Shown here: positions 1 through 64,000 of the stretch, one piece after another
How positions within the stretch are numbered: the stretch's first letter is position 1
Layout of the letters: every line of letters begins with the position of its first letter
From: a virus
DNA length: 64,000 nt
Direction: 5' to 3' (one strand)
Virus record (IMG/VR): IMGVR_UViG_3300040801_002290
Coordinates: 1 to 64,000 of that record
The notes under the pieces: model-generated
What the model was told of the DNA's origin: nothing
Databases searched by the model: none
Seen by the model: only the letters and a program-made list of their open reading frames with translations
Position numbers and translations under genes: made by a program

Positions 1-6
1 AAGTTT

Positions 7-168
7 TTAGAGGGCGAAAGTCTAGACTTAAACTTTCTTTTCGTCGGGCTACTAAAAACAAACATCTTGCTAAACTAAACTTGCTTACTTACAAACGGAC
101 TTGCTTACTTACGTGCTTGTATCGTATTTCTGTAAAGTCGTGCTTTCCATTTGTCTTTCGCCCTCTAA
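7..168 (-). ncRNA. putative structured ncRNA: 14-bp closing stem around an A-rich loop with direct repeats
   Basis: Perfect inverted repeat 7-20/155-168; 14-bp direct repeat at 79-92 and 99-112; lies downstream of tRNA-Tyr. Confidence 0.45.
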
Positions 169-222
169 GACGAAGCGTGTATCGTACGCCAACGGAGCCT
201 TTTTACTCGTTGCTCAGGAGTC

Positions 223-309
223 TGGTGCCAGGTTAGGGATTCGAACCCTATATCCCGTAAGGGAACGGTTTTACAGACCGTCGTGCCACTCCAACTGCAC
301 CGCCCTGAC
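223..309 (-). tRNA. tRNA-Tyr(GTA)
   Basis: Cloverleaf, loop CTGTAAA, long variable arm, TTCGAAT T-loop, encoded CCA. Confidence 0.93.
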
Positions 310-375
310 ATAAAGTGAGCCTTTTTAGAACATGCTCAGGTTTCCTTACCATGGAATGTTTGCTCGCCTTTCGGC

Positions 376-451
376 TGGTACGCCCACTAGGATTCGAACC
401 TAGAACCGCCAAGATATAAGCTTGATGCTCTGACCGTTGAGCTATGGGCGC
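376..451 (-). tRNA. tRNA-Ile(TAT)
   Basis: Cloverleaf, loop CTTATAT, CCA. Confidence 0.92.
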
Positions 452-460
452 TCATTTAGC

Positions 461-578
461 GTGAGTAGGGTCGGCGTGTACCGGACGCCGCGTTTTACTT
501 CTAACCTTTTGGTTCTTCACACTACCCTTACGTAATGTGTTCCCCTACTCCTGATTACCGACCGCTCTTCGTCGGATT
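461..578 (-). ncRNA. putative multi-hairpin ncRNA
   Basis: Closing helix 463-470/543-550 enclosing three hairpins, extra 5' hairpin 558-575, promoter directly upstream. Confidence 0.45.
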
Positions 579-584
579 GAGTAC

Positions 585-616
585 AGTATAGCCTACGAGA
601 CTATGAGAGTTATGAG
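585..616 (-). promoter_or_regulatory. phage TCTCA-class promoter
   Basis: CTCA-N4-TCTCA-N13-TATACT. Confidence 0.75.
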
Positions 617-634
617 AGGCTTTCTGTAATACAC

Positions 635-663
635 ATAATACACTATTATTTACTGGGTGTCAA
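635..663 (-). promoter_or_regulatory. sigma70/sigmaA-type promoter
   Basis: TTGACA-N17-TATTAT. Confidence 0.6.
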
Positions 664-679
664 GTATATTCGTTTCCAA

Positions 680-1171
680 CTAAATCCTCCCAGTTGTGAC
701 TAGGTTATTTACAACGGTGATAACACCAGTGTCGTCTTCGTCATCACCTTCCCAAGTTACCGACCCACTAAGAGTATACCCCCACGGAATGAGAAAGTGA
801 TGAATGATGTAATTAAGCCATTCTACGTATTCGTAAAACTTCTCTCCACCATCCCACTCAATATACTTACCGTCAAGACTGGGAATCCATTGACACCACA
901 GACCGGGTTGAGAGGGGGGAGGGTCATTGTATTCAATAATACTTGGGTCATGGTCTTGACCCCGAAAACCCAGACCACCAACGAAATACTCCCCAAACCT
1001 ACCTACAGGAAGGCCGACAACGTGTCGAACGTCGTCTTCAAGCAGCCTAGCCTTATTCTCGTCCCGCTTCATGCGGCGGGTTTCAGAAAACTGGGTCAGG
1101 TAATGAGAATGCTCAGCGGTAAGTGGACGGTTAAGTTCAAATTGTCCGTAAAATTCAGTGCTATATCCCAC
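680..1171 (-). CDS. conserved phage hypothetical protein
   Basis: 163 aa ORF, GLWCQW...WDGGEKFY motif-like segment, RBS-like GGAG. Confidence 0.8.
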   Translation of the reverse strand: MGYSTEFYGQFELNRPLTAEHSHYLTQFSETRRMKRDENKARLLEDDVRHVVGLPVGRFGEYFVGGLGFRGQDHDPSIIEYNDPPPSQPGLWCQWIPSLDGKYIEWDGGEKFYEYVEWLNYIIHHFLIPWGYTLSGSVTWEGDDEDDTGVITVVNNLVTTGRI

Positions 1172-1331
1172 TTTTAATCAACTCCTCAATAACATCAATA
1201 AGACCTTCAAGCGCATGTAATGGGCTACAGTCTAGCCAGGAAAGGTATTTATAATCCTCGGAATTAGTGACGATAGCGACCCACTCTTTATCTTCCGGGC
1301 TATAGAAAACCTTAAACTCAAGACCCCTCAT

Positions 1332-1577
1332 TTATAGCCTTCCGACTGCCATCTCTCCTAGGGCATGGGCGAAGTCCCTAAAATCTCTGCCTGATAGAGT
1401 GATAACACATGCTGGATTGAACGGGTCAAAAAATTCTACCTTCTCAGGTCTACCTTCTCTATCAAACCCGCGAACACGAATCACAAGAACAGGCTTGTCA
1501 GGAAAGTCCTTGTTGACAATAACAACCTCACTGGCCCTGTGCATTAGCCTTCTCCTTTTTGTGGGCCACGAATTCAT
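1332..1577 (-). CDS. hypothetical protein
   Basis: ORF in co-directional run; start uncertain. Confidence 0.6.
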   Translation of the reverse strand: MNSWPTKRRRLMHRASEVVIVNKDFPDKPVLVIRVRGFDREGRPEKVEFFDPFNPACVITLSGRDFRDFAHALGEMAVGRL

Positions 1578-1797
1578 TCACGGCCTGAGCAAAAAGCTCA
1601 AACATGTCATCCCCGATGGTAACAAAGGAAACCTTTTTCGTTTCACTATCCCAGTAGGAAATCTCCATCATACTTAGGGAATCCACGTCGTCAGCTACCT
1701 GAATGAAAAATCCAAGGTTATCATCCCAGATTCGATAAACACGCTCAAGTGACACTTTGCCCATTATTGTTCCTCCGTAAGAAGCTGGTAAAACCAC
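1528..1797 (-). CDS. hypothetical protein
   Basis: ORF; true start probably MGKV downstream of GGAGG. Confidence 0.65.
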   Translation of the reverse strand: MVLPASYGGTIMGKVSLERVYRIWDDNLGFFIQVADDVDSLSMMEISYWDSETKKVSFVTIGDDMFELFAQAVNEFVAHKKEKANAQGQ

Positions 1798-2045
1798 TCT
1801 GGAATTCCCTTGTAATCATAGTAAGGAATATCCTCGTACTGATGAACGGTGCTGGTTCCTGCGTAGGTATAGCTTGAGAAACGGACCACCTGAGAACCAA
1901 CGTGAAAACCTTCGTCTGGCTCTTCAAAGGAGATACGCAAATCCCTACCACCTACTACCTGACCATAGTCTTCATCCAACCAGTAGATTTTCTCCGGGTT
2001 TGGAAACTCAGACAGGATTTTTGAAATAAGCATCGTGGTGTTCAT
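1764..2045 (-). CDS. hypothetical protein (probably leaderless)
   Basis: ATG 6 nt downstream of TAGTAT -10 box. Confidence 0.7.
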   Translation of the reverse strand: MNTTMLISKILSEFPNPEKIYWLDEDYGQVVGGRDLRISFEEPDEGFHVGSQVVRFSSYTYAGTSTVHQYEDIPYYDYKGIPEWFYQLLTEEQ

Positions 2046-2051
2046 AAGCAC

Positions 2052-2083
2052 ATACTACAGGAGCAGTTAGTGAGAAGTGTGAG
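2052..2083 (-). promoter_or_regulatory. phage TCTCA-class promoter
   Basis: CTCA-N4-TCTCA-N13-TAGTAT. Confidence 0.75.
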
Positions 2084-2389
2084 TTACTCCTGGTCAACTA
2101 TAGGAGCAACAACGATTCTCTTATCGGGACCAATAAATACTCCCGTCTCACCTAAATCTATGAAAACAGGTAGGGGCTGTTTTATAGCGGCTAAAAGGTC
2201 TTCTTCGCAACCCTTAAGTCCTTCTAGAGAGGCGTGTAAGTTACTCTTAGCCCGGTAATATTCTTTGACTACTTCTGAGTTTCGATATTCCTGCTCAGCT
2301 TTCCAATACTTTTCCTCTACCTCTTCGTGATTCTTATGGTAGATAGCGTAATCTTCTGCCAATCTAGCGAGATTCATCATATACCTCAC
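2084..2389 (-). CDS. hypothetical coiled-coil protein
   Basis: 101 aa ORF, GAGG RBS. Confidence 0.7.
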   Translation of the reverse strand: MRYMMNLARLAEDYAIYHKNHEEVEEKYWKAEQEYRNSEVVKEYYRAKSNLHASLEGLKGCEEDLLAAIKQPLPVFIDLGETGVFIGPDKRIVVAPIVDQE

Positions 2390-2506
2390 ATTCGTGTTCT
2401 ATATACTCCCCGTTAATAAAGGTGAGACACCTTGGTGGAGTAGAGCTAAATCGGGGTTGTTCAAAAAGCCCGTCAATAGTGATTAGAAGTAGTATCAAAA
2501 AGATAA

Positions 2507-2788
2507 TCATAGATAACCAGCTAACTCAGCTTCTCTAACGGCCTTCAAAACTTCTTGAGTACTGGTATAGACTCCCCGCTTCTCCCCGTCTACATAAACA
2601 TCGTAAACATCATCAAACGGGTCGTGACGAGAGCGGTACCTTACTTCAACCCCTAAACGGTGCAAATAGTCCTTCTCTACCTTAGAAACATGCTGCTCGG
2701 CAGAACTAAAAAGAGCTTTTGCTCTTTTATACTCAGAGTACAATTCATCTTTTCTCTCTCTAGCTCTCTTAACGTCTTCCCAAGTCAT
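2507..2788 (-). CDS. hypothetical protein
   Basis: 93 aa ORF. Confidence 0.7.
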   Translation of the reverse strand: MTWEDVKRARERKDELYSEYKRAKALFSSAEQHVSKVEKDYLHRLGVEVRYRSRHDPFDDVYDVYVDGEKRGVYTSTQEVLKAVREAELAGYL

Positions 2789-2964
2789 TTTCAGCCTTTC
2801 TTAAGTCTTCCATGACTTTTCTCCAATCATCAGCAATTGCCTCTTTATCTCTCTCAAACCCACCGTCATAGTACCTAGAGAATTTTCTGGGCCGGGGAAA
2901 AAGAGTTATATAGGACATGCCACGAAGAAAAGACTTTAACCAGTTCATATGCTCTCCTGTTACA

Positions 2965-2996
2965 ACTCTATCATTGATTATTATGAGACAAATGAG
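2965..2996 (-). promoter_or_regulatory. phage TCTCA-class promoter
   Basis: CTCA-N4-TCTCA-N13-TAGAGT. Confidence 0.65.
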
Positions 2997-3042
2997 AGGC
3001 CCCCGGTCAATAGCCGGGGGGTCACTCTATAAAAAGTAGAAC

Positions 3043-4245
3043 CTATTGTTTGTTGGGCAATAACCAGTTAAGCAAAACGCCCGCAATACCAGCTAGACCA
3101 ATGCCAGCTAGAGAGAAGTCACCGATGTTTAGAGCCATGCCACCAACCCCGAACACGAGAATCACGGCTACGATGATTAGATTTCTATTATTCGAAAAGT
3201 CTACCTGAGCTTTAACCAAAGTGCTAATTCCAACTACAATAATTGAGCCGAATAGAACTACGAGAATTCCACCCATAACTGGTACTGGAATCGTTGCCAG
3301 AATAGCTCCCAGCTTGCCTACGAAGGCTAGCACAATAGCCAGCACCGCTGCTACTACCATGATGATAGGACTAAATGCCTTGGTTAATGTAACGGCTCCT
3401 GTGACCTCAGAATACGTGGTGTTTGGTGGCCCGCCAAAAAATGCTGCTAGTACAGTAGCAAGACCGTCGCCTAGAAGGGTGCGATGCAACCCTGGCTTTT
3501 CCAGATAATCCTCGCCAGTCACACCGCGAATTGCGATAATGTCTCCAACATGTTCAATCGCCGGGGCAATCGCCACAGGCACGATAAACAGGATAGCTGC
3601 TAAAGAGAATACGGGGAAAACGAATTCAGGTGTTGCAAACCAAGCAGCCTGAGCTACAGGAGTGAAATCCACCATTCCCAATAAAAGGGCAACAACATAC
3701 CCGGCTGAAATACCTACCATGATTGGGATTAGTTTGAAGATACCCTTTGCTAATAGGGCAGTGGCAATGGTAGCTGCCAAAGAGACTGCGGCTACAAGAA
3801 TAAACGTCCAACTATAGTCCCCTACTGCTGTACCAGTCGCCATGCTGACGGCAGTGGGAGCCAGATAAAGGCCGATAGCCATAATAACGGGACCAGTTAC
3901 AATGGGTGGAAGAATTCTATGAACAGCCTCTACTCCCTTAGATTTTGCTAAGGCCGCTAAAAGAACATAAACCACACCCGCCGCCATCAAGCCTGAAAGC
4001 GTGGCGGGCAAGCCGAATAGTGCTATACCACCAATAATTGCCGGTATGAAAGCAAAAGACGAGGCTAGAAAAACCGGCACTCTAAAACCAGTAATTATGT
4101 GAAAAAGTAAGGTACCAGCGCCAGCAGTGAATAGGGCCACATTTGGGTCTAATCCTGTCAGCAGTGGTACCAAAACTAAAGCGCCAAATGCAACAAACAG
4201 CATCTGAGCGCCTAATACGAAAGTTCTCGGGCTTAAATCATTCAT
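3043..4245 (-). CDS. uraA: uracil/xanthine permease (NCS2/NAT family)
   Basis: QMLFVAFGALVLVP start, LASSFAFI, EHVGD, GDGLAT, PNTTYSE motifs; many TM segments. Confidence 0.93.
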   Translation of the reverse strand: MNDLSPRTFVLGAQMLFVAFGALVLVPLLTGLDPNVALFTAGAGTLLFHIITGFRVPVFLASSFAFIPAIIGGIALFGLPATLSGLMAAGVVYVLLAALAKSKGVEAVHRILPPIVTGPVIMAIGLYLAPTAVSMATGTAVGDYSWTFILVAAVSLAATIATALLAKGIFKLIPIMVGISAGYVVALLLGMVDFTPVAQAAWFATPEFVFPVFSLAAILFIVPVAIAPAIEHVGDIIAIRGVTGEDYLEKPGLHRTLLGDGLATVLAAFFGGPPNTTYSEVTGAVTLTKAFSPIIMVVAAVLAIVLAFVGKLGAILATIPVPVMGGILVVLFGSIIVVGISTLVKAQVDFSNNRNLIIVAVILVFGVGGMALNIGDFSLAGIGLAGIAGVLLNWLLPNKQ

Positions 4246-4297
4246 GTGATTCTCCTTTTACCCAAAGTCTAATCATATCACTAGAACTTTGACACAA

Positions 4298-4498
4298 TCA
4301 AAACGTGGATGCTCTATTGTGTGCTTTCCAATAACCAGCGGCCCACGCCTCGTGCAACTCTGTATTTCCGCGTCCCATAGTCAGATATGGGTTTACGGTT
4401 GGCAACAAACCGCGACGATAGGCATTGGCACCGGCTTCCCAGGCTAGGCCGAATTCCTGAAACCCAGGGGTAGTATTTAGGGGCATAGGCTTACTCAT
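4298..4498 (-). CDS. small Rmf/CrpP-like protein
   Basis: GxxAxxxG...NPY...W..G[YW] pattern. Confidence 0.5.
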   Translation of the reverse strand: MSKPMPLNTTPGFQEFGLAWEAGANAYRRGLLPTVNPYLTMGRGNTELHEAWAAGYWKAHNRASTF

Positions 4499-4838
4499 CG
4501 TAATCCTCTACTAAAACCAAATCAGTGTCATAATCATCAGGAATCCCAGTTTCCCAGTCCCTATAGGCAGTAGTTACAGCCTCGTAAACTTTTCCGACTA
4601 TAAGACCTTCTTCTGGCAAATGAATCGGGGCTTCGATACCATACTCAGCTAGGTCATCGAAAATTGGGTCCCACTCTGGCAGAGGAGTAATCCTTTCAAG
4701 AGTAATACCGGTAACAAAATCAATACCATCCCCAATACCCCACCACCCTTTACACTCAACGGCTCTATATAGGTGACGAGATTTGGGTCTGAGTTCCCTC
4801 TCTGCTTGAAAGATGCTCTCTATGGAAACAAATGACAT
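4491..4838 (-). CDS. hypothetical protein
   Basis: 115 aa ORF, GGAG RBS. Confidence 0.7.
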   Translation of the reverse strand: MSFVSIESIFQAERELRPKSRHLYRAVECKGWWGIGDGIDFVTGITLERITPLPEWDPIFDDLAEYGIEAPIHLPEEGLIVGKVYEAVTTAYRDWETGIPDDYDTDLVLVEDYDE

Positions 4839-4857
4839 GTTATCTCCTTATAGGCAC

Positions 4858-4889
4858 AGTCTACACTAACTAACCATGAGAACAATGAG
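4858..4889 (-). promoter_or_regulatory. phage TCTCA-class promoter
   Basis: CTCA-N4-TCTCA-N13-TAGACT. Confidence 0.72.
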
Positions 4890-4982
4890 TGTATCAAACA
4901 CCGGCAAAAAACCGGCTTTGGACACATAAGTTTGAAAAGTATCAGATTTAGATACTCACACTACGCCTTTGACACTAAAGTT

Positions 4983-5010
4983 AAACCCCGGCTTTTACAC
5001 CGGGGTTATT
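4983..5010 (-). terminator. intrinsic terminator after the Phe-His-Pro tRNA block
   Basis: AACCCCGG/CCGGGGTT hairpin with flanking T-run. Confidence 0.6.
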
Positions 5011-5013
5011 GTT

Positions 5014-5091
5014 TGGTCGGGAATGCTGGATTCGAACCAGCGGCCCCTCGCTTCCAAAGCGAGTACTCTAGCCAGACTGAGCTAATTCCCG
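5014..5091 (-). tRNA. tRNA-Pro(TGG)
   Basis: Loop TTTGGAA, CCA. Confidence 0.93.
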
Positions 5092-5094
5092 TTA

Positions 5095-5170
5095 TGGTCT
5101 GGGGTGTAGGAATCGAACCTACCTATATCCTGGCTCCAAACCAGGTGACACCCCTTGCGTCTGACCCCAG
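5095..5170 (-). tRNA. tRNA-Pro(TGG), divergent second copy
   Basis: Loop TTTGGAG, atypical D arm, CCA. Confidence 0.8.
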
Positions 5171-5171
5171 A

Positions 5172-5247
5172 TGGTCGGAAGGACACGAGTCGAACGTGCG
5201 TCCCCAACGCCCCCAGCGTTGTGCTTTAGCCTCTAAGCTACCTTCCG
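5172..5247 (-). tRNA. tRNA-Pro(GGG)
   Basis: Loop CTGGGGG, CCA. Confidence 0.9.
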
Positions 5248-5250
5248 TAA

Positions 5251-5328
5251 TGGGACCGAGTACGGGATTTGAACCCGTGATTACCAGATTCACAGTCTGG
5301 TGCCTTTGACCACTTGGCTAACTCGGAC
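5251..5328 (-). tRNA. tRNA-His(GTG)
   Basis: Loop CTGTGAA, G-1:C73, CCA. Confidence 0.92.
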
Positions 5329-5331
5329 ATG

Positions 5332-5408
5332 TGGTGGAGCCTAATGGAATCGAACCATTACCTCAAGATTTTCAGTCTTGCGTGCAGCACCTTGCACACC
5401 CAGGCTCC
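5332..5408 (-). tRNA. tRNA-Phe(GAA)
   Basis: Loop CTGAAAA, CCA. Confidence 0.92.
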
Positions 5409-5411
5409 ATA

Positions 5412-5597
5412 TTACTTAACTAAATCTATATACAAATCTCCAACAATGTTTTCAATTGGAATGATTAGAAACCCGTCGGAAAAATGAATTCTGATATAAG
5501 ACGGTTCCCAATCTATCGCAATAGCGTCTTTAAACCCGCTGTCAACTTTAGAACCGTCTGGCATACGCAAAGTGTACTCTGAGCTATAAGAAGCCAT
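5412..5597 (-). CDS. hypothetical protein
   Basis: 61 aa ORF coupled to upstream gene. Confidence 0.65.
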   Translation of the reverse strand: MASYSSEYTLRMPDGSKVDSGFKDAIAIDWEPSYIRIHFSDGFLIIPIENIVGDLYIDLVK

Positions 5598-5878
5598 TAT
5601 TTCCTCATTCCAAATTTACGGCGGCGATTCATTCTATGAAGTTTCTCAAACCCGTCTAGAATCAAAGCCCCAACAAATGCAATTCCTACAACCGCTAAAG
5701 CAAACGCACCGAGGCCGAGAAAAACTCCCACGTAAATAATGAGTGGGGCAAAAAACGAGGCTACAATCCACCACCAAGAGATGTCGATAACTTCAACAAG
5801 CTTAAGCACAATAAGGACGATTGTCAAGACCCCGAAAACGGGGAAAGACGGCAGTTTGATATCAACCTCTCGGCTCAT
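5597..5878 (-). CDS. membrane protein
   Basis: 2-3 hydrophobic segments, ISWWWI motif. Confidence 0.75.
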   Translation of the reverse strand: MSREVDIKLPSFPVFGVLTIVLIVLKLVEVIDISWWWIVASFFAPLIIYVGVFLGLGAFALAVVGIAFVGALILDGFEKLHRMNRRRKFGMRK

Positions 5879-5901
5879 GTGTTTCCCCTTTCACAAGTCT
5901 T

Positions 5902-5932
5902 AGCATAGCACAACTAGTATGAGAGTTATGAG
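5902..5932 (-). promoter_or_regulatory. phage TCTCA-class promoter
   Basis: CTCA-N4-TCTCA-N12-TATGCT with extended TG. Confidence 0.7.
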
Positions 5933-6210
5933 TCGTTGTTTCCCGTAATGGTGAGGTTACTTGTCCAGGTGTACTGACTCGGGGAGCAGGGGCATCTACT
6001 AACGTGTGGAGCATTTACTCCCCCGCATTTAGGACAAACCCATCCGGTGGGTGCGGTAGACGGGTAATATGGAGCGGTTGGGTAATAAGGGTATGGGTAA
6101 TAGGGATTAATCCACCAGCCGTCATAATACCAGTTAGAATTCTGTGTGCCACTAGTTTGACTGTCCCAAGTCTTATAATATTGCTCTCCGGGCTCCAAGT
6201 TTATAAACAT
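5926..6210 (-). CDS. Tyr/Pro-rich protein with zinc ribbon
   Basis: WVCPKCG...CPC. Confidence 0.7.
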   Translation of the reverse strand: MFINLEPGEQYYKTWDSQTSGTQNSNWYYDGWWINPYYPYPYYPTAPYYPSTAPTGWVCPKCGGVNAPHVSRCPCSPSQYTWTSNLTITGNNDS

Positions 6211-6232
6211 GGCTTTCTCCCAACTATAAAAT

Positions 6233-6382
6233 AAAACTCCAGTCCAGGTCGCTCACTTTTACGATACATACTCTTGTCTTTTTGCAACACATATCTCAGG
6301 TTGCGGCAGAGTTGCCTACCAGTTATATACTGGATGCCTCGTACTACGTCTTAGTGACGAATGCCCTCGATGCTGGAGTTTT
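6233..6382 (-). ncRNA. putative structured ncRNA abutting the tRNA-Trp 3' end
   Basis: 10-bp terminal stem 6233-6242/6373-6382 plus internal hairpins. Confidence 0.5.
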
Positions 6383-6456
6383 TGGCACGCCCACTAGGAA
6401 TCGAACCCAGGACTTCGGTTTTGGAGACCGACGTTTTCCCGCTAAACTATAGGCGT
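6383..6456 (-). tRNA. tRNA-Trp(CCA)
   Basis: Loop CTCCAAA, CCA. Confidence 0.93.
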
Positions 6457-6549
6457 ATGCGAAAAAGGCGGCTTCATGTTTCGTAAGCACTTTAAACGCG
6501 GAGGAATAGGTAGCTCTCCCTCACGTACCTTTTTCTTACTGCTACCACT

Positions 6550-6623
6550 TGGAGCGGAATAAGAGAATCGAACTCTTCTAATCGGTTTGGAAGACCGGAG
6601 CATTACCACTATGCTAATTCCGC
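6550..6623 (-). tRNA. tRNA-Gly(TCC)
   Basis: Loop CTTCCAA, CCA. Confidence 0.93.
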
Positions 6624-6634
6624 GTGTATGAGTA

Positions 6635-6663
6635 GTATAGCACTACCCAATTTGGTTGTCAAG
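6635..6663 (-). promoter_or_regulatory. sigma70/sigmaA-type promoter
   Basis: TTGACA-N17-TATACT. Confidence 0.7.
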
Positions 6664-6676
6664 GCTATTTATAATT

Positions 6677-6764
6677 TGGCGGAAGGTACAGGATTTGAAC
6701 CTGTGTGCCTTTTACAGCGCACCGCTTTCCAAGCGGGCCGATTTAACCACTCTCGCAACCTTCC
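6677..6764 (-). tRNA. tRNA-Ser(GGA)
   Basis: Loop TTGGAAA, long variable arm, CCA. Confidence 0.93.
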
Positions 6765-6768
6765 AGGT

Positions 6769-6858
6769 TGGCGGTGGGGGTGGGATTCGAACCCACGGGG
6801 CTATGACACCCACAGTCTTAGCAGGACTGCGCTATAAACCTGACTCTGCCACCCCACC
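6769..6858 (-). tRNA. tRNA-Ser(GCT)
   Basis: Loop CTGCTAA, long variable arm, CCA. Confidence 0.93.
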
Positions 6859-6909
6859 GTACTCTCGTGCATCATCCCTTTAAACGACACGGTTACCTCA
6901 TATGGACAC

Positions 6910-6941
6910 ATGATACAACTACAGCACATGAGAATTATGTG
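6910..6941 (-). promoter_or_regulatory. phage TCTCA-class promoter
   Basis: CACA-N4-TCTCA-N13-TATCAT. Confidence 0.7.
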
Positions 6942-7016
6942 GAAAGGGAGGAGGGATTCGAACCCCCAACATTCGCGTTCAAAGCGCGATGCAACTGCCA
7001 ATTGTGCTACTCCCTC
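6940..7016 (-). tRNA. tRNA-Gln(TTG)
   Basis: Loop CTTTGAA, CCA. Confidence 0.9.
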
Positions 7017-7155
7017 ACAAATCAGTCCATCAAAAATGTCACAAGAAACAAGCCGATGAATAGTAAAAGCAAAAATGCCCACACCGGAATGTAATAAAAC
7101 AGGACTAGAATAAAGAATAGAAAGAATAATAGATTCATAGTCCCGCCTTTGTAGT

Positions 7156-7230
7156 TGGAGCCCTATGTCGGAATCGAACCAACATCAACTGTTTACAAGA
7201 CAGTAGTTTTAGCCATTAAACTAATAGGGC
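7156..7230 (-). tRNA. tRNA-Thr(TGT)
   Basis: Loop CTTGTAA, CCA. Confidence 0.93.
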
Positions 7231-7234
7231 ATTT

Positions 7235-7309
7235 TGGCTCACCCTCTAGGATTCGAACCTAGGACCATACGGTTAACAGCCGTGCGCTCTTCCGCTGAGC
7301 TAAGGGTGA
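7235..7309 (-). tRNA. tRNA-Asn(GTT)
   Basis: Loop CTGTTAA, CCA. Confidence 0.93.
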
Positions 7310-7312
7310 ATA

Positions 7313-7385
7313 TGGAGACCCGTGGCAGAATCGAACTGCCTCTAGTAGTTTTGCAGACTACTTTCTCTCCATGAGAATACGAGTC
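7313..7385 (-). tRNA. tRNA-Cys(GCA)
   Basis: Loop CTGCAAA, U73, CCA. Confidence 0.88.
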
Positions 7386-7587
7386 AGAAGTCCCGAAGAA
7401 CCATTTGAAAGGATTTAGCTACCTGTAGAGGAAGGTACATTTCATCCCCTACGAGTTGATTGTACTCGTTCCTAAGACTCAGAACTACATAATCTGGATT
7501 GTCTGGGTGAGTACGGACACTTAGAGAAAAGTCTCCGTGCCCGTCGTCCCATATAATCTGGTGGTTCTTTACAATGCTCATTTCCAT
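7384..7587 (-). CDS. hypothetical protein
   Basis: 67 aa ORF, AAGGAG RBS. Confidence 0.7.
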   Translation of the reverse strand: MEMSIVKNHQIIWDDGHGDFSLSVRTHPDNPDYVVLSLRNEYNQLVGDEMYLPLQVAKSFQMVLRDF

Positions 7588-7608
7588 AGTCTGCTCCTTG
7601 GTTTTAGT

Positions 7609-7684
7609 TGGTATGAGTGGTAGGAGTCGAACCTACGATGCCGCTGTATCAGAGCGGTGCCTTAAACCACTTGGCTACACTCAT
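7609..7684 (-). tRNA. tRNA-Ile(GAT)
   Basis: Loop CTGATAC, CCA. Confidence 0.9.
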
Positions 7685-7699
7685 GCGCCCACATAAAGG

Positions 7700-7730
7700 A
7701 TTATAGCATACTCTTGGTGAGAAGTGTGAG
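7700..7730 (-). promoter_or_regulatory. phage TCTCA-class promoter
   Basis: CTCA-N4-TCTCA-N12-TATAAT with extended TG. Confidence 0.78.
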
Positions 7731-7731
7731 T

Positions 7732-7941
7732 CTACACACCGTCAAGTTTCTCTAAAGCCCGGAGAATATTAGTCTCTACTTCGTCATCACTCAATTCACC
7801 ATTACCAGCACGGTGAGCATAAGACCAGGAGTCGATTAAGGAAACAATTTCACGAATCCTTTCGTTATTCATAGCTGTCACGCAGTAAGAGATTTTGTGA
7901 AAAACCCTCTCATAAATCCTTAGTTTCTCTTCACAGTTCAT
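7732..7941 (-). CDS. hypothetical protein
   Basis: 69 aa ORF, ATGA overlap with upstream gene. Confidence 0.7.
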   Translation of the reverse strand: MNCEEKLRIYERVFHKISYCVTAMNNERIREIVSLIDSWSYAHRAGNGELSDDEVETNILRALEKLDGV

Positions 7942-8225
7942 GGTAGTTGGAACCTCAAATCGGAATTACCAACCAGCTTAATGGTGACTTTTGAGCCATT
8001 AACATCCTTCTCAAAAAACAACTCTTCTGTAGTAACAGAGTACACATGACCGTGGTCGTGTGCCGAAGTGTACTTTGTTTTTCCTATAAGAGTAATCTCT
8101 TCGGTCTCTCCGTTGGGCCACATGATGGTTAGTTTGTCTCCGCTAAAAACCCTTTTGTCTCCCAGATAGTACTCAAGGTGTTCCCAATTATTACGGACTT
8201 TGATGGGTTCAAACATTTTATCCAA
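7938..8225 (-). CDS. hypothetical protein
   Basis: 95 aa ORF. Confidence 0.7.
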   Translation of the reverse strand: MDKMFEPIKVRNNWEHLEYYLGDKRVFSGDKLTIMWPNGETEEITLIGKTKYTSAHDHGHVYSVTTEELFFEKDVNGSKVTIKLVGNSDLRFQLP

Positions 8226-8370
8226 CTTTCTTTATCTACCGCCGAAAAGTCTCCTAAAAAACTCAATGATTCTTTCCCAGAATGTCATTATTTTTTCCCC
8301 GGAAAACCGGTATCTATCTGAGAACCTAATGGTTTTATCTCCCCACTTCATGTTTTACCTCCGGGATTTT

Positions 8371-8446
8371 TGGCAGTCCCTCCTCGGTTCGAACGAGGAC
8401 TCTTTCGGTTCAGAGCCGAATGTTTTTCCTATTAAACTAAGGGACT
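8371..8446 (-). tRNA. tRNA-Gln(CTG)
   Basis: Loop CTCTGAA, CCA. Confidence 0.9.
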
Positions 8447-8458
8447 ACGATGAGGATG

Positions 8459-8650
8459 TTATGCAGAATGACTCTGTTCAAGCAGGGCGGTCAGAGCTAG
8501 GTCCACTGAGTCAAGAATTGAATTAGGTGACTTATCACTCATTGCTCCCGACACGTTAGCCATAGTTCTCAAAAAAGCTTCACTTACAACAACCCCGTTT
8601 TCTGTAACTTCTCCAGTACTACTTAATTCGGCAATAACAAAGTGTCTCAT
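8459..8650 (-). CDS. hypothetical protein
   Basis: 63 aa ORF, AAGGAG RBS. Confidence 0.65.
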   Translation of the reverse strand: MRHFVIAELSSTGEVTENGVVVSEAFLRTMANVSGAMSDKSPNSILDSVDLALTALLEQSHSA

Positions 8651-8665
8651 GCTCTCCTTTCATAC

Positions 8666-8697
8666 ACAATAAAACGACCTTAGATGAGAATTATGTG
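8666..8697 (-). promoter_or_regulatory. phage TCTCA-class promoter
   Basis: CACA-N4-TCTCA-N13-TATTGT. Confidence 0.65.
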
Positions 8698-8781
8698 GTG
8701 CCTAAGGTGGGATTCGAACCCACACGCCCTTTCGGGCACTGCCCCCTCAAGACAGCGTGTCTACCATTCCACCACTTAGGC
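8696..8781 (-). tRNA. tRNA-Leu(GAG)
   Basis: Loop TTGAGGG, long variable arm, CCA. Confidence 0.92.
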
Positions 8782-8786
8782 TTATA

Positions 8787-9470
8787 TTAGAAGCCGAACA
8801 AAACTCCGAAGTTTATGTGAATCCCGTTAAAGGTTGCTCTGGCCGTGCCTTCGGCTATCGGAGTAAAACTCTGAGAAACTACATACTTGCCTTCAAGGGT
8901 TAAGGCAAAGCCCTCAGTTATGTAATACCTAGCCTGAGAAGAAAGCTGGGCTGCGGGTCCAGCAATATAGTATTTGCTTTCCGGAGAAAGGTGAGTTCTG
9001 GTACCGTTTTGAAGCCCGCGAATTTCTGTAGCTGGATTAGGAATAGAAAGCCCGAATCCTGCCCTAGAAACAATGTGAAATACGTCGGTAATTTCGTAAA
9101 CATGCCCTACATTAAATAGAGCAATGTTGTGACCGTCTGAAAGCTCAAAGTGCTGAACAACATTCTCCGGGTCATTACCACTGACGTAATAAGACTTATC
9201 GTGAATCCACTCAATCTCATAAACTATGTTATCGACCCTATTACCCAGTCTAACAGTGTAGTAATTCTCTGTCAACCCTGCCAGACTAGAGAAATTAGAC
9301 CACGGTCGTGTTTCATACCTGGCGTCTGTAACAGAGTAATCCTCAAAACCGGATTGAGAAATCACTAGAGTATTAGGAGCTTTGAAGCTGGTGCCAGTAG
9401 ATACCTCCAAGCTCCAAGCCAAAGAATAAGACACAAAAAGTGAAATTAATAGAACCACTAGTTTTCTCAT
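8787..9470 (-). CDS. putative outer-membrane beta-barrel protein
   Basis: True start MRKLVV after AGGAG; signal peptide; alternating aromatic strands; C-terminal INFGVLFGF. Confidence 0.65.
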   Translation of the reverse strand: MRKLVVLLISLFVSYSLAWSLEVSTGTSFKAPNTLVISQSGFEDYSVTDARYETRPWSNFSSLAGLTENYYTVRLGNRVDNIVYEIEWIHDKSYYVSGNDPENVVQHFELSDGHNIALFNVGHVYEITDVFHIVSRAGFGLSIPNPATEIRGLQNGTRTHLSPESKYYIAGPAAQLSSQARYYITEGFALTLEGKYVVSQSFTPIAEGTARATFNGIHINFGVLFGF

Positions 9471-9483
9471 ATATTCTCCTAAT

Positions 9484-9567
9484 TGGTGCCCAGGGTGGGA
9501 TTCGAACCCACAAGCCTTTCGGCACTGCATTTTGAGTGCAGCGTGTATACCGTTCCACCACCTGGGC
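9484..9567 (-). tRNA. tRNA-Leu(CAA)
   Basis: Loop CTCAAAA, long variable arm, CCA. Confidence 0.93.
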
Positions 9568-10271
9568 TAGTGATTAAGAATAAAGTACTCTGTCAATTCA
9601 GACTTCAATAAGTCAGGAAGGTGAAGCTTATCCTTGTTGTCATTATAGCACTCTTCCAGCTTGGGCACAAAGGACTCTATTTCCTCTTCTACCTGGGGCT
9701 TTACGAAGACCCCGCTTTTAACATTCCTTAAATGTACCTTCAACTCCGGGGTTAAATAAAAGTATTCGCCGGTTTGAAGAATATTGTACAAAGTGTACAT
9801 TCCACGAAGAAGATGTGCTGCGTACTTAGGGTCATAACCCATACGGTTTACCAACTCAGTACGCTCAGGGCTACGAGGCTTATGTCCCACAAGCCTGTCC
9901 TTTTGACTCCTAACATAGCCCATATAGGAACCGGCTACGTTTTGGGTAATCACATAAGGACGAACAGCATCAATCATTCCTTTTACAAAAGACTCTTCTC
10001 TAACCGGGGAATGAAAAACTAGGTCAATAGCATTGAAGTTACCCTTTACCAGCATCACAGCCAGCTTAGCAGCAGTGTGAATAGAGTAGTCGTCTTCCTC
10101 ATGCTGGGAAACGCTCAATAGTCTGTCCTGAAATGGATTAAGGTAGGAAATCCGGTTGTGAAAAACCCCCGTGAAATCCGTGTCGGATTCGGGGGTGTCC
10201 ATACCGTACATTTTACTTCCCGTTACCCAAACCTGTGCGTTGTACTCAATGAAGAATTCTGGAATTTCCAT
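9567..10271 (-). CDS. DNA polymerase beta-superfamily nucleotidyltransferase (RlaP/YcgL-like)
   Basis: GSKMYG...SDTDF motif; YDPKYAAHLLR. Confidence 0.85.
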   Translation of the reverse strand: MEIPEFFIEYNAQVWVTGSKMYGMDTPESDTDFTGVFHNRISYLNPFQDRLLSVSQHEEDDYSIHTAAKLAVMLVKGNFNAIDLVFHSPVREESFVKGMIDAVRPYVITQNVAGSYMGYVRSQKDRLVGHKPRSPERTELVNRMGYDPKYAAHLLRGMYTLYNILQTGEYFYLTPELKVHLRNVKSGVFVKPQVEEEIESFVPKLEECYNDNKDKLHLPDLLKSELTEYFILNH

Positions 10272-10321
10272 CTCAATCTCTTTTCTTTATAAGTTATTCA
10301 GAGTAATGTTTGAATGAGTTC

Positions 10322-10430
10322 TTATTGACGGCTGACTCTGCCATGTTGGTCTAGACAGGAATTTCCTGCCCCAGGATTCGAACCTGGACTATAGCCGTTT
10401 GACCGAAGTATCTCACTCACTGGCTGCTGA
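10322..10430 (-). ncRNA. yrlA: YrlA-type Y RNA (permuted tRNA-like domain)
   Basis: Order is T arm (GGTTCGAATCC), loop-closed acceptor-like hairpin, D-arm-like TAGACCAACATGGCAGAGTC, closed by ACGGC/GCCGT; ro60 is in the same genome. Confidence 0.75.
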
Positions 10431-10436
10431 AAACTT

Positions 10437-10512
10437 TGGTACCGGTGGTGGGATTCGAACCCACACTTTGGCGATTTTAAGTCGCATGACTCTACCATTG
10501 GTCTACACCGGC
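10437..10512 (-). tRNA. tRNA-Leu(TAA) with short variable loop
   Basis: Loop CTTAAAA, 76 nt, 5-nt variable region, CCA. Confidence 0.8.
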
Positions 10513-10550
10513 ACGCGCTTACTTAGATAGTATGGAATACTATGTAAAGT

Positions 10551-10635
10551 TGGTGCCGACGACAGGACTTGAACCTGCAACCCCAGAGGGGACTGCGTTC
10601 TAAGCGCAGCGCGTATACCATTCCGCCACGTCGGC
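10551..10635 (-). tRNA. tRNA-Leu(TAG)
   Basis: Loop CTTAGAA, long variable arm, CCA. Confidence 0.93.
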
Positions 10636-10639
10636 ATAA

Positions 10640-10920
10640 ATTCGGCTGCCCGTCTGACTAGGACGAAGTGTCGATAAAGCCGCTAAGCAATATCCGAGTC
10701 CAAGGAAATTTCACCAGACCGTAGGTTTAAGCTTCCCTAGAGGCTTTCGGCCTTGAGCCCACCGAAGGCTCAGATAGATAGAGCAGTTTATTCGTCATGC
10801 TCAGGACTAGCCCCAAAACGGGCCTTTTGTATAATGCGGGTTTTGCTGCGCGGCGGGTTACCCGGAAACCGCCAATATGGATACGGAGTCTTTTACTAAA
10901 CCTGGCGCTGCCGTTCCAGG
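10640..10920 (-). ncRNA. putative ~280-nt structured ncRNA
   Basis: No credible ORF; own promoter; many hairpins and long-range GCCCGT/ACGGGC and GGCTAG/CTAGTC pairing. Confidence 0.5.
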
Positions 10921-10926
10921 AACTAC

Positions 10927-10958
10927 ACTATACTGTGTCTCTCTATGAGAGTTATGAG
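10927..10958 (-). promoter_or_regulatory. phage TCTCA-class promoter
   Basis: CTCA-N4-TCTCA-N13-TATAGT. Confidence 0.75.
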
Positions 10959-11131
10959 TTGGTGATTCGCCTCAGGTTTGCACTGTTGAGAGGAACAACA
11001 TCTACTCTGCGCCTACGGCTAGTGCGATAGCTATCGGCAATAAGGTTTGCCTGAGGACGACTATCCGCAATAAGGGTGTTAGCCCTGCCGTCACGATACG
11101 ATTCCCAAACTACTACGAGATGCTTATTCAT
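10952..11131 (-). CDS. small basic hypothetical protein (59 aa, absent from ORF track)
   Basis: MNKHLVVVWESYRDGRAN...; AAAGGAAG RBS; internal repeat ANTLIADS/ANLIADS. Confidence 0.65.
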   Translation of the reverse strand: MNKHLVVVWESYRDGRANTLIADSRPQANLIADSYRTSRRRRVDVVPLNSANLRRITNS

Positions 11132-11236
11132 ATTTCTTCCTTTCTAAGGGGAGGGTTTTTGCGCGGAACCCTTAAAACCGCCACTATCCCCGCAACCCGA
11201 ACCTGTCCTCGGTCAAGCGTCTCTCCGCTTTGTCAA

Positions 11237-11311
11237 TGGTGGACAGCCGGGGAATCGAACCCCGAATTCCTGCTTGCAAAACAGGTGTGTTCCCGTTAGC
11301 ACTAGCCGCCC
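11237..11311 (-). tRNA. tRNA-Ala(TGC)
   Basis: Loop TTTGCAA, G3:U70, CCA. Confidence 0.93.
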
Positions 11312-11322
11312 GAGCTAGAGTA

Positions 11323-11354
11323 AGTATAGCTTACTCGTTTGTGAGAATGATTAG
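11323..11354 (-). promoter_or_regulatory. phage TCTCA-class promoter
   Basis: CTAA-N4-TCTCA-N13-TATACT. Confidence 0.72.
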
Positions 11355-11371
11355 AACTTGTAGAACTTATG

Positions 11372-11461
11372 GAAGTCTGGGTATTGACTAGCCGCGAAAT
11401 TCTTCATCCAAGCATCTACCCTGTAACGTTTAGGTAGTGAGTCAAGAATGACAGCCACTTC
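11372..11461 (-). ncRNA. putative small structured RNA carrying a variant Y-RNA-like motif
   Basis: GAAGT/ACTTC, GGCTGT/GCGGCT, ATTCTT/AAGAAT and CTACC/GGTAG helices. Confidence 0.45.
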
Positions 11462-11477
11462 TGTGATATTAAACAAC

Positions 11478-11645
11478 TTATTCATCATAATTCCTCATTA
11501 ACTCCTTTAGAGCTTCGTTTGGTTCTGGTGGATTCTCTAACATTTCCATGAAGTATTTCCAGTCTACTTCTGAAACTTCCATGATTACAGGGATTAGATT
11601 CTTGAAGGCTTCGATTTCCTCTTCGGTTAGTTTACTCTTTTCCAT
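11478..11645 (-). CDS. stand-alone DUF1778 (TacA/AtaR) antitoxin C-terminal-like protein
   Basis: VSEVDWKYFMEMLENPPEPNEALKELM matches the DUF1778 C-terminal pattern; start MEKS after GGAAAAG. Confidence 0.7.
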   Translation of the reverse strand: MEKSKLTEEEIEAFKNLIPVIMEVSEVDWKYFMEMLENPPEPNEALKELMRNYDE

Positions 11646-11877
11646 AGTCAAGGTACTCAAAGTACACACTCAGTGCGTAAAGTAAACTTTCTCCGTTGTC
11701 GCCATCGCCCCCAACTTCCCAACCCAGAGAGTCTCCCATTTCCTGGTAATCATAATCCATAAGAAACTCCATAAGCTTTACTGCTTTGGTGTGATGCTCC
11801 GCGCCGTCGTCATACCGTCTCTCGGCACTGAATTGACGTTCTGGAAGTGTACGCTTTACGTCATTAAACAAGGTCAT
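11632..11877 (-). CDS. hypothetical protein
   Basis: 81 aa ORF, AAAGGGG RBS. Confidence 0.75.
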   Translation of the reverse strand: MTLFNDVKRTLPERQFSAERRYDDGAEHHTKAVKLMEFLMDYDYQEMGDSLGWEVGGDGDNGESLLYALSVYFEYLDYGKE

Positions 11878-11897
11878 GTTGACCCCTTTCAGTTAAT

Positions 11898-11983
11898 TGG
11901 CGGAAGGTGAGGGAATCGAACCCCCAAGGCTTTTACACCCAGCCGCTTTCAAGGCGGTGTCCTCGTCCATTCGGGCACCTTCC
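11898..11983 (-). tRNA. tRNA-Ser(TGA)
   Basis: Loop CTTGAAA, long variable arm, CCA. Confidence 0.93.
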
Positions 11984-11989
11984 GTGCTT

Positions 11990-12058
11990 TGCCTGGTCCC
12001 GAATCGAACGGGACACTTTCCCCAAAATGGGTTGTGCTTCATCATTTACACCACAGGC
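11990..12058 (-). pseudogene. tRNA-like element with collapsed anticodon loop and no CCA
   Basis: T loop TTCGATT in a 6-bp stem, D stem GTGT/GCAC, 5-bp acceptor GCCTG/CAGGC. Confidence 0.6.
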
Positions 12059-12065
12059 TAATTGC

Positions 12066-12140
12066 TGGTGACCCCGGTAGGAATCGAACCTACATCTAGA
12101 CTTTAGGAGAGTCCTATTCTGTCCATTGAACTACGAGGTC
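12066..12140 (-). tRNA. tRNA-Arg(CCT)
   Basis: Loop CTCCTAA, CCA. Confidence 0.93.
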
Positions 12141-12369
12141 ATGTACGGTTTATGGGTGACCGAAAACCCCGCCAAGCCTATGACCCTCGTTGCGGTGAGG
12201 GGATGCTTTATGGTGTGGCATCTAAACCCTATGATTAACCCTATCAGTGGGACAGGGGCTCTTATGGTTAGCCCTGCGGAACCTGTGCAACCCTAGGGTT
12301 TGGGCAAACCCCGATGCCCTAATTCAGTGCCGTTGCCTCACCGAATCCGTTTTTGAAGGACGGTACCTT
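12141..12369 (-). ncRNA. putative ~230-nt structured ncRNA with (T)AGGGT repeats
   Basis: Fills the spacer between two tRNAs; at least six hairpins; no ORF. Confidence 0.5.
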
Positions 12370-12445
12370 TGGTCCCCCCGGCAGGAATCGAACCCGCTTT
12401 GAACCGGTTAAAAGCCGGGAGCCTATCCATTCGGCCTCAGGGGGA
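12370..12445 (-). tRNA. tRNA-Lys(TTT)
   Basis: Loop CTTTTAA, CCA. Confidence 0.92.
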
Positions 12446-12447
12446 TG

Positions 12448-12524
12448 TGGAGGCCCGTGAAGGATTCGAACCCTCGACCAGCCGGGTAGAAACCGGCGGC
12501 TCTAGTCCACTGAGCTAACGGGCC
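12448..12524 (-). tRNA. tRNA-Arg(TCT)
   Basis: Loop TTTCTAC, CCA. Confidence 0.9.
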
Positions 12525-12541
12525 TTGCGCTTACAGGGGTA

Positions 12542-12573
12542 AGCATACTACTTGGTAACATGAGAAGAATGAG
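12542..12573 (-). promoter_or_regulatory. phage TCTCA-class promoter
   Basis: CTCA-N4-TCTCA-N13-TATGCT. Confidence 0.72.
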
Positions 12574-13197
12574 TTACTCTAACGGTATTGAATTTCTGTG
12601 AATTCTATTAATAATAATTCCAAAGTCCCAAAAATTTGTGTCATGGCTGGGAGTGATATAAAATTCCCCACCATTAGTAACAAAAGTCTGCATTGTAAAC
12701 GCAGGAACGGTTAAACAAAAGGTGTGTTCAATGCCTTGACCCCTTACCAGTGCTGACGTGTTTTGCCAAACAATATTACTACCAGAAACTCCTGGGTCAC
12801 CAATATCTAACTCGGAGAGAATATAAGCTCCCTGTACCGCTGCGGAATCACACCTAAACTGAAATCTTATTATATAAAAATCCCCAACATTACTTGGCAT
12901 AAATTTGTTTGTTGAGGGGTTCCACCAACACCCAGACGCATCCGGAGGCAAGTACTCTGTTATATTACTAAGTAGGCTATTGTTAGTAACCTTGGTTCTC
13001 GTACCCGCAGTTACTGGTAGTTTAGATAAAGATGTATACTGATTGTCAAAGTGATTACACCAGCCGGTTCCTGTTACTCCGACAATGCTCGCTACTAGGT
13101 TTCGCATATCAGAAGCGGAAATTTCACCGGTAGTGTTATCAGAAAAATCAGAGTATAGCTGTTGTATCGTACGTTTGGTGGCTGGCATTAGTATCAC
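12574..13197 (-). CDS. hypothetical beta-rich protein, possibly virion-associated
   Basis: 207 aa ORF; DNTTGEISASDMRNLV N-terminus. Confidence 0.7.
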   Translation of the reverse strand: MILMPATKRTIQQLYSDFSDNTTGEISASDMRNLVASIVGVTGTGWCNHFDNQYTSLSKLPVTAGTRTKVTNNSLLSNITEYLPPDASGCWWNPSTNKFMPSNVGDFYIIRFQFRCDSAAVQGAYILSELDIGDPGVSGSNIVWQNTSALVRGQGIEHTFCLTVPAFTMQTFVTNGGEFYITPSHDTNFWDFGIIINRIHRNSIPLE

Positions 13198-13391
13198 CCC
13201 ACGTCAAAGGAATCATCAAAAGCAGAGCTAAAAGCGGGACCTTCCTTTTCTACGCAGCATTCCTCTATCATCTCTGCCATAGCTAAAATGGCGTGAAATA
13301 AAGTCATGTCCGAGGGTAGGCCGGGGTTGGATATCGCTCTTAGCGAAGCTTCATTGTCTCTAATAATCTTTTTCAGAGACTTGATGTCCAT
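13194..13391 (-). CDS. hypothetical protein (possibly leaderless)
   Basis: TAGTCT-N6-ATG; C-terminal FSSAFDDSFD. Confidence 0.65.
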   Translation of the reverse strand: MDIKSLKKIIRDNEASLRAISNPGLPSDMTLFHAILAMAEMIEECCVEKEGPAFSSAFDDSFDVG

Positions 13392-13422
13392 AACTAGAGA
13401 CTACTACTAAAACCTTAATAAG

Positions 13423-13728
13423 TCAAGATTCCTTTATGGTGTAATCAGAGGGATTTTTCCTTCTACTAACATAGCCTTTAGCCTCTTGAAATACATCATA
13501 AACCTTAACGACTCTTCCATGCTTATTAATTACCAGATAAGTCTCCTCATCCAGAGGAAGGGAAACGACATAATACCCATCGACTAAAGACTCTTGCCTA
13601 TTCCTGGACTCAGTGTACGTAGCTGCTAATTCAGAGTCGGAAAAAACCTTTACTGGAATAGCAGCAACATCCTCTATATACCAGTCGTCCTCGTAGTGGT
13701 ACCCCTCCTTCATCACAATGTATAACAT
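13423..13728 (-). CDS. hypothetical protein
   Basis: 101 aa ORF. Confidence 0.7.
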   Translation of the reverse strand: MLYIVMKEGYHYEDDWYIEDVAAIPVKVFSDSELAATYTESRNRQESLVDGYYVVSLPLDEETYLVINKHGRVVKVYDVFQEAKGYVSRRKNPSDYTIKES

Positions 13729-13745
13729 GTTTACTCACTTTCTAT

Positions 13746-13821
13746 TGGCTGACCCCCAGGGAATCGAACCCTGCTAGACCGCGTTAACAGCGCGGCGCAG
13801 TCACCAGATTGCGAGAGGTCA
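13746..13821 (-). tRNA. tRNA-Asn(GTT), second copy
   Basis: Loop CTGTTAA, CCA. Confidence 0.88.
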
Positions 13822-13854
13822 ATACGCCTAGTTTTTAAGGTTCTAGGAAACCTG

Positions 13855-13931
13855 TGGTGCCCCCTCCAGGATTTGAACCTGGGATTTCCCGCTTAAGAGG
13901 CGGTTGCCTTAGACCGCTTGGCTAAGGAGGC
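13855..13931 (-). tRNA. tRNA-Lys(CTT)
   Basis: Loop CTCTTAA, CCA. Confidence 0.92.
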
Positions 13932-13934
13932 ATG

Positions 13935-14009
13935 TGGCGGTCCATAGGAGAATCGAACTCCTGTCCCTCGGCTGACAACCGAGCGTCTTAACCACTAAAC
14001 GAATGGACC
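13935..14009 (-). tRNA. tRNA-Asp(GTC)
   Basis: Loop TTGTCAG, CCA. Confidence 0.92.
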
Positions 14010-14027
14010 GTGCCGCTTACAGAAAAC

Positions 14028-14059
14028 ATACTACACCGTCTCTATATGAGAAGTGTGTG
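14028..14059 (-). promoter_or_regulatory. phage TCTCA-class promoter
   Basis: CACA-N4-TCTCA-N13-TAGTAT. Confidence 0.72.
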
Positions 14060-14132
14060 GAGCCCCCGAGGAGAATCGAACTCCTATTATGTCCTTACCA
14101 AGGACACGTAATAGCCTTTATACTACAGGGGC
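14058..14132 (-). tRNA. tRNA-Thr(GGT)
   Basis: Loop TTGGTAA, CCA. Confidence 0.92.
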
Positions 14133-14133
14133 A

Positions 14134-14210
14134 TGGAGCGCCAGGAAGGATTCGAACCCTCGATAACCGCGTTCGAAGCGCGGTGCCTTAGTCCACTAGA
14201 CGACTGGCGC
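14134..14210 (-). tRNA. tRNA-Arg(TCG)
   Basis: Loop CTTCGAA, CCA. Confidence 0.92.
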
Positions 14211-14296
14211 TAGAGAGCTAAGGCTGTTAACCTTAGCCCGAGTAATATTGTCAAGGTACGTCACCCTCAAGGGGTAACGGACAGTATAGCACGAGG

Positions 14297-14494
14297 TTAC
14301 TTGAGTGTCAACCCCTTTGAAATCTCTATGCCCTTATCCTGAATCTTCTGATAGTACTCCTCGGAGACATCAACCTCATAGAATAAGTTGTTAAATAGGC
14401 TCTTAAAAAGCTCGGAGTCTTCATTTAGCCCGAGGTTTTTTAGCATCTTTGCTTTTTCCCAATCAAACGCCTGAATCTTTGGCACTAGAATCAC
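14297..14494 (-). CDS. hypothetical protein
   Basis: 65 aa ORF. Confidence 0.65.
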   Translation of the reverse strand: MILVPKIQAFDWEKAKMLKNLGLNEDSELFKSLFNNLFYEVDVSEEYYQKIQDKGIEISKGLTLK

Positions 14495-14695
14495 CTATCC
14501 AACTTTTCCTCAATCTCAGAAATTTCATCCACCAAATCTTCTATTTGCTGGTCAAGGTGTGCCATATCCTCAAAATCCTCTATAGAGTCGTACTCACTCT
14601 CAAGCTGTGTGAGTCTCTTATATAGCCTACGGAGTTTATCTTCTAGTTGTTGATTATTACTCATGATTTTAATATATCACCTTTTTGAAAAACTG

Positions 14696-15202
14696 TCAAT
14701 CTACGTGTAGAATTAGAATTCCGGGAGAGATTCCGAATGAGTAAGCCAGTGCTTCGTCTGTACTAGGAATTAGAATGTCTGCCGTGCTTGTATACCTAGG
14801 GTTCATAGTATCCCATATGACATAATCCTCAAACGTTTCACCCCTATCTGTGATTACAGTAACAGGAGTACCACAGAGATGCTTAATTCCGTATTCATCG
14901 AAAAACAAATCCTGGCTAACGGCTATCTGTCTTTCTAAGTTGGGGCCACAGGAAGAGATATTTGGGTCTCCGTCTGTTTGTCTTGGTACTGGGTTATAGG
15001 CTGATATTCTGGCAAGAGGTATAACAACACCGGATTTTTCCTCTTCAACTGCCTGTACCTCGATTACTGGCTCATTGACCTCAACTTGGACTTCTGGAAT
15101 GGGAATATCTACAAGTATTTCCTGCTGTGTTGGTGGTGTATAGATAGTTGAGAAAAGGAAAAGCACTGCGTAGCAGGCTAGAGAAATTGTTATTTGCCTC
15201 AT
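14696..15202 (-). CDS. membrane-anchored 3D-domain (cell-wall lytic/binding) protein
   Basis: N-terminal TM; SAYN...QTD...IAVS.D...DTM...DI pattern. Confidence 0.75.
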   Translation of the reverse strand: MRQITISLACYAVLFLFSTIYTPPTQQEILVDIPIPEVQVEVNEPVIEVQAVEEEKSGVVIPLARISAYNPVPRQTDGDPNISSCGPNLERQIAVSQDLFFDEYGIKHLCGTPVTVITDRGETFEDYVIWDTMNPRYTSTADILIPSTDEALAYSFGISPGILILHVD

Positions 15203-15528
15203 TCATCCTCCGGTAAATTGCTCCTTTCTAAATACCATCCACCTTCGATAAAGTCATACTTCATTTTGGTCAGGTACTCTTTAAGTGATACATTTTCTAT
15301 AGAGAAGCGGTAATACTTAGTTCTGTCTGGCGAAAATCCTACAAATTTAGCATGAAATGTACGGTCTAGCTGAGGTATGTAAAGTTGTCTGTAGGATTTC
15401 TCGTCGTGCGTGTCTAGGGAAAAGACTATCTCAAAACCCTCATTGGTTTCTATCACGGCACGGAGTATAGCTCTTTGTTTTTCATCCTCTGGTGAGTCTA
15501 TGTTCCCCAAAAATCCTATATCATCCAT
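15199..15528 (-). CDS. hypothetical protein
   Basis: 109 aa ORF. Confidence 0.7.
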   Translation of the reverse strand: MDDIGFLGNIDSPEDEKQRAILRAVIETNEGFEIVFSLDTHDEKSYRQLYIPQLDRTFHAKFVGFSPDRTKYYRFSIENVSLKEYLTKMKYDFIEGGWYLERSNLPEDE

Positions 15529-15636
15529 CTCTCTCCGATAGCTTTTTGTAGGTGTCCTTTACTCCGAGGTAATACCCATACCTGTAGATTAGGTATCCCC
15601 AGACTATTGAAAGAATTGAGAAGAACAAAGGGCTCA

Positions 15637-15831
15637 TCAATAGTCGTCCGAGTCTTCCACTTCAAAATCGTCGTCGTCATCCTCTTCGTAAAGCTGTTGA
15701 ACAACTTCTTCTGGGGTCCTGCCTTGATTGTACAAGTCCTCAAAATCAGTATCCTCAAACTCGTCTAGTTGTGCGCCTAGTCTAATCCAGGCGATATTGT
15801 CTACCTCGTTAAGCCAAGAGTCGTAACTCAT
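15637..15831 (-). CDS. small highly acidic protein
   Basis: 64 aa, D/E-rich, GGAGG RBS. Confidence 0.7.
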   Translation of the reverse strand: MSYDSWLNEVDNIAWIRLGAQLDEFEDTDFEDLYNQGRTPEEVVQQLYEEDDDDDFEVEDSDDY

Positions 15832-15839
15832 TATTCCTC

Positions 15840-16214
15840 CTATTTATAGCCATTAATCATGGGGCTATCGAATCTTATCTTTTTGAAAACCCTCTCTTCC
15901 ATCAACCTAGCGGTCAGGTTAGAAACGAAAATCGGTAATAGATATTCTACTGCGGAAGCTCTGGCAATATCTTCCTCTTCCCACCTGTCCAGGTTAAAGA
16001 ACTTATCTCCTGGGTGTGTGGAGCCATAGATTAGGGAGAACATATCCTTCTCTACCTCAGAGGACTTCTGAACGAATCCCTTTATGATGTAGTTATCCCC
16101 AATCATTAGGATATTCTGACCTTCATCGTAGAACATTTCAAGGTCTACAAGCGGTCGAATCCAATCTAGGGTTTCTTGGACAAGTCGTAGTTCCTGCTCA
16201 GTTATTTTTCTCAT
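15840..16214 (-). CDS. hypothetical protein
   Basis: 124 aa ORF. Confidence 0.7.
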   Translation of the reverse strand: MRKITEQELRLVQETLDWIRPLVDLEMFYDEGQNILMIGDNYIIKGFVQKSSEVEKDMFSLIYGSTHPGDKFFNLDRWEEEDIARASAVEYLLPIFVSNLTARLMEERVFKKIRFDSPMINGYK

Positions 16215-16232
16215 AAGCCACCTTTAATAGAA

Positions 16233-16252
16233 GAGCCACCCGAAGGTGGCTC
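16233..16252 (-). terminator. terminator hairpin after rIIB
   Basis: GAGCCACC/GGTGGCTC stem. Confidence 0.6.
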
Positions 16253-16256
16253 ATTC

Positions 16257-17363
16257 TTACCACCCGTAGTGGCTTTCTTCTTCTTCTTCTTCCTCGTACT
16301 CCTCTTCATCAAAGAGATTCCAGAATTCGTCTTCTTCGTCTTCTTCGTCCTCAGCCTCCTGATAGGAGACAAGAACCTGTTCAATGTGGTAGCGGTAAAC
16401 ACTGTTTGCTTCATGCTCAGAATCAAGCTCGTAAGCCAGAGAGTAAAGAGCATCCGTAGCTTCTTCGGAGGGTTCAACCTCAAGTCCCTCGATAAAGCGT
16501 TCTACCAAAATCTCGTAGCTAGGCGCAACCCGACCCTTACGGGTGTATGCAGAGGCAATCGTGGAAAGCCAATTCATAAATGCCTCAGTCATATCGTATC
16601 GGGTTTCTGCAAGTACGGGACGCTCAACCTGGCGCAGGACGGTGTATTTCGCTGTGCGAATCTTCTGGAAATTAGAGTCATTAGGCACGGACACAACATC
16701 TGCCGGGTCAATCTTTACCTCTACGACAATAGGACCGAAGCTAGAGGCGTATTCCCAGGTACCGGCGTGAAGACCGAAAGAGCAGGCAACGCTAGGGTCA
16801 TCCATGACTTCACTACGGGCCATTTCGAGAATATTGCCGGGAGCATTGTGAAGCCGACCCGAAGTCTTCTCACCGTTAACGATTGCTTCTCCACCAGACG
16901 AAATCGAGAAGAAGGAAGGGTCAACACCCTTATACGCCAGGAAATGTCCGTCATCAGTAATGGCAAAGTTGTGACGGTCAAGGAACTCAAAAAGCTGAGT
17001 GCGAGAGTGTCGGCTGGGGTTCTGAAAGAGACGCTCCATGAAGTTAATGAGCTTCTGGAAATTACGCCCGCTCTTGTAAAACTCCACAACGGTTTCTGCC
17101 AAACGGTCGTAAAGTGCTTCCCCGTTGTAATACAGGGTGGAACCAGAGATGGTTACCTTTTCGCTGAGACGAGACAGAACGTCACGCTGAGCCTCTACGA
17201 GTCTAGGAAGCTCCTCAAAATCCTTGGAGAGAAGTGCATCCATAATCCTATCGAAATTCGGGTGGCTCTCTGTGACGGTGCGAGAAACACCATCAATAAC
17301 CATGAGAATTTGGGTTCCGGAGGATTCTGAGCCGGTTACGGTATAGCTAACGTTCATTTTCAT
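16257..17363 (-). CDS. rIIB: rIIB-like protein
   Basis: FMERL..NPS, ITDDGHFLAYK, CSFGLHAG, VKIDPADVVSVP.D...KIR motifs; acidic tail. Confidence 0.9.
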   Translation of the reverse strand: MKMNVSYTVTGSESSGTQILMVIDGVSRTVTESHPNFDRIMDALLSKDFEELPRLVEAQRDVLSRLSEKVTISGSTLYYNGEALYDRLAETVVEFYKSGRNFQKLINFMERLFQNPSRHSRTQLFEFLDRHNFAITDDGHFLAYKGVDPSFFSISSGGEAIVNGEKTSGRLHNAPGNILEMARSEVMDDPSVACSFGLHAGTWEYASSFGPIVVEVKIDPADVVSVPNDSNFQKIRTAKYTVLRQVERPVLAETRYDMTEAFMNWLSTIASAYTRKGRVAPSYEILVERFIEGLEVEPSEEATDALYSLAYELDSEHEANSVYRYHIEQVLVSYQEAEDEEDEEDEFWNLFDEEEYEEEEEEESHYGW

Positions 17364-19408
17364 GCTCCTTTCGCAATCATGTTTGCGTAATCAATTAGGT
17401 GCTGGTCCCGAGAGTGCTTGGTAAGAAGCAGCGGGTACTTATCAGAGAGCTTTTCGTAGAGCCTGGTTGCCTCATCAGCCTCCTTCTTACCGACAATATC
17501 ACGCTTGTTGATGAGATTTCTGAGACGTGCAGCGGTAGCCCCAGTTGCGGTACTAATGAACGGGGAAAGAGTGTCGTAGAGCCTCTTGGCTTCTGCGTAG
17601 GCAGAGTCGTTACGCTTTTCAGAGGTGGCGATTTGAATAAACCTGGCAAGCTCGGGGTCATTAATCTTGGTGAAGTCAGCAGGAAGGCTGAGGTAAAGTA
17701 GGTTGTAGCTGAGCTTACTGCGAGCGACAGAAAGAATTTCGCTTTGGTCTGCGTACACCCGGTTGACGGCATCCTCAAACTTGTCAATAAGAACTTCCAC
17801 AAGAGGCTTGGCAGTGGGGTAAGTCTTAAGGAACTTATCCACCTGATTCTCCGCGATAGCGTAAACGGGAACATCTACCTGGGGGTTGCTAGGCGAGTAA
17901 CGAGTTCCAGTAAAAACACTCTTTAGAAGCTTCTTACCGACGTAGTAAATTTGTGTGTTTTCGTCGGGAATTTCCTTAACGTACTCAACCGAGGCGTGGC
18001 TTCGGTAGCCATAGCTATTGAAAACAACTCGGTCGTACATGACACTCTTCTTGGCGGTCTTGGCAACATGCTTTACAGAAGCCTTAATTTCCTCTAGAGT
18101 GATTTCCAACCCAAACTTAGCCACGTAATCCGGGTGAAGCTTAGAGTTACCGGGAATAACCACAGCCGTATACGTCTTGTTCTGAATCATCCAAGTGCGA
18201 ATCTTCTTAATGTCTGCATCCCTAAGGTCATCCTCTTCCGCACGAATTAGTGCGTACGTGGAAAGATGATGGCTGTCCCAAAGCTCTCCCTGAGTCGTCT
18301 TAGAAAGCCTGTTGCTACTGGGGTTATACTCAAGCTTAGTAACAAGAGTGTTAAAGGAGATGTTATCCAGGCTTCGGAGGCTAATCTTTTGGCCCTGAAA
18401 CTGGAAGTCGAACTTGCCCAAAGCATAGAGGTCCCGATTAAACTCTCGGAGAATCTTCTTATACTCAACTAGAGTCTTAGCCTTGGAAAGCTCCTCATTA
18501 ATGCGAGCTTCAATTTGAGCGTAAATAATGGACTTACGCTGCTCGATAAAGTGAAGAGTTCGCTGGGAGAGATTAAGCTCTTCACGGCTGGGAGTAAAAT
18601 CCACTGCCCCCATAGGAGCATTCATCACTACCGTTCCAGAGTGAATCATCGTGGTGTAACCCTGGTGCCGATAAGGATAGGCAACTCCACCCATTACAAC
18701 GAAATCCTTGCCCTCATCCTCCGAAACACGACGGATAATCCTGGTGTTATCATCAATCTGCATGATAACTTCGGGAACCATTTCGTGAGGGAAGGCCACA
18801 CCACCGACAAATTCTGGAAGAGTGGGGAAAAAGCGGTAGAAAAGCTTGGCCTTACGGACAAAGCTAGTGACGTTATTTACCGGAATAGAAACTTCTACAC
18901 CGTTTCCAGCCTCAGTGCGCTCCTCAAAAAGCTTAGTAATACGACCAACACCGTACTCGTCAAGGTGGACCGAGAAGATTCGCTTGAAGCCGTTCTTAAT
19001 TGCGGTAAGCGAAAACTGGTTAGTCATAGAAAAACCGGACTTGCACCCGAGACCAAGCTGACCAGTAAAGTCGTTACTCTCACGCTTCGTTGAGGCACCA
19101 TACATGCCGAAGACTTCGAAGACTTCGGTCTCATCCATACCGACGCCGAAATCCCGAACAACGAATTCAGGGGAAAACACAGTAGGCAGGGTGACCTGAA
19201 TAGGCATGTCAGCCCGACCAGCTTCTACATGCGAGTCGTATGCGTTGGTACTGTATTCACGAATAACTGCCATCTCACTATCAGAGTAGAGATTGGCAAG
19301 CACGCTCATAAGGTGAGGAAGGCTCTGGCTGTCCAGACCCATCTGTCGAGACACAGAGTCCTCGACATTCCCGCTGATGTTTACAATCTTCTCTTGGTTT
19401 GGAATCAT
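17360..19408 (-). CDS. rIIA: rIIA-like protein (GHKL/Hsp90-type ATPase N-terminus)
   Basis: LYSD..AVIREYSTNAYD, RDFGVGM, YGASTK, GQLGLGCKS; overlaps rIIB by 4 nt. Confidence 0.9.
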   Translation of the reverse strand: MIPNQEKIVNISGNVEDSVSRQMGLDSQSLPHLMSVLANLYSDSEMAVIREYSTNAYDSHVEAGRADMPIQVTLPTVFSPEFVVRDFGVGMDETEVFEVFGMYGASTKRESNDFTGQLGLGCKSGFSMTNQFSLTAIKNGFKRIFSVHLDEYGVGRITKLFEERTEAGNGVEVSIPVNNVTSFVRKAKLFYRFFPTLPEFVGGVAFPHEMVPEVIMQIDDNTRIIRRVSEDEGKDFVVMGGVAYPYRHQGYTTMIHSGTVVMNAPMGAVDFTPSREELNLSQRTLHFIEQRKSIIYAQIEARINEELSKAKTLVEYKKILREFNRDLYALGKFDFQFQGQKISLRSLDNISFNTLVTKLEYNPSSNRLSKTTQGELWDSHHLSTYALIRAEEDDLRDADIKKIRTWMIQNKTYTAVVIPGNSKLHPDYVAKFGLEITLEEIKASVKHVAKTAKKSVMYDRVVFNSYGYRSHASVEYVKEIPDENTQIYYVGKKLLKSVFTGTRYSPSNPQVDVPVYAIAENQVDKFLKTYPTAKPLVEVLIDKFEDAVNRVYADQSEILSVARSKLSYNLLYLSLPADFTKINDPELARFIQIATSEKRNDSAYAEAKRLYDTLSPFISTATGATAARLRNLINKRDIVGKKEADEATRLYEKLSDKYPLLLTKHSRDQHLIDYANMIAKGA

Positions 19409-19448
19409 TGTCGCAAACCCTCCTTCTTGGGATGACTCATGGTACTAC

Positions 19449-19979
19449 CTATCCTTGTGAGAGAGATGAGAACCTTTCCCAGTAATTTACAATTTCTAAC
19501 CCTCGTCTCTCAGCACTTCTAACGCAGTGAGAAGTGCCCCCTTTGGTTCCGTTCCATAGGGCCAGAATCTTGCCACCCTTATGGTAGATGTACTCTACCA
19601 TCCAGTGATTTCTGTCAGTTAAAGCCTTTGAAATTTCCCACTTATTATCCATATCTGGTGTGTAGAGAGTCCGAATTTCTGTAGACAGGTAAAGAGCTTC
19701 CTTGTACTTATCTCGCCAGAATTTAGACCACCTTCTGTCCTGACCCTCAAAGGGAACCGCACAAAGAAGTGGAATTTCTAGACTGATTGCTGCGTGTGCA
19801 AGTGCTAAATCCCAACCGGCAGCCATGCCAGATACTACTCCTATAGGCTTCTGTTCTTCAAGTGCTTCTACGGCTACATTGACAGTTTTATAAAAAGCGG
19901 ATTGGCTATCCCACCCACCTAGCTTGTCTGGCCTGTGTCCCGTCCCTGCTACTATCATATTATCTCCTATGCGTCTCAA
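19449..19979 (-). CDS. SLOG-family (YspA/DUF1273-like) protein
   Basis: GTGHRPDKLG, SGMAAGWD, RNHWMV, WNGTKGGT. Confidence 0.85.
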   Translation of the reverse strand: MRRIGDNMIVAGTGHRPDKLGGWDSQSAFYKTVNVAVEALEEQKPIGVVSGMAAGWDLALAHAAISLEIPLLCAVPFEGQDRRWSKFWRDKYKEALYLSTEIRTLYTPDMDNKWEISKALTDRNHWMVEYIYHKGGKILALWNGTKGGTSHCVRSAERRGLEIVNYWERFSSLSQG

Positions 19980-20010
19980 GGCTACTCCCTAGAAAAATGA
20001 GAAGGGTGAG
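19979..20010 (-). promoter_or_regulatory. phage TCTCA-class promoter
   Basis: CTCA-N4-TCTCA-N13-TAGCCT. Confidence 0.65.
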
Positions 20011-20037
20011 CGGACACCCTTCCCTGGTTTTTATAAT

Positions 20038-20417
20038 TGGAGGCTATGGGAATCGAACCCATGTCCAGAATATCTTAAAAGTTAGCTTCTACGTGTGTAG
20101 TTTGTCTTTGTATCAACAGAGTCGGAGAACAAACAAACCTAGCCTGTGAGTTTGATAGTTTATCCTCCGGTTTACCATCAAACAATCTCAACCGGATTCC
20201 CACGCTAGTCGAAATTTAGGTTACGTGGTTAGCCTAAATTCGGCCTCACTAGCTTACGCAGCGAGGGCTTGTGGGTTGTAGCTAGCGCCTAGCATGAAGC
20301 CAGGTAGCATTTCTACGTTGTCGTCAATTAAGACTTTTAAGGCTTTTTAGAGAGGCCAGCCTTTTCCTCTACACGCAACTAATTTCTCGTATACCCTGTC
20401 GAAACCTGGTAGCCCCC
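20038..20417 (-). ncRNA. ssrA: tmRNA
   Basis: 5' GGGGGCT...TTCGAC; 3' T arm plus acceptor with G3:U70; tag frame 20254-20325 ending ALAA-stop; upstream TTGACA-N17-TAGTAT. Confidence 0.93.
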
Positions 20418-20458
20418 TTACAAATCAATACTACAATAAAATTCTCTGCTTGTCAACC

Positions 20459-20644
20459 TTAAAGCATGTTTTCGCAGTAAATCTTAAAAGCTTCTCGACA
20501 CTCTTTCTCTGTTTCGAAAGGCCCATATGGTCGAGCCCAGGTCTCGTCATAAAAATACCAAAAACCGTCTTCGTCCAGAAAAACCGGGTCTGAGTATTCG
20601 CTCATGTCCCTAACGCCCATGTAGTGATACACTGAATCTACCAC
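20459..20644 (-). CDS. small hypothetical protein
   Basis: W.FYDETW...GPF motif; start uncertain. Confidence 0.6.
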   Translation of the reverse strand: MVDSVYHYMGVRDMSEYSDPVFLDEDGFWYFYDETWARPYGPFETEKECREAFKIYCENML

Positions 20645-20987
20645 CGTCTACGATTCTTGTAGAAAATCTCCAGGTGCCTTCGATATAGTAATACGTCTTG
20701 TTAACTATGTCGAGAGAATAACCTCCAACTTCGCCTAGAATTATTCTACTCTCACTTTCAATGTAATACATATGCTGAGGGGCGCTGCCCCCTACTTGAT
20801 ATGTCATTGTCTCAAAATCAAGAACAAGCCTACGATTAAAGTCTGTAGACGTACTCCAAAGCTCTCCCTCATAAACTAGATTGTAGTGAATCGTGGGTAC
20901 TGGATGTTGAACCCAGTACGGAGACACAGTTATGGCACACGAAGAGAGTAAAGTTACCAGCGCAATAAGAGGGAAAATCTTTTTCAT
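20610..20987 (-). CDS. lipoprotein
   Basis: Signal peptide with LLSSC lipobox. Confidence 0.7.
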   Translation of the reverse strand: MKKIFPLIALVTLLSSCAITVSPYWVQHPVPTIHYNLVYEGELWSTSTDFNRRLVLDFETMTYQVGGSAPQHMYYIESESRIILGEVGGYSLDIVNKTYYYIEGTWRFSTRIVDGGRFSVSLHGR

Positions 20988-21137
20988 CGGGATGCCATAC
21001 CTTTCGGCTGCCTAAAAATTTCTCTAATTCGACGCATATACTTTTTGTTTCTTCGTGCCTGTCGATTAGACTTGATTTCGTAAAGTCTCTTGTCTGTAGT
21101 ACCGTAAAGAGACTCCATCATGTCTCGCATCATTTCC

Positions 21138-21344
21138 TCAGGATTCTTCATTCTTCTCACTCCTAACTATAGTCATAGTTGATATGTAGACCAGAAATGC
21201 TCCGAATGCCATTCCAGCAACTCCCTCAACACTGGGAGTAAAAAGGCCGAACTGGGGCAATATGTATAGCTGGGAAAGCACAATAAACATTGCTAACCCA
21301 AACCCCTCTAAAAATACACGAAAAAGCATTTTATCTCCCTTCAT
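21138..21344 (-). CDS. small membrane protein
   Basis: Two TM segments. Confidence 0.7.
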   Translation of the reverse strand: MKGDKMLFRVFLEGFGLAMFIVLSQLYILPQFGLFTPSVEGVAGMAFGAFLVYISTMTIVRSEKNEES

Positions 21345-21870
21345 ATCCGCTCTTGTATATGGATGAACCGTAAATATTGTCCTCGGTTTCTTTTACAGCG
21401 GTGATTAATTCTCCGTTTAGACCTAGCTCCTCATCTGCAAACTGTATCATACGAGGATTAGGGGACAATGAGAACTTGGGTATCAACCACATTGACTCGT
21501 CAACAGAGTGACCACGAGAAATCGCGGCTATAATTGCTGCCGCCCCAGAACGACTAATACCGGCCCAGCAATGTAAAAGCATGGAACCGTAGGTCTCCTG
21601 AGAAAACTTTATCAGTTTCTGAACGTGGTATCGTTGTGGAAGAATTAGGGGGGCTCTCCTACCTAAACCGATTTCCCCATCGTTGTCAATGTCATCAAAG
21701 TTAAGCGGTAAAAGCTTAGGAGTTCTTTTGGACAAGCTAGTCCTAAGCCAATCCCTAGAAGAGTTTCCCATACAGTTTCTTCCCACTATACTAACTATAG
21801 AGGAAGGTTTTATCTCATCTGCAACCTTCTTAACAGCATTAGCAGAACAAACGGTAATCCAGTCTGTCAT
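21331..21870 (-). CDS. Cys-dependent (PTP/DSP-like) phosphatase
   Basis: LLHCWAGISRS (HCxxGxxRS), SPNPRM. Confidence 0.85.
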   Translation of the reverse strand: MTDWITVCSANAVKKVADEIKPSSIVSIVGRNCMGNSSRDWLRTSLSKRTPKLLPLNFDDIDNDGEIGLGRRAPLILPQRYHVQKLIKFSQETYGSMLLHCWAGISRSGAAAIIAAISRGHSVDESMWLIPKFSLSPNPRMIQFADEELGLNGELITAVKETEDNIYGSSIYKSGYEGR

Positions 21871-22229
21871 CTGATATCATAACTCCCCAAATCTTCTGGC
21901 GAATCTATAATCTTCGCACTGTAAATAGGACCCGAAACTGGCTCGTCATTTAGTGTCCAATGGAATAATGGGTCCCTTGTGTCTACCCAGGAAAGACAGT
22001 ATACCTGACTGTCAAGAAGGTAGTATTCCCTGTCACTGGTAGTAAGAACTGGCTCCACCATGTTATTAGTGTGCCAACAATGGTATCCGTCCTCGTAAAC
22101 AGCGAACTCGTTATAACTCCCGTTATAAATTACTACCAGATTATGCTCTGGAATTGCTGACGCGGTAGTATCGCACCCGGCAAGAAGTATCGCGGAAGCT
22201 AGAAGCAAATACCTAAACATTTTCCACAT
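21867..22229 (-). CDS. lipoprotein
   Basis: LLAGC lipobox. Confidence 0.7.
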   Translation of the reverse strand: MWKMFRYLLLASAILLAGCDTTASAIPEHNLVVIYNGSYNEFAVYEDGYHCWHTNNMVEPVLTTSDREYYLLDSQVYCLSWVDTRDPLFHWTLNDEPVSGPIYSAKIIDSPEDLGSYDIR

Positions 22230-22683
22230 AGTCCCTCACCATCTCTACCTGTTTTCTATATTGGGGAATCATAGGCATGTGGTCCCTCTTGTTTTTCCAT
22301 ACCCAATATAGAACTCCAGCATGGCCAAATCTATGATACCAAGAGATAACATCTCCATATTCATCGGGAGTAATAAGTTCCCAATCAGCAGAGGCATAAT
22401 ACCAAGTGTCGCTTAGGAAGATAAACCAGCTATCCCCCATACGCATAAATGACCGTTCATCATCTGCTATCATTATCTTTTCTTCCGGGTGAATATCTCC
22501 TTCGGTGTCATAGATGATTTTGTTGACAACATTCATTACTTCCATTACCCCGGAATTAACACCGTGCTTGTAAGCATCACTCTTAATTAACTCTTCTGTT
22601 TTTGGTTCTGCGCCGCCCATTGGGTATATTCCTATGTCGTTAAAGGCTCCCTCAATGCGAGAGACAAGCTCATCCTTTGTCAT
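22213..22683 (-). CDS. hypothetical protein
   Basis: 156 aa ORF. Confidence 0.7.
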   Translation of the reverse strand: MTKDELVSRIEGAFNDIGIYPMGGAEPKTEELIKSDAYKHGVNSGVMEVMNVVNKIIYDTEGDIHPEEKIMIADDERSFMRMGDSWFIFLSDTWYYASADWELITPDEYGDVISWYHRFGHAGVLYWVWKNKRDHMPMIPQYRKQVEMVRDYVENV

Positions 22684-24596
22684 AAATCCTCCAACTGTCT
22701 ACGGTACTTGGTAACTAACTTTTCAGCCAGATACGCCTGCTTATCCGTAAGGTATTCCATACCGGCAAGAGAGTGACCAAGCTTACCATCAAAGCGGTTA
22801 AACCCAATGTCATTTCTAACCGCTGCTCTGTCGATATCATACGACGCCAGAACTCTGAGTTTGGTGAGAAACTCCTCTTTCTCGGACTTGGTGTACTTCT
22901 TAACCTCTTTTTCAATCTTTTCAAATGAGGGGAGCTTTACATTATCTTCAAAAACAGGGTAAGCAACCTCTTCGACTTCTTTATCCAAAGCCCGGTCAAT
23001 AATTTCCTGCTTATCAATCAAAGACTGAGCCATGGTAGCATCCAAAGAGCCTTCCATGACGAGATGCTGTACAAGAACACTTTCCTTCTGACCAATTCTG
23101 TGACAGCGGTCCTCGGCCTGAGACATGTTACCAGGCACCCAATCCAATTCTGCAAAAACAACGTGTGAGGCAGAGGTTAGAGTAATACCAACACCAGCAG
23201 CTTGAATAGACCCAAGGAAATAAAGGATAGAAGGGTCATTTTGGAAGGCGTCAACAGCAGCCTGCCTATCTTCCATTTTCGTATCCCCTACCAATACAAC
23301 CGCTTCGTCACCCAACTCCTTTTTCAAGGCCGAGATTACTGCTTTGTGGTGTGCAAAGATTACCACCTTATCAGAAGCGTTCTTTACATGCTCCACAATG
23401 TAGGGAACTTTTAGTAGCGCAATTTGTTGTCTAATCTTGGCCATCTCAGTAAACTTTGCAGACATTCCTTCCTGCAAAGAACGCATGGCCATTCTGTACT
23501 CTTCTACGTTATCGCTTACCTTAGCTAGGGCTAGAGAGATTCTAAGGTTTTCTACAACTTCATCCTTCTCGTCCCAAGCCTTGCTTTCTTTATTAACCAA
23601 ATCCCTAATCTCTTTGGTAGCTGGCAACTCAATAACCTGTCTACGCTTAGAGGGAAGCTCTGTAAGAACATCCATCTTCAAACGTCGAATCATAATAGTG
23701 CTGCGAAGTCTATCCTGTAACTCTTCCAGGTTTGAAGCTCCGCTGAAATCCCATCCCCAGCCGTTAGCAACAGCACCACAGTACCTACGTGCATAAGAGA
23801 AAAAGCTACTCCACCTTTCAGGGTCCAAAGCGTTGATAATAGGAAATAACTCAACGGGTCTGTTAAGAATAGGAGTCCCGGTAAGAAAAATCTTATGCTT
23901 ACTGGGGATTCCTGGATTTCTCTTACCGCTACCAAGTACTGCCTTTGTTCTGGCAGCCTTCGGGTTCTTTAGATAATGAGACTCGTCAATAATTATCAGG
24001 TCCCATTCCTTCTCATTAAGTTTTTCCCGGTGTTTTTCAACAACATCGTAATTAATAATCACGATAGAGGTATTCTCAGGGTAGTCTTTTCTGTTGACAA
24101 CCCCGATAGTGTAGTCCTTAACCAACCACTTACTCAACTCCCTCTGCCAGTTAAGCTTTAGAGAGGCTGGGCAAATAACCAGGATATTCTCGTACTCTGG
24201 GTGAAGATTCAGCACCCCAATGGCCTGAATTGTCTTACCGAGACCCATTTCGTCTGCGATAAGTGTGTTCTTATCTTTAGAGAAGTGAATACCGGCCTTC
24301 TGGAAGGGGAGGTAGTCAAGACCTTCCGGGGCCGGGATAGTAACATCTAAATCAGTTGCTCTGGAAAGCTTTCGATTCTCGTCTTTTGATTCCTCTTCGA
24401 CAGTCTGCCACCAAAGGATTTCCCAATCACCACTGGCACTCTTAGAAAGAGAAATACCCTCCTTCTTCAATTCTGCCTTTTGGTTTTCCCAGGCTTTCCA
24501 AAAAGAAGTATTGGGGGACGCACTTTGCAAAAGGCGTTCCCCATACTTTGTCATAACGAGTTTTGGCTTGCTCCAAGTGAGCCCAAAATCTTCCAT
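22680..24596 (-). CDS. SNF2/SWI2-family (SMARCAL1/HARP-like) helicase
   Basis: LIADEMGLGKT, IIDESH, LTGTPILN, QAEDRCHRIGQ; probable leaderless start MEDF. Confidence 0.93.
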   Translation of the reverse strand: MEDFGLTWSKPKLVMTKYGERLLQSASPNTSFWKAWENQKAELKKEGISLSKSASGDWEILWWQTVEEESKDENRKLSRATDLDVTIPAPEGLDYLPFQKAGIHFSKDKNTLIADEMGLGKTIQAIGVLNLHPEYENILVICPASLKLNWQRELSKWLVKDYTIGVVNRKDYPENTSIVIINYDVVEKHREKLNEKEWDLIIIDESHYLKNPKAARTKAVLGSGKRNPGIPSKHKIFLTGTPILNRPVELFPIINALDPERWSSFFSYARRYCGAVANGWGWDFSGASNLEELQDRLRSTIMIRRLKMDVLTELPSKRRQVIELPATKEIRDLVNKESKAWDEKDEVVENLRISLALAKVSDNVEEYRMAMRSLQEGMSAKFTEMAKIRQQIALLKVPYIVEHVKNASDKVVIFAHHKAVISALKKELGDEAVVLVGDTKMEDRQAAVDAFQNDPSILYFLGSIQAAGVGITLTSASHVVFAELDWVPGNMSQAEDRCHRIGQKESVLVQHLVMEGSLDATMAQSLIDKQEIIDRALDKEVEEVAYPVFEDNVKLPSFEKIEKEVKKYTKSEKEEFLTKLRVLASYDIDRAAVRNDIGFNRFDGKLGHSLAGMEYLTDKQAYLAEKLVTKYRRQLEDL

Positions 24597-24602
24597 ACAC
24601 AC

Positions 24603-24634
24603 ATTCTACTTTCTCAGTTTGTGAGAAGGATTAG
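24603..24634 (-). promoter_or_regulatory. phage TCTCA-class promoter
   Basis: CTAA-N4-TCTCA-N13-TAGAAT. Confidence 0.72.
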
Positions 24635-24638
24635 AGCC

Positions 24639-25379
24639 TCAATCCATGTGGGCTTTCTGGTACTTATCCCTCTCCTGCTTAGTCATTTCTCTGCCCTCAG
24701 CCGTAGCCTTGTCACTAATAGCTCTCTTTTCTGATTCCATCTTCTTATCATAGGCAGTTAGCTCGGGGGAGGGAGGGGACGGGTCCCACTTCTTGCCGTA
24801 CTTGTCTGTAGACTTTTCAGTCTTCTTCGCATCTTCCTCTTTATTAAGGTCTACACGAAGCTTTTCCATCTCTTCATGCTTATCGGCTTCCATATCAAGC
24901 TTGTCAGTCTTGTGGTCTGACGGGTTGAAGCTCTTAATAATAGACTTAATTGCTAATACGGTCTCGATAATTCCAGCGGCGTCTTCTGAGGAAATAGACT
25001 TTTTGGTTCTCCATCCTTTTTCAGGAGTTTCCCCTCTTTCTTCTCTTTCCTTTCTACTCTGCCTCTGCCTATCCCACGCACCCTCTTCTGCGCCTACAGC
25101 GTTGGGGTCTGCCTTAGTACCCTGATGCTTGGGCTCCACCATCTGACGAGAGTATCCATCGTCACTTTCTTCTGCTACTCCATGACCGTACTTTTTACTG
25201 TCTGAAACTAGCTTGGAGCTAGAACCGGGAGTAACAGACTTTAGAACCTCCCTGACATCTTCCATAGCATCAGCAATAAATGATTTTAGAGCATCGACTG
25301 ACACAGGTTTATCAATAACGATTAGACTACCTTCTTCATAGTCTCTGTACATACTTTCTACGTTTTTTAGTGTTTTCAT
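24639..25379 (-). CDS. highly charged, probably disordered protein
   Basis: 246 aa K/E/D/S-rich. Confidence 0.75.
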   Translation of the reverse strand: MKTLKNVESMYRDYEEGSLIVIDKPVSVDALKSFIADAMEDVREVLKSVTPGSSSKLVSDSKKYGHGVAEESDDGYSRQMVEPKHQGTKADPNAVGAEEGAWDRQRQSRKEREERGETPEKGWRTKKSISSEDAAGIIETVLAIKSIIKSFNPSDHKTDKLDMEADKHEEMEKLRVDLNKEEDAKKTEKSTDKYGKKWDPSPPSPELTAYDKKMESEKRAISDKATAEGREMTKQERDKYQKAHMD

Positions 25380-25438
25380 TCAATCATCTCCAAAGAAAAC
25401 TAGCCTTTTCAACATTATACCCAATAGATGGGGGAAGT

Positions 25439-26083
25439 TCAAACCTTAAGATTATTCTTTATCAGCCTTGAGTCAAACCAGTGAGAAGTGATTCCAGCAG
25501 TAAAGCCTGGATTAACGAACTTATACGCCTCGGAATAATTCTTCACGTTGCGAAAAATGAACCCCTCATACTCCTCGGAGTAAAAGGGTGTGTGATTGTA
25601 GGAGAGCAGAAAATTCTCGACATTGCTGGTCGAAGTTACTAGAGGAGTGAAACACAAACCTACCTCGGTAGCTCTCAGTTTAGCCTCAAAATAGGGAAGA
25701 AACGTCTCATGGCCAACATATATATCATACACTACAAAAAGACTTTCCAACTTAGTATAGTGAATGGAGTGTTTAGCGTATAGCCACTCCCCAAATATGA
25801 CGGAGTTCTTAGGGAGGTTTGTGAAAAGCGCCGAAAAAACTTCGTGCATCGAGTACGCCCAGTTTTTAGCCGCATCCCACTGAGGGTGTGGCCTTTTATT
25901 TTCGAGATAAGAGCCTCTGTTTTGTAGTTTAAGGACACCAGAGTCAGGCATGGAAATTCCCAGGTTGGCTCCGTCCAACTTCTCAAAGACATAGAAGTCC
26001 CCTTCCGGAAAACCCATCGCAGAGATGTCGTCTTCCGAAAAGTTACTTCCTGGTAAATGAGGTACTCTAGGATACTTTTTCAT
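25439..26083 (-). CDS. ATP-dependent RNA/DNA ligase-family protein
   Basis: KYPRVPHL, EKLDGAN (motif I KxDG), FGEWLYAKHSIHY, YDI, EGFIF. Confidence 0.85.
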   Translation of the reverse strand: MKKYPRVPHLPGSNFSEDDISAMGFPEGDFYVFEKLDGANLGISMPDSGVLKLQNRGSYLENKRPHPQWDAAKNWAYSMHEVFSALFTNLPKNSVIFGEWLYAKHSIHYTKLESLFVVYDIYVGHETFLPYFEAKLRATEVGLCFTPLVTSTSNVENFLLSYNHTPFYSEEYEGFIFRNVKNYSEAYKFVNPGFTAGITSHWFDSRLIKNNLKV

Positions 26084-26729
26084 AAAGTGTGTGCGTTCTG
26101 CCTACCTTGTCTGGTAAGCAAATGAAGTTGACTCCATTATACTCAAAGTTATGATACACATGATAATGACCAAACACCCAAGTCCTAACATTGGGGAGCC
26201 TGTTCATAAGTAAGTCTAGGTAAAGACTAGTACGAGTCCTAATAATTGGTTTATGAGCAGCCAAAACAAGGTGTGAGACTCTAGCTGGGGCGTCATGCGA
26301 GATAACTGTCTCTACCTGTTCGAACTTACCTTCCAGGCTTCTAAAGATATCTTCCCACTCCTGCTCATTTAGCTCCTCATTATACCACCAGTTTAACCCA
26401 GGGGTTCTCATCTGGTGGTCTATCGACCATGCTCCACCAACGTAAAGGGTATTACCCTCCAAAGTACCGTCAGGAATCCATTGAATGCTGCCGCTGGTAA
26501 ACTCTTTACAGACCTCTAGATTATCGTGGTTTCCACGAATAAATCTTATTAGCGGCTTTACATTCTCTCGCGCCAACACCCGAGCCTCATCGTCTCTATG
26601 AAAACCCAAGCCAAAATCACCCACGATGATAATCTCATCGTAGTCTGCGTGAACTTTTCTTAGGTGGGGAATTAGACTAAAATTCCCGTGTAGGTCACCG
26701 ACTAGCAGCTTCTTCATAAGTCTTTTCAT
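26067..26729 (-). CDS. calcineurin-like metallophosphoesterase
   Basis: GDLHG, VGDFG, RGNHD, SHDAP, FGHYH. Confidence 0.92.
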   Translation of the reverse strand: MKRLMKKLLVGDLHGNFSLIPHLRKVHADYDEIIIVGDFGLGFHRDDEARVLARENVKPLIRFIRGNHDNLEVCKEFTSGSIQWIPDGTLEGNTLYVGGAWSIDHQMRTPGLNWWYNEELNEQEWEDIFRSLEGKFEQVETVISHDAPARVSHLVLAAHKPIIRTRTSLYLDLLMNRLPNVRTWVFGHYHVYHNFEYNGVNFICLPDKVGRTHTLYEKVS

Positions 26730-26846
26730 CTTTCTCCTGTTTTCGGGCTAGATAAGCTATTGTCTCATATCCCAAAAACATGGCTACGATTACTGGCCAA
26801 GGCGCTCCCAATATAAAAGCAAGCACCATTGAGAATATAAAGTATA

Positions 26847-27059
26847 TCACGATATTCCACCTGGAAAATCAAGCGGTTGGTCTAAAAACATGGGCAACAA
26901 GTCCATCCAAATTCCGAAATAATCGAACAGTATTCCTACTATTGTCATAAGACAGAAGAGTATTCCGAAAAGATACCATTCTTTTCTATTCTTTCCACTT
27001 ATGATAGACATTATAAGAACAAATATCATCATTAGAGTAAATAAGAACTCGTTTACCAT
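26847..27059 (-). CDS. small membrane protein
   Basis: Two TM segments. Confidence 0.65.
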   Translation of the reverse strand: MVNEFLFTLMMIFVLIMSIISGKNRKEWYLFGILFCLMTIVGILFDYFGIWMDLLPMFLDQPLDFPGGIS

Positions 27060-27072
27060 GTTTATCCTTAAT

Positions 27073-27397
27073 TGGTTTAGGCAAGCTGTACGCGGGATTC
27101 TGTATTATCTTGTCATCTATCTTGGCTAGCCATTACAGTTTCGCTCTTTGCGGGAATTACTCCCTTGCTGACGGGTAAGGATTGCCTAGCCGTGGGTTAT
27201 TAGTCCCACGCTGGGGTGCTTTTATCACCCCGCTTTCACCTACCGCTAACGCGGTCACTATTCGCTGTTGCTCTTGCTCGCGGATTACTCCGGGCGGGTG
27301 TTACCCGCTACCCTTTTGCCAAAAATGGGACACATGTCTCAAGTTTGGGTCAGTCCCGACGTTCCTCACCGTAGCGCGACAAGTCACTTACCTAAAA
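27073..27397 (-). ncRNA. rnpB: RNase P RNA (bacterial type A-like)
   Basis: P1 TTTAGGTAAGT/GCTTGCCTAAA; P4 GAGGAACGTCGGGA/AGAATCCCGCGTA with compensatory pairing; AGAGCAACAG (L11/12), GGTGAAAG, GGCAATCC...GCAAG and AGATAGATGA blocks in canonical order. Confidence 0.9.
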
Positions 27398-27542
27398 TTA
27401 CAGTATCGTACATCAGAAGAAAAATACCAGACGAGATTAATGTTGCTCCGATGTAACTAGAAATGATGCCAAAAGGCAGTAAGGGCGGAATTAAAAAACT
27501 GGCGGCTATCAATAAGACGCCAATAAGTCTACGTAGTTCCAT
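27384..27542 (-). CDS. small membrane protein
   Basis: Start MELRR after GGAGG; two TM segments; stop overlaps the rnpB 5' end. Confidence 0.6.
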   Translation of the reverse strand: MELRRLIGVLLIAASFLIPPLLPFGIISSYIGATLISSGIFLLMYDTVILGK

Positions 27543-27603
27543 ATTGTATACCTCCCAGCCCAAGTATGGTAGGGAGCCTCCAACATGACCATCATATAGC
27601 ATA

Positions 27604-28128
27604 TCAGAAGGGAGTGTCAACTACTCTATCGTAGCCGAATTCTTCTGCTTTTTCTTCACACAGAGTCTTTAACCATCCACCCTTACCTTTTGCACGAAGT
27701 CTTCCAGGTGTTCCTGTAAACTCACACGTCTGGTAGGACTCATCTTCTGCCTTTGAGACTTCTTTAGAAAAGTTTCTCCACTTCGTAGACTCCCATTCGC
27801 CCTCCGGTGGGGTGTAATAAAACCTAAGCCCACCAAACTTCTCTTTAACCTGGTCAACCTTACCACCATTGTCAAGAACAAAATCAATTAGCGGCTTAAC
27901 TATACGGTCCCAACCAGAGTTACACTCAAAGTACACACCCCGATAACCAAACTGTTCTAAAAGCCCGTCAATTTGTTCCATGGTAACCTCTTTAGGTTCC
28001 ATAACATTCACACCCTTTCTAGCTAAGTCCCAAGCATTTTCCAAAATAAGGTTGGTTAACTCATTTTCAATACTTTCGGAAAGATATTCTCTTATTCTGA
28101 TAAGCTCTTCTTCTAGTTTCTTTTCCAT
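27604..28128 (-). CDS. conserved phage hypothetical protein
   Basis: GW...QVKEKFGGLRFY...TCE.TG..G...GW..TLC. Confidence 0.8.
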   Translation of the reverse strand: MEKKLEEELIRIREYLSESIENELTNLILENAWDLARKGVNVMEPKEVTMEQIDGLLEQFGYRGVYFECNSGWDRIVKPLIDFVLDNGGKVDQVKEKFGGLRFYYTPPEGEWESTKWRNFSKEVSKAEDESYQTCEFTGTPGRLRAKGKGGWLKTLCEEKAEEFGYDRVVDTPF

Positions 28129-28172
28129 CTTATTTCATCCTTGTATTCTACTCAAGCTCAGTTTTGTAAGGT

Positions 28173-29063
28173 CTAAAGATTTCCACTGCGATGTACATCT
28201 ATCTTATAGTCCATACATTGTGGAATTGAATACTCACAGAATAGTTGTTGCCAAATCGGAAATACTTTCTTTTTATCACCGGCAGTAAATTTGACGGTTT
28301 TATTTTGTCCTTCACGGTGTTTTGAGAGATAAACGTAAAGAGACAACCCAAACCGTATATTCAAAGATTTCACCAATTCTGATAAGTCATCGAAAGCCCA
28401 CCCTTTAGCAGCAATGCTAGGCGAGTGATATTTATTTGAGGATTGATGTGAGTAACCCAAGTGCCCATCATCTAAATACCAAATTAGCAGTCCAAATAAG
28501 TCCAATTGCGAAAAGATGTCAATCGGGATATAAGTTTTATTTGACACTAAGCCATTCCCGTAAATCTGTTGTCGTAATTCAGTAAGAAACTTATAGGCAG
28601 TTGTTTGGAGAGAGGGTTTGCCCCCACTGGCAGTATTGTAGAAACGAGTACCAAGAGCAGCTAATTTCTCACATTTCCAAGCAACGTAATCTGTCTGTGC
28701 CCTATGATGCCCCTCATAAAACACGTATCGTTTTGCGTTACCGCTACTCAGCTTTATACATCCATCCCCAAGAATACTGCCTAACAAAATTTGGGTTGCG
28801 TCGTATGACAAATCATCAAGTGACGTTTTTTGGTCTCCAACACACAAATTGTCATTGTCCCGAAAACCTGCTGCGTATTTGCCAACGCGCGAGAAATAGT
28901 TATCGTCAAGTTCAATCCCAAGTCTTCTTCTCTTTGCCATAATCCCAATTTGCGAATGACGAGGGATAAAATGTTGCAATTCGTGTGGCAAACACTTACC
29001 GCCAAGAAGATGAAGTGTCTCTACCTCACTTGGAGTCCATTTTACCTGTGTTTTCTGTGTCAT
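28173..29063 (-). CDS. free-standing LAGLIDADG homing endonuclease
   Basis: QILLGSILGDG and LIWYLDDG motifs; N-terminal WT..E HTH-like segment. Confidence 0.88.
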   Translation of the reverse strand: MTQKTQVKWTPSEVETLHLLGGKCLPHELQHFIPRHSQIGIMAKRRRLGIELDDNYFSRVGKYAAGFRDNDNLCVGDQKTSLDDLSYDATQILLGSILGDGCIKLSSGNAKRYVFYEGHHRAQTDYVAWKCEKLAALGTRFYNTASGGKPSLQTTAYKFLTELRQQIYGNGLVSNKTYIPIDIFSQLDLFGLLIWYLDDGHLGYSHQSSNKYHSPSIAAKGWAFDDLSELVKSLNIRFGLSLYVYLSKHREGQNKTVKFTAGDKKKVFPIWQQLFCEYSIPQCMDYKIDVHRSGNL

Positions 29064-29064
29064 C

Positions 29065-30339
29065 TTACCCCTTCAACACCATTACTGGTCTAAGACGCAT
29101 TTCTACCTCAGCTACCTCTGCGTCTACTAGAGACTGAATTACCTCGTCAACGTCCTTGTAAGCCCCGTGAGACTCATCAAGTGGAACATTTTCGAAGTTG
29201 CCAATCACACCAGCGTCTTCGAATTCCATGTTTACAAGCTCCTGGTCAAGCTGCTCCTTGGCCTTTCCACGGCTCAATACCCTTCCTGCACCGTGAGAAA
29301 CAGACTCTCCAAGTTTCTCTGACTTTACTCCTGGTCGTAGAACATAAGAACCGGTAGCCATGCTGCCAGGAATAAGTAGAGGAATACCGTCGAATTCGTA
29401 GGCTGGTGTAGCCCCTTTACGGCCCACGTATTTACCGTTACGCTTTTCTATGAAGTTATGTGGTATGTGGCCAAGGTATTCTCCACCAACTTCCTCAAAA
29501 ACAATCTGGTGAATCACATGGTGGTTATAGCTAGCCCATTCAAGCATTGCTAGTTGGAACATGTAATACATTCTCCCAATGAAGGACTCCGCTGGCACAA
29601 ACAATAAACCGTTCATTGGAGTCCCATTCCACTTCTTCAATTCCTCAGCAATAGCTTCATCGAACCACTTTGCCATAGCTGCTCCAATACCCCGAGAGCC
29701 GAAGTGTGTCATTAGGTAGTTTTCCCCGTTTTCAGCTTCTTGAATTTCAACGAAGTGGTTTCCCCCTCCGATTGTCGCAACCTGATGAAGCATTGCGTCT
29801 GTCATTTTGCTTTCTAGAAGCTTAACGAGAGCTTTGTACTCTTCTGTAGAAGACTCCTGCCATAGGGCTGGATATGAGTTAATCCATGACTTAGCTGGTC
29901 TCATTTCCCCGCGAATAATCAACTTGAAGGTCTCCATGGAGATTTTCCAGTCAGACAGCCCGCGACCAACGCCAATTCTTTCCCCCATCTTTTCAAGCAA
30001 GTCGCGGCGACCACTCCACTGTGACATGTTGTCTCTACCAAGCTTAGAAAGAGCTACAGAGCAAGCTGGGTCAGGACCAACAACGTCTGGGTAAAGATGA
30101 GTTTCTGACTCCACTACGGAGCCAATTGCGAAGCCATAGCCTGTGTGAGCGTCAGGAGTAATCGTTAGAGACTTAACCCCTGGCAACTCCATGGTGTTTC
30201 GAATCTGCGCCAATGCATCATTCTCTAAAGAATAGAACAATTGGTCAGACATCAAGAATGTCGCCCACACCTTACCGTGGCGCATCTTGTACACATTTCC
30301 TGTTTTGAATGGCTCAAATATCATGGTATTACTCTCCAA
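29065..30339 (-). CDS. rtcB: RtcB 3'-phosphate/5'-OH RNA ligase
   Basis: PDAHTG, DPAC, GGGNHF, HFGSRG, HNF, RKGATPA, PGSM, SHGAGR, terminal KG. Confidence 0.95.
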   Translation of the reverse strand: MESNTMIFEPFKTGNVYKMRHGKVWATFLMSDQLFYSLENDALAQIRNTMELPGVKSLTITPDAHTGYGFAIGSVVESETHLYPDVVGPDPACSVALSKLGRDNMSQWSGRRDLLEKMGERIGVGRGLSDWKISMETFKLIIRGEMRPAKSWINSYPALWQESSTEEYKALVKLLESKMTDAMLHQVATIGGGNHFVEIQEAENGENYLMTHFGSRGIGAAMAKWFDEAIAEELKKWNGTPMNGLLFVPAESFIGRMYYMFQLAMLEWASYNHHVIHQIVFEEVGGEYLGHIPHNFIEKRNGKYVGRKGATPAYEFDGIPLLIPGSMATGSYVLRPGVKSEKLGESVSHGAGRVLSRGKAKEQLDQELVNMEFEDAGVIGNFENVPLDESHGAYKDVDEVIQSLVDAEVAEVEMRLRPVMVLKG

Positions 30340-30775
30340 TTACTTCTATAGAGTCCTTTATGTTTGGACGGTAATAATCACGAAAAGTGGGTTCTCCAGG
30401 CTTTCTTCCGTCTCTAATTACGTGAATGTTTGTACCTTTTACGTAAGCAAACTCACAAACAAGAGGGTTGCCGAACCATCTTTTAATTATTAACCTTTTA
30501 CCCTTGTACTTCTCAAAAAAGCTCCTAGCTACTCTCATATCTCTCTTAAAGCTTTTAGAAACTCTTACCAGAGAGTTGTATTTGCGTCTGAGCAGTGCAA
30601 CCGCATCCACCTTTTCACTTTCTGGAAGACTGGACATAACATAACTAACGGCTTCCTCATGCAGGGCTTGTAGAGAACGCCCTATAACCCTAATATCTCC
30701 TCTATATTGAACTCCCATGAACCTAAATTCAGAATATCTAGACAAATATTTATGAAACCTCTTGTCACTAGTCAT
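30329..30775 (-). CDS. basic hypothetical protein
   Basis: 148 aa ORF, GAGG RBS. Confidence 0.7.
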   Translation of the reverse strand: MTSDKRFHKYLSRYSEFRFMGVQYRGDIRVIGRSLQALHEEAVSYVMSSLPESEKVDAVALLRRKYNSLVRVSKSFKRDMRVARSFFEKYKGKRLIIKRWFGNPLVCEFAYVKGTNIHVIRDGRKPGEPTFRDYYRPNIKDSIEVIGE

Positions 30776-30795
30776 AGTCTTACCTCTCTTGCGCT

Positions 30796-30827
30796 AGTGT
30801 ATCATCGGCCTAGGTGAGAACAATGAG
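30796..30827 (-). promoter_or_regulatory. phage TCTCA-class promoter (drives the rtcB operon)
   Basis: CTCA-N4-TCTCA-N13-TACACT. Confidence 0.75.
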
Positions 30828-30829
30828 AA

Positions 30830-30851
30830 GAGGGAGGATTTCTCCTCCCTC
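30830..30851 (-). terminator. terminator hairpin after the collagen-like gene
   Basis: GAGGGAGGA/TCCTCCCTC stem. Confidence 0.6.
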
Positions 30852-30876
30852 AACCCGCTTTAAGTTGTAGCTTGTA

Positions 30877-31788
30877 TTACCTTATAACCGGCCAGAAGTA
30901 GAGAATGTCAATGTCTACTACTACACCTAGCTCTACAGAAGTTTCTTCAAGAGTAGGTTGACCATCTGCTCCGAGGTAATAAAGCTCCCCGTATTCAAGC
31001 CCTTCGATGGTAACAAAGGAACCGGCAGGAATTAATTCTTCACCATCAAAGTAAACGAGGCTACGTAGGTGGACGTACGAATCTCCGGGGCTAGCAAGCA
31101 CCCAGGCACCGGGTAGGTTAGTGCGAACAAAACCAATTTCAGCGTCAAACGGAGTCAGGGCAAATGGGGTTAGGAAAATGACTTCACCAGGAGGACCCTG
31201 TTCGCCTTGAGGACCCTGAGGGCCGGTTTCACCCTGCTCTCCGCGAGGACCACGCTCTCCCTGAGGACCCTGCGGTCCTACGGCACCGTCAACTCCATCT
31301 GCACCGGCAGGACCGGCTGGGCCAGCGGGGCCTTGCGGGCCTACTGCACCGTCTTGCCCGTCAACACCCGGCTCACCCTGTGGGCCTGCGGGTCCTACTG
31401 GACCCTGAGGACCAGTTGCTCCGTCAGCACCGTCTTGACCATCTTCGCCTGGAGGTCCCTGTTCTCCGGTATCACCCTTGGGTCCCTGTGGACCAACAGG
31501 GCCTTGGGCACCGTCTTGGCCATCTTCGCCAGGGGGACCCTGCTCACCCTGTGGGCCTTCCGGTCCCTGAGGACCAATAGGTCCTTGCTCTCCCTGAGGA
31601 CCCTGGGGACCTTCTGGTCCCTGTGGGCCTTCTGGTCCCTGAGGACCCTGCTCACCCCCGCCAGTACAGAAGTGATGGTCGGGTCGCCTTTCGCAGAAAT
31701 CCTCGTCGGAGTCTCCTCCAGCTAATACTAGAGGTCCAGCCAAAAGGCCGAATGCTAGCACGAGTGACATCAAAAGTCTTAGTCTCAT
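30877..31788 (-). CDS. secreted collagen-like (Gly-X-Y) protein
   Basis: Signal peptide; about 50 GXY triplets; C-terminal globular domain. Confidence 0.9.
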
Positions 31789-32081
31789 ATTTTCTCCTTT
31801 TCTTTAAAAACTAACCCAGTTTCCCTGCCGGTTACTGGTAAGAGCATAGTAACTCCAAGACTCTTACAGAACTCTTACTACACTTTGTAATTTCGTATTA
31901 GTTCGAACATACCCTTAACTTTTTGTAGATTCCTCAAAAGAAAGTAAAGGAAGTATATGTCCTCACGTTTAAGCGAGCTAAGAATTCTATCTATCTCCTT
32001 CAACGCGATTGAGTCTGTCTCAAGTAGAGAGTCGTCCCACCTCTTGGCCATATTATACCTCCTAAACTTGTTCCTGAGTGT

Positions 32082-32603
32082 TCAATCGTCACTGATGGAA
32101 TCCAGGAAAATTCTGTTCCAATCTGAGTGTTCGTGAATTCCGAACATGTGTTCTAAAAAGGCAAGCGCCTTCCTGTATCGGGCCATTAAACTACCATTAA
32201 AGTCATCATACGGTGTAGACAAATGGTCCTTCAAGTCTGCCATCTTTACATCCACGGCTATTCTGTTTCTATATGCGTAGATTCTTTCTATATATTGCCT
32301 ATAGGACATGTTTTTGGGCCGAGTAAGTAACCATAGAGCCTGAATCTCGTCATCTTCAAGTAAAGGAAACGTTCTCTTCATTTCTTCCGGGTCCTCTGTT
32401 GGATGAACATCCTCAAAGTAATCGTGAAGAATGGCAACTGGCATGTTTTCATTATCTACCAAACCAGCCACCCTAAAAAGATGTTGAATATAAGGTTTTC
32501 CTCTTTTATCGAACTGCCTATAATGACCACGCATAGCGAATGAGACGCATTTTTGCAACTTAACGTCAAACTCACTTAAGGTGTAAGAATCAGCCATGTA
32601 CAT
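32082..32603 (-). CDS. HD-domain hydrolase (RelA/SpoT hydrolase-like small family)
   Basis: H..Q.DK.G.PYI.H...AILHD..ED...VKMADL.D. Confidence 0.85.
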   Translation of the reverse strand: MYMADSYTLSEFDVKLQKCVSFAMRGHYRQFDKRGKPYIQHLFRVAGLVDNENMPVAILHDYFEDVHPTEDPEEMKRTFPLLEDDEIQALWLLTRPKNMSYRQYIERIYAYRNRIAVDVKMADLKDHLSTPYDDFNGSLMARYRKALAFLEHMFGIHEHSDWNRIFLDSISDD

Positions 32604-32649
32604 CTCTCCAATATTAATTCACAACTCATTATTTTACCATTTCAATATG

Positions 32650-32675
32650 AAAGGCGGGTTATTAGGCCCGCCTTT
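32650..32675 (-). terminator. terminator after ro60
   Basis: AAAGGCGGG/CCCGCCTTT hairpin. Confidence 0.7.
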
Positions 32676-32695
32676 ATTTTAGCTCAAAGTGACTT

Positions 32696-34243
32696 TTAGT
32701 AACTTTCGATGTACTTGACTAGGCTGCCCTCGGAAAGCATGGACATAAGCTTGAGTGTGGAGTCTGACCAACCTCCGATGGAGTAAAACTTGCCCCCAAC
32801 CCTGGACATCTGAGCCTCGTAAGCCGCTAGGTTTACGGAGTAAGCAGTGCCAGTGTAGCCCTTAAGGGCATGGAAAATCTGGTCATGAATTTGCATGTCG
32901 GAGAAAACAACGATGTTGTCGAAGTCCCTAACATTAACCTTAGAGAAGGCCACACTCATGTTGGTGCCGTATCCAAGCCTGTTGCGTAGGTTGCTATCCT
33001 TTAGTCGTGCCTGGTTAGCAAGAATACTGTTATTCTTGTTAAGTTCAACACGCTCTGCGGTAGTACCGAAGCAAACAACTTCTCCGTTTTGTGAGCGGTG
33101 CATAGCAGCCCCAAAAAGAGTACCAATATCAACGTAGGAAATCTCAGACTTGTCGCTAACAGTCGCGTCCATGGACCCAGACGTGTCAACAACGATTAGA
33201 GTTCTACCTTCGAAGGTTGGTAGGTTTCCGATAGAAGCGTCAAGGGCTTCGGATAGGGCGTTAGAGATTAATGCATAGCGGTCGTGGTCTCTAAACCCAG
33301 TAGAAGCTTCGCTCCAGTAATATCTACTTTCCGAACCAGAAATAGCTCGATGAGCAGAAAGGAACCGGAAAGGTAGCTGCCTAGACTTAGCTACTGCCTC
33401 AGGGTCAGCTAGCCTGTTAGCGACTAGATTCCAAAAGTCCTTGTCGGAAGCAGGAACCTTCTCAAAAAAGTTACGTAGGTTACGAAGTAGGGCCATGTAA
33501 CCCATGTTGTCCACAACGGACTCCCAGGACGCACCAGCACTACGGCTGCGTTCCCAACTAATTTCCCCGCTATCCTCAGAACCATTTACGGCCTTTAGAA
33601 TAACTGGTAGCAGAGCCCGAGCTTCGTCGGGAAGCTTTTCCCAAGCTGCGGAAAGGCTGCCTTCGCTCTTCCAAAGAAGAACAAAATCGAACAGGGCACG
33701 CTTTTCAGCAGTAGACTCAGCCCTTGCGTGAGTAATACGAATTGCCTTGGCAAGGTTCCAGTCTCGGCTAAAGTTGTTGTAACGAAGTGCGGCACGCTCG
33801 GTTAGACGGTCCTGTAGAATAGCGCGACCGAATCTAACAGCAGAAGGAATTACCTTCTTATTGTCGGAAAAAGAAGCTACGGTGGCTAGATAGTCACCAA
33901 TTTCATCACCACGGAAGAACACGTCACGAATTACACGACCATCCTGTGGCTGGCCATGCTCTAGCGTGTAGAAGCCCATAAGAGCGGCAGGCGTAGTACG
34001 CATGTTAAACTCTTGTCGAGCCACACGAGCTAGCTGGGAAACGAAGTTCTTAGGTGCCTTGGCGACAAGCGCCTGCATACGAGAAACTGTGTCGCTAGAC
34101 CTCTCGTAAAAGCTATCACTAAGGAAGCTAGAAAGAGCAAGCATGGCAAGCTCTTCGCGGACCTCAGCCTTACGGCCTACTCCACCTTCGTGTGTAACCA
34201 TCTGAGTTACGCGCCTTGGACGTGCTGTATTTAGTACACTCAT
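32696..34243 (-). CDS. rsr: Ro60/Rsr TROVE-domain RNA-binding protein with C-terminal vWA domain
   Basis: THEGG N-terminus, FYE, MRT, YMALLRNLRN, QLPFRFLSA, VVDTSGSM (MIDAS), FSDMQ, GGWS. Confidence 0.95.
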   Translation of the reverse strand: MSVLNTARPRRVTQMVTHEGGVGRKAEVREELAMLALSSFLSDSFYERSSDTVSRMQALVAKAPKNFVSQLARVARQEFNMRTTPAALMGFYTLEHGQPQDGRVIRDVFFRGDEIGDYLATVASFSDNKKVIPSAVRFGRAILQDRLTERAALRYNNFSRDWNLAKAIRITHARAESTAEKRALFDFVLLWKSEGSLSAAWEKLPDEARALLPVILKAVNGSEDSGEISWERSRSAGASWESVVDNMGYMALLRNLRNFFEKVPASDKDFWNLVANRLADPEAVAKSRQLPFRFLSAHRAISGSESRYYWSEASTGFRDHDRYALISNALSEALDASIGNLPTFEGRTLIVVDTSGSMDATVSDKSEISYVDIGTLFGAAMHRSQNGEVVCFGTTAERVELNKNNSILANQARLKDSNLRNRLGYGTNMSVAFSKVNVRDFDNIVVFSDMQIHDQIFHALKGYTGTAYSVNLAAYEAQMSRVGGKFYSIGGWSDSTLKLMSMLSEGSLVKYIESY

Positions 34244-34279
34244 AATCTTTCTCCTTTGCTGCTACCCTAATGGGCATAG

Positions 34280-34400
34280 AAAAACGGTGACAAGGACTGT
34301 GTATCCTCGACACCGTTAGAGTAACATATGTATCTTAGAGTAGGATGAGAGGTCGGTGTTTTTCGCCAATGAAGTAACCGAAAACTCTGGCTGCTAAGAT
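34280..34400 (-). ncRNA. candidate Y RNA 2 upstream of ro60
   Basis: GCAGCCAG-N11-ACTTC motif shared with the YrlA at 10.4 kb; hairpins; 3' boundary uncertain. Confidence 0.5.
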
Positions 34401-34482
34401 TTTTAAAATTGGTTTACCCCGAAGGGCCGGTTTGCGGGCTGTTTACGAATGCCTGCGAGTGTAAGCATACAAGAGACTACGA

Positions 34483-34600
34483 TGGGGTTGCAAAAAAAGT
34501 TGCAGGGCTTACTTCCAACCCTCGCCTATAGTGAGGAATCTCCTCTCCATGAGTGACAAGTTTCTGTATGAAGTAGGCAACCCCGTGGCTGCTTTGCTCT
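34483..34600 (-). ncRNA. candidate Y RNA 1 upstream of ro60
   Basis: GCAGCCAC-N10-ACTTC; bulged stem GTTGC-CTACTTC/GAAGTAAG-GCAAC; TG-TACTAT promoter upstream; U-run. Confidence 0.55.
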
Positions 34601-34625
34601 TACAAGACGTATAGTAGCATATTCT

Positions 34626-34961
34626 CTACTCTATGTCAACCCCTTCGTGCTTTTGGTTGATTTTTTCTGCCAGCCCGGACAAAAGCTCTCGCTCTCTTTT
34701 GGTAAGTTTAGGATAAAACCCCACCAAAACACTAGACTTTTTATTGGTTAGGAAGTAGACTCTCTTCTTAGGAACCTGTGGTATGACGGTTTTTAAAAAC
34801 TGGTCAACGCTTGAGAGCCCCAGTTTGTGGGTCCACTTAACCTTTTTGAAAAGCTTGTTATCTGAGTTCTCGGTTCCCTCTGGATGAATTTCGGTTATGA
34901 AGTAGGTAGTACCCTCATCAGAGTCAAGACTGTACTCGGTTATGTTTCTACTTTTACCCAC
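34626..34961 (-). CDS. hypothetical protein
   Basis: 111 aa ORF. Confidence 0.65.
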   Translation of the reverse strand: MGKSRNITEYSLDSDEGTTYFITEIHPEGTENSDNKLFKKVKWTHKLGLSSVDQFLKTVIPQVPKKRVYFLTNKKSSVLVGFYPKLTKRERELLSGLAEKINQKHEGVDIE

Positions 34962-34969
34962 AGTAGCCC

Positions 34970-35239
34970 CTAGTTTGGCTGCTTAGGTAGAAGCTCTTCT
35001 TCCGATTCCTGAGCTTCCATCTTAGCAAGCATGTCCGAGGCTTGAGAGACTATCTCATAGCCAAGAACGGTTTCTATTGATGCTATAGCGATGTTGTTGT
35101 TCAACAGCGCACTAGCACTAGCTACATCTCCGTTTGAAGCTGATACTGCAAACATTCGATTATGGCTCTTTAACATCTGCTTTACCTGTTTCAAAAGAAA
35201 CACACTACTATCTAGGTAGTCTTTAAAATCTTTTTCCAT
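34970..35239 (-). CDS. hypothetical protein (probably leaderless)
   Basis: TAGAAT-N5-ATG. Confidence 0.7.
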   Translation of the reverse strand: MEKDFKDYLDSSVFLLKQVKQMLKSHNRMFAVSASNGDVASASALLNNNIAIASIETVLGYEIVSQASDMLAKMEAQESEEELLPKQPN

Positions 35240-35244
35240 GAGTT

Positions 35245-35307
35245 ATTCTAACCTGACCTTTCGTGAGAATGATGTGCTAACTTTTCTCATCGTCTATGTG
35301 ATATACT
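35245..35307. promoter_or_regulatory. back-to-back divergent pair of TCTCA-class promoters
   Basis: Minus copy 35245-35276 (TAGAAT) directly abuts plus copy 35277-35307 (TATACT). Confidence 0.72.
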
Positions 35308-35333
35308 AACATATATTTAGATTGGGGACAACT

Positions 35334-35987
35334 ATGAAGCTAATACTGGAGTCTGACTTCTCAGACTACTACGACTACCAATTCGACGTAATAAAGACCC
35401 CAAGCGTACACCACATATATCGACGTAGCTCAAGGGACAGAACTCCTAGACTTGAGCTACTTAGTTATGTACGTGAGCAAATGGGTCTTTTGGTACCTGA
35501 ATTCGGAACTGTAAGAGAAGTGTCAGAGCGAGTAAGGTTTGATAAGTCAGGTAAACATCTAGTAGTTTACACCAACGAATTTTCTCACTTTGGAGACGGA
35601 AAAGAGAGAGTGGGTTTGAAAAGCGCGTTAAGTAGATTCCCACTCAAACCGTGTACTCTTTATATGCATCCCGACGAAAAGGCGCAGTCCTTCAAGTACG
35701 TGGCCGTGGGTCACGACATAAGATTTTTACTTCGATACACATCTAACCACGAGTGGAAATCTAACGTTGGTGACGTATCTATTGAGTTGGTTGAGTACAA
35801 GGGAGACAAACTTGTCTCTCATCATTACCCAATGTTTTCAATAGACTTTGTTGTGTCTAACGGGATTCCTTACGCCGTAGATTTTAATTCCTCTCCCAAA
35901 TTAATGGGAACACCGATTGAGGAACTTTTAGAGCCAGAAGAACTAATAGAGGAGATGAAAAGATGGATGATAGACTCGATGTCATAG
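35334..35987 (+). CDS. ATP-grasp-like protein
   Basis: C-terminal FSIDFV...YAVDFNSSP resembles the ATP-grasp metal-binding strands. Confidence 0.55.
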   Translation: MKLILESDFSDYYDYQFDVIKTPSVHHIYRRSSRDRTPRLELLSYVREQMGLLVPEFGTVREVSERVRFDKSGKHLVVYTNEFSHFGDGKERVGLKSALSRFPLKPCTLYMHPDEKAQSFKYVAVGHDIRFLLRYTSNHEWKSNVGDVSIELVEYKGDKLVSHHYPMFSIDFVVSNGIPYAVDFNSSPKLMGTPIEELLEPEELIEEMKRWMIDSMS

Positions 35988-36535
35988 AGAGCCACGACAG
36001 CATTTTCGATGTTGAGGCAGACATGATAGTAAACCCAGTAAACTGTAAAGGCATCTCTGGTAAGGGATTGGCCTTGGAATTTAAGCATAAGTTTCCAGTG
36101 TGTCAGGCTAAATACGAGGAAATATGCAGGAGGGAAATATACATTAATGACCCAACTGGAACAAGGCGAAAGGTTCCAGCATTTAGACCGGGAGATATAC
36201 TTCACTTCATAGAGATAAGCAGAGATAGAATACCCAAGAATATAGCTGAAATGTCCCCCGAAGAGATTGATGGGCTACTTAGCAAGAGGCAGCACATAGT
36301 GTATCTGCCAACCAAAAATCACTGGAAGAACCCCTCTAAGTACGAATATGTGAGGGCCGGTCTAAAGTCCCTAAGGCAACTTTTGGATAAGGAAGGTCTA
36401 GAGGGAGTTCAGACCATAGCCATTCCAGCTTTGGGATGTGGTCTCGGTGGACTTAACTGGGAAGAGGTAAAGACTATTATTTTGGAGGAGTTGGGAAATA
36501 GCGGAAAAACTTTGATTCTATTTCCTCCAAAGTGA
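35963..36535 (+). CDS. macrodomain ADP-ribosyl hydrolase (DarG-like)
   Basis: IVNPVNCKGISGKGLALEFK, PTK.HW..PS, IPALGCGLGGL.W. Confidence 0.88.
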   Translation: MDDRLDVIESHDSIFDVEADMIVNPVNCKGISGKGLALEFKHKFPVCQAKYEEICRREIYINDPTGTRRKVPAFRPGDILHFIEISRDRIPKNIAEMSPEEIDGLLSKRQHIVYLPTKNHWKNPSKYEYVRAGLKSLRQLLDKEGLEGVQTIAIPALGCGLGGLNWEEVKTIILEELGNSGKTLILFPPK

Positions 36536-36572
36536 CTTCGTTTTGTTCTGGTGGCCTTTGGTATAATGTGAC

Positions 36573-36764
36573 ATGCCAAAGCAACCAGAAGACCTAGCTC
36601 TCATCATGCAGAACTTAATCAACGACGAAGACCTAGACCATCTCTCTCTAAAGGATTTAAGAAATATTCTCTTAAACATACAGCCTGTAATAAACTCCGA
36701 AGACGAAGAGTCGGAAGAGGATGAGGCACTAGAGGAAGAAGAAATAAGAAGATACGTACTTTAG
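36573..36764 (+). CDS. small acidic protein (probably leaderless)
   Basis: TATAAT-N5-ATG. Confidence 0.65.
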   Translation: MPKQPEDLALIMQNLINDEDLDHLSLKDLRNILLNIQPVINSEDEESEEDEALEEEEIRRYVL

Positions 36765-36773
36765 GAGCCTATA

Positions 36774-37679
36774 ATGGCTGACAGATTTGTAAGAGCAATA
36801 CCAAAAACTGTAGACACATTACTTTTGGGTGAAAGATACCCGAAATTAATTCTATCTCCCGAGGGAGACCTGGTTATAACTGATGTTTCGGAAGAAAGCT
36901 TTCTTTCCGGGCTAGACGGGTCAACTCCCGCTATAGAACCCTCTGACGACCTACCTGTTACTTTGGGAGTAGACTTTGACACCTGTATCTTTCTTTCATA
37001 TGCAAACAAGAACACGATAGTTAAAAGAAAGATTCCCGCCCCTGAATTAACGGACGGGGGGCTGTCTGGTGGGAGTCCAATTTTGTCGTGGACTAATGCT
37101 TTTGATATCCCCACCCTTATTTATAGAACAGATATTTACTTAACCGGCGCTCCAGCAACAGAATTCACGCTCATTGCTCAAATTCCAGGAACATCCACCC
37201 CAGGAGGAACAGTAGAGTACACAGATTCTTCTATCACACTCGCAGATGAGAATGATTCCGTATCCTATCTTGTAAAGAACAGGAATGGGTCTTCCAATAT
37301 AATAGAATTTACTGGTGAAATTATAGCTGAACTTACAGTTGTGTCTACAAACCCACTAGCGGGAGGTAACATTAACTTCGACTTCTTTGGTGGAACACAG
37401 AGTACTCCCATAGTAGTTACTTTCAGTGAAAATATTTCTGCTGTCAATACAAACCTTATAACCTTAGACACTAATACCACACCAGCGGATTTATCGGGTG
37501 CGGATTTTGACGTGGTTGGAAACACCCTTACCATTGACAACGCATCTTCGATTCCTGGAGCAACAGATGAATTTACTCTTACTATACCGCCAGGAGCAAT
37601 TGAAGGAGACCCAAGTGGAGCATTACTAAATTCGGATTTTGTTGTTGTTTTTGTTGGAGTAGGAACCAGCCCATTTTAA
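36774..37679 (+). CDS. Ig-like/FN3-like beta protein, possibly virion-associated
   Basis: T/G/S-rich beta strands, VTFSENI, TLTIP.GAI (SbsA Ig-like pattern). Confidence 0.65.
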   Translation: MADRFVRAIPKTVDTLLLGERYPKLILSPEGDLVITDVSEESFLSGLDGSTPAIEPSDDLPVTLGVDFDTCIFLSYANKNTIVKRKIPAPELTDGGLSGGSPILSWTNAFDIPTLIYRTDIYLTGAPATEFTLIAQIPGTSTPGGTVEYTDSSITLADENDSVSYLVKNRNGSSNIIEFTGEIIAELTVVSTNPLAGGNINFDFFGGTQSTPIVVTFSENISAVNTNLITLDTNTTPADLSGADFDVVGNTLTIDNASSIPGATDEFTLTIPPGAIEGDPSGALLNSDFVVVFVGVGTSPF

Positions 37680-37784
37680 TGTGGTAAAAAGAATTAATGT
37701 CCCAGACCCCCAAAACCCAAGCCCACCTACCTCTCTCGGCATTCATCTGAATGCTCGGGAGAGTTTTGCTATATTGGAGACCCA

Positions 37785-38447
37785 ATGAAGAAAGGAATTA
37801 GCATTCTAACCGTTTTGAAAAAGTACGAGCTTAACGAAAAGCAAATGCTTGCAGTCGAAGCAATCAGAAACAACAAAATAGTTGTTCTGAGGGGCAGAGC
37901 AGGAGTAGCCAAAAGCTTCACTTCTGTCTATGCTGCCATGAAGTTGCTATCGGATAAAACGGTTGAAAGGATTGCTATCACAAGGCCCCAGATTGCAACA
38001 GAGAAAATGGGCTTTCTTCCAGGGGAGATAGAGGACAAGTTTGACCCCTACCTCTCCCCACTAATCAGTTTCTTCAATAAATTCGGAGATGCGGGAAATA
38101 ATACCTTTAACTCTTTGGTAGTAGCGGAAAAAATTAGAAGGGCTCCCATTGCCTTCATGCGTGGAAGCACAATCGAAGACGAGATTATGATTGTGGACGA
38201 AGCCCAAAATATCTCCCCAGAGCAGATGCTTATGATTCTAACCAGAATTGGAAGGGGAGGGAAAATAGTTATTAATGGTGACGAGATGCAGGACGATTTG
38301 AACGCTGGATTCACGGGACTGGATTACGTAATTGCTCTTTCCAAGAGACTCCCTTACATCCAATGCGTCGAGTTGACTGAAAATATGAGAGACGATATCA
38401 TTAACGATATTGTAGAAAATTGGCTGCCACCGTCTGCAAACGCTTGA
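37785..38447 (+). CDS. phoH: PhoH-family ATPase
   Basis: GRAGVAKS, ITRP, MGFLPG, FMRGST, VDEAQN, LTRIG, GD..Q.D. Confidence 0.95.
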   Translation: MKKGISILTVLKKYELNEKQMLAVEAIRNNKIVVLRGRAGVAKSFTSVYAAMKLLSDKTVERIAITRPQIATEKMGFLPGEIEDKFDPYLSPLISFFNKFGDAGNNTFNSLVVAEKIRRAPIAFMRGSTIEDEIMIVDEAQNISPEQMLMILTRIGRGGKIVINGDEMQDDLNAGFTGLDYVIALSKRLPYIQCVELTENMRDDIINDIVENWLPPSANA

Positions 38448-38472
38448 TTTTAGTTCTTTAAAGGGGTATAAT
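38444..38472 (+). promoter_or_regulatory. sigma70/sigmaA-type promoter
   Basis: TTGATT-N17-TATAAT. Confidence 0.6.
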
Positions 38473-38500
38473 GTGAGGGAAGTCCTACAAAAGGGCTTCT

Positions 38501-38532
38501 CTCATGTTTTTCATATGTGCTGAGAGTACAAT
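38501..38532 (+). promoter_or_regulatory. phage TCTCA-class promoter
   Basis: CTCA-N4-TTTCA-N13-TACAAT. Confidence 0.68.
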
Positions 38533-38557
38533 GGGCACACAGTAAGAGGAGAGCAAA

Positions 38558-38920
38558 ATGATTCAATTTAAACTATCTAAGAGAACCGAGTCTCTAAAGC
38601 CCTATCTACAGGAGTTGCTACTATACAGCGGTATTAGCAACGTAACCGTGGAAGTCGGGTCCGAAAAAACTAGAGAAGACACCTTATTCATCAACGAGAA
38701 TGAGTGCGACAGTCTTGAGGATGTACTAGCTAAGTTTGCACTGGCTATATACGACGAAAGAGTACACAATAAGTGCCTAAAATCTTCTGTCGTGTCATTG
38801 TCTGCTAAGCACGGTAAGTCGGCTGAGAAAATAGCCTCCGTAATAGAACGGGCTATAGAGCCGACCTCTTTCTTTACGCTGGAAAGGTACCCAATCAATG
38901 CTACACATCAAAACGGATGA
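38558..38920 (+). CDS. hypothetical protein
   Basis: 120 aa ORF, AGGAG RBS. Confidence 0.7.
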   Translation: MIQFKLSKRTESLKPYLQELLLYSGISNVTVEVGSEKTREDTLFINENECDSLEDVLAKFALAIYDERVHNKCLKSSVVSLSAKHGKSAEKIASVIERAIEPTSFFTLERYPINATHQNG

Positions 38921-39341
38921 ATCAATCTGGGAATATTCTGGCAAAGAAAACTTCATAGTACTCCCAATAACAAAACATGTAAGAAAAGATGGCGGTTTGG
39001 TGTTTGTAAACGACGAGACCAAAGAGGCATCAGAGAAGTTCCCTGACTTGCAAAAGGTCTGGGGGTACTTCGTTGAGAATGGTATTCATGTACCCACCTA
39101 CAGGAGAAGTAACCTTAACCTCATTGGAGCAGTAGACAGAAACCATTACGCTTCAAATCCAGATGAGGAAACCGTAGAGCAGTCTCTATACTTACTGAAA
39201 GAGACCTCTGATAATAACCCCAATTACCTGTTTTATCTACAAGGCCCGTTGGGTGGAGACAAGTTCTCGGAGTTAAATTACAAAATACTGAACAGCGATA
39301 GGTTCATTCTTTTGGAAAGGGTAGAAAATGTTGAAGTGTGA
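38898..39341 (+). CDS. degenerate macrodomain-like protein
   Basis: IVLP....VRKDGGLV...A..KFPDL...G resembles the macro fold N-terminus. Confidence 0.45.
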   Translation: MLHIKTDESIWEYSGKENFIVLPITKHVRKDGGLVFVNDETKEASEKFPDLQKVWGYFVENGIHVPTYRRSNLNLIGAVDRNHYASNPDEETVEQSLYLLKETSDNNPNYLFYLQGPLGGDKFSELNYKILNSDRFILLERVENVEV

Positions 39342-39774
39342 GGTTTGCGGAAAAGAGTTTGAGAAGAAAAACACCAGGGGCAGGCCACCGAAAATTTGTT
39401 ACTCCTGTAAAGGCAAGGTAGAGGAGCGGCATAAGCAGAACCGTGAAGCCAGAGAAAAGGCTGGGGATAACGGGCTGACTGTGGTACCAGTGTTCGAAAA
39501 GATTTCTTCCCCGGAAAACCTATCCCGTGGAGACTTGGTTTATGCTCTTCCGACATTCACGGAGAAGGATATCATTCGTAGAAGGTTTGCTATGGAGTAC
39601 AAGGTACTATCCATAGACGGACTTATGGTAGAGGTAGTGAGAAACATAAAGTCTAGCTACAAGCAGTACCCGGTAGAAGTAGATTTTTCTCGTCTGTATC
39701 AGAAGTCTGGGGTCGAGTATCTAGACATTGGCTCAGATAATGTTATAATGGAAACCGAAGGGATTGATGAATAG
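39328..39774 (+). CDS. zinc-finger protein
   Basis: CEVCGKEF...GRPPKICYSC. Confidence 0.8.
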   Translation: MLKCEVCGKEFEKKNTRGRPPKICYSCKGKVEERHKQNREAREKAGDNGLTVVPVFEKISSPENLSRGDLVYALPTFTEKDIIRRRFAMEYKVLSIDGLMVEVVRNIKSSYKQYPVEVDFSRLYQKSGVEYLDIGSDNVIMETEGIDE

Positions 39775-40079
39775 TGGAAAATAATCAACCAGATTTTGTA
39801 TTTAACCTAGCCATTCCGGTCTTTAAGCCGTCAGAGCAAGAAGTCGAAGTAATGTCAGACCCAAGAAACGTGGAGCCATTCTTTAGTAAGCTCCTGGAAG
39901 AGGGTTACCTTACTCCGGAAGAATTGGCTGCTTTTATCAGGTTTGCTCTACAGGTATCGGGTGTAACGCCATTCCTGTTGGACGAGTTCCTAAAAACCTA
40001 CAGACAGCATGGAGTGGAGGCGACCAAAAAGGTAGACATTCTAAAGCCTACCGGACCCAAAATAATTGTACCAGGATAA
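39774..40079 (+). CDS. hypothetical protein
   Basis: 101 aa ORF; start codon uncertain. Confidence 0.65.
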   Translation: MENNQPDFVFNLAIPVFKPSEQEVEVMSDPRNVEPFFSKLLEEGYLTPEELAAFIRFALQVSGVTPFLLDEFLKTYRQHGVEATKKVDILKPTGPKIIVPG

Positions 40080-40410
40080 GGAGGTAGACATGCTTAGGAC
40101 CCAGGACTATTATAGACATCATGTATCCAGGGTTACTAGAAACCGAAACCACCTTTGGAATGATTCCAAAAGAGAAGAGTACTTTAACTCAGTCTCTAAG
40201 GGAAAAGAATTCTACATAATAGGGTATCCTGAATCTACCACTAGATTCTCTAAAACCAAACCGTTTGATTGTGGTGTGCCTGGATGCCCGTGCTGCCACG
40301 AAGATAAACTAAAGAAGCGCCGCTTTTGTATAAACGACGCTGCTGTTAGTAAATTTTTAGATGAATGGGGCGTTGAGACTCCGGAAGAATTCCTTACAAA
40401 TCAATTTTAA
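40066..40410 (+). CDS. small basic protein with CxxxxCPCC
   Basis: DCGVPGCPCCH; probable start MLRT after GAGG. Confidence 0.65.
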   Translation: MYQDKEVDMLRTQDYYRHHVSRVTRNRNHLWNDSKREEYFNSVSKGKEFYIIGYPESTTRFSKTKPFDCGVPGCPCCHEDKLKKRRFCINDAAVSKFLDEWGVETPEEFLTNQF

Positions 40411-40963
40411 CACTTTCTCTACTGCCGATGTAATCAATGAGTTGAAAAATCATCGGCAGTTTTTTATTGCTTTGTAAAAGTTTATTCGGGCTAAACCTAC
40501 CTAAATGAGAGGAAACGCATTCCATAATCTCATCGTATACCCTCTTCTCTATAAACCTATCAGCATCTGCGTTGAACGGAAACATATATTCTACATATAC
40601 AGGGTGCAGAGGGTCGGTGTAATTTAGAGTTCTGGGTGGTATACCCCTAGAAAAGGAATCGTGCAATATACACGCGGAAATTAGAACATCCCTCTCCCAA
40701 GCATTGAGATTATAAAATCTAACCATATGCTCTGTAAGACGAATTAATCTTCTTACATGCAGGACCAACCCACCAGGCTGTCTTTCATCTTTGGGATGAT
40801 ATTTGCTGTTACTGGCAGGGACCTCCCAAAAGTAGTCTGGGAATCTGTCTATTGAGGAGATTAGAAACTTCTTTATGTTTCCATCTGTCAGCTTTTCAAG
40901 CTCTCCCTCTATGTGGAGCTTGCTTATCTCTCTTAGTTCCATGTTAACCTTTCTATAAGTCAT
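40394..40963 (-). CDS. HD-domain phosphohydrolase
   Basis: PASNSKYH...GGLVLH...ILHD...H.G. Confidence 0.85.
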   Translation of the reverse strand: MTYRKVNMELREISKLHIEGELEKLTDGNIKKFLISSIDRFPDYFWEVPASNSKYHPKDERQPGGLVLHVRRLIRLTEHMVRFYNLNAWERDVLISACILHDSFSRGIPPRTLNYTDPLHPVYVEYMFPFNADADRFIEKRVYDEIMECVSSHLGRFSPNKLLQSNKKLPMIFQLIDYIGSRESVKIDL

Positions 40964-42884
40964 TGAATGGAAGAACGTCAGAAAGGCGCAGTGTTTTTCC
41001 GGACTCTTTTAGTGTTCTCCAGGAGCCTAAGCCTGTGGTCATAGAATTTAGAGACTCCTGATAGGCTGCCTTATCGTCTTCTGTGGCAACTTTATTCTTT
41101 ATTCTTTGTTCTACATTGTTAGTTGCAGAAGTTCCAGCACCCAAAACATCTCTGTAGGGCCACTCATACTTCAAGATTCTAACCATTCTAGCTAGAGCAT
41201 CGCTAATATCTTTTGTCTGCCCCTCTATGTGGTCTATCTTAGGGGGATTTTTCGTTCTATCTTCTCTAAGGTTTCTTAGCTCCTCATAAACAATAGGATG
41301 CCATGGGAAGTCTATTCCACCGTTAGATTCTTTGGTACCTTTTCCGTTAGAGGGAGGAGCTTCACCAAAAATAGCATCCCTAAGAGCGGTATAGTCTTTG
41401 TAGTCTACAATACTTCTGTCATAGACTATCACGTTCTTATACGTTTTTGAAATCCACTGTGTTAGAGAAATGCTATTCCAACCATCGAAGGAAAAGATTC
41501 TTATATTATAACCCATTCTTTCCTTAAGTTTCTTTATTAGATTCTCAACCGCAACCATCTGCACTTGTCCCTCTTCGAACATTCTGCCCGTAAATCTAAA
41601 GGCAAAGTCGATAACGGGTCTTACGTACTTTCTTCCATCCTCGTCGGTTATCATCTCTCGGTGACCAAGACATATTCCATAACCGTCTCCACCATTGGCT
41701 TCGCTTCCAAGGGCTGGGTCTCCGGTTAGAACGTAATAGAAGTTTGGGTTACCGTACTCTTTAATGGGAATGTCATAAGGGTCTAAAACCTGTAGGACAT
41801 CGTTGGAGTCTTTATATTGAGATTCAGACATGGGGGCGGCTCTCCACTCATCGTGGGATTCCTTATTCCACCATAATTCGCTTCCCACCGGCTGGGGGTC
41901 ATAGGGAAGTGGCCAGTCAATAATCCACGGCCTAGTCACATTCATGGCATTCTTTATTCTTCTCTGGTCTTTTAGCCAAGAGTCAACGAAGGAGCCAGAA
42001 TCCTCAGAGCCATACATACAGGCAGCCTTCTCTGGGTTTTCGTTGTAGTAGGTTTGGAAGTCGTCTTTGGACAGAATTGGGTGAAATTCCCAAGACGCAT
42101 AACGTTTTGCGTAAACGTGGTCAAGCCCTCTAGCTTTACTGTAATACTCCATAATCTTACCTGAGGAACCTACATACCTCCGGTAAGAGATTACCATAAT
42201 CTTTTCTTTACCACGAAATCTGGACTGGGAGGAAGTACGAAGAGTGTTTACAATCTTCTCTACTCCGTGGAATTCAACATCATCAACCTCGTCTGCAAGA
42301 GCCATTAAAACGTCGTATCCTTCGATACCACCGGCCCTACTGTTTGCAGAGATAATATGAATATTCTGAGGGAAAGTGATGCTGCTTGCCTGAATGTCAT
42401 TAACTGGGTCAAAGCCAAAGTTCTTAAAAGCTTTGTTACCAGAGGCTCGGATAATATTCTTTAGTGGTTCGAAGAAGTTATCCTGAGCCTGCTTAGCGTT
42501 AATAGCAACGTTGATGAATGTTAAAGCCTTAGCCCGGTTATGGTTAAGGTATTTGTGAGCATCATACATGCATAGAAGCTTATATGCTGCGTAAAGGAAA
42601 AGAATACCGGAAGACCAGTTCTTTCCCCCACCCTTACCTACGAAAAGGACAAAGAAGTTTATTCCATTTTCGAAGTCAGAAGCTTTCTCAATGAATTCCT
42701 TCTGAGCCTCAGACATTCCCCACATCCCCTGATTTAGATAATCCGGGCTGTATACAAATGTCTCAAGGTCAACTGGCTCTATTCTATAAACCTCACCAGA
42801 GGCTTCCTTTACGGCGTGTTCTCCACGACGCATAAGATTACCCCACTCGGAAGTCGCCTTAAAAGCCTCCTTCTTCTTAGGCAT
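40953..42884 (-). CDS. terL: terminase large subunit
   Basis: GKGGGK Walker A, LADEVD Walker B, ISYRR, GDPA, SFDGWNS, KDISDA nuclease acidic residues. Confidence 0.88.
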   Translation of the reverse strand: MPKKKEAFKATSEWGNLMRRGEHAVKEASGEVYRIEPVDLETFVYSPDYLNQGMWGMSEAQKEFIEKASDFENGINFFVLFVGKGGGKNWSSGILFLYAAYKLLCMYDAHKYLNHNRAKALTFINVAINAKQAQDNFFEPLKNIIRASGNKAFKNFGFDPVNDIQASSITFPQNIHIISANSRAGGIEGYDVLMALADEVDDVEFHGVEKIVNTLRTSSQSRFRGKEKIMVISYRRYVGSSGKIMEYYSKARGLDHVYAKRYASWEFHPILSKDDFQTYYNENPEKAACMYGSEDSGSFVDSWLKDQRRIKNAMNVTRPWIIDWPLPYDPQPVGSELWWNKESHDEWRAAPMSESQYKDSNDVLQVLDPYDIPIKEYGNPNFYYVLTGDPALGSEANGGDGYGICLGHREMITDEDGRKYVRPVIDFAFRFTGRMFEEGQVQMVAVENLIKKLKERMGYNIRIFSFDGWNSISLTQWISKTYKNVIVYDRSIVDYKDYTALRDAIFGEAPPSNGKGTKESNGGIDFPWHPIVYEELRNLREDRTKNPPKIDHIEGQTKDISDALARMVRILKYEWPYRDVLGAGTSATNNVEQRIKNKVATEDDKAAYQESLNSMTTGLGSWRTLKESGKTLRLSDVLPFNDL

Positions 42885-43555
42885 TAGTTAACCTCTTCTA
42901 AAGTCCTGCTTGCTATCTTGCCACCATCTGAGTCCCAGTAAAACATAACGTCTTGACTAGATAGAGACTCAAGGACTCTCTTGGCTTCTGGGTCCGCGTC
43001 TAAAGCCCTCTGAATTTTTCTATAAAGGGTTGGGTCCTCTTGCCTTAGTATGTCTGTTACTACCTTAACGTAGGACACCTCACGCTGCACATCAAGCACT
43101 TGAGAGAATAGGCTAATGTACCCCTCAAGGTGTTTCTGAGCCCCGGCGACAAGACTGGCCATCTTCTGTGCGTTGGAGTACCACTGAGACAGAAGAGCGG
43201 CGTTTTCTCCCTTGTTTAGTGCTTCGATTCCCTCTTCCGAGATTACCTTAGCAATTTTTTCCCTAAGCATCTCTGAGACAATACCAGTAAAAGCCAACTC
43301 CTTAGCAGAATGGTGAACACTCTGAAAGTAGTAGCTTATGACATTTAGGGGGTTAAAGTCATCAGACATGGCAAGAGCTTCAAGCTTCTCGTCATTAAAG
43401 TTTTTTAGTTTGTGGTCTCTTAAAAACCTATATACCTGGGTATAGGGTACCTGTAAGTCTTCTGAAATCTGCTTTTGATTATAACCTTTTATATAAAACA
43501 ACTCTAAAACTTTGTCTGTTAAGTTTCTTTCTACTAATTCTTTGTGACGCATCAT
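42884..43555 (-). CDS. putative terminase small subunit (N-terminal HTH)
   Basis: HTH GYNQKQISEDL; directly upstream of terL with 1-nt overlap. Confidence 0.6.
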   Translation of the reverse strand: MMRHKELVERNLTDKVLELFYIKGYNQKQISEDLQVPYTQVYRFLRDHKLKNFNDEKLEALAMSDDFNPLNVISYYFQSVHHSAKELAFTGIVSEMLREKIAKVISEEGIEALNKGENAALLSQWYSNAQKMASLVAGAQKHLEGYISLFSQVLDVQREVSYVKVVTDILRQEDPTLYRKIQRALDADPEAKRVLESLSSQDVMFYWDSDGGKIASRTLEEVN

Positions 43556-43920
43556 CTATCTCCTGGGGTGTTGACTCCACAAACCCAATGTCTTTTTCCC
43601 TCGTTAGATGACGGCACCAGTTCAAATACTAACTCATTCTCCTTCTCAACAATCTTGTTAACTCTCCAAGTGGTAAGCCACTCGGCAAAAGAAAAGGTGT
43701 CACCTATATCTAACCATCTGAAATCTTCTACATTCAAGTATTGAACATTGAAGTTCTCTTCCAACCCTCTTTCTTTGATTTCGTATTTTATGAATCTTCT
43801 GAGGTTTGAGTAATGTACGTTATATTTTTCAGCTATCTCGCTCATGTTCATCTCACGCTCAAGATAGTCTTTCATTATTAACTCTGAAAATGGCCTAAGC
43901 TTCTTAAATCTTCCGTTCAC
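43552..43920 (-). CDS. HTH DNA-binding protein
   Basis: MSEIAEKYNVHYSNLRR. Confidence 0.65.
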   Translation of the reverse strand: MNGRFKKLRPFSELIMKDYLEREMNMSEIAEKYNVHYSNLRRFIKYEIKERGLEENFNVQYLNVEDFRWLDIGDTFSFAEWLTTWRVNKIVEKENELVFELVPSSNEGKRHWVCGVNTPGDR

Positions 43921-44731
43921 CTATAATCACGCTCCCTGGTGGGAGTTTCGCGCCTTTGGACAGGGTTACATTCTCGACTGTAGCCTCCAAAGCAATGGTG
44001 TCCTCAATAGATATTCCATCTAGATAGGCATCCATAACAAAGGAACTGGTCACTCTGGAATTTATTACTTCCGTTGTTCCAAGAATGACAGTCCCCGGAG
44101 AGATATAAGAGTTCTCTACTCTAACATTTTTCCCAATGAAGCAAGGTCCACACACTGTAGAATCTCTAGACACATTTTCCGAAAGTATTATCGGATTTCC
44201 GTAAGTCCTGGCAGTAACTCCGACAGATTGTATAGACAGGTTCTCTACTAAATCCTGATTGAGCCTTAAGTAGTTCTCCTCTGTTAAATTGACAAAGTTT
44301 TTAAACCCGTCAAATTCCTCTGGCGCGGCTAGTTCCTGCCCCCTCTTTAGGTATCCACCAATTACTCCCCGATTTGTGAATAGTTTTTCGGGGTTCTGCT
44401 TTAAGTGGGAGATGTCCTGGTCAAAAAAATCTCCCAACATCAAAGAAAAGAGTCCGGTTATAAAAACCAGTTCATAATCTCTTTTCTGAGAAGTCGAGAG
44501 TTGATTTATTACATCGCCAGAATAAAAGCTGAAATTGGAAGAGTTCTCTATATGCGGTTCCCAGGAGGAGGGAAGAAAAATAGTATAATCCTCATCCAGA
44601 ATTATACTATTCCTCACCACGCCTGTGCCTAGAAAAGACAATAGATTAGAGGACAAGAACGGAATCTCAAATTCCGGTCTCTGAAAGAAATTTATTAAAG
44701 CACTGTCTGATTCGTAAATAAAAACCTTCAT
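43904..44731 (-). CDS. degenerate sugar-nucleotidyltransferase-like protein with left-handed beta-helix
   Basis: C-terminal GPCFIGKNVRVENSYI hexapeptide-type repeats. Confidence 0.6.
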   Translation of the reverse strand: MKVFIYESDSALINFFQRPEFEIPFLSSNLLSFLGTGVVRNSIILDEDYTIFLPSSWEPHIENSSNFSFYSGDVINQLSTSQKRDYELVFITGLFSLMLGDFFDQDISHLKQNPEKLFTNRGVIGGYLKRGQELAAPEEFDGFKNFVNLTEENYLRLNQDLVENLSIQSVGVTARTYGNPIILSENVSRDSTVCGPCFIGKNVRVENSYISPGTVILGTTEVINSRVTSSFVMDAYLDGISIEDTIALEATVENVTLSKGAKLPPGSVIIGERKI

Positions 44732-44763
44732 ACTTGTAATTATAACCTATACAAGTCTGGGAG

Positions 44764-45306
44764 TCAATCTATTGAATCATATATTTCCTTTACGTGGCGA
44801 GAAAAGCGACGTTTCTTTAGTGTTTCTCTGTCGTCTTCTTCGAAACCACGAAAGTCATGTATACCGTCCTTCATACCTGACAAGTACTTCTCATTGTTTA
44901 CTAGGTACTTCTCAGGAAGTTTCCTTTCTTCCCCCATTCCAAATTCCCTTAGCAACACAGCTAGAGGTTTGGAATAAATAATTGTTTCGTACCTCTCCGG
45001 AGACAGCACCCTAAACCGGGCTGCCAGATTAAACGCATCTTCCACGGACTCGTATAGCTTGGTCGCATCTTCATCGTCATACATTCGAAAAACAACTTGT
45101 CCTCTGTAATTGGAGAGGTTGGCAATTCCCCGCGAAAGAAAACACCCGAAGAAATAGCCCAGGCTATAGTCGGAGTTTACATATATTCTTAGCCAGGAGT
45201 TTCCATTAATAATAAACCCATCCCTGACTTCCTTGGCCCGCTTAACATAGTGAGCCATGTTTATAGTGAAGCCTTTCTTATCAGAAGTGATAAAGTCTAG
45301 CGCCAT
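44764..45306 (-). CDS. degenerate LAGLIDADG (intein-endonuclease-like) protein
   Basis: LGYFFGCFLSRG and YLSGMKDG resemble LAGLIDADG motifs but lack the first catalytic Asp. Confidence 0.6.
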   Translation of the reverse strand: MALDFITSDKKGFTINMAHYVKRAKEVRDGFIINGNSWLRIYVNSDYSLGYFFGCFLSRGIANLSNYRGQVVFRMYDDEDATKLYESVEDAFNLAARFRVLSPERYETIIYSKPLAVLLREFGMGEERKLPEKYLVNNEKYLSGMKDGIHDFRGFEEDDRETLKKRRFSRHVKEIYDSID

Positions 45307-46300
45307 TCTCTATCACCGTATGGGGAGTAACTTTCAAAAATTCCTTCTTCTGCCAAAACTCTTCAAGGTCGTGAGAGTCGGAATAAGACATCGCGCTGGT
45401 TAATCCGTCTTTCAACTCGGTCATAATATCAGCTATAGTCTTTCCCTCATAAGGTATGAACCCAGAGTCTCCCTCAATGTAGCTTTGTACTCCTTTTTCC
45501 TCAGGGGAAGCCATACCACGGTAGGGCTTATACCACTTACCATCGTGCTTAACTTCTCTCCAAGGTGTTTCTTTAGCGGAGGCAAAAATCTTACCCATCA
45601 TAACTAGGTCAGAGCCGAGAGCTACGGCTTTAACAAAATCAGCTACACTTTTTACTCCACCGTCAGAAATGACAGGTTTTCTAGATAGATTTTTGGTCTC
45701 ATCAATCAACCAAGCCTGTGGCGCACCCACACCGGTAGTGACTCTGGTAGTACACCCAGTTCCGCTGCCAATACCAATCTTAAAAGCTATTTGACCAAGT
45801 AAGTCTCTTCTGAGAACTGCACCCGGATTACCAAAATTTCCCACAATAAGTGTAGGGAGAGGGGTAATATAGTCCCCTCCCCACTGAATATCCCTGATTA
45901 TAGCTCCGTTTGCTATATCAATAGAAACGACAGCCTTCTCTGGAAGAGACATAAGCTCTTCCTTATAGAGTTCAAATTCTGTTAGGCTCACAGCTATTCC
46001 ACACTGAATTCCTAAAGTAGAAAGAGACTGAACTGCCTTTAGCCTATCAGAAAAAGAAGTTGACCTACTAAAAATGTGCAACGAGCCAGCCTCAGCCATC
46101 GCGTTAGCAAAGCTATATACGATTGACCTAGAATTTTCACTCTCGGTGTCAAACAAAGACATGCTAGCGGAAATAGCTGGAAGAGAGAAGTTTAGATAGT
46201 TGTAAAGTTTAGAGGACACATCTACCTCAGTCCTAGACTTAACCGAAGAATAAGCTTTGGGCTTAATAAGAATATCGTCAAAGGTGTAAGTTTCGGTCAT
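45281..46300 (-). CDS. IMP dehydrogenase/GMP reductase family protein (no CBS domains)
   Basis: TFDDILI, IDIANG, KIGIGSGTGCTTR, SDGG, YRGMAS. Confidence 0.92.
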   Translation of the reverse strand: MTETYTFDDILIKPKAYSSVKSRTEVDVSSKLYNYLNFSLPAISASMSLFDTESENSRSIVYSFANAMAEAGSLHIFSRSTSFSDRLKAVQSLSTLGIQCGIAVSLTEFELYKEELMSLPEKAVVSIDIANGAIIRDIQWGGDYITPLPTLIVGNFGNPGAVLRRDLLGQIAFKIGIGSGTGCTTRVTTGVGAPQAWLIDETKNLSRKPVISDGGVKSVADFVKAVALGSDLVMMGKIFASAKETPWREVKHDGKWYKPYRGMASPEEKGVQSYIEGDSGFIPYEGKTIADIMTELKDGLTSAMSYSDSHDLEEFWQKKEFLKVTPHTVIENGARLYHF

Positions 46301-47376
46301 TAGTTTATTTCCTCCCCGGTTTCTCTCTTTGCGTACGCAGGGTTAATGACCTTAAGAAATAGGCGTCTGCCGTCTTTGGTGAACCTCATAGTTTCTGGCC
46401 TGACGACAATACCCTCCTTTATGTGAAGCTCTTTACCGGAAATTTGCTCATTGCCCCTGCACATCTCTTCAAGAATGACATCCTTCAACTTTCCCAGGTG
46501 AAGAATTGGAACCCAAAGCTCCATTAGGTAAGCCGGTATGCTGGGACCTTCTCCTGAGAAGTCAAGACTGTTTCCGCTGTACCTAGCGTCAAATACAATA
46601 AGCTCGGGCTCCTTGAACCCATATGTCCAGTTTCCGCCCTGGACTGGAACTACTTCACCGAAAACCTGTACAGTTTCTACTTCCCCGGTGTAAGACTTTA
46701 TTTCCCTCTGAAAAGCCTTCATTCTCTCTCTAATATCAATCTTATTACCGGCACGCCAGTAAGCGTTTGTATCAGACTCCTTAATCATGAGGTGCTTGTC
46801 GAAAAGACCCTTAGAGGTTACAAAGAAGTCCCCCTGAGAAGTAAGAGTGTACGCCGCCTGAGAGCCGTGAATCTTTTCCGTAATCACTACCCTGTCCTCA
46901 GGTACAAACTCGTCTCTATAAACCGAGAATTGCTCTACATCATGCTTAGAGTAGCTTCCACCAGGAATCGGAGCAACCTGTCCCGCCAACTCAATGGGAA
47001 CAGGAGGCTCGTACTTTGTAACACCAAAAATACCTGAGTAGTCAACGTTTGACTGAACAACCATAGCTGGAGACTTTGGGTTTAACACTGCAAAAGCATC
47101 TCGTGGGTGCATGAGAATACCCATGGACAATTCGCCACGAAGCCTAACGGACTTTACCCTGTTACCTTCTGAACCAGCTAGATAAGCCTGATACTTTTCC
47201 TTTAAAGCCCCGGAAAGAAGGGACTTCTCTGGGATAACAAAAGCTCCTTCTCCTGGTCTGTATTCTCCCTTTCTTACAACAAATTGGTAGTTCCCTGCGC
47301 GAGCAATTTCCAACGAATCCGCGTTTGGGTGTGGAAAAAGCTCAACTTGCCTATAAAATACTCCCCATTCAGCCAT
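46300..47376 (-). CDS. RNA ligase, DRB0094/Rnl2-like with N-terminal OB-type domain
   Basis: HPNADSLE, VKSVRLRGELSMG, TEKIHGS, VFGE, KEGIV, KVIN..Y. Confidence 0.9.
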   Translation of the reverse strand: MAEWGVFYRQVELFPHPNADSLEIARAGNYQFVVRKGEYRPGEGAFVIPEKSLLSGALKEKYQAYLAGSEGNRVKSVRLRGELSMGILMHPRDAFAVLNPKSPAMVVQSNVDYSGIFGVTKYEPPVPIELAGQVAPIPGGSYSKHDVEQFSVYRDEFVPEDRVVITEKIHGSQAAYTLTSQGDFFVTSKGLFDKHLMIKESDTNAYWRAGNKIDIRERMKAFQREIKSYTGEVETVQVFGEVVPVQGGNWTYGFKEPELIVFDARYSGNSLDFSGEGPSIPAYLMELWVPILHLGKLKDVILEEMCRGNEQISGKELHIKEGIVVRPETMRFTKDGRRLFLKVINPAYAKRETGEEIN

Positions 47377-47389
47377 AATCAGTTACCTT

Positions 47390-48313
47390 TCATAGATGCT
47401 TCCAAACTAGCCACTCAAGATGTTCCCATTCAATCTGTTTGTGAGATAGAAGGTGTGACAAGTCTGCTAGTAATTCTTTGTTTCCTTTTCCTGACCTAAT
47501 GTAAACGGACTTAAGGTAGTTATATACACCAATCGTGGTTCCCACTACGTTGGCTTCCTTCTTGACAGATGAGATTGTCTCCAAAGCTGCTTTAATGTCT
47601 CTGTCAAGGAATGCCTTTGGAAGATTCTCATCAACCTCATCGGTAGCTACAGACTTAAGAACGGATTTAAAGATTTCTGAGGAGATAAATCCATCCTCAT
47701 CTGCGGAGGCAACAAGCTTTTCCATAAGAGAATAAACCTGTCTAAGAGAGCCCTCACTCTGGTAGACAACGGACCAAAAGTCAGCCATATTCTCAACTGT
47801 TAGATTGAACTTGGTCATTACCCGCTTTACCGCGATACCAATATCTTCTTTAGTTGCGGCGTCGGTTTCGTAAACAACACACCTACTACGGATGGTTGGA
47901 AGAATTTTCTTGGCTTCCGTAGTAAGAAGAATGAAATAGGTGTTTTCCTTAGCGTCTTCCAGAGTCTTTAGAAGAGCAGACTGAGCCTGCTTACTAAGAC
48001 CATGTACCTCATCAAGAATAAACACTTTATTCTGAGAGAATAGAGAAGACATGTACGCAGAGTCAACGATTTCTCTCATGCGGTCAACCCCGCCGTCGGA
48101 ACCGCAGTCTATCTCGTATACCTCCGCGTCAAGCTCAGAGGCAATAATTTTTGCGATAGTTGTTTTACCTGAGCCGAACTGCCCAGTAATCATAATAGAT
48201 TGACTGAGAGTACCAGACTCAAGTTGCTTCCTTAAAGGACGAACAATGTGTAGGTTTCCTATCACTTCGTCCAGCTTTGTTGGTCTCATAGCTTCTGCTA
48301 GGTTCATAGACAC
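47390..48313 (-). CDS. dnaX: clamp loader, DNA polymerase III gamma/tau-like AAA+
   Basis: RPTKLDEVIG, GQFGSGKTT, ILDEVH, LLKTLE, TIRSRC. Confidence 0.9.
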   Translation of the reverse strand: MSMNLAEAMRPTKLDEVIGNLHIVRPLRKQLESGTLSQSIMITGQFGSGKTTIAKIIASELDAEVYEIDCGSDGGVDRMREIVDSAYMSSLFSQNKVFILDEVHGLSKQAQSALLKTLEDAKENTYFILLTTEAKKILPTIRSRCVVYETDAATKEDIGIAVKRVMTKFNLTVENMADFWSVVYQSEGSLRQVYSLMEKLVASADEDGFISSEIFKSVLKSVATDEVDENLPKAFLDRDIKAALETISSVKKEANVVGTTIGVYNYLKSVYIRSGKGNKELLADLSHLLSHKQIEWEHLEWLVWKHL

Positions 48314-48325
48314 TCCTATGGAGAT

Positions 48326-48357
48326 ATTCTACGACCTATTCATGTGAGAAGTGTGAG
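48326..48357 (-). promoter_or_regulatory. phage TCTCA-class promoter
   Basis: CTCA-N4-TCTCA-N13-TAGAAT. Confidence 0.75.
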
Positions 48358-48744
48358 TTACTTACTGTAGGCGTCTGCCTCGTACCCCTTGGAGTACCAG
48401 TCGTCCCCTGGGTCTGGGATAGTATATTCTCCCAAATCTGGGACTGTAAAGGACCCGGTTTCTCTTTGCTCTGGGGACGGAACGAAGAATGCTCTCACAA
48501 ACTCGCTATTCTCTTTATAAAACTCAAGCCACCACTCTGCTTCTTCTTTGTTGTCAACAGGGTGATACAACCTACCAGGTATGGAAGGGTACCAAAAAAT
48601 AGTGGTCAAATCTATCATTCCGTAGGTTCCAAACTTTCTCTCCCCATCTAATTTTGGGGCTAGAAGTTGTTCCTTGTTCCCATAACGGTATTCTATTCTC
48701 TGTAAAACACCTAGGATAAATGGTCTAGTTTGAGTTTGACTCAC
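48358..48744 (-). CDS. hypothetical protein, paralog A
   Basis: GRLYHPVDNKEEAEWWLEFY. Confidence 0.75.
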   Translation of the reverse strand: MSQTQTRPFILGVLQRIEYRYGNKEQLLAPKLDGERKFGTYGMIDLTTIFWYPSIPGRLYHPVDNKEEAEWWLEFYKENSEFVRAFFVPSPEQRETGSFTVPDLGEYTIPDPGDDWYSKGYEADAYSK

Positions 48745-49040
48745 AATTCACCTACCGGAACAAACCACGCGGAGTCGTAAAGGGCTTTGGGTTCGTAGTG
48801 CCTTGCGACTGTTTTGCTGCGATAAAACTCTAGCCAGTAAGTTGCCTCTTCCGGACTATCTACTGGGTGGTAAAGTCTACCCTGATTTCTTGGTTTTAGA
48901 TTGCTTTGATGCTGAGACTCAAGAGCAAGGCGGTAGGTATAAACGATGGTTCCAAACTCCCCCATTTTTACTTCGCCATCTCTTTTGGGAGCTACTCTAT
49001 GGTCTCTGTCTAAATTGCCAGCAGGGTACTTTCTTATCAT
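48741..49040 (-). CDS. hypothetical protein, paralog B
   Basis: GRLYHPVDSPEEATYWLEFY. Confidence 0.75.
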   Translation of the reverse strand: MIRKYPAGNLDRDHRVAPKRDGEVKMGEFGTIVYTYRLALESQHQSNLKPRNQGRLYHPVDSPEEATYWLEFYRSKTVARHYEPKALYDSAWFVPVGEL

Positions 49041-49234
49041 TTTTTCTTGTACTCTCTATAGATGCCGACTAGTATTGCTACACCGCCGCTTAAGAAAATG
49101 GAAAGGAAGATTGAGGAGATGTAACTGTTGATGAAGCAGTGGAAAACTCCTACGAAAAGTAAAAGGGTACCGAGTACCCAGAAATATATGCTTTGACGAG
49201 TTGACCACCCATATAAGTATTTTAAGAAGCCCAT
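49037..49234 (-). CDS. small membrane protein
   Basis: Two TM segments. Confidence 0.7.
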   Translation of the reverse strand: MGFLKYLYGWSTRQSIYFWVLGTLLLFVGVFHCFINSYISSIFLSIFLSGGVAILVGIYREYKKK

Positions 49235-49314
49235 TGTCTTACCTCCCCAAAAGAAATAGAGCGCCCTCTCGGACGCTCTAATTATAGCATAATTCCTAGG
49301 AATTACTCAGGTGC

Positions 49315-49794
49315 TTACCACCAACCGAAAGGTAGTAGGGGGGCCTGCTGATAGCGAAGACCGATTCCAAAAACAACATCCGGTAGGGTAGTGAATCCAG
49401 CGTAAGTAAGGGGAGCCCTAACTCCTGCGGAGGCTACTAGAGAGAAGTCGTTCTGCTCCTGGGGCACAACTAGGTCGAGCATAAGGCTTCCAGCCATCTG
49501 TCCAAGTACGAAGAATTCGCCGTCATAAACGGGGACGTGAACACGTAGAGAGGTGGTCAAATCGGCTCCGTCCATTTCAAGAACAAGTGCGCGGGCACCA
49601 ACAGAGACTTCTGTATCCCAAGCGAACGGAACAACAGAAACCCCTAGAAGCAACTCGCCTACGGACTCGACGGGAAGACCGTACTCGGCGGTAACTGCAA
49701 CGTCACCCTGGTAAATCCCCCCTACAGTAAAGCTCTGAGCCATACCGAAGGATACTGCTGCAAGAACTAGCAAACTAACAAAAACCTTCTTCAT
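49315..49794 (-). CDS. secreted protein, putative small outer-membrane beta-barrel
   Basis: Signal peptide ending GMA-Q; amphipathic strands ending IGLRY. Confidence 0.6.
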   Translation of the reverse strand: MKKVFVSLLVLAAVSFGMAQSFTVGGIYQGDVAVTAEYGLPVESVGELLLGVSVVPFAWDTEVSVGARALVLEMDGADLTTSLRVHVPVYDGEFFVLGQMAGSLMLDLVVPQEQNDFSLVASAGVRAPLTYAGFTTLPDVVFGIGLRYQQAPLLPFGWW

Positions 49795-49840
49795 ATTTTT
49801 CTCCTATTCTCTTTCGGCACACGGTTTTTGTGCGCCATAA

Positions 49841-50212
49841 TTAGCGAACTTCTATTTCCAATTCTTCTGGGGTGTTCAACTCTACCCCGATTGTAAGTAT
49901 ACCGTCTTCAAGGCTGGCTGTCAAGGTGTTTGGGTTAGAGTTTCTTGGAAGTGAGTACCTGTAGTTAAAGTCTCTACTGTCCTTCTTACCGAAGACTGAG
50001 ACAACCCTATTTACAAGCTTAACAGAGATTTCATCCTTCTTAAACCCAGGAATTTCTAAAGGTAAGGTTGCCTTATCCCCGCTAATTTCCCAGTAGTTCG
50101 TTACTCTGCTATTGCGAGAGTAAGAAGGGATGTCCCAATTAAATAGACTATCAAAGTAGCGGTCGAAGTTGTTTAGGGCATAATTTCTTGGTGAGTATCT
50201 AACTAGTGACAT
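49841..50212 (-). CDS. small heat-shock protein (Hsp20)
   Basis: LEIPGFKKDEI, YSLP, ASLEDGILTI; TTGACA-N18-TATAAT upstream. Confidence 0.92.
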   Translation of the reverse strand: MSLVRYSPRNYALNNFDRYFDSLFNWDIPSYSRNSRVTNYWEISGDKATLPLEIPGFKKDEISVKLVNRVVSVFGKKDSRDFNYRYSLPRNSNPNTLTASLEDGILTIGVELNTPEELEIEVR

Positions 50213-50306
50213 ATTTCCTCCTTAGTGGTTATGACTTGAGTGCCTTAGACTAAGATTTTCTAAGGCGAGTACATTATACTAAAGAGGGAGTTTTCATGTC
50301 AATACC

Positions 50307-50642
50307 CTACTCATCAGAGAAGCCAGACCAACCAACATCCCTTGCCTGAAAAGGCTCTCTGTGAACCAGTATAGGAATTCCATTACGCTCTACTGACTCT
50401 ACAAGGAAATGCCTATTGGAGACAAACCAAACCTCCCCATTGTCATTGACAACAGAAAAATAAGCTTCTGAATTCATCTCCCCATTATCATGGACATCCA
50501 AAACCAGGTAAAGTATGTCTGGGTTTAAAAATGCTTCCTGAGGAGTCGGACCTTCAACTATATCGCTTCCTTTATATGTATTAGGTCTAACCCACAAATC
50601 ATAGTTCATACAAGACTCTTTCTTTGCTGAATAGGAACGCAA
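50307..50642 (-). CDS. hypothetical protein
   Basis: ORF; probable start MNYD. Confidence 0.65.
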   Translation of the reverse strand: MRSYSAKKESCMNYDLWVRPNTYKGSDIVEGPTPQEAFLNPDILYLVLDVHDNGEMNSEAYFSVVNDNGEVWFVSNRHFLVESVERNGIPILVHREPFQARDVGWSGFSDE

Positions 50643-51298
50643 GCCTCCCCGTAGTCCTTAATAAGAGCGTCCATATCGCTTATGGAGATAAAGGCATGTC
50701 CCTTCTTTCCCCAGTGCCTACCCCAACTGTTCTTGATTCTGAAAAGCCCCTTTTCCAGGTCAACACCGTTGATTACGTAAGCGTGTCCACCAGTGTTGGA
50801 GCCAGTTGCACGAATCAAGCCTTCTGCATCAGGATAGAACATGTCCTGCTTCCACCAAGTACCAACGATAACTGGACCTAGGGTTAGAATGGTTTGCGCT
50901 ACTTCGTCAGCGTTACTAGCCCACCTGTACTCTTTAATATGTCCCCACTCCTGCAAGACCTTCGCACCAGCACGTACGCTGGTACCATCGTATAGAGGGG
51001 TGGTACAGTCTCCAGGCCACGGGTCTAGCTTCTGAGCTTCACAATAAAGAACAGAAGTATCTATAGACGGTCTGTTCTTCTTGAAAATACTGGTTAACTG
51101 AGGGCCATCATTTAGCCAGTGAGCCCAAGAAAAAGCAACGCAGTGAGGGGTGTGACCCTGGTCTCCCCACCAACCCTCTGACCACCAAAATCTTTTGGTA
51201 GCGGTGGAGCGTCGAGAGACCAGCATTGGAGTTATGGGGTAAAGGCTGTCTCTGTCGTCCTCAACGTAAAGCCTCCCCATTGAATATTCTCTTGACAT
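50606..51298 (-). CDS. papain-like cysteine peptidase (C1)
   Basis: DQG..PHCVAFS, GGHAY, IKNSWG..WG. Confidence 0.92.
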   Translation of the reverse strand: MSREYSMGRLYVEDDRDSLYPITPMLVSRRSTATKRFWWSEGWWGDQGHTPHCVAFSWAHWLNDGPQLTSIFKKNRPSIDTSVLYCEAQKLDPWPGDCTTPLYDGTSVRAGAKVLQEWGHIKEYRWASNADEVAQTILTLGPVIVGTWWKQDMFYPDAEGLIRATGSNTGGHAYVINGVDLEKGLFRIKNSWGRHWGKKGHAFISISDMDALIKDYGEACVPIQQRKSLV

Positions 51299-51762
51299 TA
51301 TTCACCTCCCTGAGAGGAAAATAGAAATACTCCTGCTGGAATTCCAACTTCGGAGGTTATGGTGTAATTTCCCTCAAAGCTTCCTTCTAGGACTGAGCCC
51401 GTTAAACCAAGGGCAGTAATGTCTTCGCAGAAAACAATTAGGTCTACGCTTGCAGCAGTTTGAGTTCCACCAACAGAGCATGGTGCATCGTTGGTATCAA
51501 AAATCCAGTTTCCAGAAATGCTTCCACTTTCTGTCTGTGGAGCGAGATTCATATTCACTATAATTCTCTGATTTTCTTCATTGCCCGAAGCGTCGGTAAA
51601 GGAAAAGTAAATCGCCCCTACCCAATCTCCTTCTAGGAGGGTGGTCTCAACTACTGGTGGCGGGGGAAAAACTACATCTTCCTCTTCGTCTACCACGTCA
51701 GGTGGCCAACATGCCACCAAAAGAAGTGGTAAAATCGCAATTAAAAACAGCTTTTTTATCAT
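51298..51762 (-). CDS. lipoprotein
   Basis: LLLVAC lipobox, LEGDW.G beta-rich fold. Confidence 0.75.
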   Translation of the reverse strand: MIKKLFLIAILPLLLVACWPPDVVDEEEDVVFPPPPVVETTLLEGDWVGAIYFSFTDASGNEENQRIIVNMNLAPQTESGSISGNWIFDTNDAPCSVGGTQTAASVDLIVFCEDITALGLTGSVLEGSFEGNYTITSEVGIPAGVFLFSSQGGE

Positions 51763-51779
51763 ATGTCTCCTTAAAATAG

Positions 51780-51805
51780 AGGGGCGAAGATATAACTACG
51801 CCCCT
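51780..51805 (-). terminator. terminator after the nrdJ-micropeptide unit
   Basis: AGGGGCG/CGCCCCT hairpin plus T-rich tail. Confidence 0.65.
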
Positions 51806-51810
51806 AATGA

Positions 51811-51852
51811 TTACTTACAACCGCACTTGCAACCGCATCCACATCCACACAT
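51811..51852 (-). CDS. 13-aa Cys-rich micropeptide MCGCGCGCKCGCK
   Basis: AAGGAGG RBS 6 nt upstream, overlapping the nrdJ stop codon; varied Cys and Gly codons. Confidence 0.65.
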   Translation of the reverse strand: MCGCGCGCKCGCK

Positions 51853-51863
51853 AGCTACCCTCC

Positions 51864-53741
51864 TTATGTAACTTCGCAACTGGCACCATAGCAAGCCAGA
51901 TTATCTGCCAATGATGTATTATCTTCTGGTTCAATGACCTTTGTCAAATCAACCATAGATAGAGTTTTAATCATTCTTTCGTATGTTTCAGCATCACAGT
52001 CCTCAAAAGGTGCCTGTTGATAACTGTGGTCACTGTGAGGCAGACAGGAAACAGCGGTAAAACTTTCGTTATGCTCCCAGAGGAAATCTCTAACTTCATC
52101 CCATTCGTCGTCCTTGATGTTAATAGTGCAACTAACGTTGTGGGTGTTGTCACCTAAAATATGTCCGGGCTTAATCCAATCCTCGTGCAGAAGCTGAACT
52201 CTTTCAAGAAGGCTTACGGCAGTTTCTGTGTGTCTAGTGACTGCGCCCTCTGGTGCCTTCTGTGGGACCGTAATTACCGCAGTCGTTTCTGGAGAGAAGA
52301 ATTCATCCTCGATTAGTTCTGGGTGGTAGATGGCTAGGTATGCGTAAATAGCCTCATTCTTGTTAACCCTAATCCTACGTAGGTAGTAGTCGTTGTGCCA
52401 CGCATGAACGCCTGAGGAGGAACCTAGAACTAGACTGGTGGTGCCACTAGGCTTAACCGTGGTAACTCTTCTAGCGTGGTTAATTCCTAGCATGTCAGCT
52501 ACTCTACGGTTCTCTTCTACAGAAACCTGAGCGGCTTGCTCCATGTCTAGCTTAGTTACTGTACCGCTCGCAATACCAGTCATGCTAACTCCGAGTAGAG
52601 CTTCCTTTTCCGCAGTCTCTCTCCACTCGTCCCTTAGGTAGTAGAAGTCGGTGTAAGCTGCTTGCAGAGTTCCGATAAAAGCAGCGGCCTTAGCTCTGGC
52701 GTTATAGTCGTCCTGGTCAACAATACTGGCTGCATTAATCTCTGTAAGGTTGCAAAAACCGTAAGGTTTCAATGAGATTTCCGCGCAGGGATTTGTGCCG
52801 ATTTCTTTGTCATTAGTGAAGTAAAATCCAGGCTCACCGGCACCGCTGGCACGCATGTATTCCCAAACCTCATTAAAGCTTTCTTTGTTCATGCGGTGAC
52901 GAAGCAGTACAGCGGAGTTGTTTGCCCTACCACGCTGAGGGTTCAACTCATACCAAGCACCGGACTTGGAAGAGGCCATAGCATTGTCGCCATAGCTGAA
53001 CAGTGAAATCATGGCTGCCCTACGAATACCCCCACTAAGAACCGCATCAGCAATATGGCACTGAATATCGTGAGCTTCTACAGTAGTTAGTTTTGAACCG
53101 GGTTCCTTTTCGGCTAAAATGGCTTCGATTTTCGTGAGACAGATTTTCAATGGCTCGGGACCTGGTGCCTTACCGCCACTAGTAACAAGACGAGCGCCCT
53201 TCTTACGAATGTCTCTAAAATCAAAAACTGGACGTGTGGTCTTTGAAGGGTCTAGATAAGCCCGCATAAGAACGAGGACGGCATCTGCCCATCCGGTGAT
53301 ACTATCGTCTACCAAAAACCTTCTTGTCTTCTGTGGCTTCTTAATAGGGGGAAGCTGCTCAACGTGGTGACGCTGAACAGAGTAACCAACACCGGTACCA
53401 GAAAGGAGAAGAAACATGGTCTCGGAAAAGGCTTCTATATCTTTTACGGGGAGGTAGGAACAGTTGTATAGCCTAGCATTGTTCAACTCTACTGCTCTAC
53501 CGGCAAACTGCATACTCCTCATGGAAGGCAGAACTTTCTTAGTCCTTACAAAGTTATCGTAGACTTCGGTAATCTCCTCAGCCAAAGCAGGAAACTTCTC
53601 AACATGCATTGCTAAGTTTCTGTCTACCAACTCATCCCAAGTCTCTCTTCTCTCTTCTTCTGGAAGGTACTTGGCGTACTTCATAAAGACGGTAATTTCA
53701 GAGAGAATATCTCTAGCTGTCTCATCCTGCCTTTTTGTCAT
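51864..53741 (-). CDS. nrdJ: class II (B12-dependent) ribonucleotide reductase
   Basis: RSMQFAG, NCS, GTGVGYS, TNPCAEI, CNLTE, VKPSGT, C-terminal C...C pair. Confidence 0.93.
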   Translation of the reverse strand: MTKRQDETARDILSEITVFMKYAKYLPEEERRETWDELVDRNLAMHVEKFPALAEEITEVYDNFVRTKKVLPSMRSMQFAGRAVELNNARLYNCSYLPVKDIEAFSETMFLLLSGTGVGYSVQRHHVEQLPPIKKPQKTRRFLVDDSITGWADAVLVLMRAYLDPSKTTRPVFDFRDIRKKGARLVTSGGKAPGPEPLKICLTKIEAILAEKEPGSKLTTVEAHDIQCHIADAVLSGGIRRAAMISLFSYGDNAMASSKSGAWYELNPQRGRANNSAVLLRHRMNKESFNEVWEYMRASGAGEPGFYFTNDKEIGTNPCAEISLKPYGFCNLTEINAASIVDQDDYNARAKAAAFIGTLQAAYTDFYYLRDEWRETAEKEALLGVSMTGIASGTVTKLDMEQAAQVSVEENRRVADMLGINHARRVTTVKPSGTTSLVLGSSSGVHAWHNDYYLRRIRVNKNEAIYAYLAIYHPELIEDEFFSPETTAVITVPQKAPEGAVTRHTETAVSLLERVQLLHEDWIKPGHILGDNTHNVSCTINIKDDEWDEVRDFLWEHNESFTAVSCLPHSDHSYQQAPFEDCDAETYERMIKTLSMVDLTKVIEPEDNTSLADNLACYGASCEVT

Positions 53742-54046
53742 TCTGACACCCCGCTGTATTCAGAAAAAGCCGCTTCGTAGTCTCTCTTCGCCCTGAGACC
53801 AGTAAATGTCTTTTTCTCTACTCCGTTTACAAAAAGCATAACCGTAGGAACGGCACGAATCTGATGCTTCATAGCCAATTCCTGAGCTTCATCAACGTTG
53901 ACCTTCAAAAACCGTAGGTTAGAGTATTTCTGTGAAAGGTCTTCCATGATTGGCCCAAGCATTCTGCAAGGCTGACACCAGGGGGCGGTAAAGTAAACCA
54001 CCGAGTTGGTGTAATCCATTTGTGATAATCCCGTAACTTCCGTCAT
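53738..54046 (-). CDS. trxA: thioredoxin
   Basis: FTAPWCQPC. Confidence 0.95.
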   Translation of the reverse strand: MTEVTGLSQMDYTNSVVYFTAPWCQPCRMLGPIMEDLSQKYSNLRFLKVNVDEAQELAMKHQIRAVPTVMLFVNGVEKKTFTGLRAKRDYEAAFSEYSGVSE

Positions 54047-54576
54047 TCCTTCTTCTCCTTTAGATACGTATGAACCTTCTTTAAGATTGATGTATCTGCC
54101 ACTCCCACAACTGGAAAAACTAGGTTCAATTTGTGTGAAAGGTCTTCTATGGGCACCAGAACAACTTCGCTCTCGTAACCATAATTCTTGACTACCTTTG
54201 TGTCGTAAGACTCATTAGATACTATTGTTTTAATCTCTTCCGGAGTGAAAAAGTACATCGACCACTCGGAATTTCGAAGATACATATATGAAATACAGTC
54301 TGCCTGTGAAGTGTGTGCCCAGCCCGATTTTAAAACCTCTCCGTCTTTTCTTCTGGATACTGTCTCTAAGGCAAGATTTCCTGTGGAATGGGCTTTGGTG
54401 TCGAACTTAACATCGTAATACACGTCGTCCAAGATAAAGTCGATTCCCTTCTTTTGCCACTTCCTGTCTGAAACTACTGATTTAACTTCACCTAGTTCAG
54501 AAAGCAGGCTAAAGAAGATTGCCTCACCAATACCGCCGACGCTGTTTGAAGATACGAAATTATGTGTTATAGCCAT
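54043..54576 (-). CDS. PD-(D/E)XK nuclease-family protein
   Basis: GE...QKKGIDF...DVK.D...TGNLALE. Confidence 0.75.
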   Translation of the reverse strand: MAITHNFVSSNSVGGIGEAIFFSLLSELGEVKSVVSDRKWQKKGIDFILDDVYYDVKFDTKAHSTGNLALETVSRRKDGEVLKSGWAHTSQADCISYMYLRNSEWSMYFFTPEEIKTIVSNESYDTKVVKNYGYESEVVLVPIEDLSHKLNLVFPVVGVADTSILKKVHTYLKEKKE

Positions 54577-54910
54577 TGTCCTTTTTCACCATTTCTAAGG
54601 CATTTATGGCTAACTCAGCGTCTTCTCTGCCTTGCTCTATATACTCTTCGATTAGTTCGATAACTATTTTAACGGGGTCTCTGTCGTACTTTTCCCAAAA
54701 TTCGACCTTTCCTAAATCATGTCTTCCATACAGATGAAGCTCATGGTCTAATGGGATAGCACCAAAATCAAAGTACTTTTTAAGTCCCCCGGAATATTTT
54801 CTAGTTACCGACTCGTGATGGATGTCTGGATTTCGTCGTCCAGATACTACACACCCCTTGCCACCTAGATAGTCTAGGTAGTCTTTGCTCTTTATCTTTT
54901 TAATTCCCAT
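54560..54910 (-). CDS. DUF968/HNH-like small nuclease
   Basis: YLDYL...C.V.G...HH...AIPL..ELH...H.LG..EFW. Confidence 0.7.
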   Translation of the reverse strand: MGIKKIKSKDYLDYLGGKGCVVSGRRNPDIHHESVTRKYSGGLKKYFDFGAIPLDHELHLYGRHDLGKVEFWEKYDRDPVKIVIELIEEYIEQGREDAELAINALEMVKKDNGYNT

Positions 54911-55024
54911 GCTCGACTCCAGTTGGGTTGATGGTCTGTTAGTGTAGCAAAACCGGGATGAAGAATCAAAAGTTTAACTACAGAAAATCAGGCGCTATAA
55001 AACTTAAAAATTGCTCATACAGAC

Positions 55025-55056
55025 ACTATACACTAACTTTTCATGAGGAGTCTGAG
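55025..55056 (-). promoter_or_regulatory. phage TCTCA-class promoter
   Basis: CTCA-N4-CCTCA-N13-TATAGT. Confidence 0.65.
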
Positions 55057-55058
55057 AA

Positions 55059-56102
55059 TCACATAAGACAGGATTTTACGTGTGCAACCACTCTATCAAA
55101 CGCATCCAAGTCGGCCAAAGCTTCCATAATCTTAGCTTTGCCATTGAACTTAGGCTCCTCGTAATCAGGGAAAAGCTCTACGGGGAAGGTGTACCAAGCC
55201 CCAGCACGAACAATTCCAAGACGTTCAATAAGGGATGCATCGGTAAGGATTCCCGACAACTCGTCCACCATATCAATGTAACCATTTACATCCATGATGT
55301 ACTCTGCCTGACGACCGGGAGGGGCAAGCTTGTTCTTTTCCAGAGTTGCCTTGATGAGAACCTGGTCATCCTTCCTTTTACTCTTCAAATCCACGGTCAT
55401 TGAGGAATGGAAATTTAGGGCGTGGCCACCTGGTCGGACGGGTTTGGGGTTGTACATGTTGAGTGAATCCCTTAGCTGATTGGTGATTATCATCCAAAGG
55501 TGGTTTCTAGAAACCGGGCCATTAAGTTTTGGCATGAAGTCAGACATTATCTTAGCCCGCTTGCCCATGTTGGCGTCACCCAACTCCCCAGCTACAACAG
55601 CCTTAATCGGAGAGCCAGCAATAGAATCAAGAATAATCATGTCGTACACTGAGGAGTCTGCTAAGTCTACTGCTACTTCACCAGCTACCTCAAGGCTGTC
55701 AACCTTAATCCACTCAAATGTTCCGAGATTAACCCCGAGCTTTTCTGCCCAGGCAGGGTCTAGTGCGTACTCCGTGTCAATAAAAGCAACTGTACCACCC
55801 TGCTCCTGCACGTTGGCAGCGGCTTTCAAGGCGTGCGTAGTTTTACCAGAAGATTCCCACCCTGCTATTTGAGTGATTCTCCCTCTGGGGTATCCACCAA
55901 TCCCTGTAGCTATATCTAGAGCAAGGCTTCCGGTAGAAATAGTCTCTATCGGAGAAGCCTTACCTATCTGTACGGAATCGTCTCCATGCTCCTTGAGTAT
56001 CTTAGCCAATAGAGACTCACGGGCTTTCTTGTCCCCCGCATTGAGGGACAAAGAAGTTCCGTGAGTCTCAGAATACTTACTATCATCTAATTTTGTAGTC
56101 AT
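55059..56102 (-). CDS. recA: RecA recombinase
   Basis: ISTGSLALDIATGIGGYPRGR, GWESSGKTT, FIDTEYALDP, ILDSIA, TNQLR, PGGHALNF. Confidence 0.95.
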   Translation of the reverse strand: MTTKLDDSKYSETHGTSLSLNAGDKKARESLLAKILKEHGDDSVQIGKASPIETISTGSLALDIATGIGGYPRGRITQIAGWESSGKTTHALKAAANVQEQGGTVAFIDTEYALDPAWAEKLGVNLGTFEWIKVDSLEVAGEVAVDLADSSVYDMIILDSIAGSPIKAVVAGELGDANMGKRAKIMSDFMPKLNGPVSRNHLWMIITNQLRDSLNMYNPKPVRPGGHALNFHSSMTVDLKSKRKDDQVLIKATLEKNKLAPPGRQAEYIMDVNGYIDMVDELSGILTDASLIERLGIVRAGAWYTFPVELFPDYEEPKFNGKAKIMEALADLDAFDRVVAHVKSCLM

Positions 56103-56866
56103 TCAGCACTGCTCGCTTCCTGAATAATACGCTGAACCTCTTCATAAACCGCACGCTTAACTATAAGCGGGGCATAAGAGTTGTAATTACCCATGACATG
56201 AATGTGTCTTAGAGTTTCGTCGGCCCTGCGAGCAAGCTCAGGGGACAGGGATAGCGTCTTGACCTGTGTAATGGCTTCCTGAATAACGGGGTCTGGACTG
56301 GGCCTTTCAGCCGGGAGAGCCCAATCGGGGAGTTCCGGTGGTACGGTTACCTTACCATAGTCAACCTTAGCAGTAAGAGTTCCCAGTCTATAGAAGTATT
56401 CGCCAATTCCAAACTTTACAGCGGCCCTCTTTAGGGCATCAGAGTATGCACCCTTCAACTGCTCTGCAAAGGAAGGAACCCCAACGTCAGACTTGGTTAC
56501 TCCCAACACCGTAAGATGGCATCTGATTCCACCATACCTAATGTCGTTGTAAAGAAAACTCTTATCCCTTTCGAACTTAGGCGTCGTCTTATACTTAGTT
56601 CTGTTCACTCTGTCGTCTGGCAGGGAGTCAACATCGGTAACGTCTCTAACTTCTGTGTGAACAATCGTAGACTCAATGTAGTCATCGTGCCAATTATCTG
56701 CTCCTACAATCTCGTTAAGCCTGTTGGTAACAGTCCTTGCGTCAACGTATGCCAACGCCCCTGTGTTACCGCTACCGAATGCTGGTAGCCATTTCACATC
56801 TTCCGGGTCGAACGGCTCTGCTAGTCTACTTAGTACCCAATTATCAAGCACAAGCTTCAAACTCAT
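56099..56866 (-). CDS. Rad52/Rad22-family single-strand annealing protein (DdrA/Sak-like)
   Basis: LAYVDAR.V..RL...KGAYSDALKRAAVKFGIG. Confidence 0.9.
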   Translation of the reverse strand: MSLKLVLDNWVLSRLAEPFDPEDVKWLPAFGSGNTGALAYVDARTVTNRLNEIVGADNWHDDYIESTIVHTEVRDVTDVDSLPDDRVNRTKYKTTPKFERDKSFLYNDIRYGGIRCHLTVLGVTKSDVGVPSFAEQLKGAYSDALKRAAVKFGIGEYFYRLGTLTAKVDYGKVTVPPELPDWALPAERPSPDPVIQEAITQVKTLSLSPELARRADETLRHIHVMGNYNSYAPLIVKRAVYEEVQRIIQEASSAE

Positions 56867-56922
56867 TTTAAATCCTCCTAAATTTGCTTACTAGTCATTA
56901 TAACACGTAGTTTACCGTCTGA

Positions 56923-58263
56923 CTAGTAGGTCTTATTGAACTCCGAAGCGAGAGTAAATACACCATACGGCTTCTCCAACACAACCGACTCCGAGAAGAC
57001 AGCACCGTTTCTTTGCTTACCAACCTCCACTCTAAGGTATAGCTCGTCGTTGTCTTTGATGTAGTCGTCTACGTCACCATCACTTAATCCGCTAAGGACA
57101 AACTTATTCATGTCTACGTAAACAAATAGTACAATAGAAGCATCCTGCTCTAGGGAGCCACTATCCCGCAAGTCAGCAAGTGTGGGTTTACCAGTTGTGC
57201 GCTTTGTCACATCTCGATTAAGCTGAGAAGCTGCGACTACAGGAATGTTCAACTCACTAGCCAAACCCTTTAAATCCGCTGAGATTTGAGTTAGCTGTTG
57301 ATTTCTAGGGGCAGATACCAAATGGCCTGTAGCATTGATAAGACCAATATAGTCAACATAAACGACCTCACACCCATGCTCATAAACCATTTTACGCACC
57401 TTCTGAGGCACTGTAGCGTTGGTAAAAGGCCCACTATCGTCTATGAAAAGGGGCTTATTCTTGTACCAGTCTAACGCAGCCATGAGCTTTCTGTCTGTGC
57501 GAAACTCGTCAGGCTTCATCTTAAGAAGTTGAGAGCCATCAAAACGGGCTTTGGCAGAGATAAGTCGGTTAAGAATCTTTGAGGAATCCATTTCCATCGA
57601 AATGAACCCAACTCGCCTTTCGCTCTCTAGATTGGAACGAACGGACTGTAGCATCAGTGCTGTCTTACCAGTACCAGGCCGAGCAGCAATGTAGGTGACT
57701 TCCTTGGCATCGAAATCTACCAATCTATCATCCACGTCCTTGAGCCCCGTAAGCCTCAACAAACTCCTATCCTTGGAAAGCATGTTGATATAGGACTCAA
57801 CCAAGGCGGCACCAGTAACAAACTCCTGCTTAACACCTTTCTCGTTAATTCGGTGAGAAATTGTTGATATTTGAGAAACTATCTCGCTGAGGGATAAGTC
57901 TCGGTCCTTTACATGACCCTTAAGCTTCTCAAGCTCAAAGTCGAGAATTCTATACCCGGAAAACTCAGAAACCTGAGTTGCAAACGAGATAACCGAATCT
58001 GCTGGCACCCTGTAATCCAAGTACTCTTTCAACTCGGACTCTGTAATGCCCTCGTAGTTTCTCTTGGACAGGTGGTTAAGAAGGGTCTGTATGTTGACCT
58101 CAATCTTATTCTGGGCCAAATCCACAATCGAACGGAAAAGATATCTGGCCACGGGATTATAAAAGTCCTCAGGCTTAACAATCCCGTACACCTTAGGAAA
58201 AATCGTCGGGTCATACAACAAACTTCCAATGATTGAGATTTCGGTTTCTTTAGAGTTAACCAT
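56923..58263 (-). CDS. dnaB: replicative DNA helicase
   Basis: AARPGTGKT, ISMEM, VDYIGL, SQLNR, LRDSGSLEQDA, KQRNG. Confidence 0.95.
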   Translation of the reverse strand: MVNSKETEISIIGSLLYDPTIFPKVYGIVKPEDFYNPVARYLFRSIVDLAQNKIEVNIQTLLNHLSKRNYEGITESELKEYLDYRVPADSVISFATQVSEFSGYRILDFELEKLKGHVKDRDLSLSEIVSQISTISHRINEKGVKQEFVTGAALVESYINMLSKDRSLLRLTGLKDVDDRLVDFDAKEVTYIAARPGTGKTALMLQSVRSNLESERRVGFISMEMDSSKILNRLISAKARFDGSQLLKMKPDEFRTDRKLMAALDWYKNKPLFIDDSGPFTNATVPQKVRKMVYEHGCEVVYVDYIGLINATGHLVSAPRNQQLTQISADLKGLASELNIPVVAASQLNRDVTKRTTGKPTLADLRDSGSLEQDASIVLFVYVDMNKFVLSGLSDGDVDDYIKDNDELYLRVEVGKQRNGAVFSESVVLEKPYGVFTLASEFNKTY

Positions 58264-59545
58264 TCGTATTCCTCTCAAACAGGCTATCCAACAAATCAAA
58301 CCCCTCTACCGGAGTAGCATCCTTGTCTATCTCTACCACCTTAACCTCTTTTCTGGGCTTCTCTTCACGCATCGCCTCTTGGCGTAATTCATGGTATTCC
58401 TTGGAATGTTGCTGAACCAGAGTAATTAGGTTTCTTCCACCCTGCACTAAAAAGTTTAGAGTTCTTTCGATACCAACGGCTTTCTTTAACGTCCACAAAC
58501 ACTGTTCGTACGAGTATTTGCTCGTCAGATGCTTCTTGTACGCGCCACGGACCTCGGTGTAAAATTTAGCATTTTCTCCGTAGTTGGCACCCGTGACATC
58601 TTCGTTTAGAGCCTTCCAGAGCATAGAAAGTTTAACATAGTCCGATTTTGATGCCTCGGATTCGGAATGGTCAAACGCATAGAGTCGAAACGCGAATCTT
58701 GGGAATCTCCTGAACCTGTCGTATTTCTCAGGAACCCTATCCGACAGAAGACTGTTTACCTTAGCCAGGGTAGCTCCTGCCTGAATAGCCTCCCTAGCAA
58801 CCTTCTCTGCATCTATCCAGTTTGGCTCACTTCTTATCCTAGCATAGAGAGCGTTCAAAGGATTGTCAGACGCGGTAGCGTCTTCTTGTAATAAATCTAT
58901 ACTTACTCTATCTATTCTAGGGGCATCATTGACACCCGAGTTTTCGCGTTCAGGACGCTCTTCTCTCACGGAAACTTCTGCGTCAGTTTCGGAAAAATTT
59001 TTCCCTAGCTTTGGAAGAATTTTTCCAAGAAGCTTCTCGCGGGCCTTAGGCGGAACCAGGTTTTCTATGATGAACATGCGAAAAGAGTACTTGTCTCTCT
59101 GAGCCCATGTCTCCCACGAGTCGATAAAGAAGCCTTCGTGGTCCTCACCTACACTATAACCATCATTAGCCTCTAGCTTTAGTCTTCTGCCAACAACAAA
59201 GATATAGCCAGAGCCGAACTCCTCGACCTGAACTAGCTTAAGCTCCTCTAACTTCTTAATGAAGTCACGAATATGACGTTGTGTAAAACCAGTAGCTTCC
59301 TCTATTCCCTCCAGCGTGAAGTAGGCTGACAATTCACCGTTATCATAACGCTTTGCTAATTCAGTTACCCATCCACCCTCCTTATAGTACCTGAGTCCGT
59401 CAGTGTACTGTCTCCGAACCCCCGTCATAAGTAGACGGTGAATGAACCCTATAGGAGCCCCATCGAAGTACCTACCATACTCAGGTATCCTCAACAAGGC
59501 ATAGGGAATCATTAAAAACGGTTCATTAAAAACCCTTTTCGCCAT
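58256..59545 (-). CDS. putative replication initiator/helicase-loader-associated protein
   Basis: N-terminal wHTH-like segment; directly upstream of dnaB. Confidence 0.5.
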   Translation of the reverse strand: MAKRVFNEPFLMIPYALLRIPEYGRYFDGAPIGFIHRLLMTGVRRQYTDGLRYYKEGGWVTELAKRYDNGELSAYFTLEGIEEATGFTQRHIRDFIKKLEELKLVQVEEFGSGYIFVVGRRLKLEANDGYSVGEDHEGFFIDSWETWAQRDKYSFRMFIIENLVPPKAREKLLGKILPKLGKNFSETDAEVSVREERPERENSGVNDAPRIDRVSIDLLQEDATASDNPLNALYARIRSEPNWIDAEKVAREAIQAGATLAKVNSLLSDRVPEKYDRFRRFPRFAFRLYAFDHSESEASKSDYVKLSMLWKALNEDVTGANYGENAKFYTEVRGAYKKHLTSKYSYEQCLWTLKKAVGIERTLNFLVQGGRNLITLVQQHSKEYHELRQEAMREEKPRKEVKVVEIDKDATPVEGFDLLDSLFERNTNG

Positions 59546-59638
59546 ACTTCACCTTCCCAACACACGGCATTTGTGTGTTATAATTATCTAAGACTATCAT
59601 ACTCCCCAATCAAAAAGCCGTCAAGGAGTTGCATAAAT

Positions 59639-60172
59639 GTGAATTTTCTTAAAAACGAAGATATTATTATAGGCGTTGACCTGGCTCTTAACAAAACAGG
59701 TCTGGCCATATTGAATCGACAAAACAAGGTCCTCCATACAGAGTTAATTAAGGTAAAAACAGGCTGGGAGTATTATAGAAAGATAGGTTATTTATACGAG
59801 ACCTACCTGTCCCTGTTCGACTCCATATTGACAGCCAAGCCAGCCTCCTCTATACTGGTTCTAGAAGGACGGCTTAGGGCTGGTTGGAGCGGAACTACCC
59901 TGGCCTCCATAGAAGGAGCTAGGGTGGCTTGCTACCTGGCCTACAAGACTACATGCAATCTGCATGAGAAAGATGTGATTCATGTTTCTTACGACCCGGC
60001 TGAGGTCAAACACTTCATAGCGGGCAAGAGGAACGCCAAAAAGGAGGAGTTACTAGAAAAATCGGTCTCACGTTTCTCATGGCTTTCTGACATAGAGTAT
60101 CAGGAAGATATTTACGACGCAATATACATCGCGCTTAGGCACATAAAAGGAGTAGAAGATGAGCGTTCTTAA
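59639..60172 (+). CDS. RuvC-like Holliday junction resolvase
   Basis: IIGVDLAL..TG, VLE, K.E, D..DA; probable GTG start. Confidence 0.85.
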   Translation: MNFLKNEDIIIGVDLALNKTGLAILNRQNKVLHTELIKVKTGWEYYRKIGYLYETYLSLFDSILTAKPASSILVLEGRLRAGWSGTTLASIEGARVACYLAYKTTCNLHEKDVIHVSYDPAEVKHFIAGKRNAKKEELLEKSVSRFSWLSDIEYQEDIYDAIYIALRHIKGVEDERS

Positions 60173-60626
60173 TGAGCTTCTAAAGGTAGAAAAGTTTAAG
60201 TCAATCTGGATAGATAGAAACAAACTCATGGACAGTCTAGGAATCAACCTCGATAGACGAGAGTTCCTAGACCTTTCTAGTATAGGAATAGATGAGTTGT
60301 ATGAGCTTATGATGAAATCCCTGATGTGGATGGAGTACATCAGCGATGTTCTTAGCCGCGCCAAAAAGTTGAAGATGGACGAGGAGTTAGAAAAAGACGC
60401 CGTTCTTAACCGAGTTTTAGCTATGGGTACACCAGATAAGAAGGTAACAGAAGCAAAGGCCGAGGCAAAGTCTCACCCTGACTACCTAGAGGCACACAAA
60501 AGATATAACACCTTGGTAGCATATGTGGACTATTTGGACAGGCTTTTGGTGAACTTAGATAAATACCACTACGTTATGAAGGCGAAGATGGAGTCTAGTA
60601 GAAATATCGAAAGAAAGTATCAATGA
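60159..60626 (+). CDS. coiled-coil protein, UvsY-like recombination mediator candidate
   Basis: K.TEA...A...Y helical pattern; follows the resolvase. Confidence 0.5.
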   Translation: MSVLNELLKVEKFKSIWIDRNKLMDSLGINLDRREFLDLSSIGIDELYELMMKSLMWMEYISDVLSRAKKLKMDEELEKDAVLNRVLAMGTPDKKVTEAKAEAKSHPDYLEAHKRYNTLVAYVDYLDRLLVNLDKYHYVMKAKMESSRNIERKYQ

Positions 60627-60955
60627 TTTCTCTACAGATTCACACCTATAAAGGGCAGTGGACGGTATCGTACTTAGATAGTATAAATTGGGACAACATC
60701 TGTAGCTTAATGGACTTTGGAGATGTTGACGCAATGTCCTCGTGCGTGCGAGATAACCTTACGGAGGAGATGGGAATAGCCATGAACAAGAAAGACGCCA
60801 CTAGATTAGTAGTTGAGGCAGCAGGAAGATATGCAGACCACCTAAGACAGCAGTCAATCTCTTGGACATATGCAAACCCAGACCCGATGGAACGAGTTTA
60901 CAGAAAAGCAATTGAAGTCTTCGAAGAGGCTGAAAATGTTCACCAGACTAAGTAA
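60623..60955 (+). CDS. hypothetical protein
   Basis: 110 aa ORF. Confidence 0.7.
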   Translation: MISLQIHTYKGQWTVSYLDSINWDNICSLMDFGDVDAMSSCVRDNLTEEMGIAMNKKDATRLVVEAAGRYADHLRQQSISWTYANPDPMERVYRKAIEVFEEAENVHQTK

Positions 60956-61193
60956 CGGATGGCAAGCTGTACTTTGGGACGGTGAATACGAGCTTTACTC
61001 TAAACTCCGGTATGAGCCCATGTTCGTAGGGGTTTTACATAATCCGGACAAAAGAAAAGAGGTTCTAAAGCTCTGGGACGATACCTCAAACGAGTGGGTA
61101 GACTGCGAGCCAGGAACTTACATTGCCCGAGATGAACACGGGGTTTTTCATTCGGTTACCAAAGAATTCGTTGACGAAAGAAGATTGAGATGA
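60936..61193 (+). CDS. hypothetical protein
   Basis: Probable start MFTRL; C.PG.YI..D..G.F, related to the next ORF. Confidence 0.65.
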   Translation: MFTRLSNGWQAVLWDGEYELYSKLRYEPMFVGVLHNPDKRKEVLKLWDDTSNEWVDCEPGTYIARDEHGVFHSVTKEFVDERRLR

Positions 61194-61468
61194 TTAAGAA
61201 TTATAGAAAAAGGCCGGTAGTAATTCAGGCCATACAGTACACAAAAGAGACTTGTGAAGAAATACACAGTTGGGCTGGACTAGAACCACATGAGTACCGA
61301 GACTACGTGTGTGGTGTTGAACCCATTCTAATACCTACCCTAGAAGGAGTTATGGAGGCTTCTCCGGGGGACTTTATCATTCGTGGTGTAAATGGAGAAT
61401 TTTATCCGTGCAAACCAGATATTTTTTATAAAACCTATGAGGATGTGCAAGAGGGAGTAGAGGAATGA
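61190..61468 (+). CDS. conserved phage protein (TLEG.M.A..GD.II.G..GEFYPCKPDIF family)
   Basis: Recognisable widespread phage motif. Confidence 0.85.
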   Translation: MIKNYRKRPVVIQAIQYTKETCEEIHSWAGLEPHEYRDYVCGVEPILIPTLEGVMEASPGDFIIRGVNGEFYPCKPDIFYKTYEDVQEGVEE

Positions 61469-61686
61469 TTAAACGTGCTGTGATTTTAATAACGGACCAA
61501 AGTAGCATCAAGTGGAGAGGGTGGAACGACCCTGTATTTCAGACACAAGGTGTTGAAGCCTCCGAAAAACTTCTGGCAGACCTACATACACTCGCTTCTG
61601 AGTGCGGAGCGTCAGATATACCTCACCTTCGCAACGCTGCCGCTCACGTTAGGGAGTGGCTGCCCAAGGAGGACGAAGATGAATGA
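61465..61686 (+). CDS. hypothetical protein
   Basis: 73 aa ORF. Confidence 0.65.
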   Translation: MIKRAVILITDQSSIKWRGWNDPVFQTQGVEASEKLLADLHTLASECGASDIPHLRNAAAHVREWLPKEDEDE

Positions 61687-61930
61687 CTTTGTAAAGAAAC
61701 TGCGCTCTGGTGCAGAAATGGTGGGGCGTGACCCGGAGCAGTACATGACTTTCCTCACCGTGGCTCAGGCAGACGCCGCCGCTGACCGCATCGAGGCTTT
61801 GGAGGCCGAGGTCAAGCGACTGCGGGAGATGCTGACCGGAGCATCAGCCGAGTTAGCCGCCGCCATCGACCACCTAGAGCGCGTCCGCTTGGAAGCCTCC
61901 CTGGCGGGGGGAGGAGACGAAGATGAGTGA
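61679..61930 (+). CDS. coiled-coil protein, AADRIEALE family
   Basis: High-GC ORF, GGAGG RBS. Confidence 0.7.
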   Translation: MNDFVKKLRSGAEMVGRDPEQYMTFLTVAQADAAADRIEALEAEVKRLREMLTGASAELAAAIDHLERVRLEASLAGGGDEDE

Positions 61931-62240
61931 CCTGAAAGAACGCCTTAGTTCCCCGATGGCCGTGTTCTATGGTTACGACGTAGACGACGGTGCGCTGCTG
62001 CGAGAAGCCGCCGACCGCATCGACGCCCTGGAGGCCGAGGTCGAGCGGCTGGAAGACCTAGCCGACACCTACCTCGTCACGCTAATGCGGTGCGCGAAGG
62101 ACGCCGAGCGGCTGCGGGTGCTTCTAGCCGATGCGAAGAACACCCTCTGGGATGCGGTGGACAGCGGGTACGCGGCACCCAAGAGCGTGCTAGCTGCCCT
62201 GGCGGGGGAAGGAGACGAGGATGAGTCAATCACCGTATGA
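61923..62240 (+). CDS. coiled-coil protein, AADRIDALE family
   Basis: High-GC ORF, GGAG RBS. Confidence 0.7.
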   Translation: MSDLKERLSSPMAVFYGYDVDDGALLREAADRIDALEAEVERLEDLADTYLVTLMRCAKDAERLRVLLADAKNTLWDAVDSGYAAPKSVLAALAGEGDEDESITV

Positions 62241-62640
62241 CGCTAGTCAGTTGCCCAACAGAACCGAAACACAAATTGAAGTTCTTGAACGAAGGCGAAG
62301 ACAGCTTATGTCTCGTAATGCAGCCCTGGAATCCGATATTAAGAGACTAAGAGAGCATCTTCGGGATTATGTTGAGACGGAAGATACCCTTACTGAGAAT
62401 CTTGACGAGTCCAGAGGAGAGATTGAAAAACTGAAAAATAAAGTTGCTGAATTAGAAAACATAATAGGGGCACAAAACCATGTTAAGGAGTTAGAAAGGG
62501 AAGTTAGAAGGCTCAGGGTAGCCTCAACTAATCTTCTCGCTCTACACCTACGAGCTTTAGAGGGTGACGTGGCAGAGCAAATCACTTGGGACGATGCTAT
62601 TTTTCGGTTGCACACTTCCCTGGTTGGGCTGCCAGAATGA
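62221..62640 (+). CDS. coiled-coil protein
   Basis: 139 aa heptad-rich ORF. Confidence 0.7.
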   Translation: MSQSPYDASQLPNRTETQIEVLERRRRQLMSRNAALESDIKRLREHLRDYVETEDTLTENLDESRGEIEKLKNKVAELENIIGAQNHVKELEREVRRLRVASTNLLALHLRALEGDVAEQITWDDAIFRLHTSLVGLPE

Positions 62641-62831
62641 CAAGAGCAGAGTGGCACGACCATTTAGAGGGCTCTATTCTTCTTGTAGACAGTGAGATTG
62701 TTGCTGTAATAAGGTTAGTAGACCTTGATTTTGGATATAAAGCTTGGGATATTGATGGACATCTTTTTGGCGAGTTGCCCGCAGCTAAGAAATACGCCCA
62801 GCAAAGATATGCCTGGGCGCAACATCCGTAA
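62637..62831 (+). CDS. hypothetical protein
   Basis: Start MTRAEW overlaps the previous stop. Confidence 0.6.
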   Translation: MTRAEWHDHLEGSILLVDSEIVAVIRLVDLDFGYKAWDIDGHLFGELPAAKKYAQQRYAWAQHP

Positions 62832-62842
62832 GGAGCTAGAAT

Positions 62843-63196
62843 ATGAAAGATGAGATAGTAGCGGGATTAAGATGGATTAGCAAATACGCTACTCCCCAAC
62901 AAGAGTACGAGATGGTAGTTTGCAGAGATGCCGCAGATAAAATTGAAAAATTAGAGGCAGAACATGAAAGCCTCACGCTTTTACTGGAGAGGTTTAATAG
63001 CGCCGGGGAAAGAATTATTAGGATTGTCGGGGGAGACCCAGATAGACCTGATTACGTTGACACACTCAACGACCTTACGCTTGCCGTAATTGATGCCAGA
63101 AAAACCTTACACTCGTCTCCAAACTGTAGACTTTTGACAGAGAAAGTAAATGACAACTACTGTAGAAAATGTAGAGAGAGGCTTTTTAATGATTGA
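62843..63196 (+). CDS. coiled-coil protein with AADKIEKLE motif
   Basis: AAGGAG RBS; C-terminal C..C. Confidence 0.7.
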   Translation: MKDEIVAGLRWISKYATPQQEYEMVVCRDAADKIEKLEAEHESLTLLLERFNSAGERIIRIVGGDPDRPDYVDTLNDLTLAVIDARKTLHSSPNCRLLTEKVNDNYCRKCRERLFND

Positions 63197-64000
63197 AGAC
63201 CTAAGAGAAAAACTAGAGTTTGCGGAAAACAACCCGGTAATATTCAACCAGAGGAACGTTTTAAATAAGGGGTTCGTACGACTGGTTGATTGGATTGGTA
63301 GCGACTCAAGGGTGGTTCAAGCAGCTAGGGTGTCTTATGGCAAAGGAACTAAGACCATAAGAGAAGACTCTGGTCTCATCGACTATCTTATGAGACATCG
63401 ACACACCTCACCTTTTGAGATGGTGTCGTTTACCTTTCATATTAAGCTGCCTCTGTTTGTCTTTGCCCAGCTAGTCAGACACAGGACCGCCAGCCTTAAT
63501 GCTAAGTCTGCAAGGTACTCTGTCATGGAAGATGAGTTTTATATTCCCGAGGAATTTAGACTGCAAAGCATGGAGAATAAGCAAGGAAGCGATAGCGTCC
63601 TCTCTGAGGAAACAAACCAATTTGCTATCAATAGCCTGATAAACTTCTGTGACGAGACTTATGGGGATTATGAATACCTTATTCAAATGGGTGTAGCTAG
63701 AGAACAGGCTCGTATGATTCTTCCTCAAAACCTTTACACGGAGGTCTATTGGACCCAGAATCTGCACAATCTTCTGCACCTTCTAAAGTTACGTCTTGAC
63801 CCTCACGCCCAGCAGGAGATTCGTGAATACGCAGAGGCGATTCATGAAATCATCACACCTATAGTGCCAATGTCCTTAGACTCCTGGGAAAAGCACGTTC
63901 TAGACAGCGTTTCTCTCTCAAAAGATGAAGTAGATATACTTATCAGAGCCGCCAAGGGGGACTCCCTAGAGGATGCTATGGTCTCTCATGCAGAACACAT
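63189..64000 (+). CDS. thyX: flavin-dependent thymidylate synthase (runs off the window end)
   Basis: AARVSY, HTSPFE, QLVRHRTASLNAKSARY, REQAR..LP, LHLLKLR...AQ.EIR. Confidence 0.95.
   Translation, partial: MIEDLREKLEFAENNPVIFNQRNVLNKGFVRLVDWIGSDSRVVQAARVSYGKGTKTIREDSGLIDYLMRHRHTSPFEMVSFTFHIKLPLFVFAQLVRHRTASLNAKSARYSVMEDEFYIPEEFRLQSMENKQGSDSVLSEETNQFAINSLINFCDETYGDYEYLIQMGVAREQARMILPQNLYTEVYWTQNLHNLLHLLKLRLDPHAQQEIREYAEAIHEIITPIVPMSLDSWEKHVLDSVSLSKDEVDILIRAAKGDSLEDAMVSHAEH

Follow-up and report, generated by a model that had tools for sequence, protein, structure and literature searches.

Thirty-one tRNA genes, RNase P RNA, tmRNA, three RNA ligases, Ro60 and candidate anti-toxin proteins in one uncultured phage

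In phage T4, tRNA-Lys cleaved by PrrC is repaired by Pnkp and Rnl1. The substrate of the ligase RtcB is a 3'-P or 2',3'-cyclic-P end, which is joined to a 5'-OH. The concept of RNA repair and tRNA provisioning by phages has already been published, for jumbo phages (Iyer, Anantharaman, Krishnan, Burroughs, Aravind 2021, PMC7824862). YrlA-like RNAs are known from 22 phages, and the YrlA of M. smegmatis is cleaved by RNase P and receives an added CCA (PMC4201824; PMC7790460).

The window analysed here is the first 64 kb of an uncultured phage genome of about 194 kb with a GC content of 44.5%. This phage (G000) is distant kin of the Thermus phages phiYS40 and TMA, which infect Thermus thermophilus and are the named members of a phiYS40-type group (33% GC) to which the genome G003 belongs. 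Two closer relatives, G001 and G002, have genomes of 190-202 kb; G001, the nearest, shares the RNase P RNA, Ro60 and the TacA-like peptide. The host is likely a Trueperaceae bacterium with a GC content of ~70%, as judged from capsid kinship and one acquired gene, a permease with 74-75% identity to four Trueperaceae MAGs (matching loci of 70-73% GC) and at most 66% elsewhere. The first-pass annotation listed an RNA maturation, repair and rescue kit in this DNA, and its inventory is confirmed: every part is in place according to ARAGORN, Rfam, Pfam, PHROG or PDB matches, those for the Rmf-like protein and the Y RNAs being weak. The RNA genes and RNA enzymes appear to be housed in an early, leftward-transcribed region of 47 kb. 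The tRNA array, two further RNA genes and a CCA-adding enzyme are located as follows.

223..14210, minus strand: array of 31 tRNA genes (ARAGORN, Rfam tRNA)
20035..20417, minus strand: tmRNA (RF00023, 149 bits against a gathering score of 47; ARAGORN)
27073..27395, minus strand: reduced class-A RNase P RNA, 323 nt (RF00010, 126 bits against a gathering score of 100)
137.8-139.6 kb, outside the window: CCA-adding enzyme with an HD domain

No tRNA gene lies outside the array in the whole 194-kb genome, and ARAGORN detected none for Met, Val or Glu on the contig. The 3' CCA is encoded by all 31 genes, many of which are spaced by 1-4 nt. The set fits the codon supply need of a phage of this composition in a GC-rich host: the synonymous codon share in the phage and in the host loci is, respectively, 44% versus 2% for AGA, 27% versus 1% for ATA, 23% versus 1% for CTA and 22% versus 1% for ACA, with a cognate phage tRNA present for each. 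The tRNAs are enriched for decoders of A-ending codons, which are common in the phage and nearly absent in the presumed host.

The RNase P RNA lies 13 kb from the array, not within it, and still aligns with the specificity-domain helices of the Rfam model. Comparison with the G001 copy gave 79 pairs, 19 of them compensatory and none broken, which indicates that the molecule is under structural selection. No paper was found that describes such a reduced class-A RNA from uncultured phages rich in tRNA genes. The presumed substrates of this RNA are the precursors of the closely spaced tRNAs, which it would have to cleave with the help of host RnpA. The tmRNA, also present in G001 and G002, has a tag ending in ALAA, retains the G3-U pair and does not encode CCA; together with host SmpB, it would rescue stalled ribosomes.

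The ligases, their neighbours and a nucleotidyltransferase are encoded at the following positions.

29065..30339, minus strand: RtcB RNA ligase (PF01139, 224.7 bits)
28173..29063, minus strand: free-standing LAGLIDADG homing endonuclease, abutting RtcB (PF03161, 70.2 bits)
46300..47376, minus strand: Rnl5-type (DraRnl/NgrRnl-like; DRB0094-type) RNA ligase (PF21189 and PF09414)
25439..26083, minus strand: small ATP-dependent RNA ligase, motif I KLDG (PF09414, 74.7 bits; phrog_24030)
26067..26729, minus strand: calcineurin-type metallophosphoesterase (PF00149, 41.2 bits; phrog_1649)
9567..10271, minus strand: RlaP-family pol-beta nucleotidyltransferase (PF10127, 39.6 bits; phrog_388)

The activities of all the enzymes discussed here are predicted from sequence. 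The catalytic residues of RtcB (Asp, Cys and four His) are all intact and align with those of PH1602, and in G001 the free-standing homing endonuclease is replaced by an in-frame insertion of ~356 aa in RtcB. The Rnl5 ligase consists of an N-terminal OB domain (PF21189) followed by a nucleotidyltransferase domain with motif I KIHG. Its best solved match is the Naegleria gruberi RNA ligase (PDB 5cot, E 3.7e-13), with the motif I Lys aligned, and its identity is 44% in G001 and 41% in G002. The small ligase comprises the nucleotidyltransferase domain only, and a PDB search gave no match for it. Its gene overlaps that of the metallophosphoesterase, a candidate 3'-end healing enzyme with homologues in G001 and G002. 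RlaP, which has a homologue in G002 (36% identity), belongs to a family able to extend damaged RNA by 1-2 nucleotides and make tRNA functional again (PMC12776372). RtcB would seal 2',3'-cyclic-P/5'-OH breaks; Rnl5, as well as the small ligase with the metallophosphoesterase, would seal 3'-OH/5'-P breaks once the ends are healed; and RlaP may replace one or two missing 3' nucleotides. A search of this phage for an AAA_33-type 5' kinase found none, so the ATP-dependent ligases would depend on the host to make cyclic-P/5'-OH breaks accessible to them. Searches of the phage for RnpA, SmpB, RtcA and archease likewise found none, and with these gaps and the three missing tRNA identities the kit does not merit its initial description as 'near-complete' and 'self-sufficient'.

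Ro60 and its candidate RNAs occupy three places.

32696..34243, minus strand: Ro60/TROVE ring protein, Rsr-like (PF05731, 63 bits)
34244..34606, minus strand: rsr leader, ~360 nt, with two box-bearing units (34371-34394 and 34570-34592)
10291..10436, minus strand: divergent YrlA-like (tRNA-mimic) RNA (RF02553 as top family, at only 19.2 bits, E 0.065)

The Ro60 protein matches the TROVE structure 9kop over its full length and shows 48% identity in G001. A promoter-like site (34639-34611) precedes the rsr leader. The YrlA-like RNA directly follows tRNA-Leu(UAA), has a fold z-score of -2.84 and displays both a T arm (CCAGGUUCGAAUCCUGG) and, at its 5' side, a box common to the rsr leader. This box, GCAGCCAS-N9-12-ACTTC, occurs in 3 copies (in the YrlA-like RNA and in the two leader units), against 0.01 expected by chance; it is 27/28 identical in G001 and absent from G002 and G003, which lack Ro60, and the search thus confined it to genomes with Ro60. 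The two leader units are candidate non-canonical Y RNAs. Of the association of Ro60 with Y RNAs originally proposed, the protein is clear, but the RNAs are divergent and weak, with no Rfam match adjoining rsr. Ro60 genes also lie within tRNA arrays of the unrelated phages Atuin and Alone3. Ro60 and the divergent Y-like RNAs may handle misfolded or damaged RNA.

The remaining candidates are the following.

11478..11669, minus strand: TacA-like peptide (PF08681, 33.6 bits against a cut-off of 21, profile positions 46-79 of 80)
32082..32603, minus strand: HD protein of the small-alarmone-hydrolase (RelA/SpoT hydrolase) type (phrog_990, 93.5 bits)
40394..40963, minus strand: HD-fold protein, YhaM-like (phrog_5889; AlphaFold2 pLDDT 75)
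21331..21870, minus strand: Cys phosphatase-like protein (HCWAGISRS, an HCX5R(S) loop)
4298..4498, minus strand: weak Rmf-like small ORF (PF04957, 21.6 bits, below the cut-off of 27.9; E 2.3e-4)
35963..36535, plus strand: macro-domain protein, ADP-ribose processing (PF01661, 48.9 bits; kept in G001 and G002)
37785..38447, plus strand: PhoH-like ATPase (PF02562, 165 bits)

The TacA-like peptide, which likely starts at the ATG at 11645, consists of the C-terminal toxin-binding segment only, the RHH DNA-binding domain being gone. It matches those peptides of TacA, AtaR and KacA that are seen bound to toxin, aligns with TacA from the candidate host family (18 of 81 genomes with TacA1 modules), and has a homologue inside the G001 tRNA array. 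When the peptide was modelled in complex with a TacT-like GNAT encoded in a genome of that family, the score was 0.66, against 0.00 for the best of 3 controls. This passes a mark that 51 of 78 solved complexes also reach, as do 2 of 108 mismatched pairs; contact agreement between runs was at least 90% and the pLDDT of the partner at least 69. This pass may reflect mere likeness to TacA-TacT-like complexes already solved. Devoid of a DNA-binding domain, the peptide would block GNAT toxins that acetylate aminoacyl-tRNA.

The alarmone-hydrolase-type HD protein matches a (p)ppApp hydrolase (PDB 7smg, E 2.1e-10) and scores only 15.3 bits with Pfam HD_4. Small alarmone hydrolases undo the pyrophosphorylation of the tRNA CCA end (10.1101/2021.04.30.441581), and this one could remove pyrophosphate added to CCA ends by toxSAS, or degrade (pp)pApp. 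For the other HD protein, the best Foldseek match of the model is the exoribonuclease YhaM (9h3f_A, E 6.7e-5, TM 0.66). The Cys phosphatase-like protein scores 17.8 bits with DSPc, under the Pfam cut-off, has weak DUSP matches in the PDB, and its gene is patchy among relatives. The Rmf-like protein exists as an ORF scoring too low for assignment, and the relatives have no clear homologue. The macro-domain protein and the PhoH-like ATPase are only loosely tied to the RNA kit.

The number of tRNA genes is 31 in G000, 29 in G001, 28 in G002 and 3 in G003. The tmRNA, RtcB, Rnl5, metallophosphoesterase, YhaM-like HD protein, macro protein, PhoH and CCA enzyme are common to the first three, and G003 has none of the kit parts tested. 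RNase P RNA, Ro60 and the TacA-like peptide are additionally found in G001, and the first two are absent from G002. For RlaP and the alarmone hydrolase, G001 yields only short tblastn matches, of 28 and 43 residues, respectively. The RNA-repair core (RtcB, Rnl5, phosphoesterase, CCA enzyme, tmRNA and tRNA array) is kept at ~50% protein identity across the three genomes, and G000 and G001 differ by rearrangements of gene order. Ro60, RNase P RNA, RlaP and the alarmone hydrolase are patchy. Such variation between close relatives is as compatible with independent accessory genes as it is with a system.

The reading that we favour, and hold to be reasonably probable, is that a lineage-conserved but scattered RNA gene set does two jobs, tRNA supply and tRNA protection or repair. 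RtcB, Rnl5, the ligase with its phosphoesterase, and RlaP would map onto tRNA cleavage, the alarmone hydrolase onto CCA-end pyrophosphorylation and the TacA-like peptide onto aminoacyl-tRNA acetylation; the ligases, RlaP, hydrolase and TacA fragment suit a phage that repairs the damage done by tRNA-targeting toxins or shields its tRNAs from them. A second account, which we consider rather unlikely as a whole, is that of a translation-supply module only, in which the ligases and Ro60 would take part in routine RNA processing and quality control. An AT-rich phage whose host is very GC-rich would need decoders of A/U-ending codons and their maturation by RNase P RNA, a CCA enzyme and a 3' trimming nuclease, with tmRNA clearing ribosomes stalled at rare codons. 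The codon mismatch and the matching anticodons agree with this, as does the company that RNase P RNA, tmRNA and the CCA enzyme keep with large arrays in the lineage; moreover, RNase P cutting would be rate-limiting for tRNA genes so tightly packed and all encoding CCA. For the tRNA, RNase P and tmRNA half, codon supply in a ~70% GC host explains the findings at least as well. However, phiYS40-type phages cope with 3 tRNAs at 33% GC, which means that a mismatch in codon usage does not by itself call for an array, and G002 has 28 tRNAs yet no RNase P RNA. Plain supply offers no evident task for the TacA fragment, the alarmone hydrolase, RlaP or the three RNA ligases, and the account itself depends on the inferred identity of the host.

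The arrangement of the genes bears on another alternative, to which we give a low probability: an early accessory compartment gathering independently acquired, individually selected genes, with the kit being a reader's grouping. The parts are scattered over 47 kb, not in one operon, and interleaved with rIIA/rIIB, an SNF2 helicase, the permease, a collagen-like gene and many unknown genes, which speaks against the 'coordinated' action first proposed. The rearranged order, the patchiness of Ro60, RNase P RNA, RlaP, alarmone hydrolase and Cys phosphatase, and the homing endonuclease and intein activity evident in the region point the same way. Against it, the repair core is kept in three genomes and jointly missing from phiYS40-type phages, the theme of Ro60 in tRNA arrays recurs in unrelated phages, and jumbo phages combine RNA ligases, RlaP and tRNAs (PMC7824862). 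The parts of the two-job set may act jointly. As for counter-defence, the parts are real, mostly conserved and in several cases suited to kinds of tRNA damage, but supply explains the tRNA, RNase P and tmRNA half at least equally well.

Among known systems, the parallel with T4 Pnkp/Rnl1 is one of logic, that of a phage mending and rejoining tRNA that a host anticodon nuclease has cleaved; in this phage, however, no Pnkp-type kinase was found, and RtcB, an Rnl5-type ligase and a domain-minimal one stand where T4 has Rnl1. As in Salmonella rsr-yrlBA-rtcBA (Chen et al. 2014, PMC4201824; PMC7790460), a Ro60 orthologue, a tRNA-mimicking Y-like RNA and RtcB occur in one genome. Here, by contrast, there is no operon, rsr and rtcB being 2.4 kb apart with intervening genes, and RtcA was not found; the RNA lies 22 kb from rsr, far under the Rfam cut-off, and carries a different shared box in place of the GNCGAAN0-1G motif of YrlA. 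With the type II modules TacA-TacT, AtaR-AtaT and KacA-KacT, the phage peptide shares the C-terminal NPPxPNExL, which binds the GNAT in solved complexes. Since it has neither an RHH domain nor an adjacent toxin gene and lies within the tRNA array, it looks like an orphan neutraliser, not an addiction module. Jumbo phages (PMC7824862) have a like set of parts, with tRNA arrays, RtcB, ATP-dependent ligases, end-healing phosphoesterases, RlaP, TROVE/Ro and Macro domains, for which the proposed purpose is to counter host attack on the translation apparatus. At 194 kb, this member of a phiYS40-related lineage is just below the usual jumbo size, and it has both RNase P RNA and tmRNA, unmentioned there. 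It is an unusually rich case of a published theme, that of phages supplying and repairing their own tRNAs.

The whole phage genome (G000) is a single contig of 194,021 bp with 44.5% GC and a CheckV completeness estimate of 97%; the window covers its first 64 kb. When the region was compared with 50,697 phage records by megablast and blastn, no cultured phage proved close in DNA. The nearest relatives in IMG/VR are G001 (201,951 bp), which is syntenic with G000 at about 50% protein identity, and G002 (190,018 bp). In the major capsid protein, relatives of the phage share about 49% identity with the Thermus phages phiYS40 and TMA. Genomes of the phiYS40 type are also present in IMG/VR, for example G003 (157 kb, 33% GC). 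The phage encodes a membrane transporter, a xanthine/uracil permease, which is an unusual auxiliary gene for a phage. It is 74–75% identical to genes in four Trueperaceae MAGs and at most 66% identical to any other match, and judged by sequence it is the best host lead, pointing to Trueperaceae; this kinship agrees with that of the capsid to Thermus phages. The permease-bearing Trueperaceae loci have 70–73% GC.

The phage and both relatives carry tmRNA, RtcB, an Rnl5-type ligase, a metallophosphoesterase, a YhaM-like HD protein, macro, PhoH, and a CCA-type nucleotidyltransferase. The phiYS40-type genomes lack every part tested for. Among the same genomes, RNase P RNA and Ro60 are confined to G000 and G001. 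The inventory of the first-pass annotation was largely borne out: the 31 tRNAs, RNase P RNA, tmRNA, RtcB, Ro60, the DRB0094-like ligase, the second KxDG ligase paired with a metallophosphoesterase, the pol-beta nucleotidyltransferase (which is RlaP), the two HD hydrolases, the Cys phosphatase, and the TacA-like antitoxin fragment were all recovered. The genes that accompany them are as follows.

Features discussed in the text (window positions unless stated otherwise)
3043-4245, minus strand: xanthine/uracil permease (PF00860, 304 bits)
16257-19408, minus strand: rIIA (phrog_612, 345 bits) together with rIIB (phrog_609, 207 bits)
19449-19979, minus strand: SLOG/YpsA-like protein (phrog_289; Pfam below cut-off)
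28173-30339, minus strand: RtcB, uninterrupted, and an abutting free-standing LAGLIDADG endonuclease
30329-30775, minus strand: basic 148-aa ORF, overlapping the RtcB start by 11 nt
30877-31788, minus strand: collagen triple-helix repeat protein (PF01391, 94 bits)
40953-42884, minus strand: core protein of 643 aa, weak match to terminase large subunit (phrog_9)
45281-46300, minus strand: IMPDH/GMP-reductase family gene (166 bits), overlapping the stop of the Rnl5 ligase
G000:137840-139573, outside the window, minus strand: PolyA_pol/CCA-adding-type nucleotidyltransferase of 577 aa with a C-terminal HD domain (82 bits)

With ARAGORN, 31 minus-strand tRNAs were located at 223-14210 and zero in the rest of G000; G001 has 29, G002 28, and phiYS40-type genomes three. 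There is no tRNA-Met, Val, or Glu on the G000 contig; G001 has all three, and G002 has Met and Val. The array begins 223 nt from the contig end and is thus possibly truncated. A 3' CCA is encoded in 31/31 tRNA genes, and many of these genes are spaced 1–4 nt apart, so that one RNase P cut would release both neighbours and leave a short trailer. A further tRNA-end enzyme, absent from the first-pass list, is the CCA-adding-type nucleotidyltransferase, kept in G001 (51%) and G002 (49%).

The RNase P RNA is of class A, scores 126 bits with RF00010 (gathering score 100), and has both P4 strands. Comparison of G000 with G001 revealed 19 fully compensated pairs and 0 broken ones, which is strong evidence for a working RNase P RNA fold, with catalysis predicted. 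Alignment with a Trueperaceae copy leaves the universal core alone in common. No blastn or megablast match to this RNA was obtained among the 50,697 phage records, it is absent from phages Atuin, VanLee, Alone3, and TMA, and a literature search did not find a phage RNase P RNA described in any paper. RnpA (PF00825) gave no match at E up to 1 in the 194-kb genome, so the protein subunit would have to be that of the host. The tmRNA is full-length (Rfam, 149 bits), with a tRNA-Ala-like domain, a G3-U pair, and a tag frame ending in ALAA; its gene does not encode CCA, and it would thus need a CCA-adding-type enzyme. The phage genome yielded no SmpB and, judging from this gene content, ribozyme and tmRNA must both rely on host proteins. 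Infernal identified full-length tmRNAs at G001:74802-75105 (90.8 bits) and G002:43274-43635 (106.6 bits), for which ARAGORN gave none; a negative ARAGORN result on divergent phage tmRNAs is thus unreliable. The SLOG/YpsA-like gene directly upstream of the tmRNA is kept in both relatives, as are rIIA and rIIB, which are flanked by the tRNA array on one side and the tmRNA on the other.

The repair enzymes comprise several distinct types. RtcB gives a full-length match to PF01139 (224.7 bits, cut-off 27), and its active-site residues, the metal-binding Asp, Cys, and His and the His-GMP nucleophile, align with those of PH1602 (D/C of GPDPAC, then GNHF, THFGSRG, PHNF, and SHGAGR). RtcB is present in 679 records of the phage collection. 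In G001, the RtcB gene (G001:78499-80865) is an open frame of 797 aa; an insertion of about 356 aa, in frame and resembling an intein, separates profile positions 153 and 154. The 148-aa ORF has no homologue seen in G001, and its Atlas model shows a faint likeness to Sm/LSM-like folds in the C-terminal half (TM 0.37–0.66); this ORF beside RtcB and that beside the RNase P RNA (27604-28128) gave weak or unnamed matches only in the ESM Atlas. The collagen-repeat gene lies between RtcB and the pair of putative alarmone hydrolase and Ro60, in the same place as in G001. The protein encoded at 46300-47376 is a predicted ligase of the Rnl5 (DRB0094/NgrRnl) type, with a PF21189 OB domain at residues 13–89 followed by a PF09414 nucleotidyltransferase domain at 162–343, and an intact motif I lysine (EKIHGS aligned with VKLDGS of NgrRnl, 5cot). 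Pfam and PHROGs confirm the small KLDG ligase (25439-26083) and the metallophosphoesterase (26067-26729), whose genes overlap. RlaP (9567-10271) exceeds the PF10127 cut-off (39.6 bits against 23) and matches phrog_388 with an E value of 6.5e-32; damaged RNA gains 1–2 nucleotides from RlaP, which restores tRNA function (PMC12776372). No PDB sequence match was found for the small ligase, the metallophosphoesterase, RlaP, or the second HD protein. RtcB and the ATP-dependent ligases would together cover both end chemistries left by RNases.

The protein encoded at 32696-34243 is predicted to carry a vWA domain after a TROVE HEAT-repeat ring, and its sequence places it in the Ro60/TROVE family: PF05731 scores 63 bits and residues 13–506 align with the TROVE structure 9kop, while the vWA_Ro60 profile reaches 17.7 bits, below its cut-off. 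Ro60 occurs in 78 records of the phage collection, and in phages Atuin and Alone3 its gene is located inside tRNA arrays. In a sample of 151 Deinococcota genomes, Ro60 is at most 41% identical to that of the phage, no closer than phage homologues, and no recent capture from a host could be demonstrated in that sample. YrlA has been described adjoining Ro60 in 22 phages (Chen et al. 2014, PMC4201824). No Rfam Y RNA was found beside the Ro60 gene (rsr) in G000 or G001, with no RF02553 hit at E up to 10; as a control, three actinophages searched in this way gave YrlA next to Ro60 (32–47 bits). In the spacer that follows tRNA-Leu(UAA), at 10291-10436, lies an RNA whose T arm is perfect and whose arms are arranged as in YrlA. 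RF02553 is the top Rfam family for 10309-10418 in a focused scan, yet it scores 19.2 bits against a gathering threshold of 69. The alignment covers model positions 1–114, and its T arm reads CCAGGUUCGAAUCCUGG; an acceptor-like stem and then a D arm come after it, and the minimum-free-energy fold contains the long closing stem around them. This RNA is on the same strand as rsr, about 22 kb away as against about 4 kb at most for YrlA, and is without the 5' GNCGAAN0-1G motif. A box, GCAGCCAS-N9-12-ACTTC, is found at its 5' side and twice in the 360-nt rsr leader (34244-34606, minus strand), three occurrences against 0.01 expected. One leader box is 27/28 identical in G001, and the box is absent from G002 and G003, both of which are without Ro60. 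The three box-bearing RNAs are credible candidates for non-canonical Ro60 partner RNAs outside the described Y RNA family. Of the Y RNAs announced initially, a divergent YrlA-like RNA and boxed leader units thus stand, but membership of RF02553 does not. As in the RtcR-controlled rsr-yrlBA-rtcBA operon, rtcB and rsr are both present, but here other genes lie between them and no RtcA was found.

The TacA-like peptide (11478-11669) matches PF08681 at profile positions 46–79 of 80 only, that is, in the C-terminal third. It keeps only the NPPEPNEAL segment, which binds the GNAT toxin in solved complexes, and, in an alignment with host-family TacAs, nothing in it corresponds to their RHH block. The peptide resembles the neutralising part of TacA and is not a full member of the TacA family. 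No GNAT ORF was seen adjacent to its gene. A TacA-like peptide is also located in the tRNA array of G001, and TacA1 modules occur in 18/81 genomes of the candidate host family. A complex model of the peptide with the GNAT protein of one TacA1-bearing host-family genome scored 0.66 (best of three controls, 0.00), a score that shows likeness and not binding, since TacA/GNAT-like complexes have already been solved. The mark used is reached by 51/78 solved complexes and 2/108 mismatched pairs; at least 90% of contacts agree among runs, with a partner pLDDT of at least 69.

The first HD protein (32082-32603, minus strand) is a putative stand-alone hydrolase of the RelA/SpoT type. Its closest match is the (p)ppApp hydrolase of PDB 7smg (E 2.1e-10, residues 14–154) and the HD dyad is kept in ILHDYFED; Pfam HD_4 scores 15.3 bits, below the cut-off of 27.2. 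The toxSAS toxins pyrophosphorylate the tRNA CCA end, and small alarmone hydrolases undo this modification (10.1101/2021.04.30.441581). The model of the second HD protein (40394-40963, minus strand) has an HD-domain fold whose sole significant structural match is the exoribonuclease YhaM. A part in DNA packaging was considered for this protein, as the neighbouring 643-aa core protein weakly matches terminase, but given the YhaM fold match a role as RNA or DNA 3' exonuclease is more likely. The G001 counterpart of that core protein (G001:103941-107060) is 1039 aa long, with its two matching blocks set apart, and likely contains another intein-like insertion. In the Cys phosphatase an HCX5R(S) loop is present, but profile support is weak. 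The Rmf-like ORF is present, but its PF04957 score (21.6 bits, cut-off 27.9) does not bear out the family membership proposed for it.

The first-pass annotation read these parts as a near-complete, self-sufficient kit for tRNA maturation, repair, and rescue, acting as coordinated counter-defence against tRNA-damaging toxins. For the half made up of tRNAs, RNase P RNA, CCA enzyme, and tmRNA, codon supply is a strong explanation. The A-ending codons AGA, ATA, CTA, TTA, ACA, GGA, GCA, CCA, and AAA are frequent in the phage and hardly occur in the GC-rich candidate-host loci, and the phage tRNAs decode exactly those codons. On the other hand, phiYS40-type phages, at 33% GC, get by with three tRNAs. 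As for counter-defence, the parts are real and conserved in the lineage, but "near-complete" and "self-sufficient" do not hold: RnpA, SmpB, RtcA, archease, and an AAA_33-type polynucleotide kinase were not found in G000, tRNA-Met, Val, and Glu are missing from the contig, and ribozyme and tmRNA need host proteins. Coordination and function of the set are what we infer.

A more ambitious scheme can be entertained, which we hold to be possible but rather unlikely as a whole. The lineage would run a semi-autonomous tRNA life cycle with its own tRNA genes, RNase P ribozyme, CCA enzyme, and tmRNA, and would carry specific antidotes against tRNA attacks of at least four distinct chemistries: cleavage, 3' nucleotide loss, CCA-end pyrophosphorylation, and aminoacyl-tRNA acetylation. 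In this scheme the phage would neutralise GNAT tRNA toxins through the TacA peptide without a DNA-binding domain, and the GCAGCCAS...ACTTC box would be a new Ro60-binding handle. If the parts work as read, whether phage tRNAs are a codon supply or decoys for tRNA-targeting immunity would become testable in one phage. The same phage would, if this is true, probe the purpose of a viral RNase P ribozyme, the ligands of phage Ro60, and the use of phage-borne, stripped-down antitoxins against tRNA-modifying toxins; its nearest relatives vary in exactly these accessory parts and so offer natural comparisons.

Counter-defence in jumbo phages has been described as combining tRNA provisioning with RtcB, Rnl1/Rnl2, RlaP, TROVE, phosphoesterases, and Macro domains (Iyer et al. 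2021, PMC7824862). The present set is an unusually broad, lineage-conserved case of this known phage strategy, in which the less-described elements are three: the RNase P RNA, the TacA peptide without a DNA-binding domain, and the new Ro60-linked box.

Follow-up and report, generated by a model that had tools for sequence, protein, structure and literature searches.

A predicted class A RNase P RNA gene with a compensated P4 helix in a metagenomic myophage

RNase P RNA is usually seen as a universal cellular housekeeping ribozyme, and the tRNA cluster of phage T4 is processed wholly by the RNase P of its host. An element of about 325 nt in a viral record, which a first reading made from the letters (the sequence-only reading) had taken for an RNase P RNA gene, raises the question of whether a phage can carry the catalytic RNA of this enzyme itself and, if so, for what use. 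The stretch of DNA analysed here (the window) comprises 64,000 nt from the start of an IMG/VR virus record, which is 194,021 bp long and 97% complete by CheckV.

Identity and genomic setting of the RNA gene

In a covariance-model scan of the whole window, the model of bacterial class A RNase P RNA (RF00010, gathering score 100) matched the minus strand from 27395 to 27073 with 126 bits (E 3.5e-38), and the alignment of the window RNA spanned model positions 1-367. The same match was recovered in a whole-genome search and was the sole RNase P match of the window in the Rfam scan. The class A-like gene (27073..27395, minus strand; 323 nt; MFE z-score -3.67) lies where the sequence-only reading had located it at 27073-27397, with the correction that the proposed end was 2 nt too long; the covariance-model search which that reading had suggested as a check gave, as described, a significant match above the cut-off. 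The class B model (RF00011) did not fit, P13 and P14 being present and RF00010 being retained by Rfam clan competition. A hairpin in J5/7 was considered as a class B P5.1, the position of which it occupies, yet it is confined to this phage and is probably not P5.1. Common to the window RNA and class A (E. coli M1 RNA, rnpB) are P1, P2, the P4 pseudoknot with its bulged U, P5, P7-P12 and P13/P14, and the joining regions ACAG, GUGAAA, GCAA, AGAU and ACAGAA are also kept in canonical order; unlike class A genes, it is phage-encoded and has no rnpA partner gene. Judged by sequence and predicted fold, the element is a near-full-size variant of class A RNase P RNA carried by a phage.

The record encodes a tail sheath, a major head protein, a prohead protease, head-decoration and other virion proteins, together with rIIA, rIIB, a ribonucleotide reductase and a DnaB-type helicase, and from this gene content it is a genuine myophage. 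The Thermus phages phiYS40, TMA and YS40_Isch, with about 51% identity in the major head protein, are the closest cultured relatives, and this kinship may point to a host within the Deinococcota. The neighbours of the RNA gene, all on the same strand, encode an SNF2 helicase, an RNA ligase, a metallophosphoesterase, a LAGLIDADG endonuclease, RtcB (29065-30339), a collagen-repeat protein and a TROVE/Ro60 protein. Phage genes are thus present on both flanks, near rtcB, as had been claimed, and the base composition is even across the window, the RNA region included. The description of the element as intergenic does not hold strictly: P1 shares its first 12 nt with the end of a hydrophobic ORF of 52 aa (27384..27542, minus strand) with a GGGAGG ribosome-binding site, and the stop codon of this ORF falls within P1. 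A promoter-like site, TTGACA-18-TATGAT (27591..27620, minus strand; 11 of 12 matches, by consensus match only), is found about 195 nt upstream of the RNA, which is therefore probably excised from a longer transcript.

Several other features of this region were recorded. Hydrophobic ORFs of 70 aa (26847-27059) and 52 aa (27384-27542) bracket the RNA, and neither adjoins the RNA in the sister phage G001 described below. The rtcB gene is followed by a free-standing LAGLIDADG homing endonuclease gene (window 28173-30339); in G001, insertions about 1 kb long, which could be inteins or introns, divide the RtcB frame into two or three parts (L049 8500-12200). The TROVE (Ro60) protein has 515 aa (32696-34243) and lies 5 kb from the RNase P RNA. 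The collagen-triple-helix-repeat protein of 303 aa (30877-31788) is part of the RNA-repair region, and the gene of its homologue in G001 (L049 13727-14488) is directly upstream of the G001 RNase P RNA.

Two sister phages were obtained by a head-protein search across metagenomes, namely G001 (202 kb, capsid 78% identical) and G002 (190 kb, capsid 70% identical). G001, which comes from an independent metagenome, carries an RF00010 RNA of 298 nt (173 bits) within the same helicase/RtcB/phosphoesterase module, the gene order of which differs from that of the window. Similarity between the DNA of the two phages in this region was restricted to RtcB and the RNA (78% over 236 nt for the RNA), and the flanks could not be aligned. 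These results bear on the possibility, named in the sequence-only reading as one that would overturn it, that host chromosomal DNA was misassembled into the phage contig or binned together with it. In favour of this explanation, the record is a metagenomic assembly. Against it, the RNA has phage genes on the same strand on both sides and lies in DNA of uniform composition, its reduced architecture is unlike that of the full-size bacterial genes sampled, and complete phage genomes with terminal repeats carry RNAs of this kind. Above all, host contamination or a chimeric contig is very unlikely, indeed close to negligible, because the orthologue in the same module of G001 belongs to an independent assembly.

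The P4 helix and other departures from class A

The two strands of the catalytic P4 helix were found at the positions given by the sequence-only reading. The 5' strand with the bulged U, GAGGAACGUCGGGA (27354..27367, minus strand), pairs with the 3' strand, AGAAUCCCGCGUA (27089..27101, minus strand), all eight P4 pairs are standard, and the flanking motifs GAGGAA and ACAGAA are present. Three pairs depart from the canonical helix (E. coli numbering): 67:359 is C-G in place of A-U, 71:356 is G-C in place of C-G, and 74:353 is A-U in place of G-C. Both sides of each pair are changed with respect to the canonical helix as well as to G001, the nearest relative of the window RNA, which has a canonical P4; U69 remains bulged. 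The claim of three changes, each compensated and with the bulged U retained, is borne out.

The three changes are of different rarity in a comparison of 20 phage RNAs and 14 bacterial rnpB genes. The A-U pair at 74:353 is ordinary variation, frequent among the 14 bacterial genes, whereas the flip to G-C at 71:356 was shared by many of the 20 phage RNAs and by none of the 14 bacterial genes. The C-G pair at 67:359 is rare (4 of 35 phage, metagenome and bacterial RNAs), in a set whose bacterial members are uninformative on position 67, having been chosen by a pattern that fixes A there. The exact triple variant recurs in two differently built RNAs, L030 and L170. In L030, a viral contig of 14.9 kb, the RNA scores 174 bits, its P3 and L15 are longer, and P13/P14 are missing. 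In L170, a metagenome contig (SDBV01012596.1), the RNA measures 256 nt, its S-domain is reduced, and it is closely flanked by tRNAs within an array of about 40. A scan of IMG/VR with a 15-mer of the P4 variant gave 40 matches, of which one, L030, was an RNase P RNA. Those in L018 and L039, of which one is a contig of 368 kb, were rejected as chance matches within a coding region. Based on its recurrence, the triple P4 state is viable as well as recurrent in predicted RNAs, and ancestry, exchange and convergence are all possible sources of it. As to position 67, in the cryo-EM structures of the E. coli enzyme the ligands of the catalytic metal are the phosphates of A67 and G68 together with O4 of U69 (PMC9433436). 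A pair swap at 67 may be tolerable provided that P4 stays paired and its U bulged, because the contact with the metal at this position is made via the phosphate and not the base.

As side observations, the array of L170 (5762-10803) has about 40 tRNA genes within 5 kb, CCA is encoded in only 4 of 37 of these tRNAs, and the RNase P RNA abuts tRNAs on both sides with gaps of 0-1 nt. In three further IMG/VR contigs (L144, L146 and L147) P4 has another compensated form, GUCCCCG/CGGGGC.

Outside P4, the statement that every RNase P RNA landmark is present was correct in part. It stands for P1, P2, P4, P5 and P7-P14, whereas P6, P16, P17 and the GGU of L15 are absent, P3 is reduced to 3 bp, and P18 retains 4 of 8 pairs. 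The P3 expected of class A is thus present in reduced form (27367..27376, minus strand), with three pairs (C-G, G-U, C-G) and a UACG tetraloop, and its middle pair covaries across the phage RNAs, being U-A, C-G, G-U or A-U. The mini-P3 was considered as a phage-specific trait; this was rejected, as bacteria have it too, in high-scoring chromosomal rnpB copies from Eremiobacterota, Acidimicrobiia, Rhodospirillales and, among others, some CPR bacteria and Saccharibacteria. Some rnpB copies of Eremiobacterota may also be without GGU in L15 according to a simple pattern check (L152-L169, bacterial contigs).

Further differences from class A concern J5/7, P15 and P18. The J5/7 insertion, a 35-nt hairpin CCAAA...UUUGG (27314..27348, minus strand; local fold -8.7 kcal/mol), is found in this phage only and is missing from G001 and from every other RNA aligned. 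It caused the covariance model to misplace P7, the true strands of which are GGGUA/UACCC. The specificity domain (27173..27313, minus strand), with P7, P8, P9, P10/11, P12, P13 and P14, was intact in the helix comparison with G001 and by RNAalifold; P13 and P14, which are specific to class A, each have two compensatory pairs relative to G001. P15 is cut to a plain hairpin of 4 bp and 13 nt with the loop GUAAU (27152..27164, minus strand), in which one pair is compensatory relative to G001. The 43 model positions of L15, P16 and P17 correspond to 4 nt in the window RNA, and also in G001, so that there is no GGU for pairing with the RCCA of tRNA and no P6. By covariance-model alignment and pairing check, P18 (27125..27144, minus strand) is degenerate, with a GUAA loop, whereas in G001 it is a perfect 6-bp stem with a non-GNRA loop.

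Structural selection and distribution among phages

The reduced parts of the RNA could be read as signs of decay, i.e., of a host rnpB captured by chance and now without function. The score only moderately over the cut-off (126 vs 100), the loss of several peripheral helices and the absence of the gene from G002 and the Thermus phages are all consistent with this. The comparison with G001 speaks against it. When class A helices were placed by hand on the window and G001 RNAs (74 pairs in 13 helices), 49 pairs were identical, 2 had one-sided changes, 23 had double compensatory changes and none was broken in either RNA, the core helices P1, P2, P5 and P7-P12 included. Unguided, RNAalifold recovered P1, P3, P4, P7, P8, P9, P12, P13, P14 and P15 from the same two sequences with 19 compensated pairs. 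From these patterns the phage RNA is under strong structural purifying selection, as the sequence-only reading had argued from P4. Moreover, the RNA is conserved in the midst of flanks that are not, and the sampled bacterial mini-P3 rnpB RNAs are at most 56% identical to it, so that none of the sampled bacteria is a recent donor. A decaying relic is highly improbable, because 23 compensatory changes with none of 74 pairs broken in effect exclude decay.

The RNA gene is not general in the relatives of this phage. Even at E<=10, RF00010 had no match in G002 or in two Thermus phages, YS40_Isch and TMA, and the P4 motif pair was also not found in G002, which has 28 tRNAs and yet is without an RNase P RNA. 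Two S-domain 17-mers of the window RNA matched G001 alone. By this distribution, the RNase P RNA gene is accessory and dispensable in the phage lineage.

A survey of viral catalogues for rnpB, as suggested by the sequence-only reading, did reveal further cases. IMG/VR was scanned for the mini-P3/P4 motif and the matches were checked with RF00010, which matched 17 of the 42 motif-bearing records and exceeded the gathering score in 15. Among the matching records are two complete genomes (181 kb and 134 kb), both with direct terminal repeats. At 14 of the 16 loci checked the RNA lies inside co-oriented tRNA arrays, some with about 30 tRNAs in 3.3 kb. For example, L144, L146 and L147 (7-42 kb) have 28-30 tRNA genes in 3.3 kb, mostly with spacers of 1-3 nt and all with CCA, and the RNase P RNA of about 310 nt is in the middle of the array. 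Blastn searches of 50,697 GenBank phage records, for which the queries were the window RNA, its G001 counterpart and a third phage RNA of more canonical form, gave no phage match; what they did match was one Salmonella contig under a wrong label and two contigs named 'Acinetobacter phage MD-2021a'. The window RNA and the other IMG/VR phage RNase P RNAs share the mini-P3/P4 core, the lack of an RnpA gene and their occurrence in tRNA-rich phages. However, most of the others lie within tRNA arrays, are without P13/P14 and keep an L15 that bears GGU, whereas in the window and G001 it is the S-domain that is full and L15 that is missing, and the RNA belongs to an RNA-repair module (in the window, 13 kb from the tRNA array).

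Substrates, protein partner and proposed function

The presumed substrates are 31 co-oriented tRNA genes (223..14210, minus strand; ARAGORN and Rfam), all of which encode the 3' CCA, as do 27 of 29 in G001. Spacers are tight, as had been noted, with 10 neighbouring pairs separated by 1-4 nt. Since CCA is encoded and such spacers measure 1-4 nt, 5' cleavage would be the main cut that separates the polycistronic precursors. At N(-2)N(-1), directly before the tRNA, 12 of the 31 genes have AU, for which the background is 6% (p about 2e-7), and U(-1) is present in 17 of 31. Bacterial RNase P has its optimum with an AU leader (PMC9433436), and the phage tRNAs look tuned for this enzyme. A tmRNA gene (20038..20417, minus strand; RF00023 149 bits, ARAGORN) is the second presumed substrate, and no tmRNA was found by ARAGORN in G001 and G002. 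The tag of the window tmRNA has 23 residues and ends in ALAA. A CCA-adding enzyme with a PolyA_pol head and an HD domain is encoded at 137840-139573 of the genome, despite CCA being encoded in 31 of 31 tRNAs, which suggests that the enzyme serves the repair of tRNA ends and not their synthesis. The phage thus has a kit for tRNA supply, repair and rescue, comprising tRNAs, tmRNA, RtcB, two RNA ligases, Ro60 and the CCA-adding enzyme. Polycistronic tRNA precursors needing RNase P are common to T4 and this phage, but the latter brings its own RNA subunit.

No RnpA (PF00825) was found at E<=1 in the whole 194-kb record, which extends the earlier remark on its absence from the window, nor in 19 other rnpB-bearing viral records; the same searches detected RF00010 and PF00825 in Thermus and Deinococcus genomes as controls. 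Because none of these 20 viral records has an rnpA, the phage RNA probably borrows the RnpA of the host. A linked cofactor was sought by all-against-all blastp of the ORFs flanking 17 phage RNase P RNAs, and shared families were found only among close relatives.

Based on these results, the window RNA is likely to be the product of a functional phage-borne rnpB and to serve as catalytic subunit in an RNase P of bacterial type (class A). Its transcription, shared with its neighbours, would start from the promoter-like site that lies about 195 nt upstream, the RNA would then be released from the transcript, and nucleases would have to process both of its ends. The RNA would assemble with host RnpA, the phage having none, and this enzyme would remove the 5' leaders from the pre-tRNAs of the phage, whose 31 genes are tightly packed into polycistronic arrays, and from its pre-tmRNA. 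In this way the capacity for tRNA maturation could be raised or secured during infection, and RNase P RNA would be one part of the kit for tRNA supply, repair and rescue. Some results count against a functional enzyme. The GGU loop of L15 is missing although 31 of 31 tRNAs encode CCA, which the functional reading leaves unexplained, and in E. coli the loss of the contact between L15 and RCCA promotes miscleavage (PMC9433436). The degenerate P18, the absence of the gene from G002, YS40_Isch and TMA, the overlap with the ORF and the need for processing at both ends also weigh on this side.

The same losses could fit an RNA that is a decoy or regulator, binding host RnpA or pre-tRNAs and so diverting or throttling tRNA processing of the host without efficient catalysis. 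The CCA-binding loop of L15 and P16/P17 are lost and P18 is weakened, the phage has no RnpA and would compete for the host protein, and the RNase P-like RNA of camelpox virus, which is inactive, has been discussed as a possible decoy (PMC3001073). However, compensatory selection has preserved the catalytic core (P4 with the bulged U, J5/15 and J18/2) as well as the S-domain that measures tRNA, complete from P7 to P14. The S-domain would be needless for a decoy of a protein that binds the C-domain, and in other phages the RNA is found within tRNA arrays. A decoy is unlikely on balance.

A tentative and rather improbable idea is that the phage ribozyme is more than a spare copy, namely a re-engineered RNase P which recognises packed polycistronic tRNA and tmRNA precursors by different rules, perhaps without the host protein. 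Different rules of recognition are possible because the CCA-docking loop has been dropped despite the tRNAs ending in CCA, and because the swapped P4 recurs in unrelated phage RNAs. In packed precursors the CCA of the upstream tRNA lies in the leader of the downstream tRNA. If this were true, the re-engineered RNase P would give the phage a self-sufficient production line for tRNAs, even with host RNase P limiting or disabled.

No description of a phage-encoded RNase P RNA was found in the literature searched, most subscription journals being outside the search, in agreement with the sequence-only reading, which named none; the sources without one include a history and review of RNase P (PMC11143913), the P finder paper (PMC7191817) and a survey of huge phages (PMC7162821). 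The sole viral RNase P-like RNA in the literature searched is the inactive camelpox virus candidate (PMC3001073). Both it and the phage RNA are virus-encoded and bear some resemblance to RNase P RNA, but the camelpox RNA has partial structural similarity and no cleavage of pre-tRNA, whereas the phage RNA passes the curated threshold with a full core. The nearest phage precedent is that of the theta (HDV-like) ribozymes (PMC10879173), which are likewise phage-encoded ribozymes tied to the maturation of phage tRNAs. Theta ribozymes are small, self-cleave in cis and act on the 3' ends of tRNAs, whereas the phage RNase P RNA is large, is predicted to act in trans and would act on 5' ends. The study of theta ribozymes assigns 5' processing to RNase P and reports no phage copy of it (PMC10879173).

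The RNAs described here raise the question of whether phages need an enzyme of their own for dense tRNA arrays, or independence from a host enzyme that is limiting or attacked. Naturally trimmed variants such as these, with a mini-P3, no L15, P16 and P17, and a swapped P4, would show what the ribozyme can do without in vivo. The translation components of large phages already include tRNAs, tmRNA, the CCA-adding enzyme and RNA ligases, and with a phage gene for the RNase P ribozyme an enzyme for the maturation of tRNA 5' ends would join them.

Follow-up and report, generated by a model that had tools for sequence, protein, structure and literature searches.

Organization of the locus

The window (the whole 64,000-nucleotide stretch of DNA that was analyzed) belongs to an IMG/VR virus record of 194 kb that is 97% complete and has 44.5% G+C. 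All of the features considered here lie on its minus strand and are listed in 5′ to 3′ order.

53738..54046, minus strand: phage thioredoxin gene (trx), 102 aa (Pfam PF00085 Thioredoxin, E 2.7e-22)
51864..53741, minus strand: nrdJ, a monomeric-type class II (adenosylcobalamin) ribonucleotide reductase, 625 aa (Pfam PF02867 and PF21995)
51859..51866, minus strand: TAAGGAGG, the nrdJ stop codon fused with the Shine-Dalgarno (SD) site of the micro-gene (read directly)
51811..51852, minus strand: micro-gene, with ATG at 51852-51850, 12 more codons and TAA at 51813-51811; peptide MCGCGCGCKCGCK (by translation)
51773..51805, minus strand: terminator-like hairpin plus CTATTTT, with arms at 51805-51799 and 51786-51780 (from RNA folds)
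51298..51762, minus strand: next gene, 154 aa, with a lipoprotein-like N-terminus (lipobox L-V-A-C) and its own AAGGAG site (from the ORF list)

The 3′ end of trx overlaps the start of nrdJ by 4 nt. The 3′ end of nrdJ reads ...ACA TAA, and its stop codon (51866-51864) forms the first three bases of TAAGGAGG, after which a 6-nt spacer leads to the ATG of the micro-gene. The SD site is in the strongest class of the genome, in which a 6-nt site precedes just 14 of 211 long ORFs. The codons after the ATG (TGT GGA TGT GGA TGC GGT TGC AAG TGC GGT TGT AAG) employ both Cys codons and two Gly codons, and the peptide has 6 Cys among 13 residues. The hairpin (51805-51780) begins 5 nt past the micro-gene stop and has 7 G+C-rich base pairs, a 12-nt loop and a folding energy of -14.9 kcal/mol; it is followed by CTATTTT, AAGGAG and the ATG of the next gene at 51762, in that order. 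Note that the hairpin is absent from a consensus terminator scan because the loop limit of that scan is 8 nt.

Most of what had been claimed for this locus by the original prediction stands. The 13-residue ORF was given with the right coordinates and sequence, and the strand has to be corrected to minus. Direct reading bears out that the nrdJ stop lies inside the SD site 6 nt before the ATG. The mixed use of TGT and TGC and of GGA and GGT, put forward as a sign that the ORF is not a plain DNA repeat, is also as described, with TRF detecting only a weak 12-nt repeat of 2.1 copies in the 3′ half. The proposed terminator can be recognized in the terminator-like hairpin, and the overall picture of an unannotated micro-gene that is translationally attached to nrdJ and closes, or nearly closes, the trx-nrdJ unit is supported.

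Upstream of trx are two unknown ORFs and, beyond them, RecA and a Rad52-like gene. Downstream of the micro-gene are the 154-aa lipoprotein-like gene, a papain-family peptidase and Hsp20. The lipoprotein-like gene has no match in Pfam or NCBIfam and is best treated as a neighbor, not demonstrably a member of the trx-nrdJ unit. Together with the papain-family (C1) peptidase gene it forms a conserved pair 3′ of nrdJ (50606-51762, minus strand) in one of the two layouts described below.

The micro-gene stands out from the rest of the genome. Only three intergenic ATG ORFs of 5 to 40 codons with an SD site of at least 5 nt exist in the whole 194 kb, the micro-gene included, and one of the other two abuts the contig end. 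When ORFs of 8 to 45 codons were taken from all six frames of the 194 kb, the micro-gene was the only one to reach 4 Cys together with a Cys content of 25%. Cys makes up 0.42% of the proteome (ORFs of 150 aa or more). This Cys-poor phage nevertheless encodes a tRNA-Cys(GCA), at 7313-7385, among its 31 tRNA genes.

The relationships of other genes in the window are mixed. A 643-aa terminase-like protein (40953-42884, minus strand) is closest to that of Thermus phage phiYS40/TMA (42%), whereas the nearest relative of NrdJ (51864-53741, minus strand) among cultured phages is found in Microcystis phage Mel-JY01 (58%). No relative of the window NrdJ was detectable in Thermus phage phiYS40, which has the nearest TerL.

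Presence and absence in related loci

A large protein collection contained 18 NrdJ proteins with 78-90% identity to that of the window. DNA was obtained for 11, yielding 11 distinct loci plus four duplicates; the comparison was made without the close NrdJ relatives P0002, P0003, P0005, P0011, P0013, P0015 and P0017. A clade-specific pattern derived from the NrdJ tail, which matches 15 of 15 close loci and 0 of 80 distant ones, added two metagenome contigs (JGI); the same pattern retrieved no further loci from IMG/VR and GTDB genomes. The final set consists of 14 distinct loci including the window, and in the 11 related loci with full-length NrdJ this protein is 78-90% identical to that of the window.

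A Cys-rich ATG ORF follows nrdJ directly in 10 of the 14 distinct loci. These ORFs have 11 to 22 codons, 4 to 9 Cys and a Cys content of 31-50%, and their starts range from 4 nt ahead of the nrdJ stop to 24 nt past it. Each of the ten is preceded by an SD site of 5 to 10 nt, often GGAGGTGAT, and the sites of the relatives are as strong as or stronger than that of the window. In every fetched locus (6 to 9 kb, six frames) the ORF behind nrdJ is the sole Cys-rich short ORF outside other genes. The homologues are located as follows.

L097:5746-5799: micro-gene homologue
L098:5929-5970: micro-gene homologue
L100:4887-4928: micro-gene homologue
L102:3815-3850: micro-gene homologue
L103:5802-5840: micro-gene homologue
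L104:3436-3495: micro-gene homologue
L109:4884-4940: micro-gene homologue
L110:5698-5736: micro-gene homologue
L230:104-172: micro-gene homologue

The remaining four loci (L096, L101, L106 and L231) lack the micro-gene. In L096 and L106, nrdJ is coupled straight to the lipoprotein-like gene, and in L101 and L231 an HNH-like gene lies directly behind nrdJ. The latter gene (L101:2384-2845, and about 60 nt past the nrdJ stop in L231) begins VKKIDM..G.RFG..(L/T)V and has the look of an HNH-type homing endonuclease; both contigs end within it, and the micro-gene there may be displaced or lost.

In a NrdJ tree, the 12 close loci with full-length NrdJ form one clade (100/100). ORF-bearing loci occur in both of its subclades and three ORF-less loci are nested inside one subclade; the micro-gene is therefore best read as ancestral in the clade, with at least two losses. 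Two of the loci without it, L101 (90%) and L096 (89%), have the closest NrdJ relatives of the window, so the gene is dispensable. No Cys-rich ORF was found after nrdJ where the NrdJ homologues are 58-64% identical (80 IMG/VR loci at 61-64%, and Microcystis phage Mel-JY01).

Some of the close NrdJ relatives are 909 to 971 aa long, versus about 625, and have intein or LAGLIDADG Pfam matches; nrdJ of the window is intein-free. The long forms are at the following positions.

L096:3001-5790: long NrdJ relative (intein/LAGLIDADG)
L097:3001-5730: long NrdJ relative (intein/LAGLIDADG)
L098:3001-5916: long NrdJ relative (intein/LAGLIDADG)
L103:3001-5787: long NrdJ relative (intein/LAGLIDADG)
L110:2896-5682: long NrdJ relative (intein/LAGLIDADG)

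Searches beyond the clade yielded no additional family members. DNA of the trx-nrdJ region had no match among GenBank phages. IMG/VR was scanned with patterns for the codons of the micro-gene itself, for its C-terminal half and for a CPCG-type core, and no true relatives were present among the matches listed, which were simple repeats and out-of-frame readings of repeat proteins. In IMG/VR and GTDB genomes, a pattern combining SD site, ATG and CPCG picked up no member of the family beside nrdJ, returning only two bacterial 9-codon look-alikes, both Cys-rich with a strong SD site and each a singleton among GTDB representative genomes. One (L249:5771-5800, minus strand), from an actinomycete MAG, directly follows, and is coupled to, a gene for a fusion of ArsM-like (arsenite-methyltransferase) and ArsN2-like proteins; the stop of this gene sits inside TAAGGAGGTGA, so that stop and SD site are arranged as they are behind nrdJ. 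The other (L251:785-814, minus strand), from a spirochaete MAG, lies after a MarR gene and before a terminator. Rfam gave sub-threshold noise only for the micro-gene region, and full-text literature searches found no paper on a phage metallothionein or on a phage Cys-rich micro-gene beside RNR.

Coding constraint

The ten micro-genes are 11, 12, 12, 13, 13, 13, 17, 18, 19 and 22 codons long. Indels are thus in whole codons. Aligned Cys codons from the ten loci swap between TGT and TGC and still specify Cys. The SD site, the ATG and the first Cys codons are kept, and the DNA 3′ of the stop codon is unrelated between loci. Loss of the frame in homologous loci had been named beforehand as an outcome that would count against the gene; the frame is kept, with synonymous variation, behind nrdJ in 10 of the 14 loci.

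This pattern bears on the proposal that the ORF has no function of its own, being either an open repeat born by slippage or a mere spacer by which ribosomes are handed on from nrdJ to the gene behind it. Part of the micro-gene is indeed a 12-nt repeat, and the gene is dispensable in the four related loci that lack it, where nrdJ couples directly to the next gene. However, it has been retained in a clade whose NrdJ proteins diverge by up to about 20%, its SD site, ATG, frame and Cys codons are kept while the flanks diverge, its composition is extreme and no other ORF of this kind exists in the 194 kb. Lack of function is thus the least probable of the explanations considered here. We conclude that the 13-codon ORF is very probably a real gene of the kind that gene finders miss, and that it is one of a family predicted to encode peptides of 11 to 22 residues behind nrdJ in one clade of large uncultured phages.

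Gene order behind nrdJ

Two layouts are found downstream. Homologues of the 154-aa lipoprotein-like gene follow nrdJ or the micro-gene in L096, L097, L104, L106 and L109. In the first layout, which is that of the window, the micro-gene follows nrdJ and is in turn followed by the lipoprotein-like gene. In L097, L104 and L109 the end of the micro-gene meets the lipoprotein-like start directly or overlaps with it; in the window a hairpin separates the two. The called start of the lipoprotein-like gene in L104 falls within the micro-gene, in a different frame. In the second layout (L098, L100, L102, L103 and L110), a clear intrinsic terminator comes right behind the micro-gene, with unrelated genes beyond. 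The micro-gene of L230, a contig that does not cover the upstream layout, likewise has a clear intrinsic terminator and unrelated genes behind it. In six related loci the terminator after the micro-gene is clearer than the hairpin of the window. Because the 3′ genes differ between layouts, the constant partner of the micro-gene is nrdJ (with trx), not the downstream gene.

An arrangement of Cys codons before a hairpin could also indicate a Cys-sensing regulatory ORF. The speed of ribosomes on its Cys codons would report the level of charged tRNA-Cys and in this way control termination, translation of what lies downstream or mRNA decay, much as leader-peptide attenuators or the mycobacterial polycysteine ORFs do, and the peptide itself would be irrelevant. 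The micro-gene has a high density of Cys codons, a hairpin comes after it in the window and in six relatives, and in three loci it is coupled to the start of the next gene. Moreover, the mycobacterial polycysteine short ORFs, which act as Cys-responsive attenuators, are likewise unannotated, very short, Cys-codon-rich and located within operons (bioRxiv 10.1101/834739). Those of the Cys ribulon, however, are leaderless first cistrons upstream of cysteine-metabolism genes, with an RNA duplex over the next ribosome-binding site (bioRxiv 10.1101/834739). The micro-gene is not a leader; it is SD-led, comes after nrdJ as the last or an internal cistron, and often precedes a terminator. The genes past it (lipoprotein-like, papain-type peptidase, Hsp20 or unrelated) are outside cysteine metabolism or behind the terminator. 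RNA folds revealed no antiterminator and no pairing that would sequester a ribosome-binding site (z-score -0.45, with the terminator hairpin alone being stable), and no sequence complementary to the 5′ arm of the terminator, as a classical attenuator would have, was found within or before the micro-gene. Between about 2 and 29 nt separate the micro-gene stop from the hairpin, depending on the locus, and the Cys codons alternate rather than being consecutive. Finally, the restriction of the non-Cys positions to residues that are small or hydrophilic would be unnecessary in a codon sensor. For these reasons we regard Cys sensing as very unlikely.

Relation to ribonucleotide reductase

The sole PDB match of the window NrdJ is 1L1L, the monomeric ribonucleoside-triphosphate reductase of L. 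leichmannii. Because the alignment extends to the last residues, the CX4C tail that takes electrons from thioredoxin is present in NrdJ.

The peptide might be a dedicated accessory of the monomeric class II RNR and its thioredoxin, acting in trans as an electron relay to NrdJ, binding this enzyme structurally (perhaps with Zn) or protecting its catalytic thiols or cofactor. In that case it would correspond, in miniature, to the Cys-rich C-terminal domain that is found in non-monomeric NrdJ and that split enzymes encode separately. The micro-gene always comes directly behind nrdJ, whichever gene follows, and its translation is tied to the nrdJ stop codon. In E. coli, nrdAB precedes yfaE, which encodes a small ferredoxin servicing NrdB, and we take this to be a precedent for small Cys proteins ending RNR operons. 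In addition, most non-monomeric NrdJ enzymes need a six-Cys, Zn-binding C-terminal domain for turnover, and in NrdJa+b this domain is a separate gene (PMC5704485); it resembles the micro-gene in being a Cys-rich element of a B12-dependent RNR that can form a separable gene after the catalytic one.

Several observations speak against such a role. With a complete L. leichmannii-type tail in NrdJ and a phage Trx upstream, the known electron path is already complete. The published domain has 150 to 220 residues, six invariant Cys in CxxC spacing and one Zn, whereas the micro-peptides have 11 to 22 residues and CxC spacing (PMC5704485). It also never occurs with NrdJm (PMC5704485), and the 1L1L match, tail included, places the window enzyme with the monomeric type. 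Loci whose NrdJ is 89-90% identical to that of the window, with tails like those of micro-gene-bearing loci, lack the micro-gene, as do the nrdJ genes at 58-64% identity, that of Microcystis phage Mel-JY01 included.

The earlier suggestion of a thiol redox shuttle for the RNR is left unsupported by the monomeric NrdJ with its own CX4C tail, by the Trx upstream and by the two nearest relatives without the micro-gene. An accessory role in general should be considered unlikely, and the narrower proposal of a new, separately encoded component of monomeric class II RNR, a 13-residue thiol/metal module that would bind NrdJ or the phage thioredoxin, distinctly improbable. If it were true that such a module alters electron delivery, cofactor protection or metal sensitivity, it would be the smallest known RNR accessory subunit. 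The fixed place behind nrdJ makes this a concrete hypothesis on NrdJ and Trx.

Peptide composition and candidate metal binding

Pooled over the ten peptides, Cys accounts for 59 of 140 non-initiator residues. The other 81 are 30 Gly, 15 Lys, 8 Asp, 7 Pro, 6 Ser, a few Asn, Arg, Ala, Thr and Glu, one Trp and one Met. The residues L, I, V, F, M, Y, H and Q amount to 1 of these 81 (the Met), versus 37% expected from the proteome; a naive binomial test gives P of about 3e-15 for this hydrophobic shortage, a value that is overstated, the sequences being related. All ten members have C-x-C motifs (2 to 5 per peptide), and at least one CxxC is present in just 3 of 10.

The defining features of metallothioneins are a low mass, a high Cys content and C-x-C/CC motifs (PMC4755600). 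All ten micro-peptides are of low mass and high in Cys (with roughly 15-35% or more taken as high), and they combine motifs of the C-x-C/CC/C-x-x-C class with few aromatic or hydrophobic residues. The binding of d10 metal ions in metal-thiolate clusters, which also marks the class, is a prediction for them. Pfam and PDB sequence searches with the 22-residue members as queries gave no match at E values up to 10; the shorter peptides fall below the 20-residue minimum of these searches. The likeness to metallothioneins is for these reasons one of composition and spacing.

Judged by sequence, the function of the micro-gene is probably metal or thiol chemistry. The composition, the conservation and the unusually strong SD site favor a thiolate metal-binding peptide, miniature and metallothionein-like, that would be made with the phage Trx-NrdJ unit, and we put the chances of this at about even. 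Both an RNR redox partner and a Cys-sensing leader are less likely.

In the mechanism proposed, ribosomes leaving nrdJ would start on the micro-gene by way of the very strong ribosome-binding site, which overlaps the nrdJ stop or abuts it. The peptide would thus be co-produced, probably abundantly, with phage thioredoxin and the B12-dependent reductase. Most likely it would work through its cysteine thiolates: alternating C-x-C units, with Gly, Lys, Asp, Pro and Ser as spacers, would enclose soft metal ions such as Zn(II), Cu(I) or Cd(II) in a small metal-thiolate cluster, with the shortest members possibly forming a dimer or oligomer. The peptide would then be an analogue of metallothioneins or phytochelatins that is miniature and made by ribosomes. 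A plausible benefit would be that thiophilic metals or oxidants are buffered during the supply of dNTPs by the thiol-dependent Trx/RNR system. The arsenic context of the actinomycete look-alike is a weak, anecdotal hint that such peptides handle thiophilic elements.

Some findings count against metal binding. No metal sensor or transporter occurs among the Pfam-annotated neighbors, and the micro-gene is missing from 4 of 14 loci. The Cys count varies from 4 to 9, which argues against a single defined cluster geometry. Since part of the micro-gene is a short DNA repeat, some of the length variation may be slippage.

The thiols might also act neither through metals nor through RNR. The peptide could, for example, be a redox buffer, serve host thiol-disulfide enzymes as a decoy substrate, inhibit some host protein or itself be modified. 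The constraint on the peptide is strong yet not metal-specific, and its Cys-Gly repeats resemble the Cys-Gly end of glutathione. Against modification, no gene for a modifying enzyme (radical SAM, cyclase) lies near the micro-gene and the peptide has no leader region; these readings in general have no positive evidence of their own. As a group they are quite unlikely, although we rank them above Cys sensing and just below an RNR accessory.

Should the peptide be produced and bind metal, the lower size limit for metallothionein-like molecules encoded by a gene would be roughly halved, from 26 residues to 11-13, and large phages would be seen to carry their own thiol or metal buffer beside the genes for dNTP synthesis. 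The ten natural variants, with 4 to 9 Cys, provide a clean and easily synthesized test case. The micro-gene also illustrates that functional phage genes below about 30 codons are missed by gene finders.

Comparison with known systems

The shortest metallothioneins reported have 26 residues and 7 Cys (PMC4755600). These Cu-thioneins, from Neurospora crassa and Agaricus bisporus, are like the micro-peptides in having about one third or more Cys and low mass, with Gly, Ser, Asn and Lys as spacers of the C-x-C motifs and aromatic or hydrophobic residues essentially absent (PMC4755600). The micro-peptides differ in that they are half the length or less (11 to 22 residues), have a variable number of Cys (4 to 9), are phage-encoded, share no detectable homology with the Cu-thioneins and are known from sequence alone.

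Phytochelatins, (gamma-Glu-Cys)n-Gly, are made enzymatically from glutathione, have gamma-linkages and chelate soft metals via several thiolates per chain. The (Cys-Gly)n core of the window peptide recalls them, in that both consist of short repeats in which Cys alternates with one other residue. The window peptide, in contrast, would be a ribosomal product with alpha-linkages and with Gly or Lys as spacers.
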